A stretch of 64,000 nt of DNA from Akkermansiaceae bacterium (GCA_903888515.1 CAISTY010000271.1:1906-65905); one strand, 5' to 3'. Shown: positions 1 through 64,000, counted from the first letter of the stretch. Numbers and translations are program-made. The notes: generated by a model from the letters alone, not told the origin.

Positions 1-594
1 TTGGTCAAGGTGGGTGATTTGGATGGTGCGCAGGCGATGTTCAGAAAACTCAGCGAGCGCTTCCCTGATTCCATAGTGGTGGATGCCGCTCCAGTAGGAC
101 TTGGTGATGTCGCGCTGGCCCGCCACAATCCCGAGGAGGCCCTCGGAATCTTCAATGGATTTCTGGAAAAAAAACCAGGCGATTTTCGCTTGAAGCAGGC
201 CATGCTGGGCAAACTCCAGGCACTTGTGGAACTCAATCAATTGGAGTCCGCCATCAAACTCGCCCTCGGGATAGTTGAAGACAAGGCGTTCCGCGGCGAA
301 ACCGCCGGCAAGGCCTATCTGCTTCTCGCCCGGGCGTATCGCCAACAAGCCGCGGCGCAAGCGGGAGACAAAGTCCGCGAATTGTTGCAGAAAGCGCACT
401 TCATCTATCAGCGCGTGTATACCGCCTATGTGAGCACCCCCGAGATCTGTGCGGAAGCGTATTGGCAGGCCTACGAGACCGCCCTCAAACTCGGGGACGA
501 GGCACTTGCGGAACAGAACCTCCATGCCCTCAAGGAACATCCCAAACTCCACAACACCCCACACCACAAAAAGGCGATGGAAATGCCCGAATGA
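1..594 (+). CDS. Tetratricopeptide-repeat protein, 5' end outside the window
   Basis: Ala/Leu-rich helical repeats (AQAMFRKL, GLGDVALARHNPEEALGIF, EAYWQAYETALKLG); ORF open from base 1. Confidence 0.7.
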   Translation: MVKVGDLDGAQAMFRKLSERFPDSIVVDAAPVGLGDVALARHNPEEALGIFNGFLEKKPGDFRLKQAMLGKLQALVELNQLESAIKLALGIVEDKAFRGETAGKAYLLLARAYRQQAAAQAGDKVRELLQKAHFIYQRVYTAYVSTPEICAEAYWQAYETALKLGDEALAEQNLHALKEHPKLHNTPHHKKAMEMPE

Positions 595-625
595 TCCTAT
601 GTTTTCCGTTATTGAGGAAAGGAAA

Positions 626-993
626 GTGCGACTCCATGGAGTGCCTGCAAACGTCATGATTGAAGCGTACACAGGGAATTCCATAGGCCACAGGGAGGGT
701 CGCTACCGCTTGAAGGTTGATATAGCCCCGTAAGTGTTGAGCTAGTCAGAGACGCTAACACCGGTCACACGGCGAAGGGGCGGGCGGGAAGGCAACGCAA
801 GCACAGGTATCACCACGGGACACGATTACTCCCGAACACGGTGTCAAGCTCCCTGCTTGCAATGGGAAGCGGTTCTGGCACCCTGTGTCAGCGCTGGTTC
901 CGTGTGTGCGCTTTCCTGAGGAGCCCGGTGCGGTAATTCCGCACGCCGGGATCTGCGAGGGGAGCACCGGGAAACCGGGGTCCCTACCTCAAT
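626..993 (+). mobile_element. ORF-less group II intron (368 nt)
   Basis: Starts GTGCG at 626. Domain V GAGCCCGG-TGCGG-TAATT-CCGCA-CG-CCGGGATC at 921-953 has the AGC triad and a 2-nt bulge. Domain VI has a GAAA tetraloop and bulged A at 986, ending CCTACCTCAAT at 993. No RT ORF inside. Confidence 0.85.
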
Positions 994-1291
994 GGCCAAA
1001 AATGAACGACACACTTCGCCAAGCGGCGTGCTGGTGGATTTGCTGCCAGTCCCGCACCAACCATCAGAAACCATAACTTATTCATAATTACTGCCAGGGT
1101 AGTTCCTCCATGGAACACCCTGATGGGCTCATATGGGCTTTTCCTTTCACGAAATCAAGCCGGAAGACAAATCATCTTTGGCGCTGGCAGCCTTGATTTG
1201 ACAGCATCGGATTTTCATAACCGGGGTTTTGAGGGATGTGGCGGCTTTGGCTGAAACAACAACCAAAAAAAACTGTAATGGAAAGGAAACC

Positions 1292-3055
1292 ATGAAAACG
1301 ACTACACACACGCCGCTGGTGCTGCTGCTGTTGGTGGGCACCGGGATTGCCGGATCGTATGATTTCTTCGACCTCTCCCGGTATCCGGAGGGTGGCAAAC
1401 TCAAGGAGGGGGTCGAACTCTACAAGGTGCGGGAGCCGGGTGGCGCGCCGCAGGAATACGCCCGCCGCGTGGTGCGGTGGTGGCCGCGCAAGGGCGTGGA
1501 TGTCGTTGACGTCAAGGACGGCATGATCGAGCGCGAGTGGACTTTGGCGGCGGACATGCTGGATGCCGTGAACTCCCCGGATCCGAAGTTCGAGTGGCAG
1601 ACCTTCGAGCACGACAAGCTCGACATGCCGCTCGATGTCGGAGAAAACTATATTCGCCAGATCCAGGGATATCTGATTCCGCCCAAAGACGATGACTATA
1701 CTTTCAAGATAGCCGCCGACAACATGGGGATCTTCTTTCTCAGCACCGACGAGTCCCCCCTGAATATCAAGCCGGCCTGTTACTCGTATCTCTACACCCA
1801 TCGCAACAATTTTGACCGCTTTCCGGGGCAGATCTCGAAACCGATTCCGCTCAAGAAGGGCCACAAGTATTACTATGAGCTTCTCCACAAAGAGGACAAC
1901 GCCGTGGACAATGCCATGGTGGTGTGGGAGACGCCGACGATGGAGCAGGAGGTGATCGGCGCTGCGGCCCTCATGACGCTGGACGGCAAGCCCGGCAAAG
2001 TGATAGAGAAGCGGGCTTCCCTGGATTCAGGATTGCTAGGCGCCACGGGGATTCGCGCCCGCGACCAGGTCCGTCGCTTCAAGGCGCATCTCATCGGCTT
2101 TGACGGCATCGGCAATGACCTCGGCGATCCAGGCAAGGAAGCGGAACTCCGCGAACCGGGTGTCATCCTGCGCCTGTCCGACGGTCGCCGCCAGACCTTC
2201 GCGGGTGGCAGTTTCTGTCGCGAAGACCGGGAATACATCTATCGGCTCTACCAGCAGGAAATGGCGCGGATCAAGGGCACGCTCGACAAGACCGTCTATA
2301 CCATCAAGGGCGTCAAAGGCAGTGTCCCCGTCGACACGCCCGCCGGGCAGCCCGGATCATGGCTCAAACACTCCGAGCACCTGGTCATTCCTTCGGGCAG
2401 CCAGGGCAATTCGGAATGGATCAATGTGGAGGATCCTGCGGCCGGCGAGCGCTATCGCGCGCTGATCTTCAGCAGTTACGAGAACATGTATGCCTTCTAT
2501 GAATACGGCGGGCATCTGATGCCTTACTGGGATCGCAAAGAGAAGCTCAAGTACTCAGGGATAGTCGGCGGCACGATTGTGAATGGCTACGAGGTTACGA
2601 AAGGCGGTGCCGGCGGCGGCTACGGCGCCCAGGGGCTGGCACCGGGGATCATGCCCGGCGGCGGGTTTGCCCACGAATACGGCCACGGCTTTACGATCCA
2701 GTGGAACGGGCAGTTCAGCGGCGAGACGATTTGCCAGCACATGATGTGCTTGATGCAGGGCGGGCGCGCCACCGGCTTTAGCAACTCCATCTTGCGCCCA
2801 TGGCGTAACAACCTGCATGGCTCCTACGACACCACGCTGTTCTTCAGCGCGCTGGGCTACGCCCAAAGAGCCACCGGCGGCGCGATGCTGCGCGACAACC
2901 TGGACGAAGTCGCTAAGATGGAGGATGCCTATGCGCCGGAAAACTGGAAGACCCGCATCGACCAGTGGGACTGGCGCACGCAGTGGGAAGTTGACGGCAC
3001 GATCAAAGATTTGCCCCTGACGCAGAAGTGGCTGCGCCGCGTCCGCGGCGAGTAG
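1292..3055 (+). CDS. Secreted HEXXH metallopeptidase-like protein, cassette copy P1 (588 aa; central ~1,000 aa missing relative to P3)
   Basis: RBS GAAAGGA before ATG 1292; signal peptide; PA14-like segment (GYLIPPKDDDYTFKIAAD); HEYGH at 2672-2686; same C-terminal YAPENWKTRIDQWDW motif as P3. Confidence 0.75.
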   Translation: MKTTTHTPLVLLLLVGTGIAGSYDFFDLSRYPEGGKLKEGVELYKVREPGGAPQEYARRVVRWWPRKGVDVVDVKDGMIEREWTLAADMLDAVNSPDPKFEWQTFEHDKLDMPLDVGENYIRQIQGYLIPPKDDDYTFKIAADNMGIFFLSTDESPLNIKPACYSYLYTHRNNFDRFPGQISKPIPLKKGHKYYYELLHKEDNAVDNAMVVWETPTMEQEVIGAAALMTLDGKPGKVIEKRASLDSGLLGATGIRARDQVRRFKAHLIGFDGIGNDLGDPGKEAELREPGVILRLSDGRRQTFAGGSFCREDREYIYRLYQQEMARIKGTLDKTVYTIKGVKGSVPVDTPAGQPGSWLKHSEHLVIPSGSQGNSEWINVEDPAAGERYRALIFSSYENMYAFYEYGGHLMPYWDRKEKLKYSGIVGGTIVNGYEVTKGGAGGGYGAQGLAPGIMPGGGFAHEYGHGFTIQWNGQFSGETICQHMMCLMQGGRATGFSNSILRPWRNNLHGSYDTTLFFSALGYAQRATGGAMLRDNLDEVAKMEDAYAPENWKTRIDQWDWRTQWEVDGTIKDLPLTQKWLRRVRGE

Positions 3056-3069
3056 GCAGGCCGGGGAGA

Positions 3070-3160
3070 TTGTCAGTTATCAGTTATTAGTTATCAGTTA
3101 TTAGTTATCAGTTATCAGTTATCAGTTGTCAGTTATCAGTTACCAGTTATCAGTTATAAG
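3070..3160. repeat. Tandem heptamer array, 13 units of TTATCAG consensus
   Basis: Directly visible; variants TTGTCAG, TTATTAG, TTACCAG, TTATAAG; lies between P1 and F1. Confidence 0.95.
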
Positions 3161-3180
3161 AAAAAGACAGGAACAATCAT

Positions 3181-4143
3181 ATGAAGACACACACGACCAG
3201 GTTCGCGACACTCACGTTTTTGATGGTGACCGCCGCCGCATTTGCGGCGGACGACGAGGCCGCGATGAAGAAGTTCACGGCACCGGACTGGACGGTGCCC
3301 GGCGTGGGGATGGAGATGAAGCTGATTCCCGCGGGGACCTTCACCATGGGCAGCCCGCAGGACGAGATCTGCCGCCGCGACGATGAGGTCCAGCACGAGG
3401 TCACGATTTCAAAGCCGTTCTACATGGCCGCCTTCGAGTGCCGTCAGCGCGAGTTCTACAAGCTGATGATGCCCAAGGACTATGACTACGAACTCTGGAC
3501 CTGCTTCCGCGGGCCGCTGCACGACGGCGCGGCCTATACCTACCGCTTTCCGTCGGTGAAGTCCGGTGCGCCGAACCCCGTCGGCTGGACCTATCCGATG
3601 GATACGCTGAGTTGGGAGCGGGCCGTGGAGTTCTGCGCGAAGCTGACCGCAGTTGAGAAGCAGGCCGGGCGACTGCCCGAGGGTTATGTCTATCGTCTGC
3701 CGACCGAGGCGGAGTGGGAGTATGCCTGCCGCGCCGGCACCAAGGGGCCATACAGTTTTGATGAAGACTATAGCAAGAGTGCGGTGATGCAGAAATACAC
3801 CTATTTCGGCGATGGCGGTTACTACACTTTCGGGGTGGGTGATACGGTGAGCAAACGCAAGCCCAATGCCTGGGGACTGCACGACATGTACGGCAACGTC
3901 TGGGAGTGGTGCTTGGATTGGCATGGTCCTTATGAGGCAGGGAAGCAGACGGACCCAAAGGGTACGCCGGAGGGCAAGGAAAAGATCGTGCGCGGCGGCA
4001 GTTGCGCGCCGTGGCCCCTCGTTGATGAGGCTCATCCGTATCTGCGTTGCGCCGCCCGCTACAGTTTCAGGCCCGGCACCGACTACCTGATTGTGCTGGG
4101 TTTCCGCGCGGTCCTCGCGCCGGAGGTGCAGGTGGGAAAGTGA
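3181..4143 (+). CDS. Secreted FGE-sulfatase/SUMF1-fold protein, copy F1
   Basis: Signal peptide; IPAGTFTMGS, YRLPTEAEWEYACRAG, PNAWGLHDMYGNVWEW, RGGS and GFR motifs. Confidence 0.9.
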   Translation: MKTHTTRFATLTFLMVTAAAFAADDEAAMKKFTAPDWTVPGVGMEMKLIPAGTFTMGSPQDEICRRDDEVQHEVTISKPFYMAAFECRQREFYKLMMPKDYDYELWTCFRGPLHDGAAYTYRFPSVKSGAPNPVGWTYPMDTLSWERAVEFCAKLTAVEKQAGRLPEGYVYRLPTEAEWEYACRAGTKGPYSFDEDYSKSAVMQKYTYFGDGGYYTFGVGDTVSKRKPNAWGLHDMYGNVWEWCLDWHGPYEAGKQTDPKGTPEGKEKIVRGGSCAPWPLVDEAHPYLRCAARYSFRPGTDYLIVLGFRAVLAPEVQVGK

Positions 4144-4184
4144 TCGGTAATCAGTGAAATGTTAACAATCAAAGGAGAACAAAC

Positions 4185-5096
4185 ATGAGAAGATTAGTTG
4201 CGGTGATGTTGGTGATGGTGGTCTATGACGAGAAGGAGGGAAAGAATGCGGCCTTCTATACCTCGACCAACCTGAAGGACTGGACCGAGCAGAGCCATCT
4301 GCCGGGGTATTTCGAATGCACCGATCTTATCAAGCTCCCGGTGGATGGCGACGCGAACAACCCGCGCTGGGTCGTTTACGCGGCCGATGCCCGGTATGCG
4401 GTGGGCCAATTCGACGGAACAAAGTTCACTCCCGAGCACGAGAGCAAGTACCAGGTCCATTTCGGGGCCTACTATGCGGCGCAGACTTTCGACAACTCGT
4501 CCGACGGCCGCAGGATCCAGATCGGCTGGGTCCAAGTTAGGGCGCCGGGGCCGTACAACCAGCACTTCAGCTTCCCGCATTGCCTGACGCTGCACAAGAC
4601 CGGGGACGGTATCCGCATGTTTGCCGCGCCCATCAAAGAGATTGAAACACTGCGCTCCAAGACCAACAAGGCGGAGCCACAGAAGCTGGTCGCGGGCAAG
4701 CCGGTTGATCTGCCGGTCGGCAGCGATCTGCTCGACATCCGCCTTACGGTGGAGGTGGGAAACGCCGGCAACATCGAGCTGAACATTCCGGGCGAAACCA
4801 TCAAGTACGATGTGCAAGGCCGGATGCTTGATGTCCCCATGCAGATGAGCGAGGTCGGCAGAAGGGTCAAGGGGTATCAAGGCGCGCCGCTAACGCCCGT
4901 CGACGGCATAATCAAGCTTCAGGTTCTGGTCGACCGGTCACTGGTGGAGGTCGCCGGCAACGACGGACGCGTCTACATCACCAGCACCGGACCCGGCAGG
5001 AAAATGGATGTTGCTAAGATCTCGGTAACGGCGACCGGCGGTGACGCGAAGCTCGTCGAGTTCGAAGCCCACGAGCTGAATTCGATCTGGAAGTAG
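4185..5096 (+). pseudogene. GH32 (levanase/fructosidase-like) with N-terminal catalytic half deleted
   Basis: Signal-like MRRLVAVML joined to VMVVYDE; has the FEC motif, YAAQTF and the C-terminal LVDRSLVEV sandwich, but no WMNDPNG or RDP motif. Confidence 0.75.
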
Positions 5097-5184
5097 CGGC
5101 GATGCGCAGAAGAAAATGATCAGTCACGGCCCACGAAAACACGCTGGAACAATTTACTGATAACTAACATTAGAGGAACCTGAC

Positions 5185-6159
5185 ATGAAGACCTATGGAT
5201 TGACGTTGATGGCAGCAATGCTGGCGGCGGCGACGACGACCGCAATTGCCGCGGACGACGCGGCAGCGATGAAGAAGCTCAAGGCCAAAGACTGGACGGT
5301 GCCCAGCGTGGGGATGGAGATGAAGCTCATTCCTGCGGGGGCCTTCACCATGGGCAGCCCGAAGGACGAGATCTGCCGGCGGGACGACGAGGTCCAGCAC
5401 ACGGTCACGATTTCCAAGCCGTTTTACATGGCCGCCTTCGAGTGCCGTCAGCGCGAGTTCTACAAGCTGATGATGCCCAAGGACTATGACTATGAGAAAT
5501 GGACCTCGTTTCGCGGCCCTATCCACGAAGGCACGGCTTACACCTACCGCTTCCCCTTGGTGAAAGGCGCGGGTTCCAGTCCGGTCGGATTCACCTATCC
5601 GATGGATATGCTCAACTGGAACCAGGCCGTGGAGTTCTGCGGGAAGCTCACGGGTGAGGAGAAGAAGGCCGGCCGCCTGCCGGACGGCTATGTTTACCGT
5701 CTGCCGACCGAAGCGGAGTGGGAGTACGCCTGCCGCGCGGGTACCAAGGGCCCCTACAGTTTTGATGACTATAACAATCCTGCGGTCGTGATGAGGCACA
5801 TGTATGCCGGAACCGGCGGCGACTATACCTTTGGCGTGCGGGATACCGTGAGCAAACGCAAGCCCAATGCCTGGGGACTTTACGACATGTATGGCAATGT
5901 CTGGGAATGGTGCCTGGACTGGTATGGTCCTTATGAAAACAGAGATCAGTCTGAGCCGGCCGGTCCGGCGGCGGGGGAAAAGAAGGTTGTGCGCGGAGGA
6001 TCATGCATGCCCTGGTTCAGCGATACCGAAAAATTCCTCAACGAGTCAGTGCATCCCTTCTGCCGCTCCGCCGCCCGTTACAGCTTCAAGCCGACGATAA
6101 ACTGCCTTATCACCACCGGGTTCCGCGTCGTCCTCGCGCCGGAGATGGGGGGGAAGTAA
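5185..6159 (+). CDS. Secreted FGE/SUMF1-fold protein, copy F2
   Basis: Same motifs as F1; 68 nt identical to F1 (3421-3488 vs 5425-5492). Confidence 0.9.
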   Translation: MKTYGLTLMAAMLAAATTTAIAADDAAAMKKLKAKDWTVPSVGMEMKLIPAGAFTMGSPKDEICRRDDEVQHTVTISKPFYMAAFECRQREFYKLMMPKDYDYEKWTSFRGPIHEGTAYTYRFPLVKGAGSSPVGFTYPMDMLNWNQAVEFCGKLTGEEKKAGRLPDGYVYRLPTEAEWEYACRAGTKGPYSFDDYNNPAVVMRHMYAGTGGDYTFGVRDTVSKRKPNAWGLYDMYGNVWEWCLDWYGPYENRDQSEPAGPAAGEKKVVRGGSCMPWFSDTEKFLNESVHPFCRSAARYSFKPTINCLITTGFRVVLAPEMGGK

Positions 6160-6200
6160 TCAGCGACCGTTAATCAGTTACCAGCAAGGAGAGCAAAATC

Positions 6201-9200
6201 ATGAACGAGAAAACCACATGGCGAGTGGCGGCAGTGATGGGCCTGATGTTAGGGGCGGCCCTTGCCGAACCTTACGATTTCTACGACTTGTCCCGCTATC
6301 CGGAGGGCGGCAAACTCAAACCGGAGGTGGAGCTCTATCAAGTGAAGGAGCCGGGCGGCGCGCCACAGGAATACCAGCGGCGCGAGGTGCGGTGGTGGCC
6401 GCGCAAGGGCGTGGACATCATCGAGGTCGCGGAGGGCATGCCGTTGCGCACCTGGACCTGGCGCGCCGGCCTCATGGATCCCGCGCTTGCCAAGGAGCTT
6501 GCCAAGCCGGTCATCGAGAGCTGGAAATCTTTTGCCAGTCCCCGCAACAATGTTGCCGACGGGTTTGTCCGCAACATTTATGGATGAAGCCGTGCAAACC
6601 GATCTGAAGGGCGACGACCACCTCGAAGTTGGCTGGCAAGGGCCGGGCGTGACCTTCGGTGTTATTGACGGTGAATATCTATCGGATCAGGAGGGCAAGC
6701 GTGGCGGCGTCACACAGATGTTCACGCTGTCGCCGTCAGGCTTCGGGCGGCAGCAGCCGTTTGACGCTCCGAAGCAGTTTCAGGCGCATCTGGTGGGCTT
6801 CCGCGGCATCGGCAATACCATGAGCAGCAAGTATCAGGGACGCGACGGCGGACCCATAGAACCGGCCGTGGTGCTGCGCCTGGCCGACGGCCGCAAGCGG
6901 CTGTTCGCGCGTGACAGCTTCGCGGCCGCAGACAAAGCCTATATCATGGATATATATGTCAAGGAAATGGCGCGAATCATGGCCGGTCTTGACAAGACTC
7001 CCTATCAGTCTGGCGGCGACGGCCATTTTCCTAACAACGCCAAGCCCGGCGAGCCCGGCACCATGCGGGTCGAGAGCGATCACTTCGTCTTCGTTTCCGG
7101 CAGCCAGGGCAACGGTAAATGGATCAATGAAGCCGAACCCGAGAATGCGCAGTGGTATCGTGAAGGATCCCTCAGGTGCGCCGAGTATTTCCGGGCGATG
7201 GAGGAATATGCGGGGTTATGCATGCCCACTTGGGAAAGCCCTGCCCCCGTCAAGTATGCTGTTACCGTGGCCGGGACGGTGCGTGACGGCCATGAACTGA
7301 TCCCCGGATATGCCGGCGGGGGAAGAAACCAGTGCATCCTCAAGGACGCCGGCGGCGGGCCGTGGAGCGAGGGGCTGTTTCACGAATGGGGGCATGGCGC
7401 GCCGGGACCGGGCGGCGGCATGGGCGGTGGTGAAGCTGCGGCGGATACGCACGGTTCCATCGCCGATCCCGCGATGCTCAAGGGTAACCACCATATCACC
7501 CGCCCCTGGCGCAACCTGTGGAATGGTATCAATGGCTATGGTTTCACGGACTTCTACTTGCTGGTGGGTGACGACCCTAACTGGGGCTACGCCTGGTCAG
7601 TCTGTCTGCCCGGGGCCGAATCCGAGTTCAGCATGCTGCATACCCTCGCGCGCACGGGCCAGCAGCGCGGCATATACCCACAGGGCGTCCGGGGCGTGGG
7701 CGATCTGGTGGGCGACTACGGTGCCCGCCTGACCACGTTTGACTGTGAGATGGAAGATCTGTTCCGCAGGGAGCGGTTTGCGCCGGCACGCAACTGGCTG
7801 GAGCCGGTTGATCGCGCCGGGCGGATTTATCGCATCCCCTATGAGGAGGCGGCCGAGCCATTCGGCATCAACATGTGTCGGCTGGTCGCTGATCCGGGAG
7901 CCGACCGTGTAGTGGTCGATTTTCTGGGGCGGCACGATCCGGAAAGCTATAGTGACTGGCGTGCCTGCATCATCGCCGTGGCTGCGGACGGCACGCGGCG
8001 CTATTCCCCACTTTGGAACAAAGGCGAGATGACCCTCAAGATCGAACCGGGTGATCGTTGTCACTGGTTGAGCGTGGCCGCGACGCCGACCGCCTTGTTT
8101 ACATCCGGAAAGTGGACGCCAGCGCAGTTGAGTGGGAAGCAAGGGCAATTATACAGCGGCCGCCATGCCTTCCGCTATCCCTGGCAGGTGCGGCTGCAGG
8201 GCGCGCAACCCGGCACCCCCAGGAATCGGCGGGCGGATCTTGATGATGCGGATGGCATCTATACGATGAGCGACGGCGTGCCCGCGCCGCATGATACACC
8301 CGCAGGCAAGCGTTTCCTGACGCGGCTCAAATCCTTTGAACAAAACCTGACGACTATCGCGGCCAATGCCGGTGACACCAAACTGATTCTGGATTCCGTC
8401 TCCTATGCCAAGGCCAGGCTGAACGCCGAACTGGCCCGCATGACGGACGGCGCGCGGCACCCCAACGGCGGCGGCTGGGTGCAGTCCACGGCCCATGTCG
8501 CGCCCACCGCCTGGGTGGGGCCGGATGCCATGGTGCTGGACCAGGCGCAGGTGCTTGATCATGCCATTATCGAGGATTATGCGATCGTGGCCGACCGCGC
8601 GGTGGTGGCTGACCACGCCCGCGTCAGCGGTCAGGGCATTGTCAAGAAGCAGGCGGAAGTGCGCGGTTATGCACGCACCTGGACGGTTGCGGAGAAGACC
8701 GGCGAGGCCCCGGTGGTTCCCGTGCGGCCGGGCGCGACGAAGTTGCACAAGTTCGGCCTGTGGGCCAATTATGCCATGGACCGCGCGGACCACACCACGC
8801 TGGAAGACTGGTATCGCTACACGTTTGACGCGGACAAATCCTACGGCATGAATCTCGTGCCGGTCCTCAACGGTTATCTGCACGGCGGTCCCGCCTTCGT
8901 GGTCGATGGCGACCGCCGCGGTTTCAGCTTTGACGGCAAGACCCAGTGGGCCGAACTCTGCCCCCGCGTGGCGGACCTCGGCGAGATGACGATAGATTTG
9001 GCGCTGAAGTGCGCGAGCAACGACGGGCAGGTGATCTTCGACCTTGGCAGCTCCGCGGAGAACTGTCTGGTGCTCAAGACCGATGCCAGCGGAACCCCGC
9101 AGCTCATCGCGACCGTTGCCGGCAAGCGTGTCGTCGAGTTGGCCGGCAAGAAAGCTCTAACCACCAACCAGTGGGCCCGCCTGCGGGTTGAAAGCGATGG

Positions 9201-10596
9201 CCGGCGGACGTCGCTGTGGCTGGATGGGGAGATGGTGGCGGAGACCGCCAGCGACTTCCGTCCGTGCCAGGTCTTCCCGGCCGGGTTGGTCAAACGCAAT
9301 TTCCTGGGCGTGTCGCGGGCCATGACCGCGCACTTCAAGGGCGTCATCGACGATCTGGTGGTCTATCACGCCGTGCATGGTGATTTCAGCAAGTTGCCGC
9401 CCCCGGTGCGCGACTGTTCCGTGCGACCGACCGACGAGTTCGTTGCGGCGGTGAAGAAGCAACAGGGCTCGGTCAAGGCCGTCGAGAAAGAGATCGCGGT
9501 CAAATTAGCCGAGCAAATCAAGCCCTACAACGCGCTGGAGACGCAGTGGAATGCGCGACGAGATGAACTGTTCAAGCGCGACGCGGGGTATGAGAAGGCG
9601 AACGCCGCTCTCGCCGCCGCAGAGATGGCGTCCAAAACCCGCGAGCAGGAGCTGGTTAAACAGTTCGATCAAAACCCGGACGTGGTCGCGAAAAAGGCCG
9701 GGATCGCTCGCCTGCGGCGGGTCGCAAACGACCTGAAGGACAAGGTGAAGGCGTTGGAGAACGCGGCCTTCGCCGCAGACAGCGTGCTCGCCGGGTTGGA
9801 GGTCCGGCGCAAGGAATTTCAGGAGAAAGTTCGGATCATCGCGAAGGAGTTGGCGGCGGCATTCGAACAGCAGCCCGAGGTGGTTCTGCGGCGGACAGAG
9901 ATTTCCGAGTGGCGCAAGCAAGCGGACAAGCTCCAGGCCGAGGCCGGCAAAACACCGGAAACAAAGCGCCGCCACGACGAGTTGATGGCCCGCATCCGCG
10001 ATGCGGACGAGGCGTTGCGCGTGCAGTTTGATGATCTGTGCGATAAGAACCGTGAAAACACCGCCGCAATCAGGAGCATGAACGAGACCGCCGCCGCCAT
10101 CCTCCCCCGCCAGCAGGTGGTGCGCCGCCGCCTCAGCAGGGAGTCGCCTGTGGTGCGCGAGGCCGAAAAGGCCGAGCAGGACTGCCGCCCGCTGGAAGAG
10201 GCCATGGAAGCCGATAAACAGCGCTTCATGACGGCGCAAATGGCGGATTCGAAAAAGCGGATCAATGATGCCAAAGGGGAGTTCAAACAGGCAACCGCCA
10301 AGGCCGAGCGGACCTACCTCATGGAGATGGAGTGGGGTCGGCACTTCCATGAATTGGGGTTTCACGGATACTACAACACCCATTACGAGGCATATCTCAT
10401 GCAGTATGTGAAAGATCGCATGGGTGGGGGCGAGATGCGCGAGGATGTGGCCTTCCTCGACAGCCTGCTCAAGGATCTAACCAGGGAAGATGCCTGGCGC
10501 ACCAGCGTTGACTGGGTCAAGCCGGGTGACGCGGAAGATCCCGACGAGCCGCCGCTGATTCGCAAGTGGAAGACAAGAATGGGAATCAAACAATGA
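6201..10596 (+). pseudogene. HEXXH metallopeptidase-like copy P2, split by a frameshifting deletion in PA14 (6201-6587 and ~6580-10596)
   Basis: First ORF carries the signal peptide and YDLSRYPEGG...RWWPRKG. The second frame has HEWGH (7381-7395), the HPNGGGWV beta-helix, LamG and coiled coil. About 70 codons present in P1/P3 are missing at ~6583. Confidence 0.75.
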
Positions 10597-11588
10597 GCAC
10601 ACGCATGAAAACACCAACCACCACGCTCACCACCTTCGTCCTGCTGGCGGCCTGCACCGCCGCCTCGGCAGCCGATGACGTCGCCGCAATGAAACAGTTC
10701 AAAGCCGCAGCCTGGTCCGTGGTGGGCATCGAACTGGAGCTGAAACGCATCCCGGCCGGAACCTTCACCATGGGCAGCCCCAAGGACGAGATCGCCCGGC
10801 GCGAGGACGAAGTCCAGCACGAGGTCGCCATTTCCAGACCGTTCTATATGGGTGCCTGCGAGGTCACCCAGCGCCAGTTCTACAAGCTGATGATGCCGGA
10901 TTACGATTTTGACGCATGGACATACAAGCGCGGGCCCGTCGCGGATGGTGCCGCCTTCTGTTTCCGTTATCCGACCGAGAGCGGGCTGATCTTCGGTGAA
11001 TCCTCCACGGGCGGGCCGCAAACCGATCTCAACCCCATGGAGTGCGTCACCTGGCAGCGCACACAGGCGTTCTGCGCGAAACTAACCGATATCGAGAAGC
11101 AGGCGGGACGCCTGCCCGACGGCTATGTCTATCGTCTGCCCACCGAAGCCGAATGGGAGTATGCCTGCCGCGCCGGAACAAAAGGTCCCTACAACGTGGA
11201 CGGCGACGCCACGCGCATGGTGGGCATCCGCAAGTTCGCCTGGGTGGCCGGTGCCGGCTCATCGTTTGGCACGCGCAAGGTGGGGGACAACCGGCAGCCC
11301 AATGCCTGGGGTCTCTATGACATGCACGGCAATATCGCGGAGTGGTGCCTCGATTGGTATGCGCCGTATGCCGAGGGAAAACAGACCGATCCGGCCGGAC
11401 CTGCGGAAGGCGCGGAGAAGGTCATTCGCGGCGGCAGCTTCAGCCCCGGGAGCAGCGACAAGGAGATGGATAAAGTGCATCCCTTCCTGCGCTCGGCAAG
11501 CCGCTACAGCGTGCCGCCGGACCTCGCGTATCTGGCGATCGCGGGCTTCCGCGTGGTCCTCGCACCGGAGGTGAAGGCCGGCAAGTAA
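10593..11588 (+). CDS. Secreted FGE/SUMF1-fold protein, copy F3
   Basis: ATGA overlap with the P2 stop; FGE-fold motifs as in F1. Confidence 0.9.
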   Translation: MSTRMKTPTTTLTTFVLLAACTAASAADDVAAMKQFKAAAWSVVGIELELKRIPAGTFTMGSPKDEIARREDEVQHEVAISRPFYMGACEVTQRQFYKLMMPDYDFDAWTYKRGPVADGAAFCFRYPTESGLIFGESSTGGPQTDLNPMECVTWQRTQAFCAKLTDIEKQAGRLPDGYVYRLPTEAEWEYACRAGTKGPYNVDGDATRMVGIRKFAWVAGAGSSFGTRKVGDNRQPNAWGLYDMHGNIAEWCLDWYAPYAEGKQTDPAGPAEGAEKVIRGGSFSPGSSDKEMDKVHPFLRSASRYSVPPDLAYLAIAGFRVVLAPEVKAGK

Positions 11589-11603
11589 GAAGTTGACAGT
11601 TAT

Positions 11604-13574
11604 ATGAAACAGATAGAAGATGTGCGTCAGGCCATGACAGGAATAATCAGAATCAAACAGGTGTGGAGGAATGCGGTCGTTGTGTGTGCGATGGGCATGG
11701 TCATTCCTCCCGTTCGTGCGCTCGCGCAAGATGAGACTCCGTTGACAAGTCCTAACGGCGGAGTCACCGCCACGATCACGACCAACGCGCAACGGCACCT
11801 TGCCATCGAGGTCCGCCACGCCGGCCGGCTGGTGCTGGCGTCCTCGCCTGTCGGAGTAATCGTCGATGGCCGCGACCTGGGCGAACATGCCGTGATCGGC
11901 AAGTTTCTAACGGAAACGATCGACGAGACATTTCCCTGGCGGGGGGTGAAATCCGCGGCGCGTAACAATTGTTGCCAGCGCACGATTGCGATGAATTCGC
12001 CGCAGCCCGGCACGGCATGGAAATTGCAGGTGCGGGCGTATGACGACGGTGTCGCGTGGCGGATCCTTGTTGCCGGTGACGGCGAGCACCGGGTCACCGG
12101 CGAGCCGACAGCCTTTGCGCTGCCCGAGGGAACCCGCGCCTGGTGCCAGACGAATACCGGCAACTACGAGGGATTTTATACGGTCTATCCGCTCGCGCGT
12201 GCGGCCACCAATCCCCGGCCCGCGCGGGTGGGCATGCCGGTGACCTGCGAGCTGCCCGGCGGGGGATTCGCCATGCTCAGCGAGTCTGACATCATGGGCT
12301 ACAGCGGCATGTCGCTCGACCTCGGCGAGAACGGGGTGTTCCAAGCCGTGTTTGAGGATGATCCCAGCGGGTGGACCATGAAAGGCGCGTTTGCCACGCC
12401 GTGGCGGGTGGTCGTGATCAGCGACGACCTCAACGGACTGGTCAACAGCACGCTCATCGCCAACGTCTGTCCCCCCCCCGATGCACGGTTGTTTCCCATG
12501 GGCATGCGCGAACCGTGGATCCAGCCCGGCAGATGCCTGTGGCAGTGGTGGGCCTACGGCGGGGAGGGAACGCAATGGAAACGCCAGCAGTGGTTCATTG
12601 ACAGGGCGGCCGAATTGAAGTGCCAGTATTACCTGGTTGACGAGGGTTGGGAGAATCCGAAATTCGGCTGGATCGCGGACGGGCATACTGCGTGGGACCG
12701 CATGAAGGAACTGGTGGACTACGCCGCCGCCAAGGGCGTCAAAATCTGGATTTGGAAACCGTGGAGGACGAAACCCGAATGGTTTTGGCAGGGCCTCGAG
12801 ACACCGGAAAAACGCGCCAAGGTGTTCGCCGACTGCGCTCGTATCGGCGTCGTGGGCATCAAGATCGATTTCATGGACTCCGAAAGCCAGGAGCGCCTCG
12901 AGTTCTATCGGGATTGCCTCGAACAGGCCGCGAAAAACAAGATCATGATCAACTTCCACGGTGCCAACAAGCCTGCCGGCGAGATGCGGACCTGGCCGCA
13001 TGAAATGACCCGTGAAGGGGTGCGGGGACTCGAGTATAACAAATGGATAGAGATTCCCCGCAGTCATTACGTGGCGCTGCCGTTCACACGCATGGCGGCG
13101 GGCCACGGCGACTTCACCCCGGGCGCCTTCCAGAAAGAATGCCTCAAGCAAACCAGTTGTTCCTTCCAACTGGCGACGGCAATCGTCCTCGGAACACCGG
13201 TGCTGTGCTGGGCCGACAAGCCGGATGTCTATCTCGCCCAGCCGGAACCAGTGGTGACCATGCTCCGCGAAATGCCAACCTGTTGGGACGAGACACGGGT
13301 GCTGCCCGGCAGCCGCATCGGTCACTTCGCCGCGTTCGCCCGCCGCGTCGGCAACGAGTGGTGGGTCGCCATCCTCAACGGCACCGACCAGCCGATGAAA
13401 TACCGGCTCGACCCCGTTTTCCTCGGCACCGGTGCCTGGCACGCCACCACCGTGGACGACGTGCGCCGCAAGCCCGACCAGATGAATGTCAGCCAAAGCG
13501 AATGGCACGCCGGGGAAACCATCGAGTTGTCGATCGATGGCGGCGGCGGATTCGTGGCGCGGCTGAAACAGTAA
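11604..13574 (+). CDS. Glycoside hydrolase family 97 (alpha-glucosidase/galactosidase-like)
   Basis: YYLVDEGW, GIKIDFMD, INFHGANKP, HEMTREGVRGLEY, FTRMAAGHGDFTPG and WDETRVL motifs. Confidence 0.9.
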   Translation: MKQIEDVRQAMTGIIRIKQVWRNAVVVCAMGMVIPPVRALAQDETPLTSPNGGVTATITTNAQRHLAIEVRHAGRLVLASSPVGVIVDGRDLGEHAVIGKFLTETIDETFPWRGVKSAARNNCCQRTIAMNSPQPGTAWKLQVRAYDDGVAWRILVAGDGEHRVTGEPTAFALPEGTRAWCQTNTGNYEGFYTVYPLARAATNPRPARVGMPVTCELPGGGFAMLSESDIMGYSGMSLDLGENGVFQAVFEDDPSGWTMKGAFATPWRVVVISDDLNGLVNSTLIANVCPPPDARLFPMGMREPWIQPGRCLWQWWAYGGEGTQWKRQQWFIDRAAELKCQYYLVDEGWENPKFGWIADGHTAWDRMKELVDYAAAKGVKIWIWKPWRTKPEWFWQGLETPEKRAKVFADCARIGVVGIKIDFMDSESQERLEFYRDCLEQAAKNKIMINFHGANKPAGEMRTWPHEMTREGVRGLEYNKWIEIPRSHYVALPFTRMAAGHGDFTPGAFQKECLKQTSCSFQLATAIVLGTPVLCWADKPDVYLAQPEPVVTMLREMPTCWDETRVLPGSRIGHFAAFARRVGNEWWVAILNGTDQPMKYRLDPVFLGTGAWHATTVDDVRRKPDQMNVSQSEWHAGETIELSIDGGGGFVARLKQ

Positions 13575-13583
13575 GGTGTGTTG

Positions 13584-13640
13584 ACCTGGAATCCGCAGTT
13601 GAGAAAAGGATGTAGAGGAGCAAGCGGGTCAAGTGACGGC
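13584..13640. repeat. 57-bp dispersed intergenic repeat, copy A
   Basis: Matches 18177-18233 with 3 mismatches. Confidence 0.85.
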
Positions 13641-13655
13641 CTTGTGCTGCGAGCG

Positions 13656-14189
13656 TTACTTGCCCGCGGGCGGCGCGATTGCCTGAACGTGGCTCCATGT
13701 TTGTTCTCCCACCTGCACGCCGGTCACCAAGTGGGTCGGCCAGCCCGTGCCCTTGCGCCCGGCATTGGCGTTGAACAACTCCGGCCGCTCCCGCCGGTTG
13801 ACTATCGTCTGGGTGCCGTCGGTCCACTGGATCGTGTGCGTGTAGGCTGCGACCGGGTCGTTTTTCTCCCATTTGATTCCGTCCTTGGAAACCAGGTGCG
13901 CGCCGAAGCGCGAGTGGCCGGTCAAGGTGCCGTTGCAGTCCTCGGCTATCAGGTGGTAGAGCCCGTCGCGAAATGCCAGATCGGGATCTTCCAGTTGGGC
14001 ATCAGGGCAGATATTGCGGGCAATCAAGCGGTATGATCCGTTCCAGGCATTGGCTTCGGCAATGTCTATGCGCAAGCCGCGGATACGCAACGCCAGCAGG
14101 ATCCGCCCGTCCTCATGCACATACGGCGCGGGATTGTTACAGTCTTCCCCAATGGGCAGGCATTCATCTACTGTCCACAACACTGTCAT
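13656..14189 (-). pseudogene. C-terminal fragment of a five-bladed beta-propeller glycosidase (GH43-like)
   Basis: NNPAP, LEDP, SKDGIKW and RRERP...PTHL motifs; no signal peptide or N-terminal blades. Confidence 0.6.
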
Positions 14190-14294
14190 CTGTCATGGCC
14201 TCTGGACCATTCGCGCCGCTGCCTGATCCGCGCCCCGGCGGCAAGCGGCGCCGGACCGTGGCTGGCTCACACTTGATGCCGCGCGGGGCCGGGC

Positions 14295-14369
14295 CTATTG
14301 GTTCTCCAACTTGAGCATGGCCGTGGCGAAACGTTTGCCGAGCGCCACCATGCCGGCGGTATCGTATGA
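14295..14369 (-). pseudogene. C-terminal stub resembling a sialate O-acetylesterase/CE6-type esterase
   Basis: Reads YDTAGMVALGKRFATAMLKLENQ*, with no start codon context; near-identical tail at 43210-43245. Confidence 0.45.
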
Positions 14370-14665
14370 TCACATAAACGTGTCGAATGCCTTGGGCTTC
14401 CAGAACGCGCCGAAATAAAACATGACCCAGACGTCACCGATCTTCGTGATCTGCGGATCGCCGGTTATTCCGTTGCTCTTGTCCTCGCCATTCGCCACCA
14501 CCGGCACGGCCCCGTACCTCTGCCAGTGAACCATGTCCTTCGAGACCGCCATGCCGATCCGTTCATAGCCACCGCGCATTTTCCCGTTGTAATACATCAC
14601 AAACGGAAATCCCAAACGCCACATGCTGACAGCACGGCGAGAGCCAACAAAATGGTTGTATTCAC
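14370..14665 (-). pseudogene. Internal fragment of a beta-propeller glycosidase with an out-of-frame signal-peptide remnant
   Basis: GTG-NTTILLALAVLSAC at 14665, then in another frame MYYNGK...ERIGMAVSKDMVHW...GDPQITKIGDVWVMFYFGAFW, which stops abruptly. Confidence 0.55.
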
Positions 14666-14667
14666 GG

Positions 14668-16704
14668 TCAATTGCGTTTGTCCATTCCGGCCAGTTTCGC
14701 GGTTGCGTCTTTTTTGAGATCCTCGTTCTTGCTAACGGCCAGCACCTTTGTCAGCGCGGTTTTGACCAGGGCGGGATGCGAGCGATTCAATGCTTCGGCC
14801 AGTTTCAGCACCGATTCCGCCGCCGCGTCGCCGCACTCCCGGTCATCGAGCCCCGCCATGACTATTGTCATCGCATCTTCATGCCGCAACCCGCCCAGCG
14901 CCACGAAAATTTGCTTTTTCTCAGCAGTCTCCATCGGTACATCCAGAAGGGTCCTGTATAGTTTGATCGTCTCATCCGGCTTACGATTGCTCGGAAAGCG
15001 CACCAGCCTGAGCCAGCCCGCGATGACCGCGGAGCGGAGATGTTTGTTATCCCCGGCATTGCGCGCGAGGGAAAGGAGTGCCACCAGATCATCCGTGTCG
15101 GACCAGTCGGCAAGCGCTTTAGTCGCCGATTTCCGCATTTCCTCGCTGGCGTTATCAAAAGCAGCACTCACGATTTGCAACGCTTTTCCGCCACCCAAAC
15201 GACCCACGATCTGGATCATGGCGCACCGCGCCGGCACGCCCGCAGCGGCAAATGCCGCGGTGATTTCATCGATGCAGCCGTCCCGATTGGATTGTCTGAC
15301 ACAGGCCTCATACACCGCGTTATCCACCGCCTTGTCGCCCGCGTGCTCCTTGAGAATGCCATACAGACGGGGCCGTGCAGCGTCACCAGCAAGAGATCCC
15401 AGCGCCTTGAGCGCCTCGTTGCGCAGCGCCCCATCCTTGCCCTCCGCCATATCTAACAGAACCGGCACCGCCGTCACCGCGCGGCGTTGCGCCAGACTCT
15501 GGATCAACGCGCCACACAGCGCCTCATCGGCTGCTGTCATGCGTTGCAGGATATTCTTGTCAACGTCGGCACCGTGGAGCCGGTCCAAGCTGGCGCGGGC
15601 GGTTTTGCTCGTCTCCCCGCCGCCGCCAAGCGCCGCGACGAGCACGTCCACGCTCGACGCATCGCCCACGGTCCCGAGGCACTGGAGCGCCGCCAGCCGC
15701 ACGTCGGCATTCTGGCTCTGCGCGAGCGCGTTGACTTGTGCGCAGCCGCCGGCGGCGTCATCCGCACGACCCGCCAGTACCTCGAGCACCGCCAGTTGTG
15801 CCGGCGGTGCGAGCTGCGGCAGTTTGGTGGCGAGCATGCGGCCGACGTTTTTGCCGGGAATCTCGACCAGTGCGGTCTGCGCGGCGCGTGCCATGGTTGC
15901 ATCCCCGCCCGCGATCAGCTCCAGCAATAAAGGCACCGTCTGGTCCTTCTCTATCGAGACGATGCCGCGCAGTGCCGGGATGCGCACGCCCGGCACGGTG
16001 CTCTCATCGAACGCCTTGCGGTATAACTTGGCGGCCCCGCTCTCCTTGCCGTTAGCCGCCATCGTCCTGAGGCAGAGAAACCAGGACTGCATCCTGATAG
16101 TCTCAAGCTCCTTCGGCACCTTGGCGCTGTGCAGCGCGGTGGCGGCCGCTTCGCCCCCGATGCGCCCGAGCGCCAGGATGGCGGCACGCGCAACGCCGGG
16201 GTCCTGTGCCGCCAGCAGCTTGCCGAGTTCAGGCACGGCACGCTCGTCGCCGCGGGCGCCGAGGGATCCTATCAGGCCCACCTTCACGTTGCCCGCGGCC
16301 GCGTTCATTGCCGCCAGCAAAGCCTGCCCGGCCGCATCGCCGGGCAACGCCTCAAGCGCAACGCGCGCCATGTGCGAGAGCTTCTCGTCTGGCAGCAACC
16401 TGGCAACCACCGGCACGCATTTCTCCGAGCCGACAAGACGCAGCATCTGGCAGGCAAACTGCTTGCCCGCGAATGTTGCGTCCGGCGTCTGCAACACGCG
16501 CAGCAGCCCCTGCTCGATCCCGCCGTAGCCGGCGGAACCTGCATTACGCACCTCGACCTCGAATGCCGCCAGCGCCGCCCGGCTATTACCGGAATCATAA
16601 CCTGCAATCTGCGCATAAACATCTGCTTCCGCCGCATGCGCGGTCAGCGCAAGCGCGGCCGTGATGCCCGCCACATAAACAAACCTGCCGATTTTTGTTT
16701 TCAT
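14668..16704 (-). CDS. Secreted HEAT-repeat protein
   Basis: Signal peptide; many HEAT-like repeats (VRLAALQCLG, LRNEALKALG); follows a Gfo/Idh/MocA gene, a common PVC arrangement. Confidence 0.8.
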   Translation of the reverse strand: MKTKIGRFVYVAGITAALALTAHAAEADVYAQIAGYDSGNSRAALAAFEVEVRNAGSAGYGGIEQGLLRVLQTPDATFAGKQFACQMLRLVGSEKCVPVVARLLPDEKLSHMARVALEALPGDAAGQALLAAMNAAAGNVKVGLIGSLGARGDERAVPELGKLLAAQDPGVARAAILALGRIGGEAAATALHSAKVPKELETIRMQSWFLCLRTMAANGKESGAAKLYRKAFDESTVPGVRIPALRGIVSIEKDQTVPLLLELIAGGDATMARAAQTALVEIPGKNVGRMLATKLPQLAPPAQLAVLEVLAGRADDAAGGCAQVNALAQSQNADVRLAALQCLGTVGDASSVDVLVAALGGGGETSKTARASLDRLHGADVDKNILQRMTAADEALCGALIQSLAQRRAVTAVPVLLDMAEGKDGALRNEALKALGSLAGDAARPRLYGILKEHAGDKAVDNAVYEACVRQSNRDGCIDEITAAFAAAGVPARCAMIQIVGRLGGGKALQIVSAAFDNASEEMRKSATKALADWSDTDDLVALLSLARNAGDNKHLRSAVIAGWLRLVRFPSNRKPDETIKLYRTLLDVPMETAEKKQIFVALGGLRHEDAMTIVMAGLDDRECGDAAAESVLKLAEALNRSHPALVKTALTKVLAVSKNEDLKKDATAKLAGMDKRN

Positions 16705-16773
16705 ATGACTGTTGTTGCCGCGTGTTTATTCATGAGTTATGTTGCCATAGTGTTTGTGAAATTCGCATAAGGT

Positions 16774-18060
16774 CTAACCAAGCGTCCACGGCTCGCGATA
16801 TGTTCTGCCCAGCATTGCTGCGGCGCCGGGATCGCCGATGATTTCTTCCGTCTGCGGGTTCCAGCGGATCTTGCGGCCCGTCAACATCGCGATTTCGCCT
16901 AACAGACCCACGCTGATAGAGCGGTGCGCCACTTCCGCCGGTGCCACGGTCTCCCGGCGGCTGCGCACGCACTCAATGAAGTTCGCGCAGTGATCGTCGC
17001 TTCGATAGAGCCGTATTTCCTCCGGGCCGATGACTTCGTTCATGATCCATTTGGGATGTGAATCCAATCTTCCGCGATCCACGGAAAGCCAGCCGTTCTC
17101 CCCGAACCAGGTGATCCCCGGGGTAAACCGCCCGTTGTCCGCCACCACGATCTCGAGGCCGTTGGCATATTTGCAGGTGAACCGATACGACATCAGGGTG
17201 TTCCATGTGCCGTCGCTCGGGTAGGTCGCCGATCCTTCAATCGTCACCGGCCCGGTGCGCTCCAGACCCAGGCCCCAGTGCGCGATGTCGATATGATGTC
17301 CGGCCCAGTCGGTAAGCGCTCCGCCCGCAAAGTCATGGATCCAGCGCCAGCTCCAATGCGGACCTTTATGATGGGGACCCAGGCGGGTGTATGGACGCCA
17401 CGGCGCCGGGCCCAGCCAGAAATCCCAGTCCAGACCGTCCGGCACCGGTTCCTGCGGCATCACGGGGCCCTGTATCCCGGCCGGCAGGCCGACCTCGGTG
17501 CGCAGCATCTTGCCGAGTCGCCCGTTGCGCACCAACTCGCACGCGTGGCGGAAATTGGCGGCCGACCGCTGCTGGCTGCCGGTCTGCCAGACAATGCCAT
17601 TCTGTTGGATCGCGTTGATCATGGCGCGGCCTTCGCGAATCGAACGTGCAAACGGCTTTTGTCCGAAGATGTCAATTCCGGCTTTCGCCGCCGCTATGGC
17701 CGGCAGGGCGTGCCAGTGCTCCGGCAACCCGAGGTTCACCGCATCCAGATCCCCACGTGCCAGCATCTCCCGGAAATCGAGATACCCTTTGCAGCCCGGG
17801 ATGGAACGACGATCCCTCTCCACATCGCAGACGGCGACATATTGCACGCCCGGCAGGGCCGCCAGTCCGCCCATATCGCCCGAGCCCATGGCGCCGTTGC
17901 CGATTATGCCCATTTGGATGCGGTTGCTCGGCGCGTTCGCGCCGAACACCGACGACGGCACAATCGTCGGAAACCCCAGCGCCACGCCGGCCAGCGTGCC
18001 GCCCTTGAGAAAATCCCGCCGGCTTAGTGATCCCGACTTTCCGTCATTGCGTTTTTGCAT
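16774..18060 (-). CDS. Tat-exported Gfo/Idh/MocA oxidoreductase
   Basis: SRRDFLK twin-arginine signal; GIIGNGAMG, PEHWH, GQKP, QTGSQQRS and DWAGHHID motifs. Confidence 0.9.
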   Translation of the reverse strand: MQKRNDGKSGSLSRRDFLKGGTLAGVALGFPTIVPSSVFGANAPSNRIQMGIIGNGAMGSGDMGGLAALPGVQYVAVCDVERDRRSIPGCKGYLDFREMLARGDLDAVNLGLPEHWHALPAIAAAKAGIDIFGQKPFARSIREGRAMINAIQQNGIVWQTGSQQRSAANFRHACELVRNGRLGKMLRTEVGLPAGIQGPVMPQEPVPDGLDWDFWLGPAPWRPYTRLGPHHKGPHWSWRWIHDFAGGALTDWAGHHIDIAHWGLGLERTGPVTIEGSATYPSDGTWNTLMSYRFTCKYANGLEIVVADNGRFTPGITWFGENGWLSVDRGRLDSHPKWIMNEVIGPEEIRLYRSDDHCANFIECVRSRRETVAPAEVAHRSISVGLLGEIAMLTGRKIRWNPQTEEIIGDPGAAAMLGRTYREPWTLG

Positions 18061-18176
18061 TGTAATCCATCCATATCGTTCTCTTGCTCACGAATCTTAC
18101 ATTTCTTATCATCACCCGGTTGTATTTTCTCCCCCAGCCAAACCGTCGAGCGACTGGCTTGCCGGGATCCTTGTCA

Positions 18177-18233
18177 ACCTGGAATCCGCAGTTGAGAAGA
18201 GGATGCAGAGGAGCAAGCGGGTCAAGAGACGGC
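18177..18233. repeat. 57-bp dispersed intergenic repeat, copy B
   Basis: Matches 13584-13640; its CCGCAGTTGA has an inverted partner TCAACTGCGG near 18297-18306. Confidence 0.85.
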
Positions 18234-18380
18234 TGACATGGCGGGGTGAGTGGAGTCGAACAGGGGCCACGGCGGGGCTTTTCCCCATGGTTGGATTCAA
18301 CTGCGGCGCAGTTCGGGCCAACCAATCAAGAAGCCTCTGGCCGCCACCCATAACTGTGGATTATGGGATTATATCATAAC

Positions 18381-19805
18381 TTACGGTTGTGTCCGCGCGC
18401 TGCGCTTGCGGTCGTTTTCAACGGCCTTTTCCCACGCCTCGTGGGCCGTCTTGAGTTTCCCGACAATCTCCGGATGCCCCGCCGCGAGATCGACCTTCTC
18501 GGCGGGGTCAGCCGCTAGATCATAGAGTTGGACGGCTTTACCGCTGAAATTGGTCTGCCGTGTCTTGCGGTCATACTGACCCATCAACTTCCACTTGCCA
18601 TCCATGGCCGCCACATTGTCAAGGTAGCGCCAGCAAAGAGTGCGCTTGGGCAGGGCCGCACCTTGCAGCAGCAAGGACCCGATATCGATACCGTCCAGTT
18701 CCAGATCGGACGGGGGCTTCACGCCCGCCAGCCCCAGGAATGTCGGGAACAGGTCGAGGATCGTGGCCGGTTGATCGGTGACCACACCCTGCTTGATTTT
18801 GCCGGGCCAGAAAGCGACTGCGGGCACCCGGATGCCGCCCTCTAACAGGGTATGCTTGCCGCCATTGAGGCCGCCGGCGGATCCCGCCAGATACGAGGGA
18901 CCATTGTCCGAGACAAACATGACCAGCGTGTTGTCCGTCAGCCCCTCCTCGTCCATGGCATCGATCAGGTCGCCGATCGTTTTATCCATACGCTCGACCA
19001 TCTTGATGTATTTGGCGTCGCGCTCATCCTTGTCCTGCTTCGCCTCGGACGTCTTAACCGCTTTGCCGTCCTTCCATTCCATCAACGGGCCGTCCTCCGG
19101 TCCCTGATAGGGGCTGTGCGGCGCCTGGTGGGAGATGAACAGGAAGAACGGCTTCGCCTTGTTAGCTTTGACAAACTCGACGCTGTTGTTGCCGATCAGG
19201 TCGGTGGAGTAGCCTTTGCCCTCGGTCGGTTTCAGCCCGTCCATCCAATCAACGCCGACTTTCGGATTCACATGGCTGTGGTAATCGAGAAACCCCGACA
19301 AGTGCCCTATAAACCTATCGAAGCCGCGATTGACGGGATTGAATTTTTCCGCATATCCCAGATGCCATTTGCCGAAGATGCCGGTGGTGTAACCGCCTTT
19401 CTTGAGCAGTTCGGCGACGGTTGTCTCATTGACCGGCAAGCCGGCTTCATCCCTTCCTGGTCCGGGAGTAAGGACTTCATCGACGCCGCAGCGCACATGC
19501 GAGCGGCCGGTCAGAAAACCCGCGCGGGTCGGGCTGCACACCGGGGAGTTGACACGGAAGTTGGTGAAGCGCATCCCGCATATTGCCAGCGAATCGATGT
19601 TCGGGGTTTTGATGTTCTTGTTGCCATAACATCCTAGATCGCCGTAGCCGAGATCGTCGGCCAGGATGAACACGATGTTGGGTTGCCTGGCGGCCTCGGC
19701 CGCCAGCGAAATTGCGGCGGGGAGCAACAGCCAGGCCATGCCGGTGGAGAGCCAGCACGCCGGCAACAGCGCCCGTTTGCGGAGATCGGTGATTTTCTTG
19801 TACAT
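18381..19805 (-). CDS. Cys-type arylsulfatase (family S1)
   Basis: PNIVFILADDLG, CSPTRAGFLTGR, GKWHLG, SDNG and LYDLAADP motifs. Confidence 0.92.
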   Translation of the reverse strand: MYKKITDLRKRALLPACWLSTGMAWLLLPAAISLAAEAARQPNIVFILADDLGYGDLGCYGNKNIKTPNIDSLAICGMRFTNFRVNSPVCSPTRAGFLTGRSHVRCGVDEVLTPGPGRDEAGLPVNETTVAELLKKGGYTTGIFGKWHLGYAEKFNPVNRGFDRFIGHLSGFLDYHSHVNPKVGVDWMDGLKPTEGKGYSTDLIGNNSVEFVKANKAKPFFLFISHQAPHSPYQGPEDGPLMEWKDGKAVKTSEAKQDKDERDAKYIKMVERMDKTIGDLIDAMDEEGLTDNTLVMFVSDNGPSYLAGSAGGLNGGKHTLLEGGIRVPAVAFWPGKIKQGVVTDQPATILDLFPTFLGLAGVKPPSDLELDGIDIGSLLLQGAALPKRTLCWRYLDNVAAMDGKWKLMGQYDRKTRQTNFSGKAVQLYDLAADPAEKVDLAAGHPEIVGKLKTAHEAWEKAVENDRKRSARTQP

Positions 19806-19871
19806 GATTACCGATTACCGTCCTTTGCTGGTATTCTTTCACGGCGCGGGTGCATCATTCTTTGGTTGCAA

Positions 19872-22800
19872 CTACTTGGTTGCGGATTTTTGCCTGCCGA
19901 TGGCTTTCGCGACTTCGCGCTGCAGTCCGGGCACCCGGTTTGCGGACGCGTGCCGCGACGCGATGGCAAGTGATTCCGGCGTTCCCAGGCGGACGAGGCT
20001 GACGGCGGCGGTGTGTGCGACCACGGATTCGCCATCCGCACATAGCTTGTCCAGAAGTTCCATGGCACGGGGGTGGTTTGCAGCATGGAAGAGCAGGCGA
20101 GCGGCTTCCTGCCGGTCCTGCCAGCGTGGGGAACCCGCCTCATCCGCCAGCTTCGCCAGCGGAGGGAACGCCGCCGCCGCGGCATACGAAGCAGGCCGGC
20201 CGAGATAGAGATTGGCGTCCCGGACGGACTGGCCGAACGGGAGGTCGTGGGGATATTCGAGCATTTGGCGTCCCTGATGGGTTGCCGTTTCGATGCTCAC
20301 CGTGCGGGGTTCGTGCCGTTCGGCGCTTGCCGCAGGATGCAAATCGACGACGCAGGACGGGTCGGCCACCAATTCGTAGCGTTCGCCTTTTTTGCAACGC
20401 AGAACAAAACCATTGTCGGACCGCGACAACGAATCCCCCGGCGCTCCGCCGCGCAACGCCAGCCCGGAAGCCGGCGCATGGAAGCGCAGAACTCCATCCG
20501 CCAATGCCTGGACAACCAACCACCGCGTGTTGCCGTCGCGCGCCTCGCCCGAACACACAAAACCGCCCTCGGCCCGCAGACCGGCGAAGCGGCAAACCCC
20601 CTTAGGTTCGATGCAAGGAAAGAACCGCACCTGATCCGGCCAGCTTTGGACAAACCGCTGGGTCGTGGCGACCGTATGGGCGTTGGCCGCCTCGACCAGC
20701 GAGGCCTGACTGATGGCGTCCGATTGGCGCGGATCGTTCAGCGCCCGCAGCCCGTTCTGTTTCATGTTATGCGCGACGATCAGCCCGTAGAAAAGCTGGC
20801 GAAAATAGTCCGGATCGCCGAGCCGGGCGGCGGTAATCGTCATGATACCCGACGCAAACCCGTTAGGCTCAACTCCGCCGGTGAACCCGGGTATGGTCGC
20901 GTGCCGGTCCTGGTATCGCACGCCGAACAACTTGGTGCAGAGATCCAGCGATTTCCGGAATTTGGTTAGAGCGTCCGCATCGTGGGGAATGACGTTGGAC
21001 GGATAGAGACCGAACAGAACGACCGGATGGCAGCGATACGGGTGCGGATTGTCGACGGTTTCGGCAACCGAACCATCCGACACCGGCATCTCAAACAGAT
21101 GATCCAGGCGGTCGCGCCATTCGGCGCGCATGGACGCATCCACTTCCAGGATTGAGGCTGCCTTGATGGAGTTCTGGAAGAGGCTGGTAATCATGTTCCA
21201 GTCGTAGATGTTATCAGGTTTGGTGTTGTGTTGTTCCGGCGAGTCGCTGTCCAGGCAGTGATAGCGTCCGTCCGCGCCCTTCACTAGACTTGTCGCGAAG
21301 TAATCGGCCACCATTCGCATCATCGGATAAGCGACCCCGCGGAGGAACTCCAGATCGCCACTATACATATAGTCCCACCAGAAATTCAGCACATACCATG
21401 CGGCCGAGCCCTTGTGTTGGTTAAATCCCGAGTAGGATTTATTGCCGCCGGCATAAGGCGGGAACGTCTCATGCGGCACCACCATCCCCGCGCCGGGAGT
21501 GCGCTTGACAAAATCCGAAGCCATCCGTCCGAAGGTCCGGTGGGAGGGATAGAGCAGTTCGAGGTGATTGGCCTCAAACGTCAGCCACCAGATCATCCCG
21601 ACCTGTGCATCCGCCGTGTATGTTTCGGACCAGGTCCTCAAGTCGAGCGGGTGGAACAGCCCGAAGAAGCTGGTGGCCTGGTCGGCGCGCGCCACGCAGG
21701 CTTGCTGATAGAGGCCGATATACCACAGGTTTTCCTCGAGTTTGTCCGGCATTTCGATCCAACTCCTGTTCCAGAAGGCCCTCCACCATGCGAGATGGGC
21801 GGTTGCGTCCGGCGGTTTGAAACAGGCTTTGCTTTCTTCGAGAGCAAAGCGCGCGACATCGCCCGGGGTCTGTCGGCTTGTGGCAATTGAACAGCCGATC
21901 TGAACGGGACTGGATGCCGTCACGGTGCCGATCATCCGATCCCCATCCTGCCGCCACACGACCGTGCCACCGTCAACGGTAACGGCCATGCCGACCGTGA
22001 TGTTAGGCGCGGTGTGAGCGAACCAGCACGACTGTCCTTCACTGCCCCAGGCGACCTTGGTGGAAGGCGCCTTGGCGGCCTTGTCGCGCAATGCGTCCAG
22101 ATCCGCCTCGCTCAAACCGCTGGTCCATGACCCGTAAAGCCGCGACGCGCTGCGGTCCCACGAGACATCTTTGCCGCTCTGCCAGAGCAGCGGCACCGGG
22201 GGCCTCTCCAGCACGATTTCGAAATTCCGCGCCGTGACTTGGGCAATGGCGCAATCCCGGTTGGCGTCCACCCGGATCACGCTTGAGTAGTCGCCGTCGC
22301 GCGTGGAGACCTCGGCCCTGCCGTGTGCAAGCCGCTGCTCGAAAGCCGCGCCGGATGACGCGTAGCGGATGCGCAGCGTGCCCGCCGTGGACCGCCCGAG
22401 CGGCGCCCCATCGGCAGTCGCTAACCAAATATCGGTTTTATCAAGAAACAGCGACTGCTCGCGTCCCCGTATGCCCGCGACCAACCCGCCCATGCTGCCG
22501 TTGCCGACGGGCAGTCCTTCAACCCAACTGCCGGAGGGTTCCAGATAAACCACATCGTGTTGCCGGAGATGCTCCACGCCGCCGTTGCTTGCCGCAATTG
22601 CAGTCCGTTCGCGCGCTGCCAGTCTTGCGGCCAGGCTTCTATCAAGCATGTCGATACGCAGGGGCAATGATACCTTTGCGGGCCCTGCGGCAATATCCGC
22701 AGGCATCTCCTCAAGAATCCCGCCATCCCGGATGAGCTTGACGACAAGCTGCGAATTATTGGTCTCAGGCAACCAGAACCCGTGTGCCCAATTGCCGGCG

Positions 22801-23090
22801 GCACCTAACCGAATCTCCTCACTGGCCAGCTTGGTGCCGGTTGTCGTCTCTATCGCCAGGGTGGCACCCCATAGCGGCGGTGAGGGGAGTGTGATCGTCG
22901 CTTTGGCAAGCCGCAGCAGCCGGCCCTGCTCGTCAATTTGGGTGTAAGGACTCCAGGCGCAAGCCCAGGAACTCAGGACACCGGCCGGTTTCGCCGTGGC
23001 GGCATTGCCGTCCGGTTCAGCCATGGCGGCAACATGAAGTCCCGCGCTCAGGACGGCAACCGCGAGTTTGATTGAAACAAGACGATGCAT
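19872..23090 (-). CDS. GH95-like glycoside hydrolase with an N-terminal extension and C-terminal HEAT repeats
   Basis: RBS AAAGGAG; signal peptide; EGLPVGNG, ENLWY, WDYMYSGDLEFLR-AYPMM and LRAEGGF motifs. Confidence 0.75.
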   Translation of the reverse strand: MHRLVSIKLAVAVLSAGLHVAAMAEPDGNAATAKPAGVLSSWACAWSPYTQIDEQGRLLRLAKATITLPSPPLWGATLAIETTTGTKLASEEIRLGAAGNWAHGFWLPETNNSQLVVKLIRDGGILEEMPADIAAGPAKVSLPLRIDMLDRSLAARLAARERTAIAASNGGVEHLRQHDVVYLEPSGSWVEGLPVGNGSMGGLVAGIRGREQSLFLDKTDIWLATADGAPLGRSTAGTLRIRYASSGAAFEQRLAHGRAEVSTRDGDYSSVIRVDANRDCAIAQVTARNFEIVLERPPVPLLWQSGKDVSWDRSASRLYGSWTSGLSEADLDALRDKAAKAPSTKVAWGSEGQSCWFAHTAPNITVGMAVTVDGGTVVWRQDGDRMIGTVTASSPVQIGCSIATSRQTPGDVARFALEESKACFKPPDATAHLAWWRAFWNRSWIEMPDKLEENLWYIGLYQQACVARADQATSFFGLFHPLDLRTWSETYTADAQVGMIWWLTFEANHLELLYPSHRTFGRMASDFVKRTPGAGMVVPHETFPPYAGGNKSYSGFNQHKGSAAWYVLNFWWDYMYSGDLEFLRGVAYPMMRMVADYFATSLVKGADGRYHCLDSDSPEQHNTKPDNIYDWNMITSLFQNSIKAASILEVDASMRAEWRDRLDHLFEMPVSDGSVAETVDNPHPYRCHPVVLFGLYPSNVIPHDADALTKFRKSLDLCTKLFGVRYQDRHATIPGFTGGVEPNGFASGIMTITAARLGDPDYFRQLFYGLIVAHNMKQNGLRALNDPRQSDAISQASLVEAANAHTVATTQRFVQSWPDQVRFFPCIEPKGVCRFAGLRAEGGFVCSGEARDGNTRWLVVQALADGVLRFHAPASGLALRGGAPGDSLSRSDNGFVLRCKKGERYELVADPSCVVDLHPAASAERHEPRTVSIETATHQGRQMLEYPHDLPFGQSVRDANLYLGRPASYAAAAAFPPLAKLADEAGSPRWQDRQEAARLLFHAANHPRAMELLDKLCADGESVVAHTAAVSLVRLGTPESLAIASRHASANRVPGLQREVAKAIGRQKSATK

Positions 23091-23154
23091 GTAATCTCCT
23101 TTCATTAAAATGGCGGGTCTGGTCGACATGTCGATAGGTTGCTTATGGATTTGC

Positions 23155-24489
23155 CTAGATCTTCCACGGCCATGGTTTGACGAGGGCGCGCACGGCCCAG
23201 GCGTCCCACTTGGCGGACAGTTCGGCGCACTTTTCGGGATGCCGGGCGGCGAGGTCGTGCAGTTCGCTGCGGTCCTTGCTCATGTCGTATAGCTCCCAAG
23301 GCAGGATTTTGGGGCCCTTGCCCAAACCCTCTTTGCGCACCAGTTTCCACTGGCCGTCGCGAATCGCGCAGTTGAGATGGTGTTCGAAGTATATGGCATC
23401 ATTGCGCCCCAGCGGCTTGCCCGTGAACGCCGGCCGCAAGCTCACACCCTCCAAGGCGAGCACGTCGTGCCCCGCGAATTTCTGCGGGTAAGCGACGCCA
23501 CCCAGATCGACACAGGTGGCCATGATGTCGATCAGGTGACCCGGTTGGCGTTCGAGTTTTCCGCGATACGCCTCGGCAATGCCTTGGTCCATGCGGTCGA
23601 CCATCGCCGCGTAAACTTCCATATTGCGTGCTTCCCATGCTTTGTCGCGGACCTGCTCCCAGTCGTTTGCTTGCGGCGAAAGCTCCGTCGACTGATCTAT
23701 CAGGCCGATGGCTTTCAGCCGCTTGAACCGTTGCTCGCGAATGGCCGCGAAACCCTTGTCGTAGCGGCCCTTGTATTTGGCGATGTCCTGCGGCAAGGCG
23801 TGCATCGGCCAATGGGCCGCGGTGTAGGCCACATAGAGGAAAAAGGGTTTGTCGGGCGTCCCCTTCGCGTGTTCCGAGAGGAACTTCACCGCGTGATCGC
23901 TGATGGCGTCGGTATAGTAATATGTTGCAGGTTTGTAGTTCGGATCGTTGACGGGGGTGATATGGCGGTTGCCGCTGCAGAGGGTGGTGGGGTCGTAGTA
24001 ACTGCCCGCACCGGTGATCGTGCCATAGAACTTTTCGAAGCCGCGCTGCAGCGGCCAGTTGTCTTTGGGGCCATCGGGATTGGTGACGCGCGCCACGTGC
24101 CATTTGCCGGTCATGTAACAGCGGTAACCGCCCGTGCCGAGCGCTTCGGCGATGGTCATGACGTTGCGTCCCAAATCACCGCGGTAGCCGGGCAGGTCGG
24201 TGTGGTCGGTCATCATGCCCATACCCGCTTGATGCGGATACACACCGGTCAGCAGCGAGGCGCGGGTCGGACAGCAGCGCGCGCCATTGTAGAACTGCGT
24301 GAAGCGCAGTCCGCCGCTGGCGAGGCGGTCCAGATTGGGGGTGTTGATCTCGCCGCCGTAGCAACCGATGTCCGAGAACCCCATGTCGTCCGACATGATC
24401 AGGACGATATTGGGCGCGGCAGCGGCGGGTTGCACACGCGCCTCCGCTGGCAACAGAACGAAGGCCAAGGTCAGGAGGATAGGCCGCAT
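23155..24489 (-). pseudogene. Arylsulfatase with an in-frame internal deletion
   Basis: CCPTR motif intact, but MDQGI joins straight to AEAYRGKLERQPGHLID at ~23580; the DNT...DNG...WP segment is absent. Confidence 0.7.
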
Positions 24490-24533
24490 GGTCTTAATGT
24501 CTTTCGTTACTCCTCGGGTAGCCCCACCATCGG

Positions 24534-24939
24534 ATGACCCTTGGATTCAGAGTGGATTTTCATTTCATGAGGGCAAGCGAAAAACAACTTGTTGAGGCCA
24601 TCCTCGCCACTTGGATCTTCGAGCAGGATCCATCGCAAATCGAGCGACTCGCCACAGACGGCAAAGTCCTGCGCGGCACCGGACGCACCGATGGCAAACC
24701 GCTCGCCTCGCTCTCGCTGGTCACCCACCAACTGCGCACCACCCTGCGTTCGGTGCGAATCGCGGAAAAAAGCAACGAAATCCCCCCCCCCGCCATCAGA
24801 CTGCTTCTGACAGGCATGGGCCTGCAAGGCTGCACCGTCACTGCCGACGCCATGCACTGCCAGCAGGAAACCGCCCGCTTTATCACCCGGATCCAGTGCG
24901 GAACATCCGCTCGCGCCTCTTTCAGATAAAATGGCTCTG
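24534..24939 (+). mobile_element. ISAs1-family transposase remnant
   Basis: TDGKVLRG, EKSNEIP and VTADAMHCQ motifs; ORF truncated at both ends. Confidence 0.8.
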
Positions 24940-25206
24940 AATATATCGCAATTCCTTCAAGATCCTTCTTGCAAGGGGGGGGGAAACCTGTACCTCGGAC
25001 TTGTCACCATCCCGCTATGACCGCCGTTGGCACACCATTGAAGCCCAAATCCCTGCCTTCGACCTGACGTCCGGGGGGGGCGTTTCTGCCCCTCCTTTCC
25101 CCGCAATCCATTTTCTCCCGCTCTCCGACCCGCACTTTAGCCCCTCATGCGCACCCACCGTGATAAACAATTTCCTAGCAATAAGATGATACGAAAGGAA
25201 TGTGCC

Positions 25207-28200
25207 ATGAAGAGAGTCCTGACCGCAATCACATTACCGGTAGTTCTAGCAGGAGCAGCGCATGCCGGCGATCTTTACAGGGATGGCAAAATCGACTACT
25301 TCGGCCTCGCCCGCTACCCGGAGGGGGGGGAACTTGTCGACGGGGTCGAGCTGTACCAAGTGAGTGAAAGCGGGGGGGCGGCTGACAAATATGGCCGCCG
25401 CGTGGTGCGTTGGTGGCCGCGCAAGGGTGTGGACTTCATCGAGATCAAGGACGGGATGCTCCCGCCGCGCGAGTGGACATTCAAGGCCGATCCACTGGAC
25501 GAGGGCGCGGGCGGGCTCAAAGGGGAGCCTACGATTGTCGAACACGAGAAACTGATCCTCGACCAGAGCCCGAATAACTGGTTCCAGCGCCGCTTCCGGG
25601 GCTATCTGCATCCGCCCGCCGACGGCGACTACGTTTTCAAGATCAGCGCCGACACCATGGGCTTTTTCTACGTGAGCACGGACGATAAACCGGAGAACAA
25701 GAAGCTGGTCTGCCGTCTGACGAAAGCCTCCAAGAGCCTGCAGTGGGACCTGTGTCCGGAACAGAAATCCGGGTCGATTCCGCTCAAGAAAGGCCGGAAG
25801 TACTACTACGAAGTCATCCATAGCGAGACGGACAGGAAGGACCACATTGCGGCGGCCTGGCAGAGCGACGCGATGGAAGAGGCGCTGCTCGGCGGCCCCT
25901 GCGTCTCAACCCTCAAGGGCGAGCCCGGCAAGGTCATCGAGGAGAGGTGGGGTACCCCGCCGGGCACCGGCGTCCGCGCGCACGATCTGCCGCGCAGCTT
26001 CAAGGCGCAACTGCTCGGTTTCGACGGCATCGGCAACCGCTATGGCGATCCCTTCCAGGACGGCGAGGATTTCGTGGAGCCGACAACGATCCTGCGCATG
26101 CCCGACGGCACCATGCGCAGCTTCGAGGACGGAACCTTCTGCCAGACGGACCGCGAGTTCATCCTCAAGGAGTACCTCGAGGCGATGGAACGGGTCAAGG
26201 CCGGCCTGGACAAGACCGTTTGCAAGGTGCAACCGGGAACCATACGGGGGTACCCCAATAACGCAGAGGTTGGCGAGCCGGGGACCATGCGGGTCGAGAC
26301 CGAGCATTTCGTGGTCCCCTCGGGCTCGCAGGGCAAAAGCGCCTGGGTGAACACGGACGACCCCGAAAAATCGGCCCGCTTCCGCCAGTGCGCGACGAAC
26401 ATGCTCGAGGACTTTCACGCCTATCTGGAATACGGCGGACACCTGATGCCCTACTGGGACCGCAAGGAGCAGTACAAGTTCGAGGTGCATGTCGGGGGGA
26501 CCATCGCCGACGGGTTCCGCAGTGTTGGTGGAGGCGGCATGGGCGGCTACGGCGGGGCGGGGGTGGCCCTCAGCTCCAGGCCGGGTGGCTTCTCCCATGA
26601 ATACGCCCACGGCTTCTCGATCCAGTGGAAAGCGCACAGCGGCGAGATCCTGCCCACCGCAAACAACGTGATCTGCGGCGGCGATGCGGGCCTGTGCGAG
26701 ATGAACGTCGAGCGGCCCTTCCGAAACCCCATTCACGGCACCTACGTGACGGTCCTCTTCTACCGCATGGTCGGCTTCGATCCCAACTGGGGCATGTGTG
26801 CGCCGCTGGCCCTGCCCAAGTCGGTGGCCGAGTCCAGTTTCTTCCAGACCCTGGCCCGGGTCGGCCAGCAGCGGGGGTTGTTCAAGGACGGCATGTGCGG
26901 CGTGGGCGACATGGTGGGCGACTACGGTGCGCGACAAGCGGAATTTGACACGCAGAACCAGGAGGCGTTGCGCCAGCAATGGTTCGCGGTGGCACGCAAT
27001 TATCTCGAGCCGGTGGACAAGGAGCAAGGGATCTACCGGATTCCCTGGGACGAGGCCCCCGAACCGTTCGGCGTCAATATCGTCCGGCTGGTGCCCGACA
27101 AGGGCGCCAGCGTCATCGACGTCGACTTCCAGGGCTATCACGATCCGGCCGTCTACAGCGACTGGCGCGCCTGCATCGTGGCAGTGGATAAAGACGGCCG
27201 GGCGCGATACAGCGACTTGTGGAACAAGGACGGGATGCACATGGAGCGCCGGGACGGGGACCAGCGCTACTGGCTGACGGTCGCGGCGACGCCCCGGGCG
27301 CAACTGGGGAGTCTCTATCAGGGCCATTTCGCGGCCCGCTACCCGTGGCAGGTCACGCTGCGCGGCGCGACGCCGGGTGCGCCGCAACGCACCCGGGCCG
27401 ACCTGAACGACGTGTATGGCGTGTACGGCCACGGCGACAGGATGAAGGGCGGGGCGATTCTGCCCGTCGCCCCGAATACGGAGGCGGACAAACGATTTGT
27501 CGTGGAGGCCCGCACGGTTGGGGCCGAAATGCGCAAGCGCGTGGACAACAGGGCGGCCGGCGAGCTGGAAAAGGTCTTCGCGCACTGGGTGCTCGACAAT
27601 CTGGAGGAGGCGCTGGGCTCTGCGGAGGGAGCACCGCACCCGAACGGAGGCGGCTGGGTGGCCGCGACGGCTCAGGTCGCGCCCACGGCCTACATCGGTC
27701 CGCACGCCGCCGTTCTGGAACGGGCCAAGGTGCTTGACCAGGCCGTTGTCGAGGATGGCGCGGTGATCCGAGACAGTGCCATCATTTCCGATCACGCCCG
27801 AGTGAGCGGCCAGGCGGTCATCGGAGACGGCGCCCGCCTCGACGGGCACAAGCGCGCCTGGTTCCCGCTGGGCCTGGCCGCCGATGAGGAGCCCCCCGAA
27901 CTGACGACACGCCTGAATGAGGACCTCGACGAGTACGGGCTGTGGGCCAATTACGCCATGGACCAGGCCGAAGCCATGGTGCTGGAGGATTGGTACCGCG
28001 GCACCGACAGCGACCGCGAGTTTTTCTGCAGCGTGCTCAACGGCTACCTATACGGCAAACCCGCGTTCGTGGTGGACGGCGAGCACCGCGGCTTTGCCTT
28101 CGACGGCAAGGCGCAGTATGCGGAGTTGAATCGCCGCATTGCCGACCTGGCGGAGATCACTGTGGACATGACCGTCAAACGGCTGGGCGATGGCGGTCAG

Positions 28201-30045
28201 ACGTTGCTGGATTTCGGCTCGAACATGGACAACCGGTTCACCCTCGCCAGCGGCGGCAAGGATGGCACGCTCGCATTCACGGCCGTGGTGGACGGCAAGA
28301 CCGTCGCTTCGCTGTCATCCCCGCAACCGCTCCCCCGCGAGCGCTGGACCCGCGTGCGTCTCGAACTCGACGGCGACAAGGCGGCGCTCTGGATGGACGA
28401 CGCGAAGGTCGCCGAGACCGCCGCCGCCTTCCGGCCGTGTCAGGTCTTCAAGCCCGGACTTGCCCAGCGCAACTTCATTGCAACCGCGCGGGATCTCAGC
28501 GCCGGGTTCAAGGGAGTCTTCGACGACGTCGTGGTCTATCACCGGGTGCACGGCAACGCCTTCGCCAAACTGCCCCGCCCCGTCATCAGCCCCCCCCGCC
28601 GGCCTGCGGCGGGCTTCGCCGCGCGGGTGCGCCGGACCATGGACGTGAGTGCCTACGAGCAGCAGGACCGCGCCGGTAAGCTCAGCGGCCCGATGATGGA
28701 GGCCATCGGCGGAAAAGGGTCGCGGGCCGCGATGAGACTCTACCAACTGCAACACCGCTCGCAGGAATGGCCGGCGGCGGTGGCGCGGGCCGCGGAGATC
28801 GACAAGTTGAAAGCGGAATATACGCAACGCTTCCAAAAGGAGTCCGGCGAGTGCAAGGAAGCCCGGGAATTGGCCGCGCAGATTGCGGAGATCGACAAGA
28901 AGCTCGCATTGCAGCAGAAAAAACTCCCGGAGTCCGGGAAGAAAAAAAGCGCAAAGACAGCGTCCGCGCCGAGTGCCCCGCCATCTGCGGAAATCGTCGA
29001 GCTCGACAAGCGGAGCACGCAACTCAAAGCGAAGATTGCCGAGGTGGAAAAACGGATCAAACAGGCCGAGGGGGAGGCCAAGGCGGAAGTGGCGGCCATG
29101 CCCGAAAGCAAGGCCGAGCAGGCCGAGATCGCCCGGCTCAAGGAGCAGATTGCACCGCTCAAAGCGCCGGCCGACGCCGTGCTCGAGAAAGCCCTGAAAG
29201 ATGACGGACAGCAGGCAATGGCGGAGGCGGCCACGAAAGAGGCGCAGAAATACACGACCGGCTACTGGCGCGCGGTGTCCTCCGTGAACGGGGCGCTGGG
29301 CGGTTGGTGGGGCCAACACGTCAAGGCCATCAAGGAGCGGCTCAAAACGCAGGACGAAACCTATGGGAAATGGGCCGCCCTGACCCAAAAGCTGGGCGAG
29401 ACCGAGGCCCGCCGCCGCTATCGTGACGAGACGTTTCTCATGCAGCATGCCGGCCGCGCCGACCTGCTGGACGGGGCCGACGTCTTGCGTCAGGAGTTGG
29501 CCGACGTGGCGGAGCAACGCAAGGCGGCCGAGCCGCCGAAAGCCGAGCCGCCACCGGTGTCCAAGGAGGATGCGGCCCTGCAGAGCGAGTTGTCGGCGTT
29601 GCAGCAGGAAAAGGACAGGCTGCGCACGCGGCTGCGCGAGATCACCGGCCGCTACGTCGAGGAGAAAATGCGCGAGGTTGGCGCGTTGGACATGGACAAG
29701 GAGCGCAAGTCGGTCCTGGCCGAAGGCCGCAGAAAGGCCATGCTCCGGTACTATCAGGAGGATGTTGCCGCCTGGAGCACCCTCCGCTCGGCGTTTCATG
29801 GCTGGTTCAACGGACCCTATGCTCCGTACGTCAACCGTTACTGCGCGAAACTCGTGGGCACGCCGCGGATTCGCGGCGAACTCGCCATGGCGGAAAAAAT
29901 CGCGGCAAGCTACGCGCCCGAAAATTGGAAAACCCGCGTCGACCAGTGGGACTGGCGCACGGCCTGGGAGAAGAACGACAACGACAGCCTCAAGGAGTTG
30001 CCTTTGACGCGGAAGTGGCTGGAGAGGGTGAAAACTGACAACTGA
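25207..30045 (+). CDS. Large secreted HEXXH metallopeptidase-like protein, intact cassette copy P3 (1,612 aa)
   Basis: Signal peptide; split SHD1-like domain with a PA14 insert; HEYAH at 26596-26610; HPNGGGWV hexapeptide beta-helix; LamG-like domain (FAFDGKAQY...FDDVVVY); long coiled coil; W-rich tail. Confidence 0.8.
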   Translation: MKRVLTAITLPVVLAGAAHAGDLYRDGKIDYFGLARYPEGGELVDGVELYQVSESGGAADKYGRRVVRWWPRKGVDFIEIKDGMLPPREWTFKADPLDEGAGGLKGEPTIVEHEKLILDQSPNNWFQRRFRGYLHPPADGDYVFKISADTMGFFYVSTDDKPENKKLVCRLTKASKSLQWDLCPEQKSGSIPLKKGRKYYYEVIHSETDRKDHIAAAWQSDAMEEALLGGPCVSTLKGEPGKVIEERWGTPPGTGVRAHDLPRSFKAQLLGFDGIGNRYGDPFQDGEDFVEPTTILRMPDGTMRSFEDGTFCQTDREFILKEYLEAMERVKAGLDKTVCKVQPGTIRGYPNNAEVGEPGTMRVETEHFVVPSGSQGKSAWVNTDDPEKSARFRQCATNMLEDFHAYLEYGGHLMPYWDRKEQYKFEVHVGGTIADGFRSVGGGGMGGYGGAGVALSSRPGGFSHEYAHGFSIQWKAHSGEILPTANNVICGGDAGLCEMNVERPFRNPIHGTYVTVLFYRMVGFDPNWGMCAPLALPKSVAESSFFQTLARVGQQRGLFKDGMCGVGDMVGDYGARQAEFDTQNQEALRQQWFAVARNYLEPVDKEQGIYRIPWDEAPEPFGVNIVRLVPDKGASVIDVDFQGYHDPAVYSDWRACIVAVDKDGRARYSDLWNKDGMHMERRDGDQRYWLTVAATPRAQLGSLYQGHFAARYPWQVTLRGATPGAPQRTRADLNDVYGVYGHGDRMKGGAILPVAPNTEADKRFVVEARTVGAEMRKRVDNRAAGELEKVFAHWVLDNLEEALGSAEGAPHPNGGGWVAATAQVAPTAYIGPHAAVLERAKVLDQAVVEDGAVIRDSAIISDHARVSGQAVIGDGARLDGHKRAWFPLGLAADEEPPELTTRLNEDLDEYGLWANYAMDQAEAMVLEDWYRGTDSDREFFCSVLNGYLYGKPAFVVDGEHRGFAFDGKAQYAELNRRIADLAEITVDMTVKRLGDGGQTLLDFGSNMDNRFTLASGGKDGTLAFTAVVDGKTVASLSSPQPLPRERWTRVRLELDGDKAALWMDDAKVAETAAAFRPCQVFKPGLAQRNFIATARDLSAGFKGVFDDVVVYHRVHGNAFAKLPRPVISPPRRPAAGFAARVRRTMDVSAYEQQDRAGKLSGPMMEAIGGKGSRAAMRLYQLQHRSQEWPAAVARAAEIDKLKAEYTQRFQKESGECKEARELAAQIAEIDKKLALQQKKLPESGKKKSAKTASAPSAPPSAEIVELDKRSTQLKAKIAEVEKRIKQAEGEAKAEVAAMPESKAEQAEIARLKEQIAPLKAPADAVLEKALKDDGQQAMAEAATKEAQKYTTGYWRAVSSVNGALGGWWGQHVKAIKERLKTQDETYGKWAALTQKLGETEARRRYRDETFLMQHAGRADLLDGADVLRQELADVAEQRKAAEPPKAEPPPVSKEDAALQSELSALQQEKDRLRTRLREITGRYVEEKMREVGALDMDKERKSVLAEGRRKAMLRYYQEDVAAWSTLRSAFHGWFNGPYAPYVNRYCAKLVGTPRIRGELAMAEKIAASYAPENWKTRVDQWDWRTAWEKNDNDSLKELPLTRKWLERVKTDN

Positions 30046-30069
30046 TTGCTAACAGCAGAGGGGACCAAT

Positions 30070-31047
30070 ATGAAGAGACCAGGAATGACGATAGGGGTGG
30101 TGGCGGTGTTCCTGGCGAGCGCCGCCGCATTTGCCGCCGACGATGCCGCGACGCTCAAGCAACTCACGGCCAAGGAGTGGACCGTGCCGGACGTCGGCAT
30201 CCAGATGATGCGGATCCCGGCAGGGACCTTCACCATGGGCAGTCCCGAAAGCGAGACGGCCCGCTGGGAGGAGGAGACGCAGCACAAGGTGACCCTCACC
30301 AAGCCGTTCTACATGGCCGCTTACGAGTGCCGCCAGCGCGAGTACTACAAGCTGATGCTGCCGGCGGACTACGACTACGACGCCTGGCAATACCAGCGGG
30401 GGCCGCTGCACGACGGCGCGGCCTGGCGGCACAAGTGGCACCGCGGCAAGTTTGGCGCCCACACCCTCGAAGACTACACCTATCCGATGGAATGCGTCAG
30501 TTGGCACAACGCCATGGAATTCTGCAAGAAGCTCACGCAGCGGGAGAAAGCTGCCGGGCGCTTGCCCGAGGGGTATGTGTACCGCCTGCCGACGGAAGCC
30601 GAATGGGAATATGCCTGCCGGGCCGGGTCCCAGGGTCCCTTCAATTTTGTCGGGGACTATTCCAAGTGCTACGAGTTGCAGCGGCACATGTATCTTGGCG
30701 GCGGCGGCTGGGTCAAGTTTGGCGTTGGCGACACTGAAAGTGAGCGCAAACCCAATGCCTGGGGCCTGCGCGACATGCACGGCAACGTCTATGAGTGGTG
30801 CCTGGACTGGTATGCCCCCTACGAAAAGGGCCCTCAGACCGATCCGACGGGGCCGCAAAAGGGCACGGAGAAAGTCGCGCGTGGCGGCGGAGCCGTGCCC
30901 TGGGTTTCCGACGGCATGCTGGCCTGGGGCGTGCACCCCTTTGTCCGTTCCGCCAGCCGCTACGGCTTCGAGCCCGAGACTGACCATTCGGTCATCCTCG
31001 GCTTCCGCGTCGTGCTGGCACCGCAGGTGGCGGGCGGGGGAAGGTGA
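30070..31047 (+). CDS. Secreted FGE/SUMF1-fold protein, copy F4
   Basis: Starts 24 nt after the P3 stop with RBS AGAGGGG; FGE-fold motifs. Confidence 0.9.
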   Translation: MKRPGMTIGVVAVFLASAAAFAADDAATLKQLTAKEWTVPDVGIQMMRIPAGTFTMGSPESETARWEEETQHKVTLTKPFYMAAYECRQREYYKLMLPADYDYDAWQYQRGPLHDGAAWRHKWHRGKFGAHTLEDYTYPMECVSWHNAMEFCKKLTQREKAAGRLPEGYVYRLPTEAEWEYACRAGSQGPFNFVGDYSKCYELQRHMYLGGGGWVKFGVGDTESERKPNAWGLRDMHGNVYEWCLDWYAPYEKGPQTDPTGPQKGTEKVARGGGAVPWVSDGMLAWGVHPFVRSASRYGFEPETDHSVILGFRVVLAPQVAGGGR

Positions 31048-31214
31048 TCAGTTATTTGTGAGCGGTCTTAATGCGATGTCGATCTATTTTTCCCCATTGC
31101 CTGCTGATGAGAATATCGGAACTGCACGGCGTTCTTCGACCCCCGCCGAGGGCACCACGGCATTCCCCCCCTTGACGCCAATTACCGTCCCGCGCAGTCT
31201 CATCACTACACATC

Positions 31215-32147
31215 ATGAATAGCCGCATCAACGATGGCCTGACGACCGCCGCGGGATGGTGTCATTTCAGGATGCCGCCGTCGGTGGTCGGCCGGTTCGC
31301 GCACGAGCCGCTGGTGTCGGATTTCCTGGTCACGCACATTGGGTTCTTTCCGTGCAGCCACGGGCATGAAGCCCGGCGTCCCCACCCGCTCCACGAGGGC
31401 ATCTTCATCTTGTGTCTCGCGGGCCGGGGTTGGGTGGCGCCCGCAGGAACGCCGGACGCACCCCGGTGTCTGGTCGAGCCGGGTGACGCGCTGCTGGTGG
31501 CGCCCGAGGTGCCGCACTCGTACGCCGCGGATGAGAACGATCCCTGGAGCATCAGTTGGTTCCACTTCGCCGGGCCGCGCGCCCACCAGTTCGCCGCGCA
31601 ATGGGGCGTGCCGCCCGGTATCAGCAAGGGCCCGGTGACCAGCCTGTGGGCGTTGCACGACCTGATGGAACGCATGATCGAGTTGCGCCGCAAGGGCTTC
31701 AGCCGGGCGGTGCTCATGGAAGTCAACGCGCTGGGGGAAGTCGCGCTGGCCCGCTTGTACTCGGATGCCGGTCTCTCGCCCATCGGGCCACCGGGTGCCG
31801 ACCCGGCGAAGGATGTGCCGAACCGGGCGCACAAATTGCAGCGGGCCTTGGCTTTTCTCCAGGTCAACTTCACCCGCGAACTGACCGTCGCCGAGGTGGC
31901 GCAGGCCTGTCACGTCTCCGCCTCGTGGTTGTTTCACGCGTTTCCGGAACACACCGGCTTCAGCCCGTTGCATTATGCCATCAACTTGCGCTTGCAGGAG
32001 GCCTGCCGGCTGTTGGCCCTCACGGATCGCAAGGTGGCGGAAATCGCCGTTGCCGTCGGTTATGAGGACGAGTTCTATTTCTCGCGCCTGTTCAAGAAGC
32101 ACCTCGAGCTGAGCCCCGATGCCTATCGCCGCCTATTCGGCCGGTGA
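31215..32147 (+). CDS. AraC-family transcriptional regulator
   Basis: N-terminal cupin (YAADENDPWSISWFHF) and C-terminal double HTH (VAEIAVAVGYEDEFYFSRLFKK). Confidence 0.93.
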   Translation: MNSRINDGLTTAAGWCHFRMPPSVVGRFAHEPLVSDFLVTHIGFFPCSHGHEARRPHPLHEGIFILCLAGRGWVAPAGTPDAPRCLVEPGDALLVAPEVPHSYAADENDPWSISWFHFAGPRAHQFAAQWGVPPGISKGPVTSLWALHDLMERMIELRRKGFSRAVLMEVNALGEVALARLYSDAGLSPIGPPGADPAKDVPNRAHKLQRALAFLQVNFTRELTVAEVAQACHVSASWLFHAFPEHTGFSPLHYAINLRLQEACRLLALTDRKVAEIAVAVGYEDEFYFSRLFKKHLELSPDAYRRLFGR

Positions 32148-32160
32148 GTCTGGAAACCGA

Positions 32161-32670
32161 AAGAGGGGCACGGGCGGCCCGCCCAATACTGTTTACTTAG
32201 TACTCCAAAGGCATTTCTTTGGGTGGAGTTGAAAACCCAATGTCGTTGCGAAGGACTGGCTTTCTTGGAGTATCGCGCTCCTTTGCATTGATTGAGGATT
32301 GAGGATTGGCGCGATTGTTGATTTTTTGATTGCTGAAGCCGAAAACAGAAGTTCAAACCACGAATGGCACGAATAACCACGAATGATCAGTCACTTCCGG
32401 ACTCTGCCGGATTCACCATATGGTGGCAGTGATGTGACATCCCAACCCACTTTCATTTCGTGAGATTCGTGGAATTCGTGGTTCCTATCTCGGAGTTCGG
32501 GTTGAAGTGAGCTTGCTGGGCGCTGAAGCTCGGCTTCAAGCTCAGATCGAAAATCAAAAATCCTCAATCGACAATCATCAATCCAATTCGGGCAACGATT
32601 CTGCGACCTGAGATTTCGCCTCATCAGGTGCTGAGTAAACCGTATTGGACGGCCCGCCCTTGCACCTCTT
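32161..32670. repeat. Nested inverted-repeat element, ~510 bp
   Basis: 43-bp outer arms (32161-32203 / 32628-32670, 36/43 identical), a GATTGAG-type middle pair, an AACCACGAAT-type inner pair and a central palindrome CACCATATGGTG. Confidence 0.8.
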
Positions 32671-32675
32671 GTTTT

Positions 32676-32711
32676 TGCACGATTGTCCATGCGAAATGCA
32701 GGATTGTCCAT
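32676..32711 (+). promoter_or_regulatory. Putative AraC-type operator: two 15-bp direct repeats at 21-bp spacing
   Basis: TGCACGATTGTCCAT (32676-32690) and TGCAGGATTGTCCAT (32697-32711), upstream of gene 33011 and downstream of the AraC gene. Confidence 0.6.
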
Positions 32712-32794
32712 TTCAGCCGGACGGGATTTGCGGCAGTCTGTTACCGTAGAAGGTTGACCAAGTCACGACAACCACATTCCCCCAACCACCAACA

Positions 32795-32991
32795 ACTGAT
32801 TATTGATTACTGATTATTGATTGCCACTGATTACCGACCACTGATTCGTGGTCACAACATGCAAACCACCAACAACTTCTCATGACCAATGACCAATGAC
32901 TTCTTCTCTTCCAATCCTCAATCCCCAATCCACAATCCTCAATCTCTTCCTCTTCACCAATGACCAATGACTAATGACCACTGACTAATCA
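32795..32991. repeat. Cluster of short heptamer tandem repeats (ACTGATT, ATGACCA, TCCTCAA families)
   Basis: Directly visible in the 5' leader of gene 33011. Confidence 0.85.
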
Positions 32992-33010
32992 ACCACTGTC
33001 CAACAACATT

Positions 33011-34450
33011 ATGAAAACAACCATGAACAGATTGAAAACGCAGACTCTATCATCGCCACGCGGGATCACCCCGGCAGACAACCCACTACGTTCCTGGCGC
33101 GTGCCAATCCACGCAATGTTTGTCGGCTTGCCCAAGCTGGCGGCCGTCGTCGGCGCGGCGCTGATTTGCTTCACACCCGCCGCCGCCGCCGCCCAGGATA
33201 CCTTGCTGGTTTACGAAGGATTCGACTGCGCGGGCGCGGACCTATCGGCTCTGCAGGGCCAGGCCGGCGCGACGAGCATCGGCTTCGATGCCCTGAGCAC
33301 GTGGGGCACCCCGGTTGGCTCGATTACCCCACCTGAAACCCTTGATGATATCGCCCGGTACAATACGACCGGGCTTTCCATCGGTTCGGGTGCCACCACT
33401 CTGAAGGTCGTCGGCGGCAGCATGACCCTAACCCATCTTCCGCACGGCAGCAGGTACTACATTAGCCGCGCGCTGGACGTTGCCCAGACCGGCGGACAAA
33501 CGGTTTACGGCGCCTACCTCATGAATTACGTGACACGCAATGCCAGCACCGGGCGTGTAAGTGTCGACAACCCGGCTGGAAATGACGCGTCGAGATACCA
33601 TTTCGGCGGCGGATTCGGCCGCTGGAACAGCACTAGCACGATAGGTTATCTTCTCAGCGTCGGAAACACCAGCGTAACCGGTATTACTGGTACTAACGCG
33701 GGAGGGCCTAACCTTACGGGCAACGAACTCGGCCTTGGCAATATCGCCATCACGCTTTTCTCGATCACGAACGTGGGCGGCAGCTCGGGCTCTGTCTTGA
33801 TGTGGCAATATGTGCTGAACTCGGCCCAGTTCGACAACTTCAAAGCCGGCGGCCTGACGGAAACCGAACTGCAAGGCGCTGCCACGGGTGCTGGCGCGAC
33901 GCAGGTGTTGCAGAGAGCGACCCACACCCTCGCCGCGCCAAATCCCTATCCGCAATGGGGGCTGAGTGACGTCCTGACATTTTGGTGGTACGACAAAGCC
34001 CTTACCGAGGTGATCAAACTCGACGAGGTCCGCTTTGGCACGGGGAGCCTGGATGCGGTGACGCCGCTGGCTACGCCTCCCAGCGGTTACGCCTCGTGGG
34101 CGACCACCAACAGTATAACCGGCGATCCCTCAGATGATTCCAACAATGACGGCGTTGCCAACGGCGTGGCCTACTTCATGAACGCAACCGGTCTCGCCAC
34201 CAACCCGGGCATCAACAGCTCCGGACAAGTGACCTGGCCCAATGGCGGCAATATCCTTAGCGGCCAATACGGCACCGAGTTCGTCGTCCAAACCTCCAGC
34301 GACCTCCAGAAATGGGTGGATGTTCCTAGTGGCCAACTCGACGCCAACACCGACTACGCCGCCGGTCCCCCCGCCGTTGACGGCTCGCTCAGCTACACCC
34401 TGACGGGTGCCAGCCCCCGCTTCGTGCGCCTCAAGGTGACCCCGAACTGA
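33011..34450 (+). CDS. Secreted/surface protein with a Verrucomicrobia-type C-terminal domain
   Basis: Signal peptide; LLVYEGFD start; C-terminal YASWA...DSNNDGVANG...VQTSSDLQKW...RFVRLKV. Confidence 0.7.
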   Translation: MKTTMNRLKTQTLSSPRGITPADNPLRSWRVPIHAMFVGLPKLAAVVGAALICFTPAAAAAQDTLLVYEGFDCAGADLSALQGQAGATSIGFDALSTWGTPVGSITPPETLDDIARYNTTGLSIGSGATTLKVVGGSMTLTHLPHGSRYYISRALDVAQTGGQTVYGAYLMNYVTRNASTGRVSVDNPAGNDASRYHFGGGFGRWNSTSTIGYLLSVGNTSVTGITGTNAGGPNLTGNELGLGNIAITLFSITNVGGSSGSVLMWQYVLNSAQFDNFKAGGLTETELQGAATGAGATQVLQRATHTLAAPNPYPQWGLSDVLTFWWYDKALTEVIKLDEVRFGTGSLDAVTPLATPPSGYASWATTNSITGDPSDDSNNDGVANGVAYFMNATGLATNPGINSSGQVTWPNGGNILSGQYGTEFVVQTSSDLQKWVDVPSGQLDANTDYAAGPPAVDGSLSYTLTGASPRFVRLKVTPN

Positions 34451-34903
34451 CCCGCAGCCCGCGCTGCTGGAAAGTCACCCGAACCCCCAACCAACCCCAT
34501 GGCCGCCGATCAAGAGCCGGTGACGGGACCGGAGGGCGGGTAAATGGGGGGTGATGTCCGATCGGACACGCAGATGTCCAGGACGGGCGAGTCCTGACAA
34601 CACAGGCGACGCGAGTTGCCGCGGTCGTTGATCTTCAGGCAGCGAGGTGATGGGCAGTTTCCCAGACGTGCCGCTTGAACTTGATGCGCGAGTCCGCCGA
34701 GACCGGTTTCCAACTGTTGGATGTCCTGAAGCGATCCGAAAAGATCCTGAATGTGCCAAGTCATTTGCCGAAATAATCGTCAATTCCTCGAGAATTCAAT
34801 GTCGGGATCAGGAAGTCTGAAGAAACGAGTCATGTTTTTCAGTTAGAGAAAAGTGCAACGTGTGGCAGGCTGGCATCCTGCCCCACATTTGGGTGCCGCA
34901 CCA

Positions 34904-37900
34904 TTATTGCGACGGGGCATCTTTCCCGAGGACGGTTTTGGTGATCGCCTCGCGGGCCTCGACGGTGGCCGGGCTATAGGGGGCGATCTTCTTCAATTGG
35001 ATATATACATCCCGGGCGTCGTCCATCTTGCGCGCCTTGCACATGGCCCTGACCTGCACGAGCATCACCTGCTCCCGCTGGGAGCCGTTCAGGCCCATGC
35101 GGAGCATTTGCTTGGCGAGCGTCAAGGCGCGGGCGGCATCGCCCAGGCCGGCGAAGGTCTCGAGCTTAACGATCATGACCCCTGGGACCGTGCGGAGCAG
35201 TGGGTGTTTGCCCAGCCACTTGTCGAGGAGGGAAAGGGCGATATCGGCCTCGGCAGCGCACCCTGCTGCCAAGCGCTGGATCCTCCGCAGGTCAGCGCTC
35301 AGTTGCAATTGCGTCTCTTCGCCGAGCGGCCACGCGTCCGGCTTCAGTTGCAGCAGGATCTCCTTCGCCTTTTCTTCTTCTCCCATCATCAACAGGGCGT
35401 CCGCCGTAACGCGTTTTGCCGGATCGTCCTTCTCTGCCGCCGGGCCGGCGAAACCGTAATTCTCACCGCGCTTTACGCCGAACCACTCGGGGGGCTCCGC
35501 AGGTTGATGCAGGGCCAGGAAGCGGTTTGTCTCGCCAAAGCGCTGCATTTCGGCGGGGATTACAATGTTGCCGTTGGGACATTGCGCCGACGTGCCGAGC
35601 CGCGAGCCGTTGAACCATATCGTCATCCCGTGGCCGGACATGCGGCCAAGTTCCAACACCAGTTCCTTGCCCTGCCGCGATTCGGGCATGTGGAATTCTT
35701 TTGCAATCCACGCGCCCTGGCCGCCTGCCCTGTGGACTTTGACGGGCAGATCGGAAGCCTTCGACCACTTCAAGCCTTCGGTCACGCCGGCGATTTCGCC
35801 GCTCTCCGGAATGGAGGGATACCATTGCTTCGCCGCGGCGATACACCAGGCGCCGGTCAGGTCGAGGCTCGGCGCGGCCTTTTCCGCCGTTTCGAGGAGT
35901 TGCAGAGCCTTTTGAGGTTCGCCGCAAACGGCAACGAGACTCTCAGCGAGGGTCGTGGCGGCGGATTTCCAGTGGCGCGAGCCGACATGCGCCCGGTCCA
36001 TCACGGCCTTGCAGAGCTTCTCGACGGCGGGAAAATGCGCCGCCATGGGCACGGTCCGCGCCAGATCGAGCAGGCTATCGTAAGGATACTTCGCGATGAC
36101 CTCGTCGATGCGTTCCGCCAACGCCCTGCCGATGGCGCTGCGCCGCTGCTCCAGCAGGTCGCACTCAAGCGACCAGTAGTAGAGGCTGAACACATCCCGG
36201 ATCGGGGTGCCGGAGGCGAACTCCGTTTCCCTCTGCGTGATCGGTTCCAGGAGCTCAAGGGGGGGGTCATCGTTCGGTTCGGACCAGTCCACCTGGACAT
36301 GAATGTTGCCCGCCTTGTGCGCGATCGTTTTGCCGTTGGGACCGTCCAGAACCTCGAGTTCCACCTTTCTGTTACCGGGCGCGAAGAAAAGGTGCTTGAT
36401 CTCCCGGCCCTCGGCCGTGTGGCCGTCATCGAAGCGCCAGCGGAAGACCGCGTCTTCCCGCTCCTCCGAGAGCGCTCCGGCAAGGGAATACTGGATGATA
36501 TCGCCGGCGGGGTAATTCCCCAACCATTCCTTGCCGGCATAGCGCCAGCTAAACGAAGCACATAATTTCTCCTCGCGGTGGGTCATCGCGCCCGCCGCGG
36601 CATCCGCCAGCGGCTCCCACACGGAGAACTCACGACCAAACGCTCGAGTTGAACGCTCGTTATCCGGTAGGCGCCAGCAGAACCATGCACTGAAATCTTT
36701 CCGGCTGCCGTATAGGCAAAAGTCCAATTTATGGAGCCCCTTCTCCAGCTTGAGCCTGAAGGCCTTCATCGGTGGCCCTCCTTGACCTTTTCCTTGAGCA
36801 AACAGCGGTTTCAAATCAGCCTGCCCCGCCTCTCCGTACCGCCATTCCGAGACCACCTGGTCGTCAATGAGGAGATAACCTGCGGGCTGGACACCGAAAT
36901 AGAACTCGTAGTCTTGCGTCTCCGGGATATGGAAAAAGCCCGTGTAACGGGACAGCACCAGCGACGCCCTGCGGGTTTTTATCCCATCGCGGAAGTTCGT
37001 CGCTTCCACGTCCCTGGGCCTGAACGGCACAAAACAATGGGAAATCGCGGCCCCGGGGATCACAGAAGTGTAGGTCGCGTGGTACCATCTCCACAAGGTG
37101 TCTCTTACTACCTTCTTGCCGGCAATGAAATCGGTGCCGTCCCAGAGTTTCATGAAGCCTTCCAGCGTGGTTGGCGCCGGATCGTAGCGGTCAGGGTAGC
37201 GGCTCTCTAACATGAGGCCCGCCCGCGGCGCCCAATCCAGCCGCGGCGGCTGTTTCGAACGCGGCACCAGATAGACCAAGTATTGCTTATCCCCGCTTGA
37301 ACAGTCGAACAGGATCGACATCGGCTCCCCGGGATACGTCCAGAGAATGCGGCAGCCGACATTCCGGCCCGACAGATCATAGACCAGCGGGATAAGCTCC
37401 GTCGGATCGAGACCCGGCAGGCAGAGCGTAGCTTCGGCAACGGTCGGGCCGCAGGTGATGAATCCGGCCTGCCCCAAGTCCCTGACGTTCGCCGTGATCG
37501 TGAACTTTTTGGCGGCGGGCGGCAGGGTGAACATTTTACAGCTTTGCCTTTGCACGATGTTCTTGTCCGGCGCGATGTTCTTGTCATCCACAAGCACCTG
37601 CACGCCCCCCCCCTCATGGAATGAAAACCGCTTATACTCCGGCTTCATCTCGAAAGTCGCCGAACCATTCGCCCGCAAGTCCGGTTGGTATAACTCCGGT
37701 TTGTATTCCTGGCCGGACGCGGCACATTTGCGCTTCAGGTCCGCGATGATGTTTTCCTTCTGCTCTTTGGTGCGGATGTCGCTGGTGACGACGCCCTTGG
37801 TGTTGCGGTCAAAGGCGAGCCCCTTCGTCTCGAGCGGGGTCAGGTCGGCAAGGTAAACCTGCGGCGGCATCCACACCATGGCCTCCTCTAACGAAACGGT

Positions 37901-38017
37901 GACCGGTATCCGGATCTCCGCGTCCTGGACATGCCACGGGAGCGGTTCCTCTGCGGCAAGTGCGAGACAACCCAAGCATCCCGTCAGAGCCACAATGTGG
38001 ATGGAGGATCGCTTCAT
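34904..38017 (-). CDS. Large secreted protein with PA14-like, PKD-like and TPR-like regions
   Basis: RBS before ATG 38017; YTGFFHIPETQDYEF (PA14), FRWRFDDG...HLFFAPG (PKD) and a helical C-terminus. Confidence 0.65.
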   Translation of the reverse strand: MKRSSIHIVALTGCLGCLALAAEEPLPWHVQDAEIRIPVTVSLEEAMVWMPPQVYLADLTPLETKGLAFDRNTKGVVTSDIRTKEQKENIIADLKRKCAASGQEYKPELYQPDLRANGSATFEMKPEYKRFSFHEGGGVQVLVDDKNIAPDKNIVQRQSCKMFTLPPAAKKFTITANVRDLGQAGFITCGPTVAEATLCLPGLDPTELIPLVYDLSGRNVGCRILWTYPGEPMSILFDCSSGDKQYLVYLVPRSKQPPRLDWAPRAGLMLESRYPDRYDPAPTTLEGFMKLWDGTDFIAGKKVVRDTLWRWYHATYTSVIPGAAISHCFVPFRPRDVEATNFRDGIKTRRASLVLSRYTGFFHIPETQDYEFYFGVQPAGYLLIDDQVVSEWRYGEAGQADLKPLFAQGKGQGGPPMKAFRLKLEKGLHKLDFCLYGSRKDFSAWFCWRLPDNERSTRAFGREFSVWEPLADAAAGAMTHREEKLCASFSWRYAGKEWLGNYPAGDIIQYSLAGALSEEREDAVFRWRFDDGHTAEGREIKHLFFAPGNRKVELEVLDGPNGKTIAHKAGNIHVQVDWSEPNDDPPLELLEPITQRETEFASGTPIRDVFSLYYWSLECDLLEQRRSAIGRALAERIDEVIAKYPYDSLLDLARTVPMAAHFPAVEKLCKAVMDRAHVGSRHWKSAATTLAESLVAVCGEPQKALQLLETAEKAAPSLDLTGAWCIAAAKQWYPSIPESGEIAGVTEGLKWSKASDLPVKVHRAGGQGAWIAKEFHMPESRQGKELVLELGRMSGHGMTIWFNGSRLGTSAQCPNGNIVIPAEMQRFGETNRFLALHQPAEPPEWFGVKRGENYGFAGPAAEKDDPAKRVTADALLMMGEEEKAKEILLQLKPDAWPLGEETQLQLSADLRRIQRLAAGCAAEADIALSLLDKWLGKHPLLRTVPGVMIVKLETFAGLGDAARALTLAKQMLRMGLNGSQREQVMLVQVRAMCKARKMDDARDVYIQLKKIAPYSPATVEAREAITKTVLGKDAPSQ

Positions 38018-38093
38018 GACGCTTTCCCCTCTTTCTGTGAAGATGGTTTGTCGCGATTTCATGTGGTTGTTCCTCAGCTTGTCCAGACGGTTC

Positions 38094-38500
38094 TTATTCT
38101 GGCTTTCGGGGCTTCGTTTTCGGGGCGGTCTTCGACTTGTCAGCGGTCATCGGCCAATTCGGATCATCGACATGGGCGTTTTTCATGAGCGCCTCCGCCT
38201 TGGAGACCAGTTCGGGTTTTGCGGCGGCAAGGTTCTTCGTTTCGCCGGGATCGGTTTTCAGATCGTAGAGTTCAAGAGGGTTTGCCGGGCCGTTGAGAAC
38301 CTCCTTCCAGTCGCCGAAGCGAATCGCCTGTATGGGCTTGCCCTCGTACATGCCGCGTTTGAAACCGCGCAGTTTTCCGCCCATCGTCTGATCGAAAAGC
38401 CGGCCGACTGCCGAGTTGCCGCTGAACGAGGAGCCGTTGTCGCCGGAAAACATCACCAGCGTGTTCTCGTCGAGTTTGAGTTCCTTATCGATTTCATATA
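38094..38500 (-). pseudogene. Sulfatase C-terminal remnant with an additional internal deletion
   Basis: LDENTLVMFSGDNG...KRGMYEG fused to KPIQAIRFGDWK...LYDLKTDPGE; no N-terminus. Confidence 0.7.
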
Positions 38501-38609
38501 ACTCTTTTTCCCGTGTGTGATGGTGGCTGGTGGTGGTTGCAGGTGGTTGTTTCCCAGCAAAGCGGCAACGGGCCAAAGCAACTAACTGTTATTCATGACC
38601 GTGATCTGT

Positions 38610-39932
38610 TCAGGAACCGGTGTCGGGTGAAGGCGCTGGTATGTTTTCCTGACCCGGTGGGACCGCCTTGCTCAGCCACTTGTCAAGCTGGTCGCGCAGT
38701 TCTTTCACTTTGGCCGGCTGTTGGTCGGCCAGGTTGATCTTTTCGCCGATGTCGGCGGCCAGATTATACAATTCGTCACCTGCCGTTCTGTGCCGCAATT
38801 TCCAGTCGCCCATGCGGATGGCCGTATCGGATGGCGTGGTGCCGCAAAGCAGGATCGCCTCGTGGGGCGAGCGTGCCCCTTGGGTCAGCACCGGCCAGAT
38901 ATCACGGCCGTCGATTGGCAGTTTCTGCTCCAGTGAGCCTCCGGCGAGTTTCACGAGTGTTGGATACCAGTCCACGATGTGCAGCGGTTCATCGATCACC
39001 TTGCCGGCGGGGATGTGGCCGGGCCAGGAAGCGGCGGCGCAGGCGCGGATGCCGCCCTCGTAGAGCGAGCCCTTGCCGGAGCGGAGCGGGACGTTGGAAG
39101 TGATTTTGCCCGGTGCCGGGCCGCCGTTATCGCTGGAGAAGATGATCAACGTGTTGTCGAGGATGCCTTTTTCCTTCAATGCGGCGACGATCTGGCCGAC
39201 GGCTTCGTCCATCGCCGCGACCATGCCCGCGTAGGTCGCCCGGGTGCCGGTGAGGTTGGTGAAAGGTTTCTTGTACTTCTCGGGCACTTGGAACGGGTCA
39301 TGAACCGCGTTGAACGGGACGTAGAGAAACAACGGCTTGTCCGCCTGTTTTTCACGGATGATGCGGCAGGCTTCCTTGGCGATCAGGTGGGTGGAGTAAC
39401 CTTCCTCGTTGCACGGCTGGTCGTCGCGGTGCCAATCCGGCTCGCCGGCCCGCTTGTGCGTGAAGTAGTCGATAAAGCCGAACCAAAGGCCGTACTGATG
39501 GTCGAAGCCGCGGCGGGTTGGACGGTAGGCGGGTTCGAATTCACCGAGGTGCCACTTGCCGCAAATGGCGGTTTCATAGCCCGCCGCGCGCAGCGCATCG
39601 GCCAGTGTTCGTTCCGCCAGCGGCAGTCCCCATTTGGCGTGCGGCCTGACGATCCCGTACACGCCGGTATGCACGGCGTAGCGGCCGCTCATCAACGCGG
39701 CCCGCGTCGGCGAACAAACCGGCTGCACGTAGAACGATTTCAAGATCGCGCCGGCGTGTGCCAGTTTGTCGAGATTGGGGGTGCGGATTTCTTTGCTGCC
39801 CATGAACCCGGTATCCTCGTAACCTTGATCATCCGAGAGGATGAAGAGGATGTTGGGTTTGGTTTCAGCGCCGGGTAGTAACGCCACCGGAGCCAGCAGC
39901 AATGCGGTGAGTGCGAGGGTGATATGGTTCAT
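38610..39932 (-). CDS. Cys-type arylsulfatase (ArsB-like)
   Basis: Signal peptide MNHITLALTALL; CSPTRAALMSGR, GKWHLG and SDNGG motifs. Confidence 0.92.
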   Translation of the reverse strand: MNHITLALTALLLAPVALLPGAETKPNILFILSDDQGYEDTGFMGSKEIRTPNLDKLAHAGAILKSFYVQPVCSPTRAALMSGRYAVHTGVYGIVRPHAKWGLPLAERTLADALRAAGYETAICGKWHLGEFEPAYRPTRRGFDHQYGLWFGFIDYFTHKRAGEPDWHRDDQPCNEEGYSTHLIAKEACRIIREKQADKPLFLYVPFNAVHDPFQVPEKYKKPFTNLTGTRATYAGMVAAMDEAVGQIVAALKEKGILDNTLIIFSSDNGGPAPGKITSNVPLRSGKGSLYEGGIRACAAASWPGHIPAGKVIDEPLHIVDWYPTLVKLAGGSLEQKLPIDGRDIWPVLTQGARSPHEAILLCGTTPSDTAIRMGDWKLRHRTAGDELYNLAADIGEKINLADQQPAKVKELRDQLDKWLSKAVPPGQENIPAPSPDTGS

Positions 39933-39963
39933 TGGATTGCCAGGTATCTCTCTTGGTTGGTAT

Positions 39964-42900
39964 TCAGGGTTCATCGCTCGGCATGTGGGCCAAGGCGCCA
40001 TCCAGCGCCGCCTTGGCGTAGGCGGCAAAATGGCCGTGAACATCGCGGGTGTAGGCTTCAAGGACCGCTCGGGCCTTGCCGTTCCGGTCGCCACAGTCGA
40101 AAAGAAGTGCGGCCACGAGCACCTCCCTGAACTTCTTGTCCATCGGTTTGCCGATAATCGCGCGCTGGGGCATTGCACGTGGCGACTCTGGCTTCTGCGG
40201 CTGGTAATAATCCGCCGGTGTCGCGTGTCCGGTCATGCCGGGCTTGTCGAGCAACTCCGCCAGGGGGTCGGCCAGGGATGGGTCGCGGTTGGCGCGCAAC
40301 GCCATGCAGATGGCCTTGACGTGGGACAGATCACTCGCGGCGTCAAGCAACTTCAGTTTCCTGACCAGCGCCGGCCGCGCCTTCGCGGACCGGGTGAATC
40401 CGAGCGCCATCACCAGCCGGTCGAGTTCCGCGTACGTGTTGGCCGTTTCACGGGCCGAACTCAGGTTGTAGCCTTTCCCCCAGGTCTCGTTCCTCTCAAC
40501 CGCCTCCAGCAGTGTCTGCACGCCGGCGTCGTCGCCCATTACGCCGAGGACCATGGCGTAGTTGAGCATCTCCCGGGGTTCCTTCGCGTTCGCATGGGCG
40601 GTGGCCAGCAAGGGGATGGACTGGCGCGGATGGGACATGACCGCAGCCAGCGCCGAAAACGTCACATCATGGCTGTCCCGTTTCTGGTTGATCTCGATCT
40701 TGAGATCCTTCAGTTGCGCCACGGCCTCTTTGAGACGCTCCGTGCCGAGCGGATACGAATCGGTGTCGCTCAGCACGCGCTTCTCCGCCACGCCCTTCGC
40801 CACCAGAGCCTTCTGCAGGGCTTTGATATCGACCTTGCGGCAATATCCTCCGTTGCCCGCCGCCATGGCCGCCGCGATGCCGGCCGCATAGCCCTGATTT
40901 TCCAGATCCACCTGCATGCGAATCAGCGTCATGGAGTCCCGGTCGGCGCTGGTGCCGAGACCGGTCACCAACATGCCCTCCAGCCCCTTGGGAAGCAGGC
41001 AGCGGTAAGGCTCATCGCCAAAATAAACCGGTCCCTTCATGTCCTTGACCAGCAGCATGTCCGCCGTGGGGAATGCCGCAGCGTCGAAATTGCTCAGGTA
41101 ATGACAGATCGTGTCCGGATAGGTGCGCCCGTTGAGGATGTCGGTAACCTTCAGGATATAGTCGCCAACCACCCGCCGGCGCTCACGACTGTCAATCAAC
41201 TGTGCGTTGTCGTAAGTGCTGGATTTGGGATCCCTTGCCGTCAGGAGGAGATGCCAGAGGTCGAACATGTCCGTATCGTCCACCATGGTGGTGGCGGTGT
41301 TGACGTATCTGGCACCAAGGTTGCGAGGGGGATACCCTGCCACCTGCACGGAAAGGTCGCCGCGCTTGGAGATGCTGTATTGCGTTTGTGCGCCGGCGGC
41401 CGCCGCGATATCGGCGTTGCCGGTGCTGTCGATAATTGTTTTTGCCAGGACGACGCCGCCGCCGAACGGCCCGGCCACCACCACGCCGGCCGCTTTATGA
41501 TCGTCCACGACCGCACCGCAACAGAAGCAGTTGAACCAGATTTCGCCGCCGGCCTTGAGGATTTCCTGCCTTAGCCATTCGGCCTTGGCCTCCACATTCC
41601 AATCGTGTCCAACCTGTTCTCCGACCTCCTTCACATAACCACTGCGGGGCGTCTTAATCCCGACCGGGTCATAGTCCGGATGGTTGATCGTTTTCTTCAC
41701 GGTGGGGTCAATGATCTCTTTTTGGCCCACGAACCCGGGCTTCATCCCCTTGCCATCGGGATGACCATACCAGTATCTGCTGATCATCCCCGCCGTGCCA
41801 ACGCCGCCCAGTTCGTCCAGATACTCGATGACCAGCGTCTTGGCCCCGCTCCGGGCGGCGGCGATCGCAGCCGGCGACCCGGAGGTTCCGCCACCCACAA
41901 CCACAACGTCGTATACACCCATCACAGGCAAGTCACGCGTGCTCAAGGTGACTTGCGGCCGGTCACGAAATCGAAGACTGCTCCCTTGCACGCGAATCGA
42001 CAGTCGGCCCGGCTTCGCTCCGCTGGTGGCGACATCGATCCGACCGGGGCCGGGCGCTTTGCCAGTCTCGCTGGCAGCCGCCTCGCCGATGCGCCGGCCG
42101 ATGACCGCCCACTGCGGCGGGCGTAGCGCCGTCGTCATCTGCTCGCGAGGCAGATCCGCATAGGCGCTCAGGACGTACCACGACTTCACTTTCGCAGGAC
42201 GGAAAAGATTCAGCGCAATCTGCTCCGCGCCCGGCCATGCCTTGGTCGACGCTTCGGCCGAGACAACGGCATCTTCCGGAATGTAAAACAGGCGCTCCGG
42301 GTAATCCACGGCACCGCTGGTCCAGGTCAGCGACCGCACTTTGTGGAAGACCGTGTTCAGAGAGTTGAATCCGGCGTCGGACTGTTCGATGCGCAGGGAG
42401 TATTCATAGACAGGATATTCTTTCTGGACACTCTTCTTCCAGGTAATCGCAAATGGCGAGGAGTAACTGACGGGGAGTTTGCGGCACGATACGCCATTGG
42501 CCGGCTCGCCGCCGACCACCACATACTTGAAATCCTTAGTGCCGGCACTGAACGGTCGAAATCCCGCGGGCGTGCAGCGGGTGATCGCCGCCCGCTCCGT
42601 GGCGTCGATGATCACTTTCGCACGGATAATCTGGCGGCCGCTCCGGTTCACCATCACCACGCCGGCAGGTGCGCCCCCTTCGGCAAACAGGACGTCAACC
42701 GCGTAGCAGCCGGTCAGAAAAGGCACACCGGCGTCTAGCAGCGCCTTGTCCAGAGCGGTTTTCACCTGCATGGGCGTTGCGACCGCGTTCGTGCCATAGA
42801 TCGCCCGGGTCAATGCGGTTTGGGGTTTCTCGTCCGGTTCGAGCCACAGCCGCTGGTTCGCGCACAGGTCATAACCGAGATACGGGCGATCTTCGATCAG

Positions 42901-43104
42901 CACAACCTTCGCCCCTTTTTCAGCAGCCGCGCACGCGGCCTCCACGCCGGCCAACGAGCCGCCGGCGACCAGGATATCCACGTCATAGGCCACCGCTAAC
43001 GTGGCCGCCGCTTCCGTGACGGTAATTGTTTTGGTTTCCGTAGCAAAGGCGCTGCGCCCCAACAGCAACGCGAGGGCTGCCAGTGTGTGTGCTATGGTTC
43101 TCAT
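39964..43104 (-). CDS. Secreted FAD-dependent oxidoreductase with tandem FAD domains and C-terminal HEAT-like repeats
   Basis: DILVAGGSLAG and DVVVVGGGTSG Rossmann motifs; IDSTGNAD; PYRCLLPK. Confidence 0.8.
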   Translation of the reverse strand: MRTIAHTLAALALLLGRSAFATETKTITVTEAAATLAVAYDVDILVAGGSLAGVEAACAAAEKGAKVVLIEDRPYLGYDLCANQRLWLEPDEKPQTALTRAIYGTNAVATPMQVKTALDKALLDAGVPFLTGCYAVDVLFAEGGAPAGVVMVNRSGRQIIRAKVIIDATERAAITRCTPAGFRPFSAGTKDFKYVVVGGEPANGVSCRKLPVSYSSPFAITWKKSVQKEYPVYEYSLRIEQSDAGFNSLNTVFHKVRSLTWTSGAVDYPERLFYIPEDAVVSAEASTKAWPGAEQIALNLFRPAKVKSWYVLSAYADLPREQMTTALRPPQWAVIGRRIGEAAASETGKAPGPGRIDVATSGAKPGRLSIRVQGSSLRFRDRPQVTLSTRDLPVMGVYDVVVVGGGTSGSPAAIAAARSGAKTLVIEYLDELGGVGTAGMISRYWYGHPDGKGMKPGFVGQKEIIDPTVKKTINHPDYDPVGIKTPRSGYVKEVGEQVGHDWNVEAKAEWLRQEILKAGGEIWFNCFCCGAVVDDHKAAGVVVAGPFGGGVVLAKTIIDSTGNADIAAAAGAQTQYSISKRGDLSVQVAGYPPRNLGARYVNTATTMVDDTDMFDLWHLLLTARDPKSSTYDNAQLIDSRERRRVVGDYILKVTDILNGRTYPDTICHYLSNFDAAAFPTADMLLVKDMKGPVYFGDEPYRCLLPKGLEGMLVTGLGTSADRDSMTLIRMQVDLENQGYAAGIAAAMAAGNGGYCRKVDIKALQKALVAKGVAEKRVLSDTDSYPLGTERLKEAVAQLKDLKIEINQKRDSHDVTFSALAAVMSHPRQSIPLLATAHANAKEPREMLNYAMVLGVMGDDAGVQTLLEAVERNETWGKGYNLSSARETANTYAELDRLVMALGFTRSAKARPALVRKLKLLDAASDLSHVKAICMALRANRDPSLADPLAELLDKPGMTGHATPADYYQPQKPESPRAMPQRAIIGKPMDKKFREVLVAALLFDCGDRNGKARAVLEAYTRDVHGHFAAYAKAALDGALAHMPSDEP

Positions 43105-43160
43105 GCGTTGCTTCCTTGTTTTCGATAGTCTATCGCGGGTGGTGCATCATACGGAGCGGA

Positions 43161-43388
43161 TCAGCGCCGTTTGTCATTCCAGCGTTCTGGTGTCTTTCCT
43201 GTCATCTCGTTCTCCAGCTTGAGCATGGCCGTGGCGAAACGCCCGCAGGGCGGTGTCCTTGGGGCTAGCAAGTTGACGTGCCAGTCATACGCCTGCTGCG
43301 CGGCAGTGTCCCGGCCAACGGCCGGAATTCCCGCCACAAGACCAACCCATGCGATTCCAAGGAAATATCTTCTCATGTCTGTTTCCAT
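43161..43388 (-). pseudogene. Signal peptide fused directly to an esterase-like C-terminal stub
   Basis: MRRYFLGIAWVGLVAG...RTPPC joined to GRFATAMLKLENE; tail homologous to 14295-14340. Confidence 0.55.
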
Positions 43389-45801
43389 CCTTTTTAGGGT
43401 AAAGCGTCAGGATTGTTGCGTCGGGTAGAACGGACACATCCGAGTAGCCGCCGGAGGCGCTAATGACCCGGGTGCTGGCCCACGAGCGGCCGTCGTCGCG
43501 GCTGAGGTAGCACATGAGGTCACTCCTGCCTTTCCCTTTCAGCGGGTAGCTGAACAGCAGGAGCGGCTTTTCCGCGCCGCGCGGCGTGAAACTGGCAAGT
43601 CCGGCGTTGCAGCCGTGGGCGGGCAGATTTTCTTCGGATCCTTCCTCGTAGAAGCTCGCGCCGCCGTCGCGGCTGCGGGAGAACAGGCGCTGCCGCAGTG
43701 GGTCGCCTTCGCGTCGGTAGTTTACGTAGATCTGCCCGCCGGACGCCTCGCACAGGGTGACTTCACCGTTGACACCTGCTTGTTTCGACAGGCCCACTCC
43801 CCCCACGCGCCAGGTCTTTCCGCCGTCGTCGCTGTAGATGACGCCGCCTTTCGCCCGGCCTTGGTAGGCGCCCGTCTTGAACACCCGTCCGCCTACCACG
43901 AGCCTTCCGGTGTGCGGGCCGGTGGAAATCTGCACGCCGTGGTTGTTGTTGAAGGCCGCACCGCCCCGCCAGCCGTCCGGGTTGGGAGCGGGCATGTGGT
44001 GCTCGGGCTGCGACCACGTGCTGCCGCCGTTGGTGCTGCGCACGAGGTCAAACCCGCCACCGGCAGGGATCCATTCGCTGCGGAACCAGTTCGGCCCGGC
44101 CGCCTTCGGGAACGCGATGAACAATGCCAGCAGCTCGCCGTTGCGGCGGTCCTCGACCAAGTTCCCGTTGAAGCAGCACCATCCGTCACGATCAAAGAGC
44201 GTCTGCTCGTCGGACCAGGTTCGTCCGCCATCGCGGCTGCGGCGCAGCACCAAGGCCGACTCCGACCAGTCGTCGCCGCCCTTACGCTTCTGACAGGCGG
44301 CCAGCACGGTCCCATCCCGCGTCACCAGCAGGCTGGGCAGTCGGCAGATCGCCCCACGACCATTGACGAAGACGGGCAGGTCCTTTTGGTGAAACGCCTT
44401 GGACTCTTGCGACTTATCTTCTCCGGCCGACAGTGGAACCAGGTATTGTGGATCCTCGTTCAGACCTACCGGCCGGCAATTCTTCGGATCGTCCAAATCC
44501 GCGCGGCACTCGTCGAGGTATTTGCGGAGCCGCGCCACGATCTCAGGGTTTTCGCCGGCGACGTCGTTTTCCTCGCCAATGTCCTTCTCGAGGTTGTAGA
44601 GCTGCCCCTTGACGTGGAGTTTCCACGGGCCGGAGCGAACCGCTTGAAGGTTGTCTTGTCCATAATAGTAGAATGCTTTGTACGGCGACTTCGCATACTT
44701 CGGATCACGGAGTATGGGCGTGATGTCCTTGCCATCAATCACGCGGTCGTCGGGCACCTTTGCGCCGCCAAGTGTCGCCAGTGTGGGCAGGAGATCCATC
44801 GTCGATGCGATCTCGTCGGACACGCTGTTTGCAGGAATGGTGCCCGGCCACCAGGCGATGGTGGGTTCGCGCATGCCGCCCTCCCATGTTGACCCTTTGC
44901 CGCCCCGCAAGGGTATGTTGGAATCGCCGGTGCCGCCATTATCGGAGGTGAAAAACACGAGAGTGTTGTCCGCGAGGCCCAGCTCCTGAATCGTGTCGAG
45001 CAATAGTCCGATCGACCAGTCAAGCTCTTCGACCTGCGCTCGTTTTGAATCTCCGTTGGCTCTGTCCATGAACTCCTTGCGTGCCTGGCGAGGGCCGTGG
45101 ATGGACGAGTGCGGGAAATAGAGGAAGAAGGGCCGGTCCTTGTTCTTGCGGATGAAGCCGATTGCCTCATCGGTGAAGCGCTTGCAAAGTTGCGCCTGGT
45201 CATCCATACCTTTCACGATATCCACCACCTTCGTGCCGCGCAGGACGGGCAGGGGGCAGGCGCCGCTCTTCCACTTCTTGGCTGCGGGCATGGGCGGCCA
45301 CATGTCGTTCGAATACGGAATGCCGAAGTAGGTGTCGAATCCTTGGTTCGTGGGCAGGAACTCCGGCTGGTCGCCAAGGTGCCATTTGCCGAAGCAGCCG
45401 GTTGTGTACCCGGCATCCTTGAGTACCTCGGCGACCGTCTTCTCTTTGGGGTTGAGCCCGTGTGGATCCTTGGGAAACAGCACGCCCGCCCAGGAGCCGG
45501 TGGCCAGTCCAACCCGTTTCGGGTAGCAGCCGGTCATGAGTGCGGCGCGGGAAGGGCTGCAGACAGGAGCAGCGTAGAACGATGTCAGTTTGAGACCTTC
45601 ATCCGCCATACGGTTCAGACGGGGTGTCTTGTTTTTCTTGGATCCGAAGGGCTCGATGTCAGCGCATCCCATGTCGTCGACAAAAATCACGACGAAGTTG
45701 GGCTTTTTTCTCATCGCTTCAGACGACTCTGCCAACGCCACTGCGGCACCGAGCACACATGCCGCCATGGCTGCACTTTGGAGGAAATGTCTTCTGTTCA
45801 T
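43285..45801 (-). CDS. Tat-exported sulfatase fused to a GH33 sialidase-like domain (last strand apparently truncated)
   Basis: RRHFLQ signal; CSPSR; then CRLPSL (FRIP-like), five Asp boxes (e.g. SRDGGRTW, SDDGGKTW) and GYSDV. The ORF reads through into the next gene start. Confidence 0.8.
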   Translation of the reverse strand: MNRRHFLQSAAMAACVLGAAVALAESSEAMRKKPNFVVIFVDDMGCADIEPFGSKKNKTPRLNRMADEGLKLTSFYAAPVCSPSRAALMTGCYPKRVGLATGSWAGVLFPKDPHGLNPKEKTVAEVLKDAGYTTGCFGKWHLGDQPEFLPTNQGFDTYFGIPYSNDMWPPMPAAKKWKSGACPLPVLRGTKVVDIVKGMDDQAQLCKRFTDEAIGFIRKNKDRPFFLYFPHSSIHGPRQARKEFMDRANGDSKRAQVEELDWSIGLLLDTIQELGLADNTLVFFTSDNGGTGDSNIPLRGGKGSTWEGGMREPTIAWWPGTIPANSVSDEIASTMDLLPTLATLGGAKVPDDRVIDGKDITPILRDPKYAKSPYKAFYYYGQDNLQAVRSGPWKLHVKGQLYNLEKDIGEENDVAGENPEIVARLRKYLDECRADLDDPKNCRPVGLNEDPQYLVPLSAGEDKSQESKAFHQKDLPVFVNGRGAICRLPSLLVTRDGTVLAACQKRKGGDDWSESALVLRRSRDGGRTWSDEQTLFDRDGWCCFNGNLVEDRRNGELLALFIAFPKAAGPNWFRSEWIPAGGGFDLVRSTNGGSTWSQPEHHMPAPNPDGWRGGAAFNNNHGVQISTGPHTGRLVVGGRVFKTGAYQGRAKGGVIYSDDGGKTWRVGGVGLSKQAGVNGEVTLCEASGGQIYVNYRREGDPLRQRLFSRSRDGGASFYEEGSEENLPAHGCNAGLASFTPRGAEKPLLLFSYPLKGKGRSDLMCYLSRDDGRSWASTRVISASGGYSDVSVLPDATILTLYPKKDGNRHEKIFPWNRMGWSCGGNSGRWPGHCRAAGV

Positions 45802-46005
45802 ATTACGATTACTCCTCGTTGCTGTGTTGTGGTTCAGCGTGAAATGAAGATGCAGATCACGGCTGAGCCTGTCCAGATAATCATTCCATCTTCGCCGGCT
45901 TGGCAGGAAGCGGGCTTGATGAGCTTGGCATCGTGGGTGTGGGATGAAACATCTGAGCTTCATCCCATAGGTTATATGTCTGCTCAAATCTCGCCTCAAA
46001 AAATG

Positions 46006-46045
46006 AGGCTGTTGGTGAATTTCCGCCGGCATTCACCAACAGCCT
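46006..46045 (-). terminator. Perfect 15-bp stem-loop followed by a T-run on the minus strand (terminator-like; could also be abutted IS ends)
   Basis: AGGCTGTTGGTGAAT / ATTCACCAACAGCCT with a 10-nt loop; CATTTTTT follows on the minus strand. Confidence 0.45.
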
Positions 46046-46248
46046 TATGAATGATGGTTGCTAGCGGATTTGATGCTGATCAGGCTGCTTTACTCTTCAT
46101 CCGTCTTCCTCGCATCGCTGCGATTCGTTTACACGCGCGACCCCTACGCGTCAATAAAAAAAGACGACGCAAGAAAACAATTACATTTTGGGTTTGCTAA
46201 GTATTGGATAACGGGGTATTGGAACGCCGGAACAACCCCTTGGGCAAG

Positions 46249-47070
46249 ATGGGAAACAAGACCAATGACAGGACATGGGCGGCACAGGAGCGCTTGCGCT
46301 TCATCGAAACGTGCGCGTGGTGGAAGGGCGTGGTGCAGCGGCAGGATCTGGGCGGCCTGTTCGGGATTTCGATGGCGCAGGCGTCGTCGGACCTGCAGCG
46401 GTATCTGGAAATGAACCCCGGGGCGTTCGTGTATAATTTGCGGCAGAAGCGCTACGAGGCGACGGCCGAAATGAAATGCCTGCTGACCCGCCCGCGTCTG
46501 GATGAGGCGGTGACGCGGTTTCTGGGTGGCGATGCACGCAACACCTGGACCGGATGGAACGATGAAAGCGAGGGTGGCGGATGCGTGGCGATTTTGAAGA
46601 TGCCAGTGCGGGAGGCGGGAGCGGTGGTGGAGCGGCGGATTTTCCTGGCGGTTATCAACGGGCTGCGGATCAAGGTGCGCTATGCCAGCGTCAACAGCGG
46701 CAGGGAGGAATGGCGGTGGCTGCGGCCGCATGCGCTTGGCCACAACGGCGCACGCTGGCATGTGCGGGCGTGGTGCGAGAAGAACGGGGATTTCAGGGAT
46801 TTCACGTTGAGCCGCATCGCCGAGGTGGAATGGAGCCGGGAGGCGGCGGAGCTGCCGGAACCTGACAAGGATTGGGAGCAGTGGGTGACGCTGCGGGTGC
46901 AGCCGCACCAGGCCTTGAACGAGGAGCAGCGCAAGGCCGTGGAGCGCGACTTCGCGATGCGCAACGGAGTGCTGAAGCTCAAGGTGCGCAAGGCCATGGA
47001 AGGCTATCTGCGCGACCGCCTGGGTCTGGCCATGGCCGATGGCAGGTTGCCGGCGAGGCTGCTGGAGTAG
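46249..47070 (+). CDS. WYL-domain transcriptional regulator, CapW-like (wHTH-WYL-WCX)
   Basis: ERLRFIE...DLGGLFGISMAQASSDLQRY wHTH; YASVNSG...WLRPHAL...WHVRAWC...RDFTLSRI WYL. Confidence 0.85.
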   Translation: MGNKTNDRTWAAQERLRFIETCAWWKGVVQRQDLGGLFGISMAQASSDLQRYLEMNPGAFVYNLRQKRYEATAEMKCLLTRPRLDEAVTRFLGGDARNTWTGWNDESEGGGCVAILKMPVREAGAVVERRIFLAVINGLRIKVRYASVNSGREEWRWLRPHALGHNGARWHVRAWCEKNGDFRDFTLSRIAEVEWSREAAELPEPDKDWEQWVTLRVQPHQALNEEQRKAVERDFAMRNGVLKLKVRKAMEGYLRDRLGLAMADGRLPARLLE

Positions 47071-47095
47071 GGGCGGGCCAGTATCCATTCCTCTC

Positions 47096-47368
47096 ATGCC
47101 ACCGAAGAAGGAACACGACGACAAGCCGCTCACCGGAGTTGCTTTGATCAAGGAAACCTGTCGGCGCATCCGGGTGGCACGGAGTTACTGGGACGCACAC
47201 AACAACCGTGCCTGCCGTGGCGAACGCGCAAAGGCGCTGGCACTCTATGAATCGCTGAAGGAGGAGGAACGCCAAAAAATACCGCAGGTGCTGCGCGTGT
47301 GGCTGCGCTACCGGAGCGAAAAATACTTCGGCGAGGGCTGCACGCCCCCGGGAGGCGGACGGAAATAG
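47096..47368 (+). CDS. Small basic helical protein of unknown function (90 aa)
   Basis: 25 nt downstream of the WYL gene, same strand; RRIRVARSYWDAHNN...LRVWLRYRSEKYFG looks like a real conserved sequence. Confidence 0.65.
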   Translation: MPPKKEHDDKPLTGVALIKETCRRIRVARSYWDAHNNRACRGERAKALALYESLKEEERQKIPQVLRVWLRYRSEKYFGEGCTPPGGGRK

Positions 47369-47390
47369 CGGGGCGAAAATCACAGAAAAT

Positions 47391-47489
47391 CCCCCTGATG
47401 GGAACCATGTCATCGCCATGCGCGAGCACCCAGGCCAGGGCCAACTGCGCCGGCGTGCATTGTTTGCGCTGCGCCAGCGTCCCGATCCG
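47391..47489 (-). pseudogene. Aldo/keto reductase fragment
   Basis: RIGTLAQRKQCTPAQLALAWVLAHGDDMVPIRG, preceded by an in-frame stop. Confidence 0.7.
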
Positions 47490-47604
47490 TCAAAACAGAA
47501 TGTGCTTGGAGCGGCTCCCGATACCGGTTAGGGAGGGCGCCCCGGAAGGCGCTCAAGTAATTGTTTCGCGTCGCTTTCCATCCGGTCTCCAATTTGGCTT
47601 TCCC

Positions 47605-47900
47605 ATGCGTACCCACTCCAACAGCAGAATCCCGGGCGTCGGCCGGTCATTTTTATCCATGTGCCTGCCCGTTGTCTGCATCATGTCACTGGTGGCAACA
47701 GCCGCGCCAAACCCATCGAGCCCACAAAAGGCCAGTTGGGAATGCGGCAAGGCGTATGCTGGTCGCACCCCGCCTTTGCAGGAAAATGTATCTTCGCCCG
47801 CAACGACAACGAGATCGTCTGCGCCAGCCTGGCCGCGCAACCCGAAGAGAACCCCGAAGGGAACCCGCCGCTTTCCACGGACCCGGGGAAAGCACACTGA
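47605..47900 (+). pseudogene. PQQ-binding-like beta-propeller gene reduced to signal peptide plus C-terminal stub
   Basis: MRTHSNSR...CIMSLVATAA then, in another frame, VCWSHPAFAGKCIFARNDNEIVCASLAA. Confidence 0.6.
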
Positions 47901-48127
47901 GGGGTGCGGGGAAAATTGACCGGCTTCCCGTTGTCCTTGCCCTCTCCATGCTGGCGGCTGACAATGGAAGAACCGTGGGAATGCGTGCAGGCCATAGTCT
48001 CGGGGACATGCCAATTCAGGGCTCGTAGCCAATAGTTGCCGTCCGATAGAGGCAGTATTCGGGCGCCAAGGAAAAACAACGCTAACTAAATAACAACTTT
48101 CATCTCCCTAAGTCGTTGATCATAAGT

Positions 48128-48213
48128 TGGTGGGCAGAGATGGATTCGAACCATCGTAAGCTTTCGCTAGCAGATTTACAGTCTGCCCCCTTTAGCCACT
48201 CGGGCATCTACCC
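48128..48213 (-). tRNA. trnY: tRNA-Tyr (anticodon GTA), encoded CCA
   Basis: GGGTAGATGCCCGAGTGGCTAAAGGGGGCAGACTGTAAATCTG...GGTTCGAATCC...CCCACCA; long variable arm. Confidence 0.96.
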
Positions 48214-48448
48214 TATCACCAACCCGCTGTGCGCGGGCGGGGATGTATGAGAGGTCACGGATGTTTTGACAAGAGAAAACATCCCCACGGGAAAAAAACA
48301 AAAAACATTCCACCGACATGCGTGGGATACCGACTGATGGCGAGGGTTTTGGATTGGGGATCGGGCGTGGGATCCGCAAGGGTGGTGCGGACATCGCGCA
48401 TGAGGGCGCGTGGTCCATCCTGAGGGCTGCCGAGACATCCCCCCTGAT

Positions 48449-49480
48449 TCAGCGGGCGATGATGCCGCGGAAGCGGAAGTCATCGCCTAACTGGATGAGG
48501 TCGGTTTCCACCAGGCGGAGGGATTCGCGCCAAGTCGGTCCGGCAAGCGCGGGCAAGGTACCGCCGCAAAGACGCGGCGCGAGATAAACGACGACTTCAT
48601 CAACCAGAGCGGCCTCGAACAAGGCGGCGGAAAAGACGCCGCCAGCCTCGGTCATGGCGGTGAGGACGCCTTGTTCGCGGGCGAGAGCGCGCAACGATTG
48701 CGTTAGATCGTGGCGCGGGCGGATCAAGGTGCGCTCACGCCACGCGTCGGTGAACAGGGGCGCGGCCAAGGGCAGGGACTCCGGAGAATCTGAAAACACC
48801 ACCCGCCAAGGCTGCTGCCGTTCTTCCAGCAACTCCGGCAGGCGGATGGTTAGAGCGGGTTGGTCCTGGCGCACGGTTGCGCCGCTGGTGAGGATGGCAT
48901 CCACGGTGGAGCGGAGTTGTTGGACGTCGGCACGGGCGGGTTCGCCGGTGATCCAACGGCTTTCGCCGGGCGGACGGGTGATGCAGCCGTCCAGGCTCAT
49001 CGCGGATTTCCAGATCACCCATGGCAGACCGGTGGTTAGCACTTTGAAATACGGGCGCAACAGGCGCTCCGCCTCGTCCCGACACACCCCGGACGAGACG
49101 GCAATGCCCGCCGCTGCAAGCAGCGAGTCGGCGCGGCCCGCGTGCTCCGGGTGGCGATCCACGCAGGCATAAACGACACGTGCCACTTCGGCATCGATGA
49201 GCGCCCGGGTGCAGGGCGGGGTGCGGCCGCAGGTGGAGCAGGGTTCGAGCGTGACATAAACGGTCGCGCCACGCAGCGCGTCGCAACCGTGTTGTTCGAG
49301 CACGGCTGCTAGCGCCTCGCATTCGGCATGAGGCCGGCCGGCGGCACGATGCCAACCGGTCCCTAACAGAATTCCGTTGTGCACGATCACCGCCCCCACC
49401 GGTGGATTCGGCGCGGTTTTTCCAACGCCCTTGCGTGCTTCTATCAGCGCGAGCTGCATCCAGTGGGTGTCATTGGTCAT
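48449..49480 (-). CDS. ribD: Riboflavin biosynthesis deaminase/reductase
   Basis: PNPPVGAV, HAE, TLEPC...TPPC, KSAMSLDG and EAGG motifs. Confidence 0.95.
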   Translation of the reverse strand: MTNDTHWMQLALIEARKGVGKTAPNPPVGAVIVHNGILLGTGWHRAAGRPHAECEALAAVLEQHGCDALRGATVYVTLEPCSTCGRTPPCTRALIDAEVARVVYACVDRHPEHAGRADSLLAAAGIAVSSGVCRDEAERLLRPYFKVLTTGLPWVIWKSAMSLDGCITRPPGESRWITGEPARADVQQLRSTVDAILTSGATVRQDQPALTIRLPELLEERQQPWRVVFSDSPESLPLAAPLFTDAWRERTLIRPRHDLTQSLRALAREQGVLTAMTEAGGVFSAALFEAALVDEVVVYLAPRLCGGTLPALAGPTWRESLRLVETDLIQLGDDFRFRGIIAR

Positions 49481-49510
49481 TGGTCATGGGTCATTGGTCA
49501 TTGGTCATTG
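49469..49510. repeat. Six GTCATTG heptamers spanning the MscS-family stop and the ribD start
   Basis: Directly visible; TTGGTCA phase matches the STRR2-type heptamer. Confidence 0.9.
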
Positions 49511-51877
49511 TGGCATTGTGGCATTGGTCCACTCGACTTTGATGGGGGAATCGGCGTTGAGGTGTACGGTGCGTTTTGGGAATGGCACCTCGATACCCGT
49601 TTCGGCGAAGCGTTTTTCGATCATCAGGCGCAGATCACTGGTGACGATCATGGCATTGATCGAACCCTTGAGATCGAGCCAGAAATAGAGGTGGAAAATC
49701 AACGCGTTTTCGCCGAAGTCATCGAACACCACAAAGGGCGCGGGCTCCTTGCAGACCAGTCCGTGGCGCCCGGCGGCTTCCGTTAGGATCTCGATCATTT
49801 TTTGCGGAGGGGTGCCGTAGGCCACGCCCACGCGCAGGAAAAGGCGTATTTTGCGGTGGGTGAGCGTCCAGTTGGTCACCCGGTTTTCCAGGAACAATGA
49901 GTTGGGGATCATGGTTTCCACGTCATCGGGGCTGCGGATGATCGACGAGCGAGTGTTGATTTCGGTGACGGTTCCGATGATGCCATCGACGTTGAGCATA
50001 TCGCCGATGCGGACTTTGCGTTCGGCGAGGACGATGATGCCGCTGATGAAATTCTTGATCAGGGTTTGCATGCCGAAGCCGAGGCCGATGGCCAGTGCGC
50101 CGCCAAGGAACGCGAACAGGGTGAGCGGGATATTGAGGAACGACAAGGTGGCGATGGCCAGCAACACCCCGACCAAGATCATCGCCCAGTTGCGCAGGGT
50201 TTTGGCCTGGGCTTCCACGATGTGGCCGCGCGAGACAAGACCTGTTTCGATGCGCCTGGCAATGATGGAGGAGATCCAGTAACCGATGATGAAAAACAAC
50301 AAGGCCCGCAACAAGTCGCCGAGGGTGATCGGGACCTTGCCGGTGATCGTCTGGCCGTCCACCTCCACCTTGGCCTCGCGGGTGCTCACTTCGAAGGACC
50401 AGAATTTTTTCACGGCACCCCAGCTCGCGGCACTGAGCGACGAGATCCGCCGCATCAGTCCATCCTCGTTAGGGTTCGGGGAATATTCGAGGACCCAGCG
50501 TTTGACGAGTTTCCTTTGGGCGTTGACCGCTTGAGAGACGCGCTGGAGCATGGCGTGTTTTTCGCTGGTGCTTGCGCGTTGCTCGTTGAGCAGGCTGAAG
50601 CGGGGATCCTCCGGACTGATAGAAGCCGCCCGCGCCTCGAGTTTGCCGAGGTCGGCGCTGCTGCTGGCCAGTGCATCGTCGAGAACGTTTTCCCATGCCC
50701 AGAGACGCTCCCGGGGAACGCCGAGGGATTCCAGCGTCTTGGTCCGCTGTTGGGGACTGGTGGCCTCGATGAGCGCCTTGCGGTCCTGATAGGCCATGAT
50801 GCCGATGTCTTCCAATTGCAGCAGGCTCTCGAGTCCCTCGGCGAGCGACTGCATGGCCTCAACGCGCCCTTCGGCCACCTCCAACCGGTATTTTGCGAGT
50901 TCCATGCCCGGCGGCTCGACGGGTGCGGGGGGGGGGGACGTCATGGTTGATAGGGCGGCCTGTGCCTGGGTGCGGGCGATCATGGCCGCCTTGAGTCGTT
51001 GGGAAACCTTCTCGATTTCCTTGCGGACGGCCTGCTTGCGTGCAGCGGAAACCTTGCCAATCTTTGTCAGATCATCGTTGTTGAAACGAGCGTTGGCCTT
51101 GGCGGTTTTTATCTGGCGATCGAGCAGCGTGAGATGGGTTTTGGCGGCTGCGATGCGATCAATCAGGCTTTCGCAACTGGTCTGGATGAAGCCGGCACGC
51201 ACGGCTAACAGGCGGGATCTGGCGCGGGCCGCCTCGAGGCGCCACTTGGCCGCGTCGCGAGTGGTAGCGTCGGCATTTTGCAGTGTGACGATGGAATTGC
51301 TCATCGCGTCTTCAGCGGCTTTGGTGTCGTCCACGGTGGTGGCGATGTGGCGTTGGTAATTCGACAGCGAGGATTCGAAGGAATCGAGGTTGGCTTGGAC
51401 CGCGTCGCGCTCGTTGAGCAGGTCGTCGACCATCAGGAGCGAGTAGGGGGGGGGGTCCTTGAACCCCTGCCATGCGGCGGCCTCGGCACGGGAGGTCTCC
51501 AGGTCTTTGCGGGCATCCGCGACGGAGTTGAAATTCTTGAGTGACCGCGCAATTGTTAGAATCGTTTGTTCCAGATCGCGGCGGCGGTCATCGAGTTCCC
51601 CCGTGCTGATTCCCCCGGGCAGGGTGGTGGCGGCATCGGCGGCCTCCAAGCGCGCGCGGGTATCGCGGGCATCCCGCAACCATTGTTCGAGTCTGGTGCG
51701 GGACTCGTCGGGTTGATCGGCAGCGGAAAAAGCGGCAGGCCGGGAGGATGTTAGAGGCTGCACCATCTCTTTCAAGGCCGCGGTCTGAGCCGGTGCGGGG
51801 TGGGGGAAACCAGCCGCCAGAATGCAGGTGATCGGCAGGCACCGGCGCATGGTGGATTTCCAGCGGGAGGAATTCAT
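49505..51877 (-). CDS. Large MscS-family mechanosensitive channel (MscK-like coiled-coil N-terminus)
   Basis: AIGLGFGMQTLIKNFISG, TMIPN, NWT, VGVAYG and IEVPFP motifs. Confidence 0.88.
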   Translation of the reverse strand: MNSSRWKSTMRRCLPITCILAAGFPHPAPAQTAALKEMVQPLTSSRPAAFSAADQPDESRTRLEQWLRDARDTRARLEAADAATTLPGGISTGELDDRRRDLEQTILTIARSLKNFNSVADARKDLETSRAEAAAWQGFKDPPPYSLLMVDDLLNERDAVQANLDSFESSLSNYQRHIATTVDDTKAAEDAMSNSIVTLQNADATTRDAAKWRLEAARARSRLLAVRAGFIQTSCESLIDRIAAAKTHLTLLDRQIKTAKANARFNNDDLTKIGKVSAARKQAVRKEIEKVSQRLKAAMIARTQAQAALSTMTSPPPAPVEPPGMELAKYRLEVAEGRVEAMQSLAEGLESLLQLEDIGIMAYQDRKALIEATSPQQRTKTLESLGVPRERLWAWENVLDDALASSSADLGKLEARAASISPEDPRFSLLNEQRASTSEKHAMLQRVSQAVNAQRKLVKRWVLEYSPNPNEDGLMRRISSLSAASWGAVKKFWSFEVSTREAKVEVDGQTITGKVPITLGDLLRALLFFIIGYWISSIIARRIETGLVSRGHIVEAQAKTLRNWAMILVGVLLAIATLSFLNIPLTLFAFLGGALAIGLGFGMQTLIKNFISGIIVLAERKVRIGDMLNVDGIIGTVTEINTRSSIIRSPDDVETMIPNSLFLENRVTNWTLTHRKIRLFLRVGVAYGTPPQKMIEILTEAAGRHGLVCKEPAPFVVFDDFGENALIFHLYFWLDLKGSINAMIVTSDLRLMIEKRFAETGIEVPFPKRTVHLNADSPIKVEWTNATMPQ

Positions 51878-51930
51878 GCCGTGAGAATCATCCGTAAACG
51901 TCGGGGCATCAAGCGGGAAGACGAGGAGCC

Positions 51931-53034
51931 TCAGAGATCACCGCGTTCATCCCGTTCGAGTTGGATGCGGTCATTGAGATTCCGTGCTTTGACGCGGCGA
52001 TTGCGTTTGGCCCAGCGTTCGACGGCAATCTGGCGTTTGTCCGCACGTTTTTTCAGTGCGGCGATTTCATGTTCAAGGTTGAGGAAATGTTCGTGACGGG
52101 CGGCATCCAAGGCACCGCTCTCAACCGCCGCACGGATCGCACAACCCGCATCGTTGCGGTGGCCGCAATTCGCATACTTGCAACTCGCGGCAATCGCCTC
52201 CACGTCGGAAAAACTCTCGCGCAGCGTGGTTTCATCAGTCCACATCTGGATTTCCCGCATGCCGGGATTGTCGATGAGCATGCCGCCGCCAGGCAGCGGG
52301 ACGAGTTCGCGCGAAGCCGTGGTGTGACGTCCCTTGCCGGTGGTTTCGTTGACTTCGCCGGTCCACTGCCACTCCTCACCATGCAGTTGATTGACGAGGG
52401 TGGATTTGCCCACTCCGCTGGAGCCCACGATGCACATGGTGACACCCTTTTTGAGATGCTTCCGCAGGATTGGCAGACCATCGCCCTTGAGCGCACTGGT
52501 GACATGGACTGTGGCACCGTCCCACAGTGCGGCAATCCGCGCGGCGGCCTGGCGGTTTTGCGTGGCGGGATAGAGGTCGGATTTGTTGAGCAGGACCACG
52601 GCTTTGGCTCCGCTGCGCTCGATGAGCAGGAAGTAGCGTTCCATCCGGCGCAGGTTGAAATCCGGGCCGGCCTCGGTCACCACGGCGACGATGTCGATGT
52701 TCGCGCCGATCACTTGGGCCTGCGAACTGTTGCCGGGCATTTTGCGGGAAAAGCACGACTTGCGGGGCAACCTCGCACGGATCACATGGTCTTGGTTTTC
52801 GTGGCCGGGTTCCACGGCCACCCAATCGCCCACGGCCGGCAGGTCCGCATCACAAGTGGCCTCGTGCCAAACGCGGCCGCACAGCACGACGTCGATTTCC
52901 TCACCATCCCCGAGGAAGGCTCCAAAGTTGATAGGCGACTCGCGGATCAGGCGTGCGGGCACCCAGCCTTTCGCGCGGTAGGGCGCGAAGGCGGTTTCAA
53001 AATCCGGATTCCAGCCGAGATCCCGCAAGGTCAT
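51931..53034 (-). CDS. rsgA: Ribosome small subunit-dependent GTPase A
   Basis: NKSD, GSSGVGKSTL, GRHTT, IDNPGMRE and the C..C.H..D.GC zinc knuckle. Confidence 0.93.
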   Translation of the reverse strand: MTLRDLGWNPDFETAFAPYRAKGWVPARLIRESPINFGAFLGDGEEIDVVLCGRVWHEATCDADLPAVGDWVAVEPGHENQDHVIRARLPRKSCFSRKMPGNSSQAQVIGANIDIVAVVTEAGPDFNLRRMERYFLLIERSGAKAVVLLNKSDLYPATQNRQAAARIAALWDGATVHVTSALKGDGLPILRKHLKKGVTMCIVGSSGVGKSTLVNQLHGEEWQWTGEVNETTGKGRHTTASRELVPLPGGGMLIDNPGMREIQMWTDETTLRESFSDVEAIAASCKYANCGHRNDAGCAIRAAVESGALDAARHEHFLNLEHEIAALKKRADKRQIAVERWAKRNRRVKARNLNDRIQLERDERGDL

Positions 53035-53175
53035 CCGCCGCACAACCTAGCGCATGATGCGCGGCTGTCGATATCCGGGTTTCTCATGACCAGCAAAGCC
53101 GCAAAAGATTTTTGATAAAAGGAGTCTCCCGTGATCATTGGTGTACGGCAAGGTGGACATTGGTCCCATGGCGGA

Positions 53176-55440
53176 TCACCGATGTTTGAGCACCACCGGT
53201 GTGGCACAGAGAAACCCCTCGATCCGCAGATTTCCCGCATCGTCAACCCGCACCGTCACACCCCCCGATTCCGCTTGATCGACCACTTGGATAGAGCGGG
53301 ATTTCCAATAATCGACCGTGCCCGGATCCAGCTTTTCCTCGACGGGAAACGGTGCATTCGAGGCCAAGATCGCCTGCGGATTGACGGCATTGAGAAACGC
53401 ATCGCACAGTGTGAGATCCGTGCGGTGACGGCCGGCGATGATCAGATCTGCTGATAGATCCAAGCCGGCATCGAGCAATTTCCTCTCCGTTCCCATGCCG
53501 GCGTCACTTGTTAGAAGAAGTTTCCAGCCGCGCCAATGGAGGCGGAACACGGCCACTCTGTCGTCCGCCAGCGCATTCACGGCCAGTGGATCCGGGGCGT
53601 GGAGAATTTCCAGAGAAGCGCCGTCTGGAAACGCGTGCCAGCCGGGCACCGCCACCTGGCCAATCCGAATGCCCGCCTTGGGAGCGTTCTCCATCCATGC
53701 CCGGAACGAAGGACTGCGCGAGAGTTGGACGGGCACTAACACCTGACGGATAGGGAATGCCTGCCAGACCGCCGCCGCCCCGCCAAGATGTCCGCCATCC
53801 GGATGGCTCAACACCACCGAATCCGGTTCAATCCCAAGTTGCCGCAAGGATGGCATCACACAGCGCCTGAAACTGTGGCGGTCCCCGCAATCGATGAGCA
53901 CCGCGCCGTTAGAACCTCCGGAAAAACAGGCCGCCGCCGCACCGTGGCCGAGGTCATACACCAGCAATACCGGCCGGGATTCCCGCCCCACATGAATATG
54001 GCCATTCGGAATCGCCGCGAAAAATTCCGCCGATACCACGCTGGCATTGGCCACCATTCCATTCAGGCGGTTGACCGTGCGCGCGACCGGTGGTGCTACG
54101 GGCGACAGCGCGACGGCCATCAAACCCGCGACGAGCAACACAAACACCAAGGGGACTAACACCAGATTGGCCAGCACCGAAACCGGAGTCACCAAACCAA
54201 AATGAAACGCCGTGAGAGGTGCCGACCCGACTCCTGCGGCGAGCGAAACACCCAGGGATTGGGCAACGCCTCTGCGCCGCTTCAGCCAAAACGACTGCCA
54301 TCGGGGTATCATCTGCGCCGGCAGGTAAAGTTCCGGCACGGTCATCCATTTGAACGCCTTGGAAGTCCATGCCGTTCCTACGGCGATGGCCGCCACCACC
54401 CCGTAGGAAAGTTGCACGCCAGGCTGAAACAACATCCGCCCGTCCCACAGCATCGCTCCTAACAAAACAGCGCCCAGTGCGTTTAACAGATCGGGCGGAC
54501 GGCGGAACACAAAGGCCCCCAGAAACACCGCCGCCATCCAAGCGGAGCGCACGGCGGGAGCGCTGTTGCCGGTGATCCACGAATAGCCGAACACCAAGGG
54601 CAGCAGGACAAGGACCGCCCGCCGCCGCGGCACGCCCGCCCAACTCAATAACAGCCATCCGATGCTTCCCACCATCGCCACATGCAGGCCGCTAACCGAA
54701 AACACATGCAATGTCCCGCTGTTGCGGAATGCCGCAATCAATGCGTCCGCGTCCGGCGGGGTCTCCCCGATCACCACCGCCCGGATGACATTGGCTTCCT
54801 GCGAATCTTCTAACAGTCCTGTAGTCACCCGGTCACGGAAACCATGGCGGATCCGCGCTCCCAGCACTGCCAGGCGCCCGGTTTCCAGCGTGTCCCCCCA
54901 ATCCGTGCGAAACACCGCCGCCATTCCCTGCCTCCTCAGCCATGCGGCCCGGTCAAACTCCCCCCGGTTCCGCGGTTCGGGCAGCGGGCCGAAGTTGCCC
55001 CGGCCCGTCACTACCGCCCCCGCCACGGGAGCTTCACCCCGGCCTTCCCACAAGACTTTCGCGCCCGCCCGCCCGCCCGCCAGCAATCTGGCAGGCGCAA
55101 CCCAATAACGGCCACCGCCCTGCGCGTCCTTCAGCACCCGCGCCCGCACCCATCCACCCGGCGCGGCTAACAATTCGCGCTCCGCCGCTTTTCCCGAGCC
55201 ATCCCGCCAGGTGTAATTCGCGACTGCCACCCAGCCGCAAAGCAGCCACGCCAAACCATGCCGCCGACCCGCAAAATAAACGCCCGCCGCACCTGATACA
55301 AGCCCCGCTAACAGACCCCGCGCGGGGTGTGCGTCCGCCACCGCTACACAGAGCGCAGTCATCAACGCCGTGACGAACAGCGGATGACGCCCGCAAAAGA
55401 GCTTCAAGCGCCCGCGCAGGTCGGATTCGATTTTCCGCAT
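53176..55440 (-). CDS. comEC: ComEC/Rec2 competence protein with a metallo-beta-lactamase domain
   Basis: HVFSVSGLHV, SAPAVRS, FQPGVQLSY, YDLGHG and SHPDGGH motifs. Confidence 0.9.
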   Translation of the reverse strand: MRKIESDLRGRLKLFCGRHPLFVTALMTALCVAVADAHPARGLLAGLVSGAAGVYFAGRRHGLAWLLCGWVAVANYTWRDGSGKAAERELLAAPGGWVRARVLKDAQGGGRYWVAPARLLAGGRAGAKVLWEGRGEAPVAGAVVTGRGNFGPLPEPRNRGEFDRAAWLRRQGMAAVFRTDWGDTLETGRLAVLGARIRHGFRDRVTTGLLEDSQEANVIRAVVIGETPPDADALIAAFRNSGTLHVFSVSGLHVAMVGSIGWLLLSWAGVPRRRAVLVLLPLVFGYSWITGNSAPAVRSAWMAAVFLGAFVFRRPPDLLNALGAVLLGAMLWDGRMLFQPGVQLSYGVVAAIAVGTAWTSKAFKWMTVPELYLPAQMIPRWQSFWLKRRRGVAQSLGVSLAAGVGSAPLTAFHFGLVTPVSVLANLVLVPLVFVLLVAGLMAVALSPVAPPVARTVNRLNGMVANASVVSAEFFAAIPNGHIHVGRESRPVLLVYDLGHGAAAACFSGGSNGAVLIDCGDRHSFRRCVMPSLRQLGIEPDSVVLSHPDGGHLGGAAAVWQAFPIRQVLVPVQLSRSPSFRAWMENAPKAGIRIGQVAVPGWHAFPDGASLEILHAPDPLAVNALADDRVAVFRLHWRGWKLLLTSDAGMGTERKLLDAGLDLSADLIIAGRHRTDLTLCDAFLNAVNPQAILASNAPFPVEEKLDPGTVDYWKSRSIQVVDQAESGGVTVRVDDAGNLRIEGFLCATPVVLKHR

Positions 55441-55459
55441 GACCGTGGTTCCTTGCGCC

Positions 55460-56197
55460 TCACACGGTGGCGCCCGGACGTTGCACCGTCGGCCCTTCCA
55501 CTTTCCCGGCACCTTCCATACTCCAAGCGTGCAGCTTGTGGGTGGCATTGGCAGAGTGGCGCGTCCCCGGGAACTCGGCAATCACCTGCTGCATGATGCC
55601 TATCGCTGCGGCACGGTTATGATAGACCTCGTCATACAACTCCGCCAGACGGAACAGAAAATAGGCCGCGTCACTGATCTCCCACTCCTGACTCTCCAGA
55701 GCGTAACGGATCGTCTGGACGGCCGCCGCCGGGTCATCCAGATGATCCTTGTAAATTTTCGTGATTTCCACCCATGGCAGGCGGTTCAAAGGATCGGCGG
55801 CGGCGGCCTGCCGGAAGGCCTCAATCGCTCCCTGGTAGTCCCCTTGTGCCAGCAGTGAGCGGGCGTCGTGCATGACGTCACGCTCCAACATCTCCGCGCT
55901 GTCATAAACCGCATGCGTCAGCCGCTGGGCAAAAGAGGGCAGGATTTGCAACACAAAGACCAGCCCGACCAAGCTCGCGCTAAACAACGCGAGCAGGATG
56001 CCGTTGAAGGTTCGCTGACCTTCGAGTGTTTGGATCGTTCCCTCCAACTTGGGAATTTTTCCATCGGGATCTCCCTGTTCATGATATTCCGCCACCTGTG
56101 CATGTATCGCATTGATCTCTCTGCCCGATTTGAAAAACAACATCCAACTCCCTCCCATGAGAATCACCAGCGCCGCATACATCAGCCATTTCTTCAC
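55460..56197 (-). CDS. Membrane-anchored TPR protein
   Basis: Two hydrophobic segments, then TPR-like helices (GDYQGAIEAFRQA, AYFLFRLAELY); start codon uncertain. Confidence 0.65.
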   Translation of the reverse strand: MKKWLMYAALVILMGGSWMLFFKSGREINAIHAQVAEYHEQGDPDGKIPKLEGTIQTLEGQRTFNGILLALFSASLVGLVFVLQILPSFAQRLTHAVYDSAEMLERDVMHDARSLLAQGDYQGAIEAFRQAAAADPLNRLPWVEITKIYKDHLDDPAAAVQTIRYALESQEWEISDAAYFLFRLAELYDEVYHNRAAAIGIMQQVIAEFPGTRHSANATHKLHAWSMEGAGKVEGPTVQRPGATV

Positions 56198-56284
56198 TCG
56201 CGGAGTATAAGCCCATCCGGACCTCGCCGAAAGCAAAAACTGCCGGATTCTTCCGCGCAGGTTTGACCCTGCCATCGTGGCGGT

Positions 56285-56647
56285 TCACAGGCGGCGCGCG
56301 TTGCGTCCCTCGTCGATGAGCTTCCAGAAGTGCTTGGACCGTGCCAGCGCCTCATCCTCCGCCAGCGGCATCTTCGCGCGGAACAGGAAATCGGAAAACG
56401 TGCCCTTGTGCAAAACCCGGTGCACAATCACCGCGTCTTCTTTGACCTCGAAGTAAAACCGGTAATCCTTCGCCCGGTAACGGTATAAGACCCGCCCGTC
56501 ACGTTCGATTTTCCCGAAACGCTCACCGCTCAGATGGTCAAGATCCTCCTTGCCGACCTTGAATTCCTCAATCAAGTCGATCTGCTCAAGCGTGTCGAGA
56601 CGCGATAGTTCGGCCGCACTGATTTCGTTGAAAACAATCTGGAACAC
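56285..56647 (-). CDS. RelE/ParE-fold-like small protein
   Basis: LYRYRAKDYRFYF...IVHRVLHK; no adjacent antitoxin. Confidence 0.5.
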   Translation of the reverse strand: MFQIVFNEISAAELSRLDTLEQIDLIEEFKVGKEDLDHLSGERFGKIERDGRVLYRYRAKDYRFYFEVKEDAVIVHRVLHKGTFSDFLFRAKMPLAEDEALARSKHFWKLIDEGRNARRL

Positions 56648-56836
56648 CCGGACAGAGTAGATCGCCGGACGCTAACATCCAGCGCATTCTTCCACGGCTT
56701 GAGCGCACCCGCGGAATGTTCGCGCCCGGCGCGATTGCCGGTTGTGATTTCCATGCGGGTTCTGCATGATGGACCCAACGCGCGGGGACATTCGCGGCCG
56801 CTGCGCGGAAACTTGAGCCACATTCATAGTTCTGCC

Positions 56837-58195
56837 ATGCGCCTCGCCGTCCTCAATATCGTCGGCCTATCGGAATCCCTGTTAGGTCCCCATCTGCCGG
56901 AACTCGCAGCCTTCGCCGCACAACACGGCCAACAAGCCTATAATCCCGCGTTTCCCGCCGTCACCTGCACCGCGCAGTCGTCGCTCACCACCGGCACCTC
57001 GCCCGCGCGCCACGGCATCGTCGCCAACGGCTGGTATGACCGCGAATCCGCCGAAGTGCGATTTTGGAAACAAAGCAACCATCTGGTGCGCGGGGAAAAA
57101 CTCTGGGACAAGCTGCGGCGCGCAGTTCCCGGCTTCACCTGTGCCAAGCTGTTCTGGTGGTATAACATGCATGCCACGGCGGATTTCTCCATCACCCCGC
57201 GCCCGCTCTATCCGGCGGACGGGCGCAAGGTGTTCGACATTCACACCCAGCCGATGCTGCTGCGCGACCACTTGAAGCACGATCTCGGGGATTTCCCGTT
57301 CCGCGCGTTCTGGGGACCGGCGGCGGGCATCGCATCGTCCGCCTGGATCGCCGCCTCCGCAAAATGGATCGAGGATCATCACTCGCCCACGCTCAGCCTC
57401 GTCTATCTGCCGCACCTCGATTACCCGTTGCAAAAAGACGGCCCGCGCGCTCCCAACATCCCGGACGAATTGGCGAAAATCGACCGCGTGGCCGGCGATC
57501 TCATCAGGTATTACGAGTCACGTGGAGTCCGCGTGCTGGTGCTTTCCGAATATGGCATCTCCCCGGTCACCCACCCCGTCCACCTCAACCGGTTGTTCCG
57601 CGCCAACGGCTGGCTGCTCCTCAAGAACGAACTCGGCCGCGAGACTCTCGATTGCGGCGGCTCCCGCGCCTTCGCCATCGCCGATCACCAGGTCGCCCAT
57701 GTGTATGTCAACGACCTCTCGATCCGGGATGAAGTCCACGCCATGTTGAAAAAAACGCCGGGCGTCGATGAGGTCCGCGTCCCGCAGGCAACGTGGGGAC
57801 CCGGCATCGCCACCGAACGCGCCGGGGATTTCATCGCCATCGCCGCGCCGGACGCTTGGTTCACTTATTACTTCTGGGACAACGACGCGCTCGCGCCGGA
57901 TTATGCCCGCACCATCGATATCCATCGCAAACCCGGCTACGACCCGTGCGAACTTTTCATCGATCCCGCACTCAGGTTCCCAAAACTGACAATCGCGAAG
58001 TTCCTCATCAGGAACAAGTTCGGCCTGCGCGGGCTGTTGGAAATCATCCCGCTGGACGCCACCCTGGTCAAAGGCTCGCACGGCCGCGACCGGGTGCCCG
58101 CCAACGAACGCCCGGTTTTGTTGGGAACGCGGTTTCCCGTGGCCTCCCCGGAGGACGTGCATCACGCGATCCTCGACGCAGTGCTGGCATGTTAG
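56837..58195 (+). CDS. Alkaline phosphatase/nucleotide pyrophosphatase family protein (EboF-like)
   Basis: PAVTCTAQS, LVYLPHLDY, LSEYG, HRKPGYDPCELF and KGSHG motifs. Confidence 0.85.
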   Translation: MRLAVLNIVGLSESLLGPHLPELAAFAAQHGQQAYNPAFPAVTCTAQSSLTTGTSPARHGIVANGWYDRESAEVRFWKQSNHLVRGEKLWDKLRRAVPGFTCAKLFWWYNMHATADFSITPRPLYPADGRKVFDIHTQPMLLRDHLKHDLGDFPFRAFWGPAAGIASSAWIAASAKWIEDHHSPTLSLVYLPHLDYPLQKDGPRAPNIPDELAKIDRVAGDLIRYYESRGVRVLVLSEYGISPVTHPVHLNRLFRANGWLLLKNELGRETLDCGGSRAFAIADHQVAHVYVNDLSIRDEVHAMLKKTPGVDEVRVPQATWGPGIATERAGDFIAIAAPDAWFTYYFWDNDALAPDYARTIDIHRKPGYDPCELFIDPALRFPKLTIAKFLIRNKFGLRGLLEIIPLDATLVKGSHGRDRVPANERPVLLGTRFPVASPEDVHHAILDAVLAC

Positions 58196-58359
58196 ACCGC
58201 ATGCGCCGGACTATCGCGGTTGCACATCCGAAACCGGAATTGCACCACCACACCCCCGCTGCCCGCGACATCCTGGTGTCCAAGTGATGTTAGATGATGC
58301 CGCGGCCGTCCCTACGTGGTGGCCGATGCCTAACGAGAACTTTTTGGGCGTTGCGGGTG

Positions 58360-58485
58360 TCGGAAGTTGGTCCCCTGTTTCTCAAGGATGGCGAGCCTCT
58401 GCATGTGCGCGTTTTGATTGACCGAAGCGTCATGGAAGTCTTTGCCAATGGCCGCCAATGCTTGACGCTGCGGGCTTATTCCTGA
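58360..58485 (+). pseudogene. GH32 C-terminal stub
   Basis: PLFLKDGEPLHVRVLIDRSVMEVFANGRQCLT*. Confidence 0.65.
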
Positions 58486-58494
58486 CAGCCTGCG

Positions 58495-59916
58495 TTAGCG
58501 GACCGGTTCGGTGAAGACGAAAGAATAGAGCTTCGAGTTAGTCAGTTCCAAGCGCAACCGCATCATGCGACCTTTGAGTGTTGCGAGTGCGAAGCCTGCT
58601 TGCCACCGCACCTCGGCATCCGTGACCGTTTGCGCGATCGGTTCGCTTGCGGCGATAGGCTTGTTCTGGTTGTCGAGAACCGTTACTTGGATGGATCCGT
58701 TTTCCGCAACATCCGCGGAAATCCGCAGCCCTGCGCCGCCGCAAGCGAGCGGTGCGGTGATGATCCATGCCGGCTTGTCCCTTGCGACAGGTTCGTAACC
58801 TGCAAAGCCGTCCGGGCGCAGGGTGGCCAAGCAGAGAAAGCCGTTGCGCCAGCTAGTATGCAGCCCATCAGAGCCGCCGTAGTAGATGCGGATTTGGTCC
58901 TCAAGGAAGATCGGATAGGCACCGGCATACACGCAGCCCCAGTCGCAGGCCATCTCCTTCTCGCTATTGGCGATCAGCGGCGTGCCGGGGCAGACGCGGT
59001 TCCATTGCACCGTGTCGGGACTCCACGTCAGTTCGGTCCAGACGCGATCCGCCTTTTGATCGTGGATCGCCGCCAGTCCGAGGTATATCCCGCCATGGTA
59101 AAAGACCGGCATGGAGTAGATCTGAAGGTTGTGCTCCAGTCCTTGCAAGACGACTTCGGCCTTCGTCCATTTCAGGAAGTCGTCGCTTTCGGATCGGGCG
59201 ACTTGGCGCGCTTTCTTCGCCCCCCCCCAAGTGCGGGTAATTCCCACGTATTTGCCTGCGGTCGGTGCCCACAGCGCGTTGTTGTGGGTATCGCCCGCCA
59301 CCTTGATATCCGGGCAGGAAATCGCCGCACCCCAGTGAATTCCGTCGGCCGAAAACGCGACTTTGACTCCTTGGAAGAACGCCTTGTAACGTCGTGCCGG
59401 GTCGGGATCCTGAAAATCCTTGAACACACCCGCGCCGTGCGGTCCCCGCCAAACGATGTTGTTCTGCTTGGAGTCCTCGAACTCGACGAGTCCAAGTTCC
59501 GGCTTCTCCCACTTGAGGCCGTCCTTGGAAACGGCATAACAGATGGCCATATCGCGGCCCTGTGGCAGAAGATAGCGCGTCTTGCTCCGCTGCTCGAGAG
59601 TCATGCCCTGCGCCGAGTTATCGACGATGAAAGGACTGTACCAACACTTGTAGAGTTTCTCCTGCTGGTCGTAGATCACGTTGGCATAGAGGTTATCGAA
59701 GCGTTTCTCCCAGGGCTTGTCTTCGCTGAACAACGGGTTGTGCTGGCTCTTGCTCGCCTTGCCGAGCGTCAGCTTTGCGTTTTCCACCGTTTCGATGATG
59801 CGCGAATCCAGCACCAGAAAGCGGGTTCGCGGGGCGGGCGCATCGGCACCGGCACCACCGGCACCGGCGCAGAGTGCCGAGGAAAGCATCGCGATTGTCA
59901 GGATCTGTCTGATCAT
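58495..59916 (-). CDS. Secreted five-bladed beta-propeller glycosidase-like protein
   Basis: Signal peptide; SKDGLKWEKPELG, FKDFQDPDPARRYK, YYGGSDGLH and LRPDGF motifs. Confidence 0.7.
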   Translation of the reverse strand: MIRQILTIAMLSSALCAGAGGAGADAPAPRTRFLVLDSRIIETVENAKLTLGKASKSQHNPLFSEDKPWEKRFDNLYANVIYDQQEKLYKCWYSPFIVDNSAQGMTLEQRSKTRYLLPQGRDMAICYAVSKDGLKWEKPELGLVEFEDSKQNNIVWRGPHGAGVFKDFQDPDPARRYKAFFQGVKVAFSADGIHWGAAISCPDIKVAGDTHNNALWAPTAGKYVGITRTWGGAKKARQVARSESDDFLKWTKAEVVLQGLEHNLQIYSMPVFYHGGIYLGLAAIHDQKADRVWTELTWSPDTVQWNRVCPGTPLIANSEKEMACDWGCVYAGAYPIFLEDQIRIYYGGSDGLHTSWRNGFLCLATLRPDGFAGYEPVARDKPAWIITAPLACGGAGLRISADVAENGSIQVTVLDNQNKPIAASEPIAQTVTDAEVRWQAGFALATLKGRMMRLRLELTNSKLYSFVFTEPVR

Positions 59917-60006
59917 GGCTTTTCCCCCCGGTCGCGCTTGCGGCAGGCTATTTCTTCTTCCACGCCGAGTTCCTCTCGCAAGCATTGATAGACTCGACGG
60001 CACGGC

Positions 60007-61272
60007 CTACTTCTTCACCGGCGCGACGATCTGTTTCATTTCTTCTTCCGTGAATTTGCTGTTGGCCACGGGGCCGGGGGTCAAACACTGTTCGGCTTTG
60101 CCGGGTTTGGGCGTCTGCTTGGGAATAAGGAAAACTTCCTTGCCCTGCGGATCCTTCTCGATTTTCCCGCCGGCGCGCAGCACGGCAGCCCTGGCCAGTT
60201 TCTCCGACACCTCCAAGACCTTCGGCAAGTTGTAGTCGGAAAAGTCGAACTCGCGCTCCAAGTCGAGTTTTTCGGTGAAGCGTGCGGGGATTTTCGACGT
60301 CCCCATGCCGGCGAAGAGCACTCCGGCGGCATTCGACGGATTGCAGTCACTGTCCTGGCCGCAGCGGCAGGAAATGATCACGGTCTTATCCGGATCGCCC
60401 TTGCCGTAGAGCAGGCCCATGACGATGTAGGCACCGTTGAGTTTCGCGTCGATGCTCATTCCTCCCTTGCCGCCGGGTTTCGAGCAGAGGCCGTGCGTGT
60501 ACTTGGGATCCTTGTGATACTTGTCTTCGATCAACTGCCAGGTCTTCTGCCAGTCGTCGTTCTCCTTGCACCACTTCAACAGGTCGCGCACCATCTCGGC
60601 ATATTGGCTTTCCGCCGGAATGCACTTCAGCCCGGCCTCGACCAGCTTGACCGGGTCGGACTCAAAGAACGCCTCTGCATACATGCCGCCAACAAACTGA
60701 CCGGCGTACACGCCGTCGCCGTAGTTCATCAGGCGACCGAACTTGTCGCCCAGTTCGATGACCAGGTTCGGCAGGCCCGGCGCGATGATGCCGGAGAAGT
60801 CGGCCTCGATCTGATAGTCGATGTCGTCGGAACACTTGTTGCATTGTGGGTGGCCGCTGTCAGGCGGTGCGATGCCTTTGCGGAGATTGTTGCGACCAGC
60901 CACGTTGGCGTGCCACAAGCGGTAGCCGCTGTTGGCGAAGTCGATGCCCGCCTGGCGGATCGGGACGTCGAAGCCGTATTGTTCCAGCGTGCGCATGAAG
61001 GTCATTTCGACGTAGCAGTCGTCGTTGTTGTGCTGATTGACCATCTCCGGCTTCCAAGCGGGCATGCGATCTTCCGGGATGATCTCGCCCTTGACTTTGA
61101 ACTCGGTGGGCATCCCCCAGCCCACGCCTATCATCTGGCCGAGCCAGGCGGCCTTCATCTTGTCGCGGTAATCGTCCACCGACAAGCGGCGGAACTCATC
61201 CGCCCGGGCAGGCACGGTCGAGGAACAAGCCAGAAAAACCAACAACGCGGGAATGTTTTTGCAGCGCAACAT
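60007..61272 (-). CDS. Secreted ADP-ribosylglycohydrolase-family protein
   Basis: Signal peptide; NNDDCYVE, DDIDYQIEAD and GQDSDCN acidic metal-binding motifs. Confidence 0.8.
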   Translation of the reverse strand: MLRCKNIPALLVFLACSSTVPARADEFRRLSVDDYRDKMKAAWLGQMIGVGWGMPTEFKVKGEIIPEDRMPAWKPEMVNQHNNDDCYVEMTFMRTLEQYGFDVPIRQAGIDFANSGYRLWHANVAGRNNLRKGIAPPDSGHPQCNKCSDDIDYQIEADFSGIIAPGLPNLVIELGDKFGRLMNYGDGVYAGQFVGGMYAEAFFESDPVKLVEAGLKCIPAESQYAEMVRDLLKWCKENDDWQKTWQLIEDKYHKDPKYTHGLCSKPGGKGGMSIDAKLNGAYIVMGLLYGKGDPDKTVIISCRCGQDSDCNPSNAAGVLFAGMGTSKIPARFTEKLDLEREFDFSDYNLPKVLEVSEKLARAAVLRAGGKIEKDPQGKEVFLIPKQTPKPGKAEQCLTPGPVANSKFTEEEMKQIVAPVKK

Positions 61273-61469
61273 GATCAAAGTCTCCTTATAATTAAGTAAA
61301 AAAGTTACTGTTGCGGAAGCCCCACCATGGGGCGACCGTCGGGCACACTGTGGATTGTAACCCAACGAACGCCAGAAAAAAATCATTCCGCGATTTTTCC
61401 TCTGGCGTGACCGGGGCGCAATGGCCCAGATTCCGTCATCCTTCACCCCAACCACAGCCCATCCCGACC

Positions 61470-61721
61470 ATGCTTTCAGAACACCACGACATTAGCCACG
61501 AGTTTCCCGAGTATCGCCGCATGCTCGATTCCCTCAGGGCCACCGACAAATCCTTCGACACGTTGGTGGCCAAGCACGACCACCTTGACGATGAGATCCG
61601 CCGCCTGGAGGAACGGCAATTGCCCATTTCCGATGTGGAAATCGAGAAGATGAAATTCACGCGTGCCGCCCTCAAGGATCAGATCTATCAGTGCCTGCGT
61701 GCGGCAGCCGCCAAGGGCTGA
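61470..61721 (+). CDS. DUF465/YdcH-family small protein
   Basis: EFPEY...FDTLVAKHDHLDDEI...K...ALKDQIY. Confidence 0.75.
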   Translation: MLSEHHDISHEFPEYRRMLDSLRATDKSFDTLVAKHDHLDDEIRRLEERQLPISDVEIEKMKFTRAALKDQIYQCLRAAAAKG

Positions 61722-61895
61722 TCCGTGGTGGAGAATTATTTGTGAAGTTTTCCGCTTGCCAAGCCGGGGCAAGTCCCCTATTTCCCGCGTCCCTTCCTGC
61801 GCCGCTTTTCAACCATCGAAGATCTGGAGGGACATGCATGCGGCGGGTCTTCATCAATCGCCCGTCCTGAATCAAGGCGGGAAACCGCATATCCC

Positions 61896-62579
61896 ATGAT
61901 CAACGAACTCATCAATGAAATGGTGGACGCCGGAGTCCACTACGGCCACCAAACGAAAAAATGGAATCCGCGCATGAAGCCCTTCCTGATGAAGGACAAA
62001 GGCGGAATCTACATCATCGATCTGGAAAAAACCGTCCAGCAACTCGACAAGGCGTCCGCGTTCCTCGCGGACCTCGTGAGCAAAGGCAAGCGGGTCTTGT
62101 TTGTCGGTTGTAAGCGCCAGGCTCAGGACGCCATCCGTGAGGCTGCGGAAGCGACCCAACAACATTACGTCAACCACCGCTGGCTGGGCGGCATGCTCAC
62201 TAACAGCCTCACCGTGCGCAAGAGCGTCGAACGCCTCAAATACCTCGAAAACATCGAAAAACAGCCGGAATTCAAGGCCATGTCCAAGAAGGAACTCGCC
62301 GCCCTCGGCCGCGAGCGTGAGAAACTCCTGCGCAACCTCCGCGGAGTGCGTGACATGGACAAGAAGCCCGACGCGGTGGTGATCGTCGATTCCGCCCGTG
62401 AAACCATCGCCGTGGCGGAAGCCCGCCGCCTCAACATCCCGATCATCGCCTTGGTGGACACGAATGCCGACCCGGCGCTGGTGCAATTCCCGATCCCGGG
62501 CAACGATGACGCGATCCGCTCGATCCGCCTGATCCTGCAGAATCTGGTGGATGCCATGGTCACGGCCCGCCGCAACTGA
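61896..62579 (+). CDS. rpsB: 30S ribosomal protein S2
   Basis: AGVHYGH, WNPRM, FVGCKRQA, RWLGGMLTN, DTNADP and GNDDAIRS motifs. Confidence 0.98.
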   Translation: MINELINEMVDAGVHYGHQTKKWNPRMKPFLMKDKGGIYIIDLEKTVQQLDKASAFLADLVSKGKRVLFVGCKRQAQDAIREAAEATQQHYVNHRWLGGMLTNSLTVRKSVERLKYLENIEKQPEFKAMSKKELAALGREREKLLRNLRGVRDMDKKPDAVVIVDSARETIAVAEARRLNIPIIALVDTNADPALVQFPIPGNDDAIRSIRLILQNLVDAMVTARRN

Positions 62580-62661
62580 CATCCAATTCCAGCGGGCGAC
62601 CGGGTCTACCACGGGCCGCCTGTCTTTTCATAACATCTCAACACCTCATATTTCTTATATC

Positions 62662-63534
62662 ATGATCACCGCTGCCATCGTCAAAGAACTCCGCGACAAA
62701 ACCAACGCCGGCATGATGGACTGCAAACGCGTCCTCACCGAAACCAATGGCGACATCGAAGCCTCTATCAAGCTGCTGCGCGAGCGCGGCATCGCCAAGG
62801 CCGGCGCCAAAGCCGACCGTGCCGCCAACGAAGGCATCATCACCGCCCGCGTCAATGAGTCCGCCACCTCCGCCATCCTGCTGGAAATCAACTGCGAGAC
62901 CGACTTCGTTTCCAAAAACCAAAACTTCCAGGCATTCGTCAAGGACGTCGCTGACGCCCTTGCGGCCGCCAACGCACCCGACCACGCCGCCGCCCTCGTC
63001 ATCCCACACGGCGGCTCCACCGTGGAGGATTTTGTCAAGGCGAAGGTCATCGAAGTCGGGGAAAACCTCCAGTTCCGCAAATACATCCGCATGGTGGCCG
63101 CTCCCGGTGCCTACATCGCTTCCTACATCCACATGGGTGGCAAAGTCGGCGTCCTGATAGAAGTGGGTACCACCCAGACGGCCACCGCGAGCAACGCGAC
63201 CTTCCGTGAATTGGTCAAGGACCTCACGCTGCACATCGCCGCCTGCGCTCCCAAAGGACTATCCCGCGAGGACATTTCGCAAGCCGTGGTTGAAAACGAA
63301 AAAGACATCTTCCGCGCCAGACTCGCCGCCGAGGGCAAACCGGCCAACCTGATCGAAAAAATCATCCCGGGCCAGCTCGGTAAATTCTTCGCGGAAAGCT
63401 GTTTTTTGGAGCAGGGCTTCGTGAAGGATCCGGACACGACCGTCGTCGCTTTGTTAGAAGCCAAGGGCAAGGAACTCGGTGACACTCTCACTGTCATCCG
63501 CTTCGTCCGCTTCGGACTTGGCGAGGCATTATAA
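62662..63534 (+). CDS. tsf: Elongation factor Ts
   Basis: VKELRDKTNAGMMDCK, EINCETDFV and YIHMGGK motifs; follows rpsB. Confidence 0.98.
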   Translation: MITAAIVKELRDKTNAGMMDCKRVLTETNGDIEASIKLLRERGIAKAGAKADRAANEGIITARVNESATSAILLEINCETDFVSKNQNFQAFVKDVADALAAANAPDHAAALVIPHGGSTVEDFVKAKVIEVGENLQFRKYIRMVAAPGAYIASYIHMGGKVGVLIEVGTTQTATASNATFRELVKDLTLHIAACAPKGLSREDISQAVVENEKDIFRARLAAEGKPANLIEKIIPGQLGKFFAESCFLEQGFVKDPDTTVVALLEAKGKELGDTLTVIRFVRFGLGEAL

Positions 63535-63546
63535 CACTTTCGGCGG

Positions 63547-64000
63547 ATGAGCGATCTGATCATCGAAACGGTGGACGTCCACCGCAGTTATCGGGTCGGG
63601 AAAAAATCCATTGAAGTGTTGCACGGGATTGATCTGAGCATCCGCCGTGGCGAGCGGGTTTTTTTGTGCGGGCCCAGCGGTGCGGGCAAGACCACCTTGC
63701 TTTACACACTGGCCGGATTGGAACGCCCCGAGCGCGGCAGCGTGTACATCCACGGTGCCGATCTTTATGCCATGGGCCGCAAGGAACAGGCCTGTTTCCG
63801 CAATCGGGAAATCGGTTATGTGTTCCAAAATTACCATCTCTTGCCCGAGTTGACAGCACTGGAAAATGTCGCCGCGCCCGGGGCCATTGCCGGTTGGAAT
63901 TCGTCCGTCGCCGCACGCAACGCGCTCACCCGGGTGGGCTTGGCCGACCGCGCAGAGCATTTGCCCGCCGAGTTGTCCGGCGGCGAGCAACAGCGTGTAG
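63547..64000 (+). CDS. LolD/MacB-like ABC transporter ATP-binding protein, runs off the window
   Basis: Not in the ORF track (no stop inside the window). Walker A GPSGAGKT, FQNYHLL and LSGGEQQRV. Confidence 0.9.
   Translation, partial: MSDLIIETVDVHRSYRVGKKSIEVLHGIDLSIRRGERVFLCGPSGAGKTTLLYTLAGLERPERGSVYIHGADLYAMGRKEQACFRNREIGYVFQNYHLLPELTALENVAAPGAIAGWNSSVAARNALTRVGLADRAEHLPAELSGGEQQRV

Follow-up and report, generated by a model that had tools for sequence, protein, structure and literature searches.

A recurrent gene pair of an Svx-like putative zinc metallopeptidase and a probably non-catalytic FGE-fold protein, seen from a lake Akkermansiaceae bacterium

Described relatives of the two proteins

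Among described proteins, those of the Svx/AvrXca type from Pectobacterium, Dickeya and Xanthomonas offer the first point of comparison for the locus considered here. Svx cleaves extensins and recognises arabinan side chains with its beta-helix domain (PMC9266454, PMC10815107, PMC13164431), and it is the only member of the DUF6055 family for which zinc-dependent glycoprotein peptidase activity has been described (PMC9266454, PMC13164431); one paper has tied this family to MEROPS M106. The giant protein that we call P resembles Svx/AvrXca in its Sec signal peptide, its HExxH...E signature, a beta-sandwich half that matches DUF6055, and a left-handed beta-helix ('acyltransferase-like') that opens with NGGGW, and it carries accessory carbohydrate-binding domains, as do some Svx/AvrXca-type members. 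P is, however, two to three times larger than Svx, extending beyond it by an extra conserved N-domain, an optional PA14 domain, LamG, a coiled coil of ~400 aa and a C-terminal domain. The Glu of its signature follows at a spacing of 8-19 residues (mostly 10-13) compared with 22 in Svx, its catalytic half is too divergent for a match to the DUF6055 profile, and it has a dedicated FGE-fold partner gene, here called F, whereas none stands beside the three shorter DUF6055 genes that we examined (L078, L079, L080).

The M60-like/enhancin peptidases (ZmpB, BT4244, IMPa; PF13402), among which ZmpB has the closest fold to Svx according to the Svx authors, share with P the HEXXHX(8,28)E signature and the possession of carbohydrate-binding modules. 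Of 37 P domains, none matches PF13402 itself at E <= 1, and four carry a weak Peptidase_M66 match (E 0.023).

F, for its part, has in common with PvdO, pFGE/SUMF2, PorK/GldK and the DGR variable protein TvpA an FGE fold without the FGE cysteine pair. Unlike PvdO it lies outside any pyoverdine cluster, unlike PorK/GldK it is neither a lipoprotein nor a ring component, and unlike TvpA it is accompanied by neither a template repeat nor a reverse transcriptase; what sets it apart from the other non-catalytic FGE-fold proteins is that it is stand-alone, secreted and tied to one peptidase family. A protease is also combined with an FGE-sulfatase-fold domain in bacterial metacaspase-FGE-sulfatase fusions, where that domain is presumed to be a binding or sensing module (PMC3501461). 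In those proteins, however, a cysteine peptidase (C14) is fused to the domain, often in the company of conflict systems or DGRs, and they are not extracellular glycan-foraging enzymes, whereas P and F are a predicted zinc gluzincin and its partner encoded by two genes. Lastly, in AprA-AprI, PrtA-Inh and protealysin-emfourin, a secreted metallopeptidase gene is followed by a small exported inhibitor gene. P/F resembles these operons in having an exported partner gene directly downstream, but F is a 33-kDa protein of the FGE fold that also occurs in fusions with P and with other hydrolases.

We found no published description of the P-F pairing in the literature searched, and to that extent a preliminary description of this DNA, which spoke of an undescribed system, was right; the term is nonetheless too strong, because Svx has been characterised biochemically and combinations of a protease with the FGE fold are known (PMC3501461).

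Locus and domain architecture

The window, that is, the whole 64,000-nt stretch of DNA that was analysed, comes from a lake Akkermansiaceae bacterium of the PVC group and contains the P-F unit in three copies, of which P3/F4 is intact while P1/F1 and F2/P2/F3 are decaying. All P and F genes lie on the + strand, and every P is flanked on that strand by one or more F genes.

1292..3055, + strand: P1, peptidase gene, an internal-deletion derivative (ORF and homology to P3)
3181..4143, + strand: F1, intact secreted FGE-fold partner (PF03781, E 3e-38; 59% identity to F4)
4185..5096, + strand: truncated GH32 fragment between F1 and F2, beginning at profile position 146/307
5185..6159, + strand: F2, intact FGE-fold gene upstream of P2
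6201..10596, + strand: P2, disrupted peptidase gene (homology to P3)
10593..11588, + strand: F3, intact FGE-fold gene; ATGA overlap between its start and the P2 stop
25207..30045, + strand: P3, intact peptidase gene, 1612 aa (Pfam, AF2 model, invariant columns)
26596..26646, + strand: predicted P3 zinc site HExxH-x11-E, H464-E465-Y-A-H468 plus E480 (invariant in homologs)
30070..31047, + strand: F4, intact partner with the FGE/PvdO fold, downstream of P3 after a 24-nt gap

The positions of P1-P3 and F1-F4, the ATGA overlap and the 24-nt gap are as the preliminary description had placed them; the gap holds an RBS-like AGAGGGG. A tblastn search of the window with P3 and F4 found no further P or F copies, scanning 24.4-31.3 kb for promoters and terminators gave nothing above shuffled background, and none of the sequence of the locus was present in RNA runs of a related sample.

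The layout of P3, in residues, is the following.

1-22: signal peptide, read by eye
~25-105: N-domain
~110-250: PA14
~255-600: catalytic subdomain
~601-745: beta-sandwich
~746-805: helical hairpin
~806-900: left-handed beta-helix, with HPNGGGW at residue 811
~940-1125: LamG
~1130-1520: coiled coil, ~400 aa
~1521-1612: conserved C-terminal domain, ~90 aa

The signal peptides of P and F alike were judged by eye from three features, namely a start rich in K/R, a core of hydrophobic residues and an A-x-A site. Pfam finds in P the families PA14, DUF6055, a weak Hexapep and Laminin_G_3. DUF6055 (PF19527) scores 75.2 bits in P3 and 58.6 bits in P2 against a gathering cut-off of 27, and matches 37/37 peptidase domains from other genomes; the match is restricted to profile positions 252-415 of 417, a part that is gone from P1, and the catalytic half of P gives no sequence alignment to the profile. 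The AF2 model of P3 residues 1-1160 (pLDDT 89.6, pTM 0.91) has short strands about every six residues across 808-880, which make up the left-handed beta-helix. When this 1160-aa model was compared by Foldseek with PDB and BFVD, the 50 matches listed for each library were almost all to LamG, with no peptidase among them, and a profile of the P peptidase domain run against PDB sequences found no meaningful match, be it to a solved peptidase or to an M60 structure.

Conservation marks out the predicted zinc site: H464, E465, H468 and E480 of P3 are invariant in 78/78 homologs, and HExxH...E is present in all 67 peptidase domains from other genomes, with the Glu 8-19 residues beyond HExxH and within 10-13 residues in 62 of them. 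In hhalign, P aligns with a Novosphingobium peptidase-plus-beta-helix protein of Svx-like architecture at a probability of 99.1 (E 5e-19), and the beta-helices of the two match by BLASTP (3e-9) around a common NGGGWV motif. The link of P to Svx and DUF6055 that the preliminary description had suggested is substantiated by the DUF6055 score, the hhalign result, the beta-helix match and HExxH...E. P belongs to the DUF6055/Svx family of gluzincins and is probably a zinc metallopeptidase of several domains, its peptidase activity being predicted from the sequence. Catalytic domains of the P type are rare (47 clusters at E <= 1e-30 among 1.84 billion representatives). In the fetched loci, local HMMs found the C-terminal and N-terminal domains confined to P genes, and a homolog search with the 112-aa C-terminal domain yielded no candidates.

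F1-F4 match FGE-sulfatase (PF03781) at E 1e-38 to 1e-41 and are all intact, with pairwise dN/dS of 0.23-0.32. Their best solved relatives are PvdO, TvpA, FGE and PorK; Foldseek places PvdO at E 8e-18, TvpA at E 4e-17 and human FGE at E ~1e-16, with PorK and pFGE (1y4j) also among the structural matches. The active-site cysteines of FGE, presumably those numbered C336 and C341 in the human enzyme, have no matching pair in F. The FGE loop has no Cys in F3 and F4 and one, after RGGS, in F1 and F2, F2 having an additional Cys just ahead of the conserved RSAxR motif; across 61 F family members the Cys after RGGS occurs in 41% and there is no second conserved Cys position, while loop 275-292 of F4 is unconserved and without a second Cys. 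Conservation in F is lowest in the loop that corresponds to the FGE active site; otherwise the protein shows numerous invariant residues, charged and aromatic, and an F-specific motif, W-x-Y-x-RGP-x-x-DGAA. Nor is a C/S-x-P-x-R target motif conserved in P, the sole P3 match being SPPRR at residue 1128 (family consensus A). Because F has no copper-binding Cys pair, it is not a formylglycine-generating enzyme, and the idea of F as an FGE acting on P is ruled out by the missing Cys pair and CxPxR motif; the lack of the pair agrees with the preliminary description, which took the FGE-fold partner as non-catalytic.

The most variable F loop occupies what we take to be the position of the variable region of TvpA. 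DGR diversification of F is nevertheless ruled out: there is no DGR template repeat near the F genes, where direct repeats occur only between the F paralogs themselves, and no reverse-transcriptase gene among the main ORFs of 1-32 kb, which belong to other families, in an interval with no intergenic gap large enough for one.

Pairing and possible role of the two proteins

The pairing recurs in other genomes. Among the 53 P genes whose two flanks could be seen, 44 (83%) have an F-subfamily gene on the same strand within 1 kb and nine have no such neighbour; seen from the other side, the loci, 1.09 Mb in all, contain 63 F-subfamily genes, of which 58 adjoin a P gene, and on long contigs F homologs stand directly after a DUF6055+LamG gene in 6/6 cases. 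F lies upstream of P in 9/53 cases. The distances among P proteins correlate with those among their F partners (r = 0.85; Mantel 0/2000), and do so at r = 0.83 among the paralogous cassettes of one genome; resolved by domain, co-variation with F (partial r of 0.51 for LamG and 0.42 for the C-terminal domain) is weak and comes from non-independent pairs. The pairing occurs in many uncultured genomes whose labels name several phyla, all other neighbours vary, and no third conserved cassette gene was found among 74 loci. The pairing of P and F is not chance. Among the findings that would speak against its reading, the preliminary description had named P homologs that usually lack an adjacent FGE-fold gene and incongruent P and F trees; adjacency and correlated divergence point the opposite way in both, and agree with its picture of an exported cassette diversified as paralogous pairs.

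P and F also occur as one polypeptide, in three MAGs (L052, L059, L053). A single ORF, L052:9554-15430, encodes a signal peptide, an intact HEWGH...E, LamG and the C-terminal domain, to which the FGE domain is joined by a linker that has no signal peptide. The other two fusions, both of which are truncated by the start of their contig, have the same C-terminal-domain-linker-FGE junction, and that of L059 keeps HEWGH...E. Elsewhere the F-subfamily domain is joined to a SASA esterase and GH2_N, adjoining a P gene (L047), or occurs with an ADP-ribosylglycohydrolase domain (L032).

We infer, at a probability of roughly 0.5, that P and F are the two subunits of a glycoprotein peptidase exported by Sec, with F as its non-catalytic, lectin-like binding subunit. 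P would hold zinc by HExxH and the Glu 8-19 residues downstream, and the catalytic domain would be surrounded by glycan-reading PA14, left-handed beta-helix and LamG domains, this head perhaps being carried on the coiled-coil stalk of ~400 aa that ends in the conserved 90-aa C-terminal domain. Since Svx cleaves extensins, P might by analogy cleave heavily glycosylated proteins, for example hydroxyproline-rich or mucin-like algal or plant wall glycoproteins, and its activity would then be part of the glycan-foraging repertoire of the organism, in keeping with the glycan-degradation genes found around the cassettes. F (33 kDa, secreted, C-type-lectin-like), presumably made together with P by translational coupling, would dock physically on P, possibly at its LamG/C-terminal end, and would add a surface for binding ligands, with variable loops that change from one paralogous cassette to another. 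A wider scenario, which we put forward only tentatively, is that PVC bacteria have recruited the FGE fold, without DGR, as an exchangeable subunit that is itself non-catalytic and lends specificity to extracellular hydrolases or acts as their adaptor, with the Svx-like peptidase as its main client and sialate-esterase-like and ADP-ribosylglycohydrolase-like enzymes as further ones, each paralogous pair perhaps targeting a different glycoprotein.

In lakes, oceans and sediments, PVC bacteria have a major part in breaking down complex glycans, which are often sulfated; how they attack the protein moiety of glycoproteins has, to our knowledge, barely been studied. If true, the FGE-fold adaptor would amount to unrecognised two-component glycoprotein harvesting in aquatic carbon cycling. 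The cassette ties Svx, a plant-pathogen virulence factor and the sole characterised DUF6055 member, to a much larger environmental subfamily, and this link gives a concrete hypothesis for the role of the giant P proteins. It likewise suggests a testable role for one subfamily of the very numerous PVC 'formylglycine-generating enzyme family' genes, which are routinely annotated as sulfatase maturases, the F subfamily being without the catalytic cysteines. Should F be the subunit that confers specificity, cognate pairs of P and F might serve as tools for cutting glycoproteins selectively.

The arrangement of the genes also brings to mind a cognate inhibitor, latency factor or immunity protein that blocks P in the periplasm or on the surface until release, although we regard this as unlikely. 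An F gene with its own putative signal peptide lies immediately downstream of P, the two co-diverge as cognate pairs, and some proteins of this fold bind without catalysis (PorK and pFGE 1y4j are among the structural matches, and the non-catalytic FGE paralog SUMF2 binds its partners). The 'orphan' F genes beside broken P would in that case be retained immunity genes; that 4/4 F are intact against the damage in P1 and P2 is, however, also expected if F works independently of P. The fusions argue against an inhibitor, as a permanently fused one would need a processing step, none of which is in evidence, and in L052 and L059 the single polypeptide has an intact HExxH...E, with the same junction in L053. 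F-subfamily domains joined to a SASA esterase and an ADP-ribosylglycohydrolase, and the nine F genes upstream of P, speak in the same direction; moreover, the known metallopeptidase inhibitors of such operons are small (~10-12 kDa) and of other folds. P-F fusions and the joining of F to other hydrolases thus favour the subunit reading over an inhibitor or immunity protein.

It seems rather improbable that F is an enzyme or maturation factor, akin to the oxidases of the FGE superfamily, which modifies P, its substrate or its product. Parallels do exist, for FGE matures sulfatases and PvdO or NirV accompanies partner enzymes; F has strong FGE-sulfatase matches, its closest solved relative PvdO is required for an oxidation step, and the invariant charged and aromatic residues and the W-x-Y-x-RGP-x-x-DGAA motif might be read as a sign of activity. 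After F, the commonest neighbours of P are sulfatases (38 genes in 26/74 loci), but sulfatases are so numerous in PVC genomes that their presence within 10 kb of P is probably near background. More directly, both FGE catalytic cysteines are absent or unconserved in F, the loop matching the FGE active site is its least conserved, P has no conserved C/S-x-P-x-R motif, and bacterial FGEs act before export whereas F is exported.

Very unlikely, lastly, is that P and F do not interact and are merely co-regulated glycan-utilisation genes, F being a free lectin-like or sulfated-glycan-binding protein and the adjacency a matter of operon inheritance: the heterogeneous glycan-degradation context (sulfatases, GH97, GH95, GH78, GH2, BNR sialidase-like proteins, GH127), the lack of a third conserved partner among the loci and the commonness of FGE-domain genes, with eleven further ORFs outside the F subfamily in the fetched loci, would fit it, but the adjacency of 83-92% in both directions across several phyla labels while other neighbours vary, the co-divergence of paralogous pairs within one genome, the apparent translational coupling and the retention of P-F fusions in three MAGs all stand against it. 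A GH78-like cluster among the neighbours is really a single-linkage mixture, mostly of sulfatases.

Decay of two of the three cassettes

P1 consists of P3 residues 27-524 fused in frame to residues ~1527-1609. It keeps a signal peptide, the N-domain, PA14, the catalytic half with HEYGH at 2672-2686, and the C-terminal domain, and is without the beta-sandwich, beta-helix, LamG and coiled coil. In P2, ~70 aa are deleted inside PA14 and the frame changes at TGA 6585-6587; the first part (6201-6587), with the signal peptide, the N-domain and the start of PA14, closes at this TGA, and the remainder, in the other frame and without a signal peptide, has a possible ATG at 6580 and carries HEWGH at 7381-7395. 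Two independent lake-metagenome assemblies contain identical P1/P2 structures, one (X1) with 0 differences and the other (X3) with 43 SNPs and 0 gaps. Because the lesions are found in independent assemblies, they are not assembly errors, and an artefact is ruled out. The earlier observation of intact F genes beside damaged P copies is borne out by the P1 deletion, the P2 frameshift and the four complete F genes. The first 300 nt of F2 are 87% identical to F1. Between these two genes lies the truncated GH32 fragment (4185-5096), a feature that the preliminary description did not include and a sign of local gene decay outside the cassette.

Peptidase and partner genes in the window

The three paralogs of the giant secreted HExxH zinc-peptidase-like protein (P1-P3) and the four secreted FGE-fold partner genes (F1-F4) lie where the preliminary description had placed them, and a tblastn search of the full window with P3 and F4 found no further P or F copies. 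The genes are as follows.

1292-3055, +: P1, peptidase paralog with an internal deletion
3181-4143, +: F1, FGE-fold partner, intact
4185-5096, +: GH32 fragment, starting at profile position 146 of 307, without a proper N-terminus
5185-6159, +: F2, FGE-fold gene 5' of P2, intact
6201-10596, +: P2, peptidase paralog, disrupted
10593-11588, +: F3, FGE-fold gene, intact, with a GH97 gene next
25207-30045, +: P3, intact peptidase of 1612 aa
30070-31047, +: F4, FGE-fold partner of P3, intact, with an AraC-type regulator next

The P2 stop overlaps the F3 start as ATGA, and P3 and F4 are separated by 24 nt, both as first described; the 24-nt gap contains a purine-rich stretch. A minus-strand block precedes P3, encoding a HEAT-repeat protein, a TAT-exported GFO/IDH/MocA oxidoreductase, two sulfatases and a GH95-like protein. 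Besides its GH97, GH95-like and sulfatase genes, the window encodes a sulfatase-BNR fusion, a single 915-aa ORF at 43285-46032 (-) that joins a sulfatase domain to a BNR_2 (sialidase-like) beta-propeller.

A protein identical to P3 is present on another metagenome contig. P1 aligns to residues 27-524 of P3 at 47% identity and then jumps in frame to residues ~1527-1609, retaining the signal peptide, N-domain, PA14, HEYGH helix and C-terminal domain and missing the beta-sandwich, beta-helix, LamG and coiled coil. P2 has lost ~70 residues within PA14 and changes frame at the TGA at 6585-6587; the sole possible restart for its remainder, the ATG at 6580, comes without a signal peptide. Contigs of independent lake-water metagenomes span both lesions gap-free, one assembly with 0 differences and another with 43 SNPs over 5.6 kb. 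Assembly error is thus ruled out as the cause of the damage, which is genuine; the source is an uncultured lake bacterium. F1-F4 are all intact, with pairwise dN/dS of 0.23-0.32. The stretch at 1.2-10.6 kb is one of decaying genes (P1, the GH32 fragment, P2), where the F genes alone are intact. The first 300 nt compared between F1 and F2 (3225-3524 and 5229-5528) are 87% identical against 72-83% for the remainder, which may reflect partial gene conversion between these neighbouring copies.

Affiliation of P and F

Pfam recognises PA14, DUF6055 and Laminin_G_3 in P, plus a weak hexapeptide-repeat signal. With 78 homologs, AlphaFold2 modelled residues 1-1160 of P3 at high confidence (pLDDT 89.6, pTM 0.91) and predicts an N-terminal beta domain, PA14 and a mixed alpha/beta domain that carries the HEYAH helix (460-471), with the next helix starting directly after it at E480. 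Behind the catalytic domain follow a beta-sandwich (601-723), a helical hairpin, a short-strand run (808-880) with strands every ~6 residues, typical of a left-handed beta-helix, and a LamG jelly roll. H464, E465, H468 and E480 are invariant among the 78 homologs, and HExxH-x(8-19)-E is found in 67 of 67 peptidase domains from other genomes.

According to published work, the gluzincin Svx of Pectobacterium is secreted, carries HEXXHX(22)E and continues into an 'acyltransferase-like' left-handed beta-helix, with the M60 O-glycopeptidase ZmpB as its nearest fold; it cuts extensins, and the beta-helix domain is required to recognise their arabinan side chains. P resembles Svx in its HExxH...E, beta-sandwich and left-handed beta-helix with NGGGWV, and differs in the spacing to the glutamate (8-19 instead of 22). 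Tblastn against plasmids found two shorter proteins of Svx architecture, one from Novosphingobium and one, annotated DUF6055, from Clostridium felsineum. The Novosphingobium protein aligns with P in the beta-sandwich at hhalign probability 99.1 (E 5e-19), and in the beta-helix, around the common NGGGWV motif, at BLASTP 3e-9. In sequence comparison the catalytic half of P matched neither the first 250 DUF6055 profile positions nor any solved structure. Together, the two alignments, HExxH...E and the DUF6055 match place P, a putative peptidase of much expanded architecture and divergent catalytic half, in the DUF6055/Svx superfamily, bearing out the likeness drawn in the preliminary description. 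One paper ties DUF6055 to M106, a MEROPS family of which little has been described. P-type catalytic domains are rare, with 47 matches at E <= 1e-30 among 1.84 billion representative proteins, the weaker matches covering mostly the beta-sandwich half only.

F, which has a Sec-type signal peptide (read by eye) followed by a conserved helix, strongly matches FGE-sulfatase (PF03781); among solved structures it comes closest, in sequence as in predicted fold, to PvdO, TvpA (a DGR variable protein), FGE, PorK and pFGE. Across 61 F-family sequences the conserved cysteines are the structural ones (F4 positions 152, 183 and 244), a Cys after the RGGS motif is found in only 41%, and conservation is lowest in the loop at the FGE active-site position (F4 275-292), which has no second conserved Cys. 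No conserved C/S-x-P-x-R motif was found in P. Since the cysteine pair is missing and the loop is unconserved, F is a member of the fold that is non-catalytic or, at the least, not an FGE, in agreement with the preliminary description. Diversification of F by a DGR was rejected, as no template repeat was found for the F genes and no reverse-transcriptase gene among the ORFs of 1-32 kb.

Pairing, fusions and a possible division of labour

Screening one genome for each GTDB species gave 396 stretches that encode P relatives, frequently with several in the same genome. We examined 74 of these loci (1.09 Mb), all on MAGs of uncultured organisms that bear the labels Planctomycetota, Verrucomicrobiota, Kiritimatiellia, Phycisphaerae, Victivallales and some others. 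The F subfamily was defined by an HMM built from F1-F4 (scores 215-568, against 33-157 for other FGE-domain ORFs). Where at least 1.3 kb was visible on each side of P, an F-subfamily gene lay within 1 kb on the same strand in 44 of 53 cases (83%): 34 with F downstream of P, 9 with F upstream of P and 1 with an F on each side; conversely, 58 of 63 F-subfamily genes in these loci adjoin a P gene. F homologs on long contigs, picked regardless of P, were directly 3' of a DUF6055+LamG gene in 6 of 6 cases, and none of the three shorter DUF6055 genes inspected had an FGE gene beside it. P and F distances correlate at r = 0.85 (43 pairs; Mantel 0 of 2000), and at r = 0.83 among paralogous cassettes of the same genome (33 comparisons), a setting in which species history does not vary. 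Clades of P cut across genomes, one of them with F consistently upstream. Given this adjacency and co-divergence, neither of the outcomes named beforehand as speaking against a cassette, P homologs usually lacking an adjacent FGE gene and incongruent P and F trees, is what we found.

In an Akkermansiaceae MAG the two are one ORF (L052:9554-15430; 1958 aa) running from signal peptide through intact HEWGH...E, LamG, C-terminal domain and a linker without signal peptide to the FGE domain, with DUF6055, Laminin_G_3 and FGE-sulfatase recognised by Pfam in one product. The same junction of C-terminal domain, linker and FGE domain is found in L059 (Kiritimatiellae), which keeps HEWGH...E, and L053 (Verrucomicrobiales), both ORFs being cut at the contig start. 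F-subfamily domains are also joined to other enzymes: one is fused behind SASA (sialate-O-acetylesterase-like) and GH2_N directly upstream of a P gene (L047:6412-9465), an F partner adjoining a P gene carries a C-terminal ADP-ribosylglycohydrolase domain (L032:4074-6263). In L023 an NPCBM+HZS_alpha protein is fused with an FGE domain of generic type. These P-F and F-hydrolase fusions argue that F is an accessory module working in cis with secreted hydrolases.

The best-supported model, to which we give about an even chance, is a two-subunit secreted glycoprotein peptidase. P would contribute catalysis and several glycan-reading domains mounted on a coiled-coil stalk, and F an extra lectin-like binding surface, with variable loops that differ between paralogous cassettes. 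The contact might lie at the LamG/C-terminal end of P; as a weak hint, F distances are best tracked by the P LamG (partial r 0.51) and C-terminal domain (0.42) with the rest controlled, and F is attached at the P C-terminus in the fusions. That F instead is an inhibitor or immunity protein of P would have precedent in other peptidase operons and accord with the survival of F genes beside broken P genes, but it fits poorly with permanent P-F fusions and with F domains carried by other enzymes. The missing FGE cysteines and the unconserved 'active-site' loop speak against F as a catalyst or maturation factor, and the fusions and the adjacency in both directions against mere co-regulation without interaction. 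The components of the pairing are of known kinds, and protease and FGE-fold combinations are already known from metacaspases. No description of the P/F pairing was found in the literature searched, where 'DUF6055' occurs in a single paper on an unrelated matter, and the Svx paper (PMC9266454) never mentions formylglycine.

Neighbourhoods and repeats

Neighbours of P/F in other genomes are variable and mostly glycan-active. Sulfatases are the commonest (26 of 74 loci), probably near their background frequency in these genomes; others are GH78, GH2, BNR sialidase-like proteins, multi-LamG giants, SASA and GDSL esterases and one GH127. GH127 includes beta-L-arabinofuranosidases acting on extensin glycans, and this single case would fit an extensin-like substrate. 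In contigs from other metagenomes, cassettes lie amid large HZS_alpha-domain proteins (L075, L076, L077, L081) and PQQ_2 beta-propeller proteins (the same four and L083), sometimes with 2-3 P copies, which may be a wider neighbourhood conserved within a single lineage.

Two intergenic copies of a 62-nt direct repeat, 92% identical, lie at 13579-13640 (after the GH97 stop) and 18172-18233 (between oxidoreductase and sulfatase genes); Rfam gave no match to them at gathering score. AT-rich heptamers form intergenic tandem arrays at 3073-3157, 32797-32822, 32912-32944, 32956-32989 and 49469-49529, among them TCAGTTA x12 between P1 and F1 and GTCATTG x8.4 at another array; lone CAGTTA-like words follow several cassette stop codons. 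These arrays resemble the STRR heptamers of cyanobacteria. Several different arrays lie 5' of a 479-aa ORF (33011-34450, +) that lacks a Pfam match and has a hydrophobic segment at its N-terminus. Contig depth rises to 146-1107x at 2835-3201 from ~20x around it, and the P1-F1 array is therefore common to many other lake-metagenome contigs. For 6000-11600, ~48-52% of sampled 31-mers were found in each of ~15 lake or freshwater metagenome runs from different studies and 97-98% in two runs, which suggests a widespread related population with only part of this region in common.
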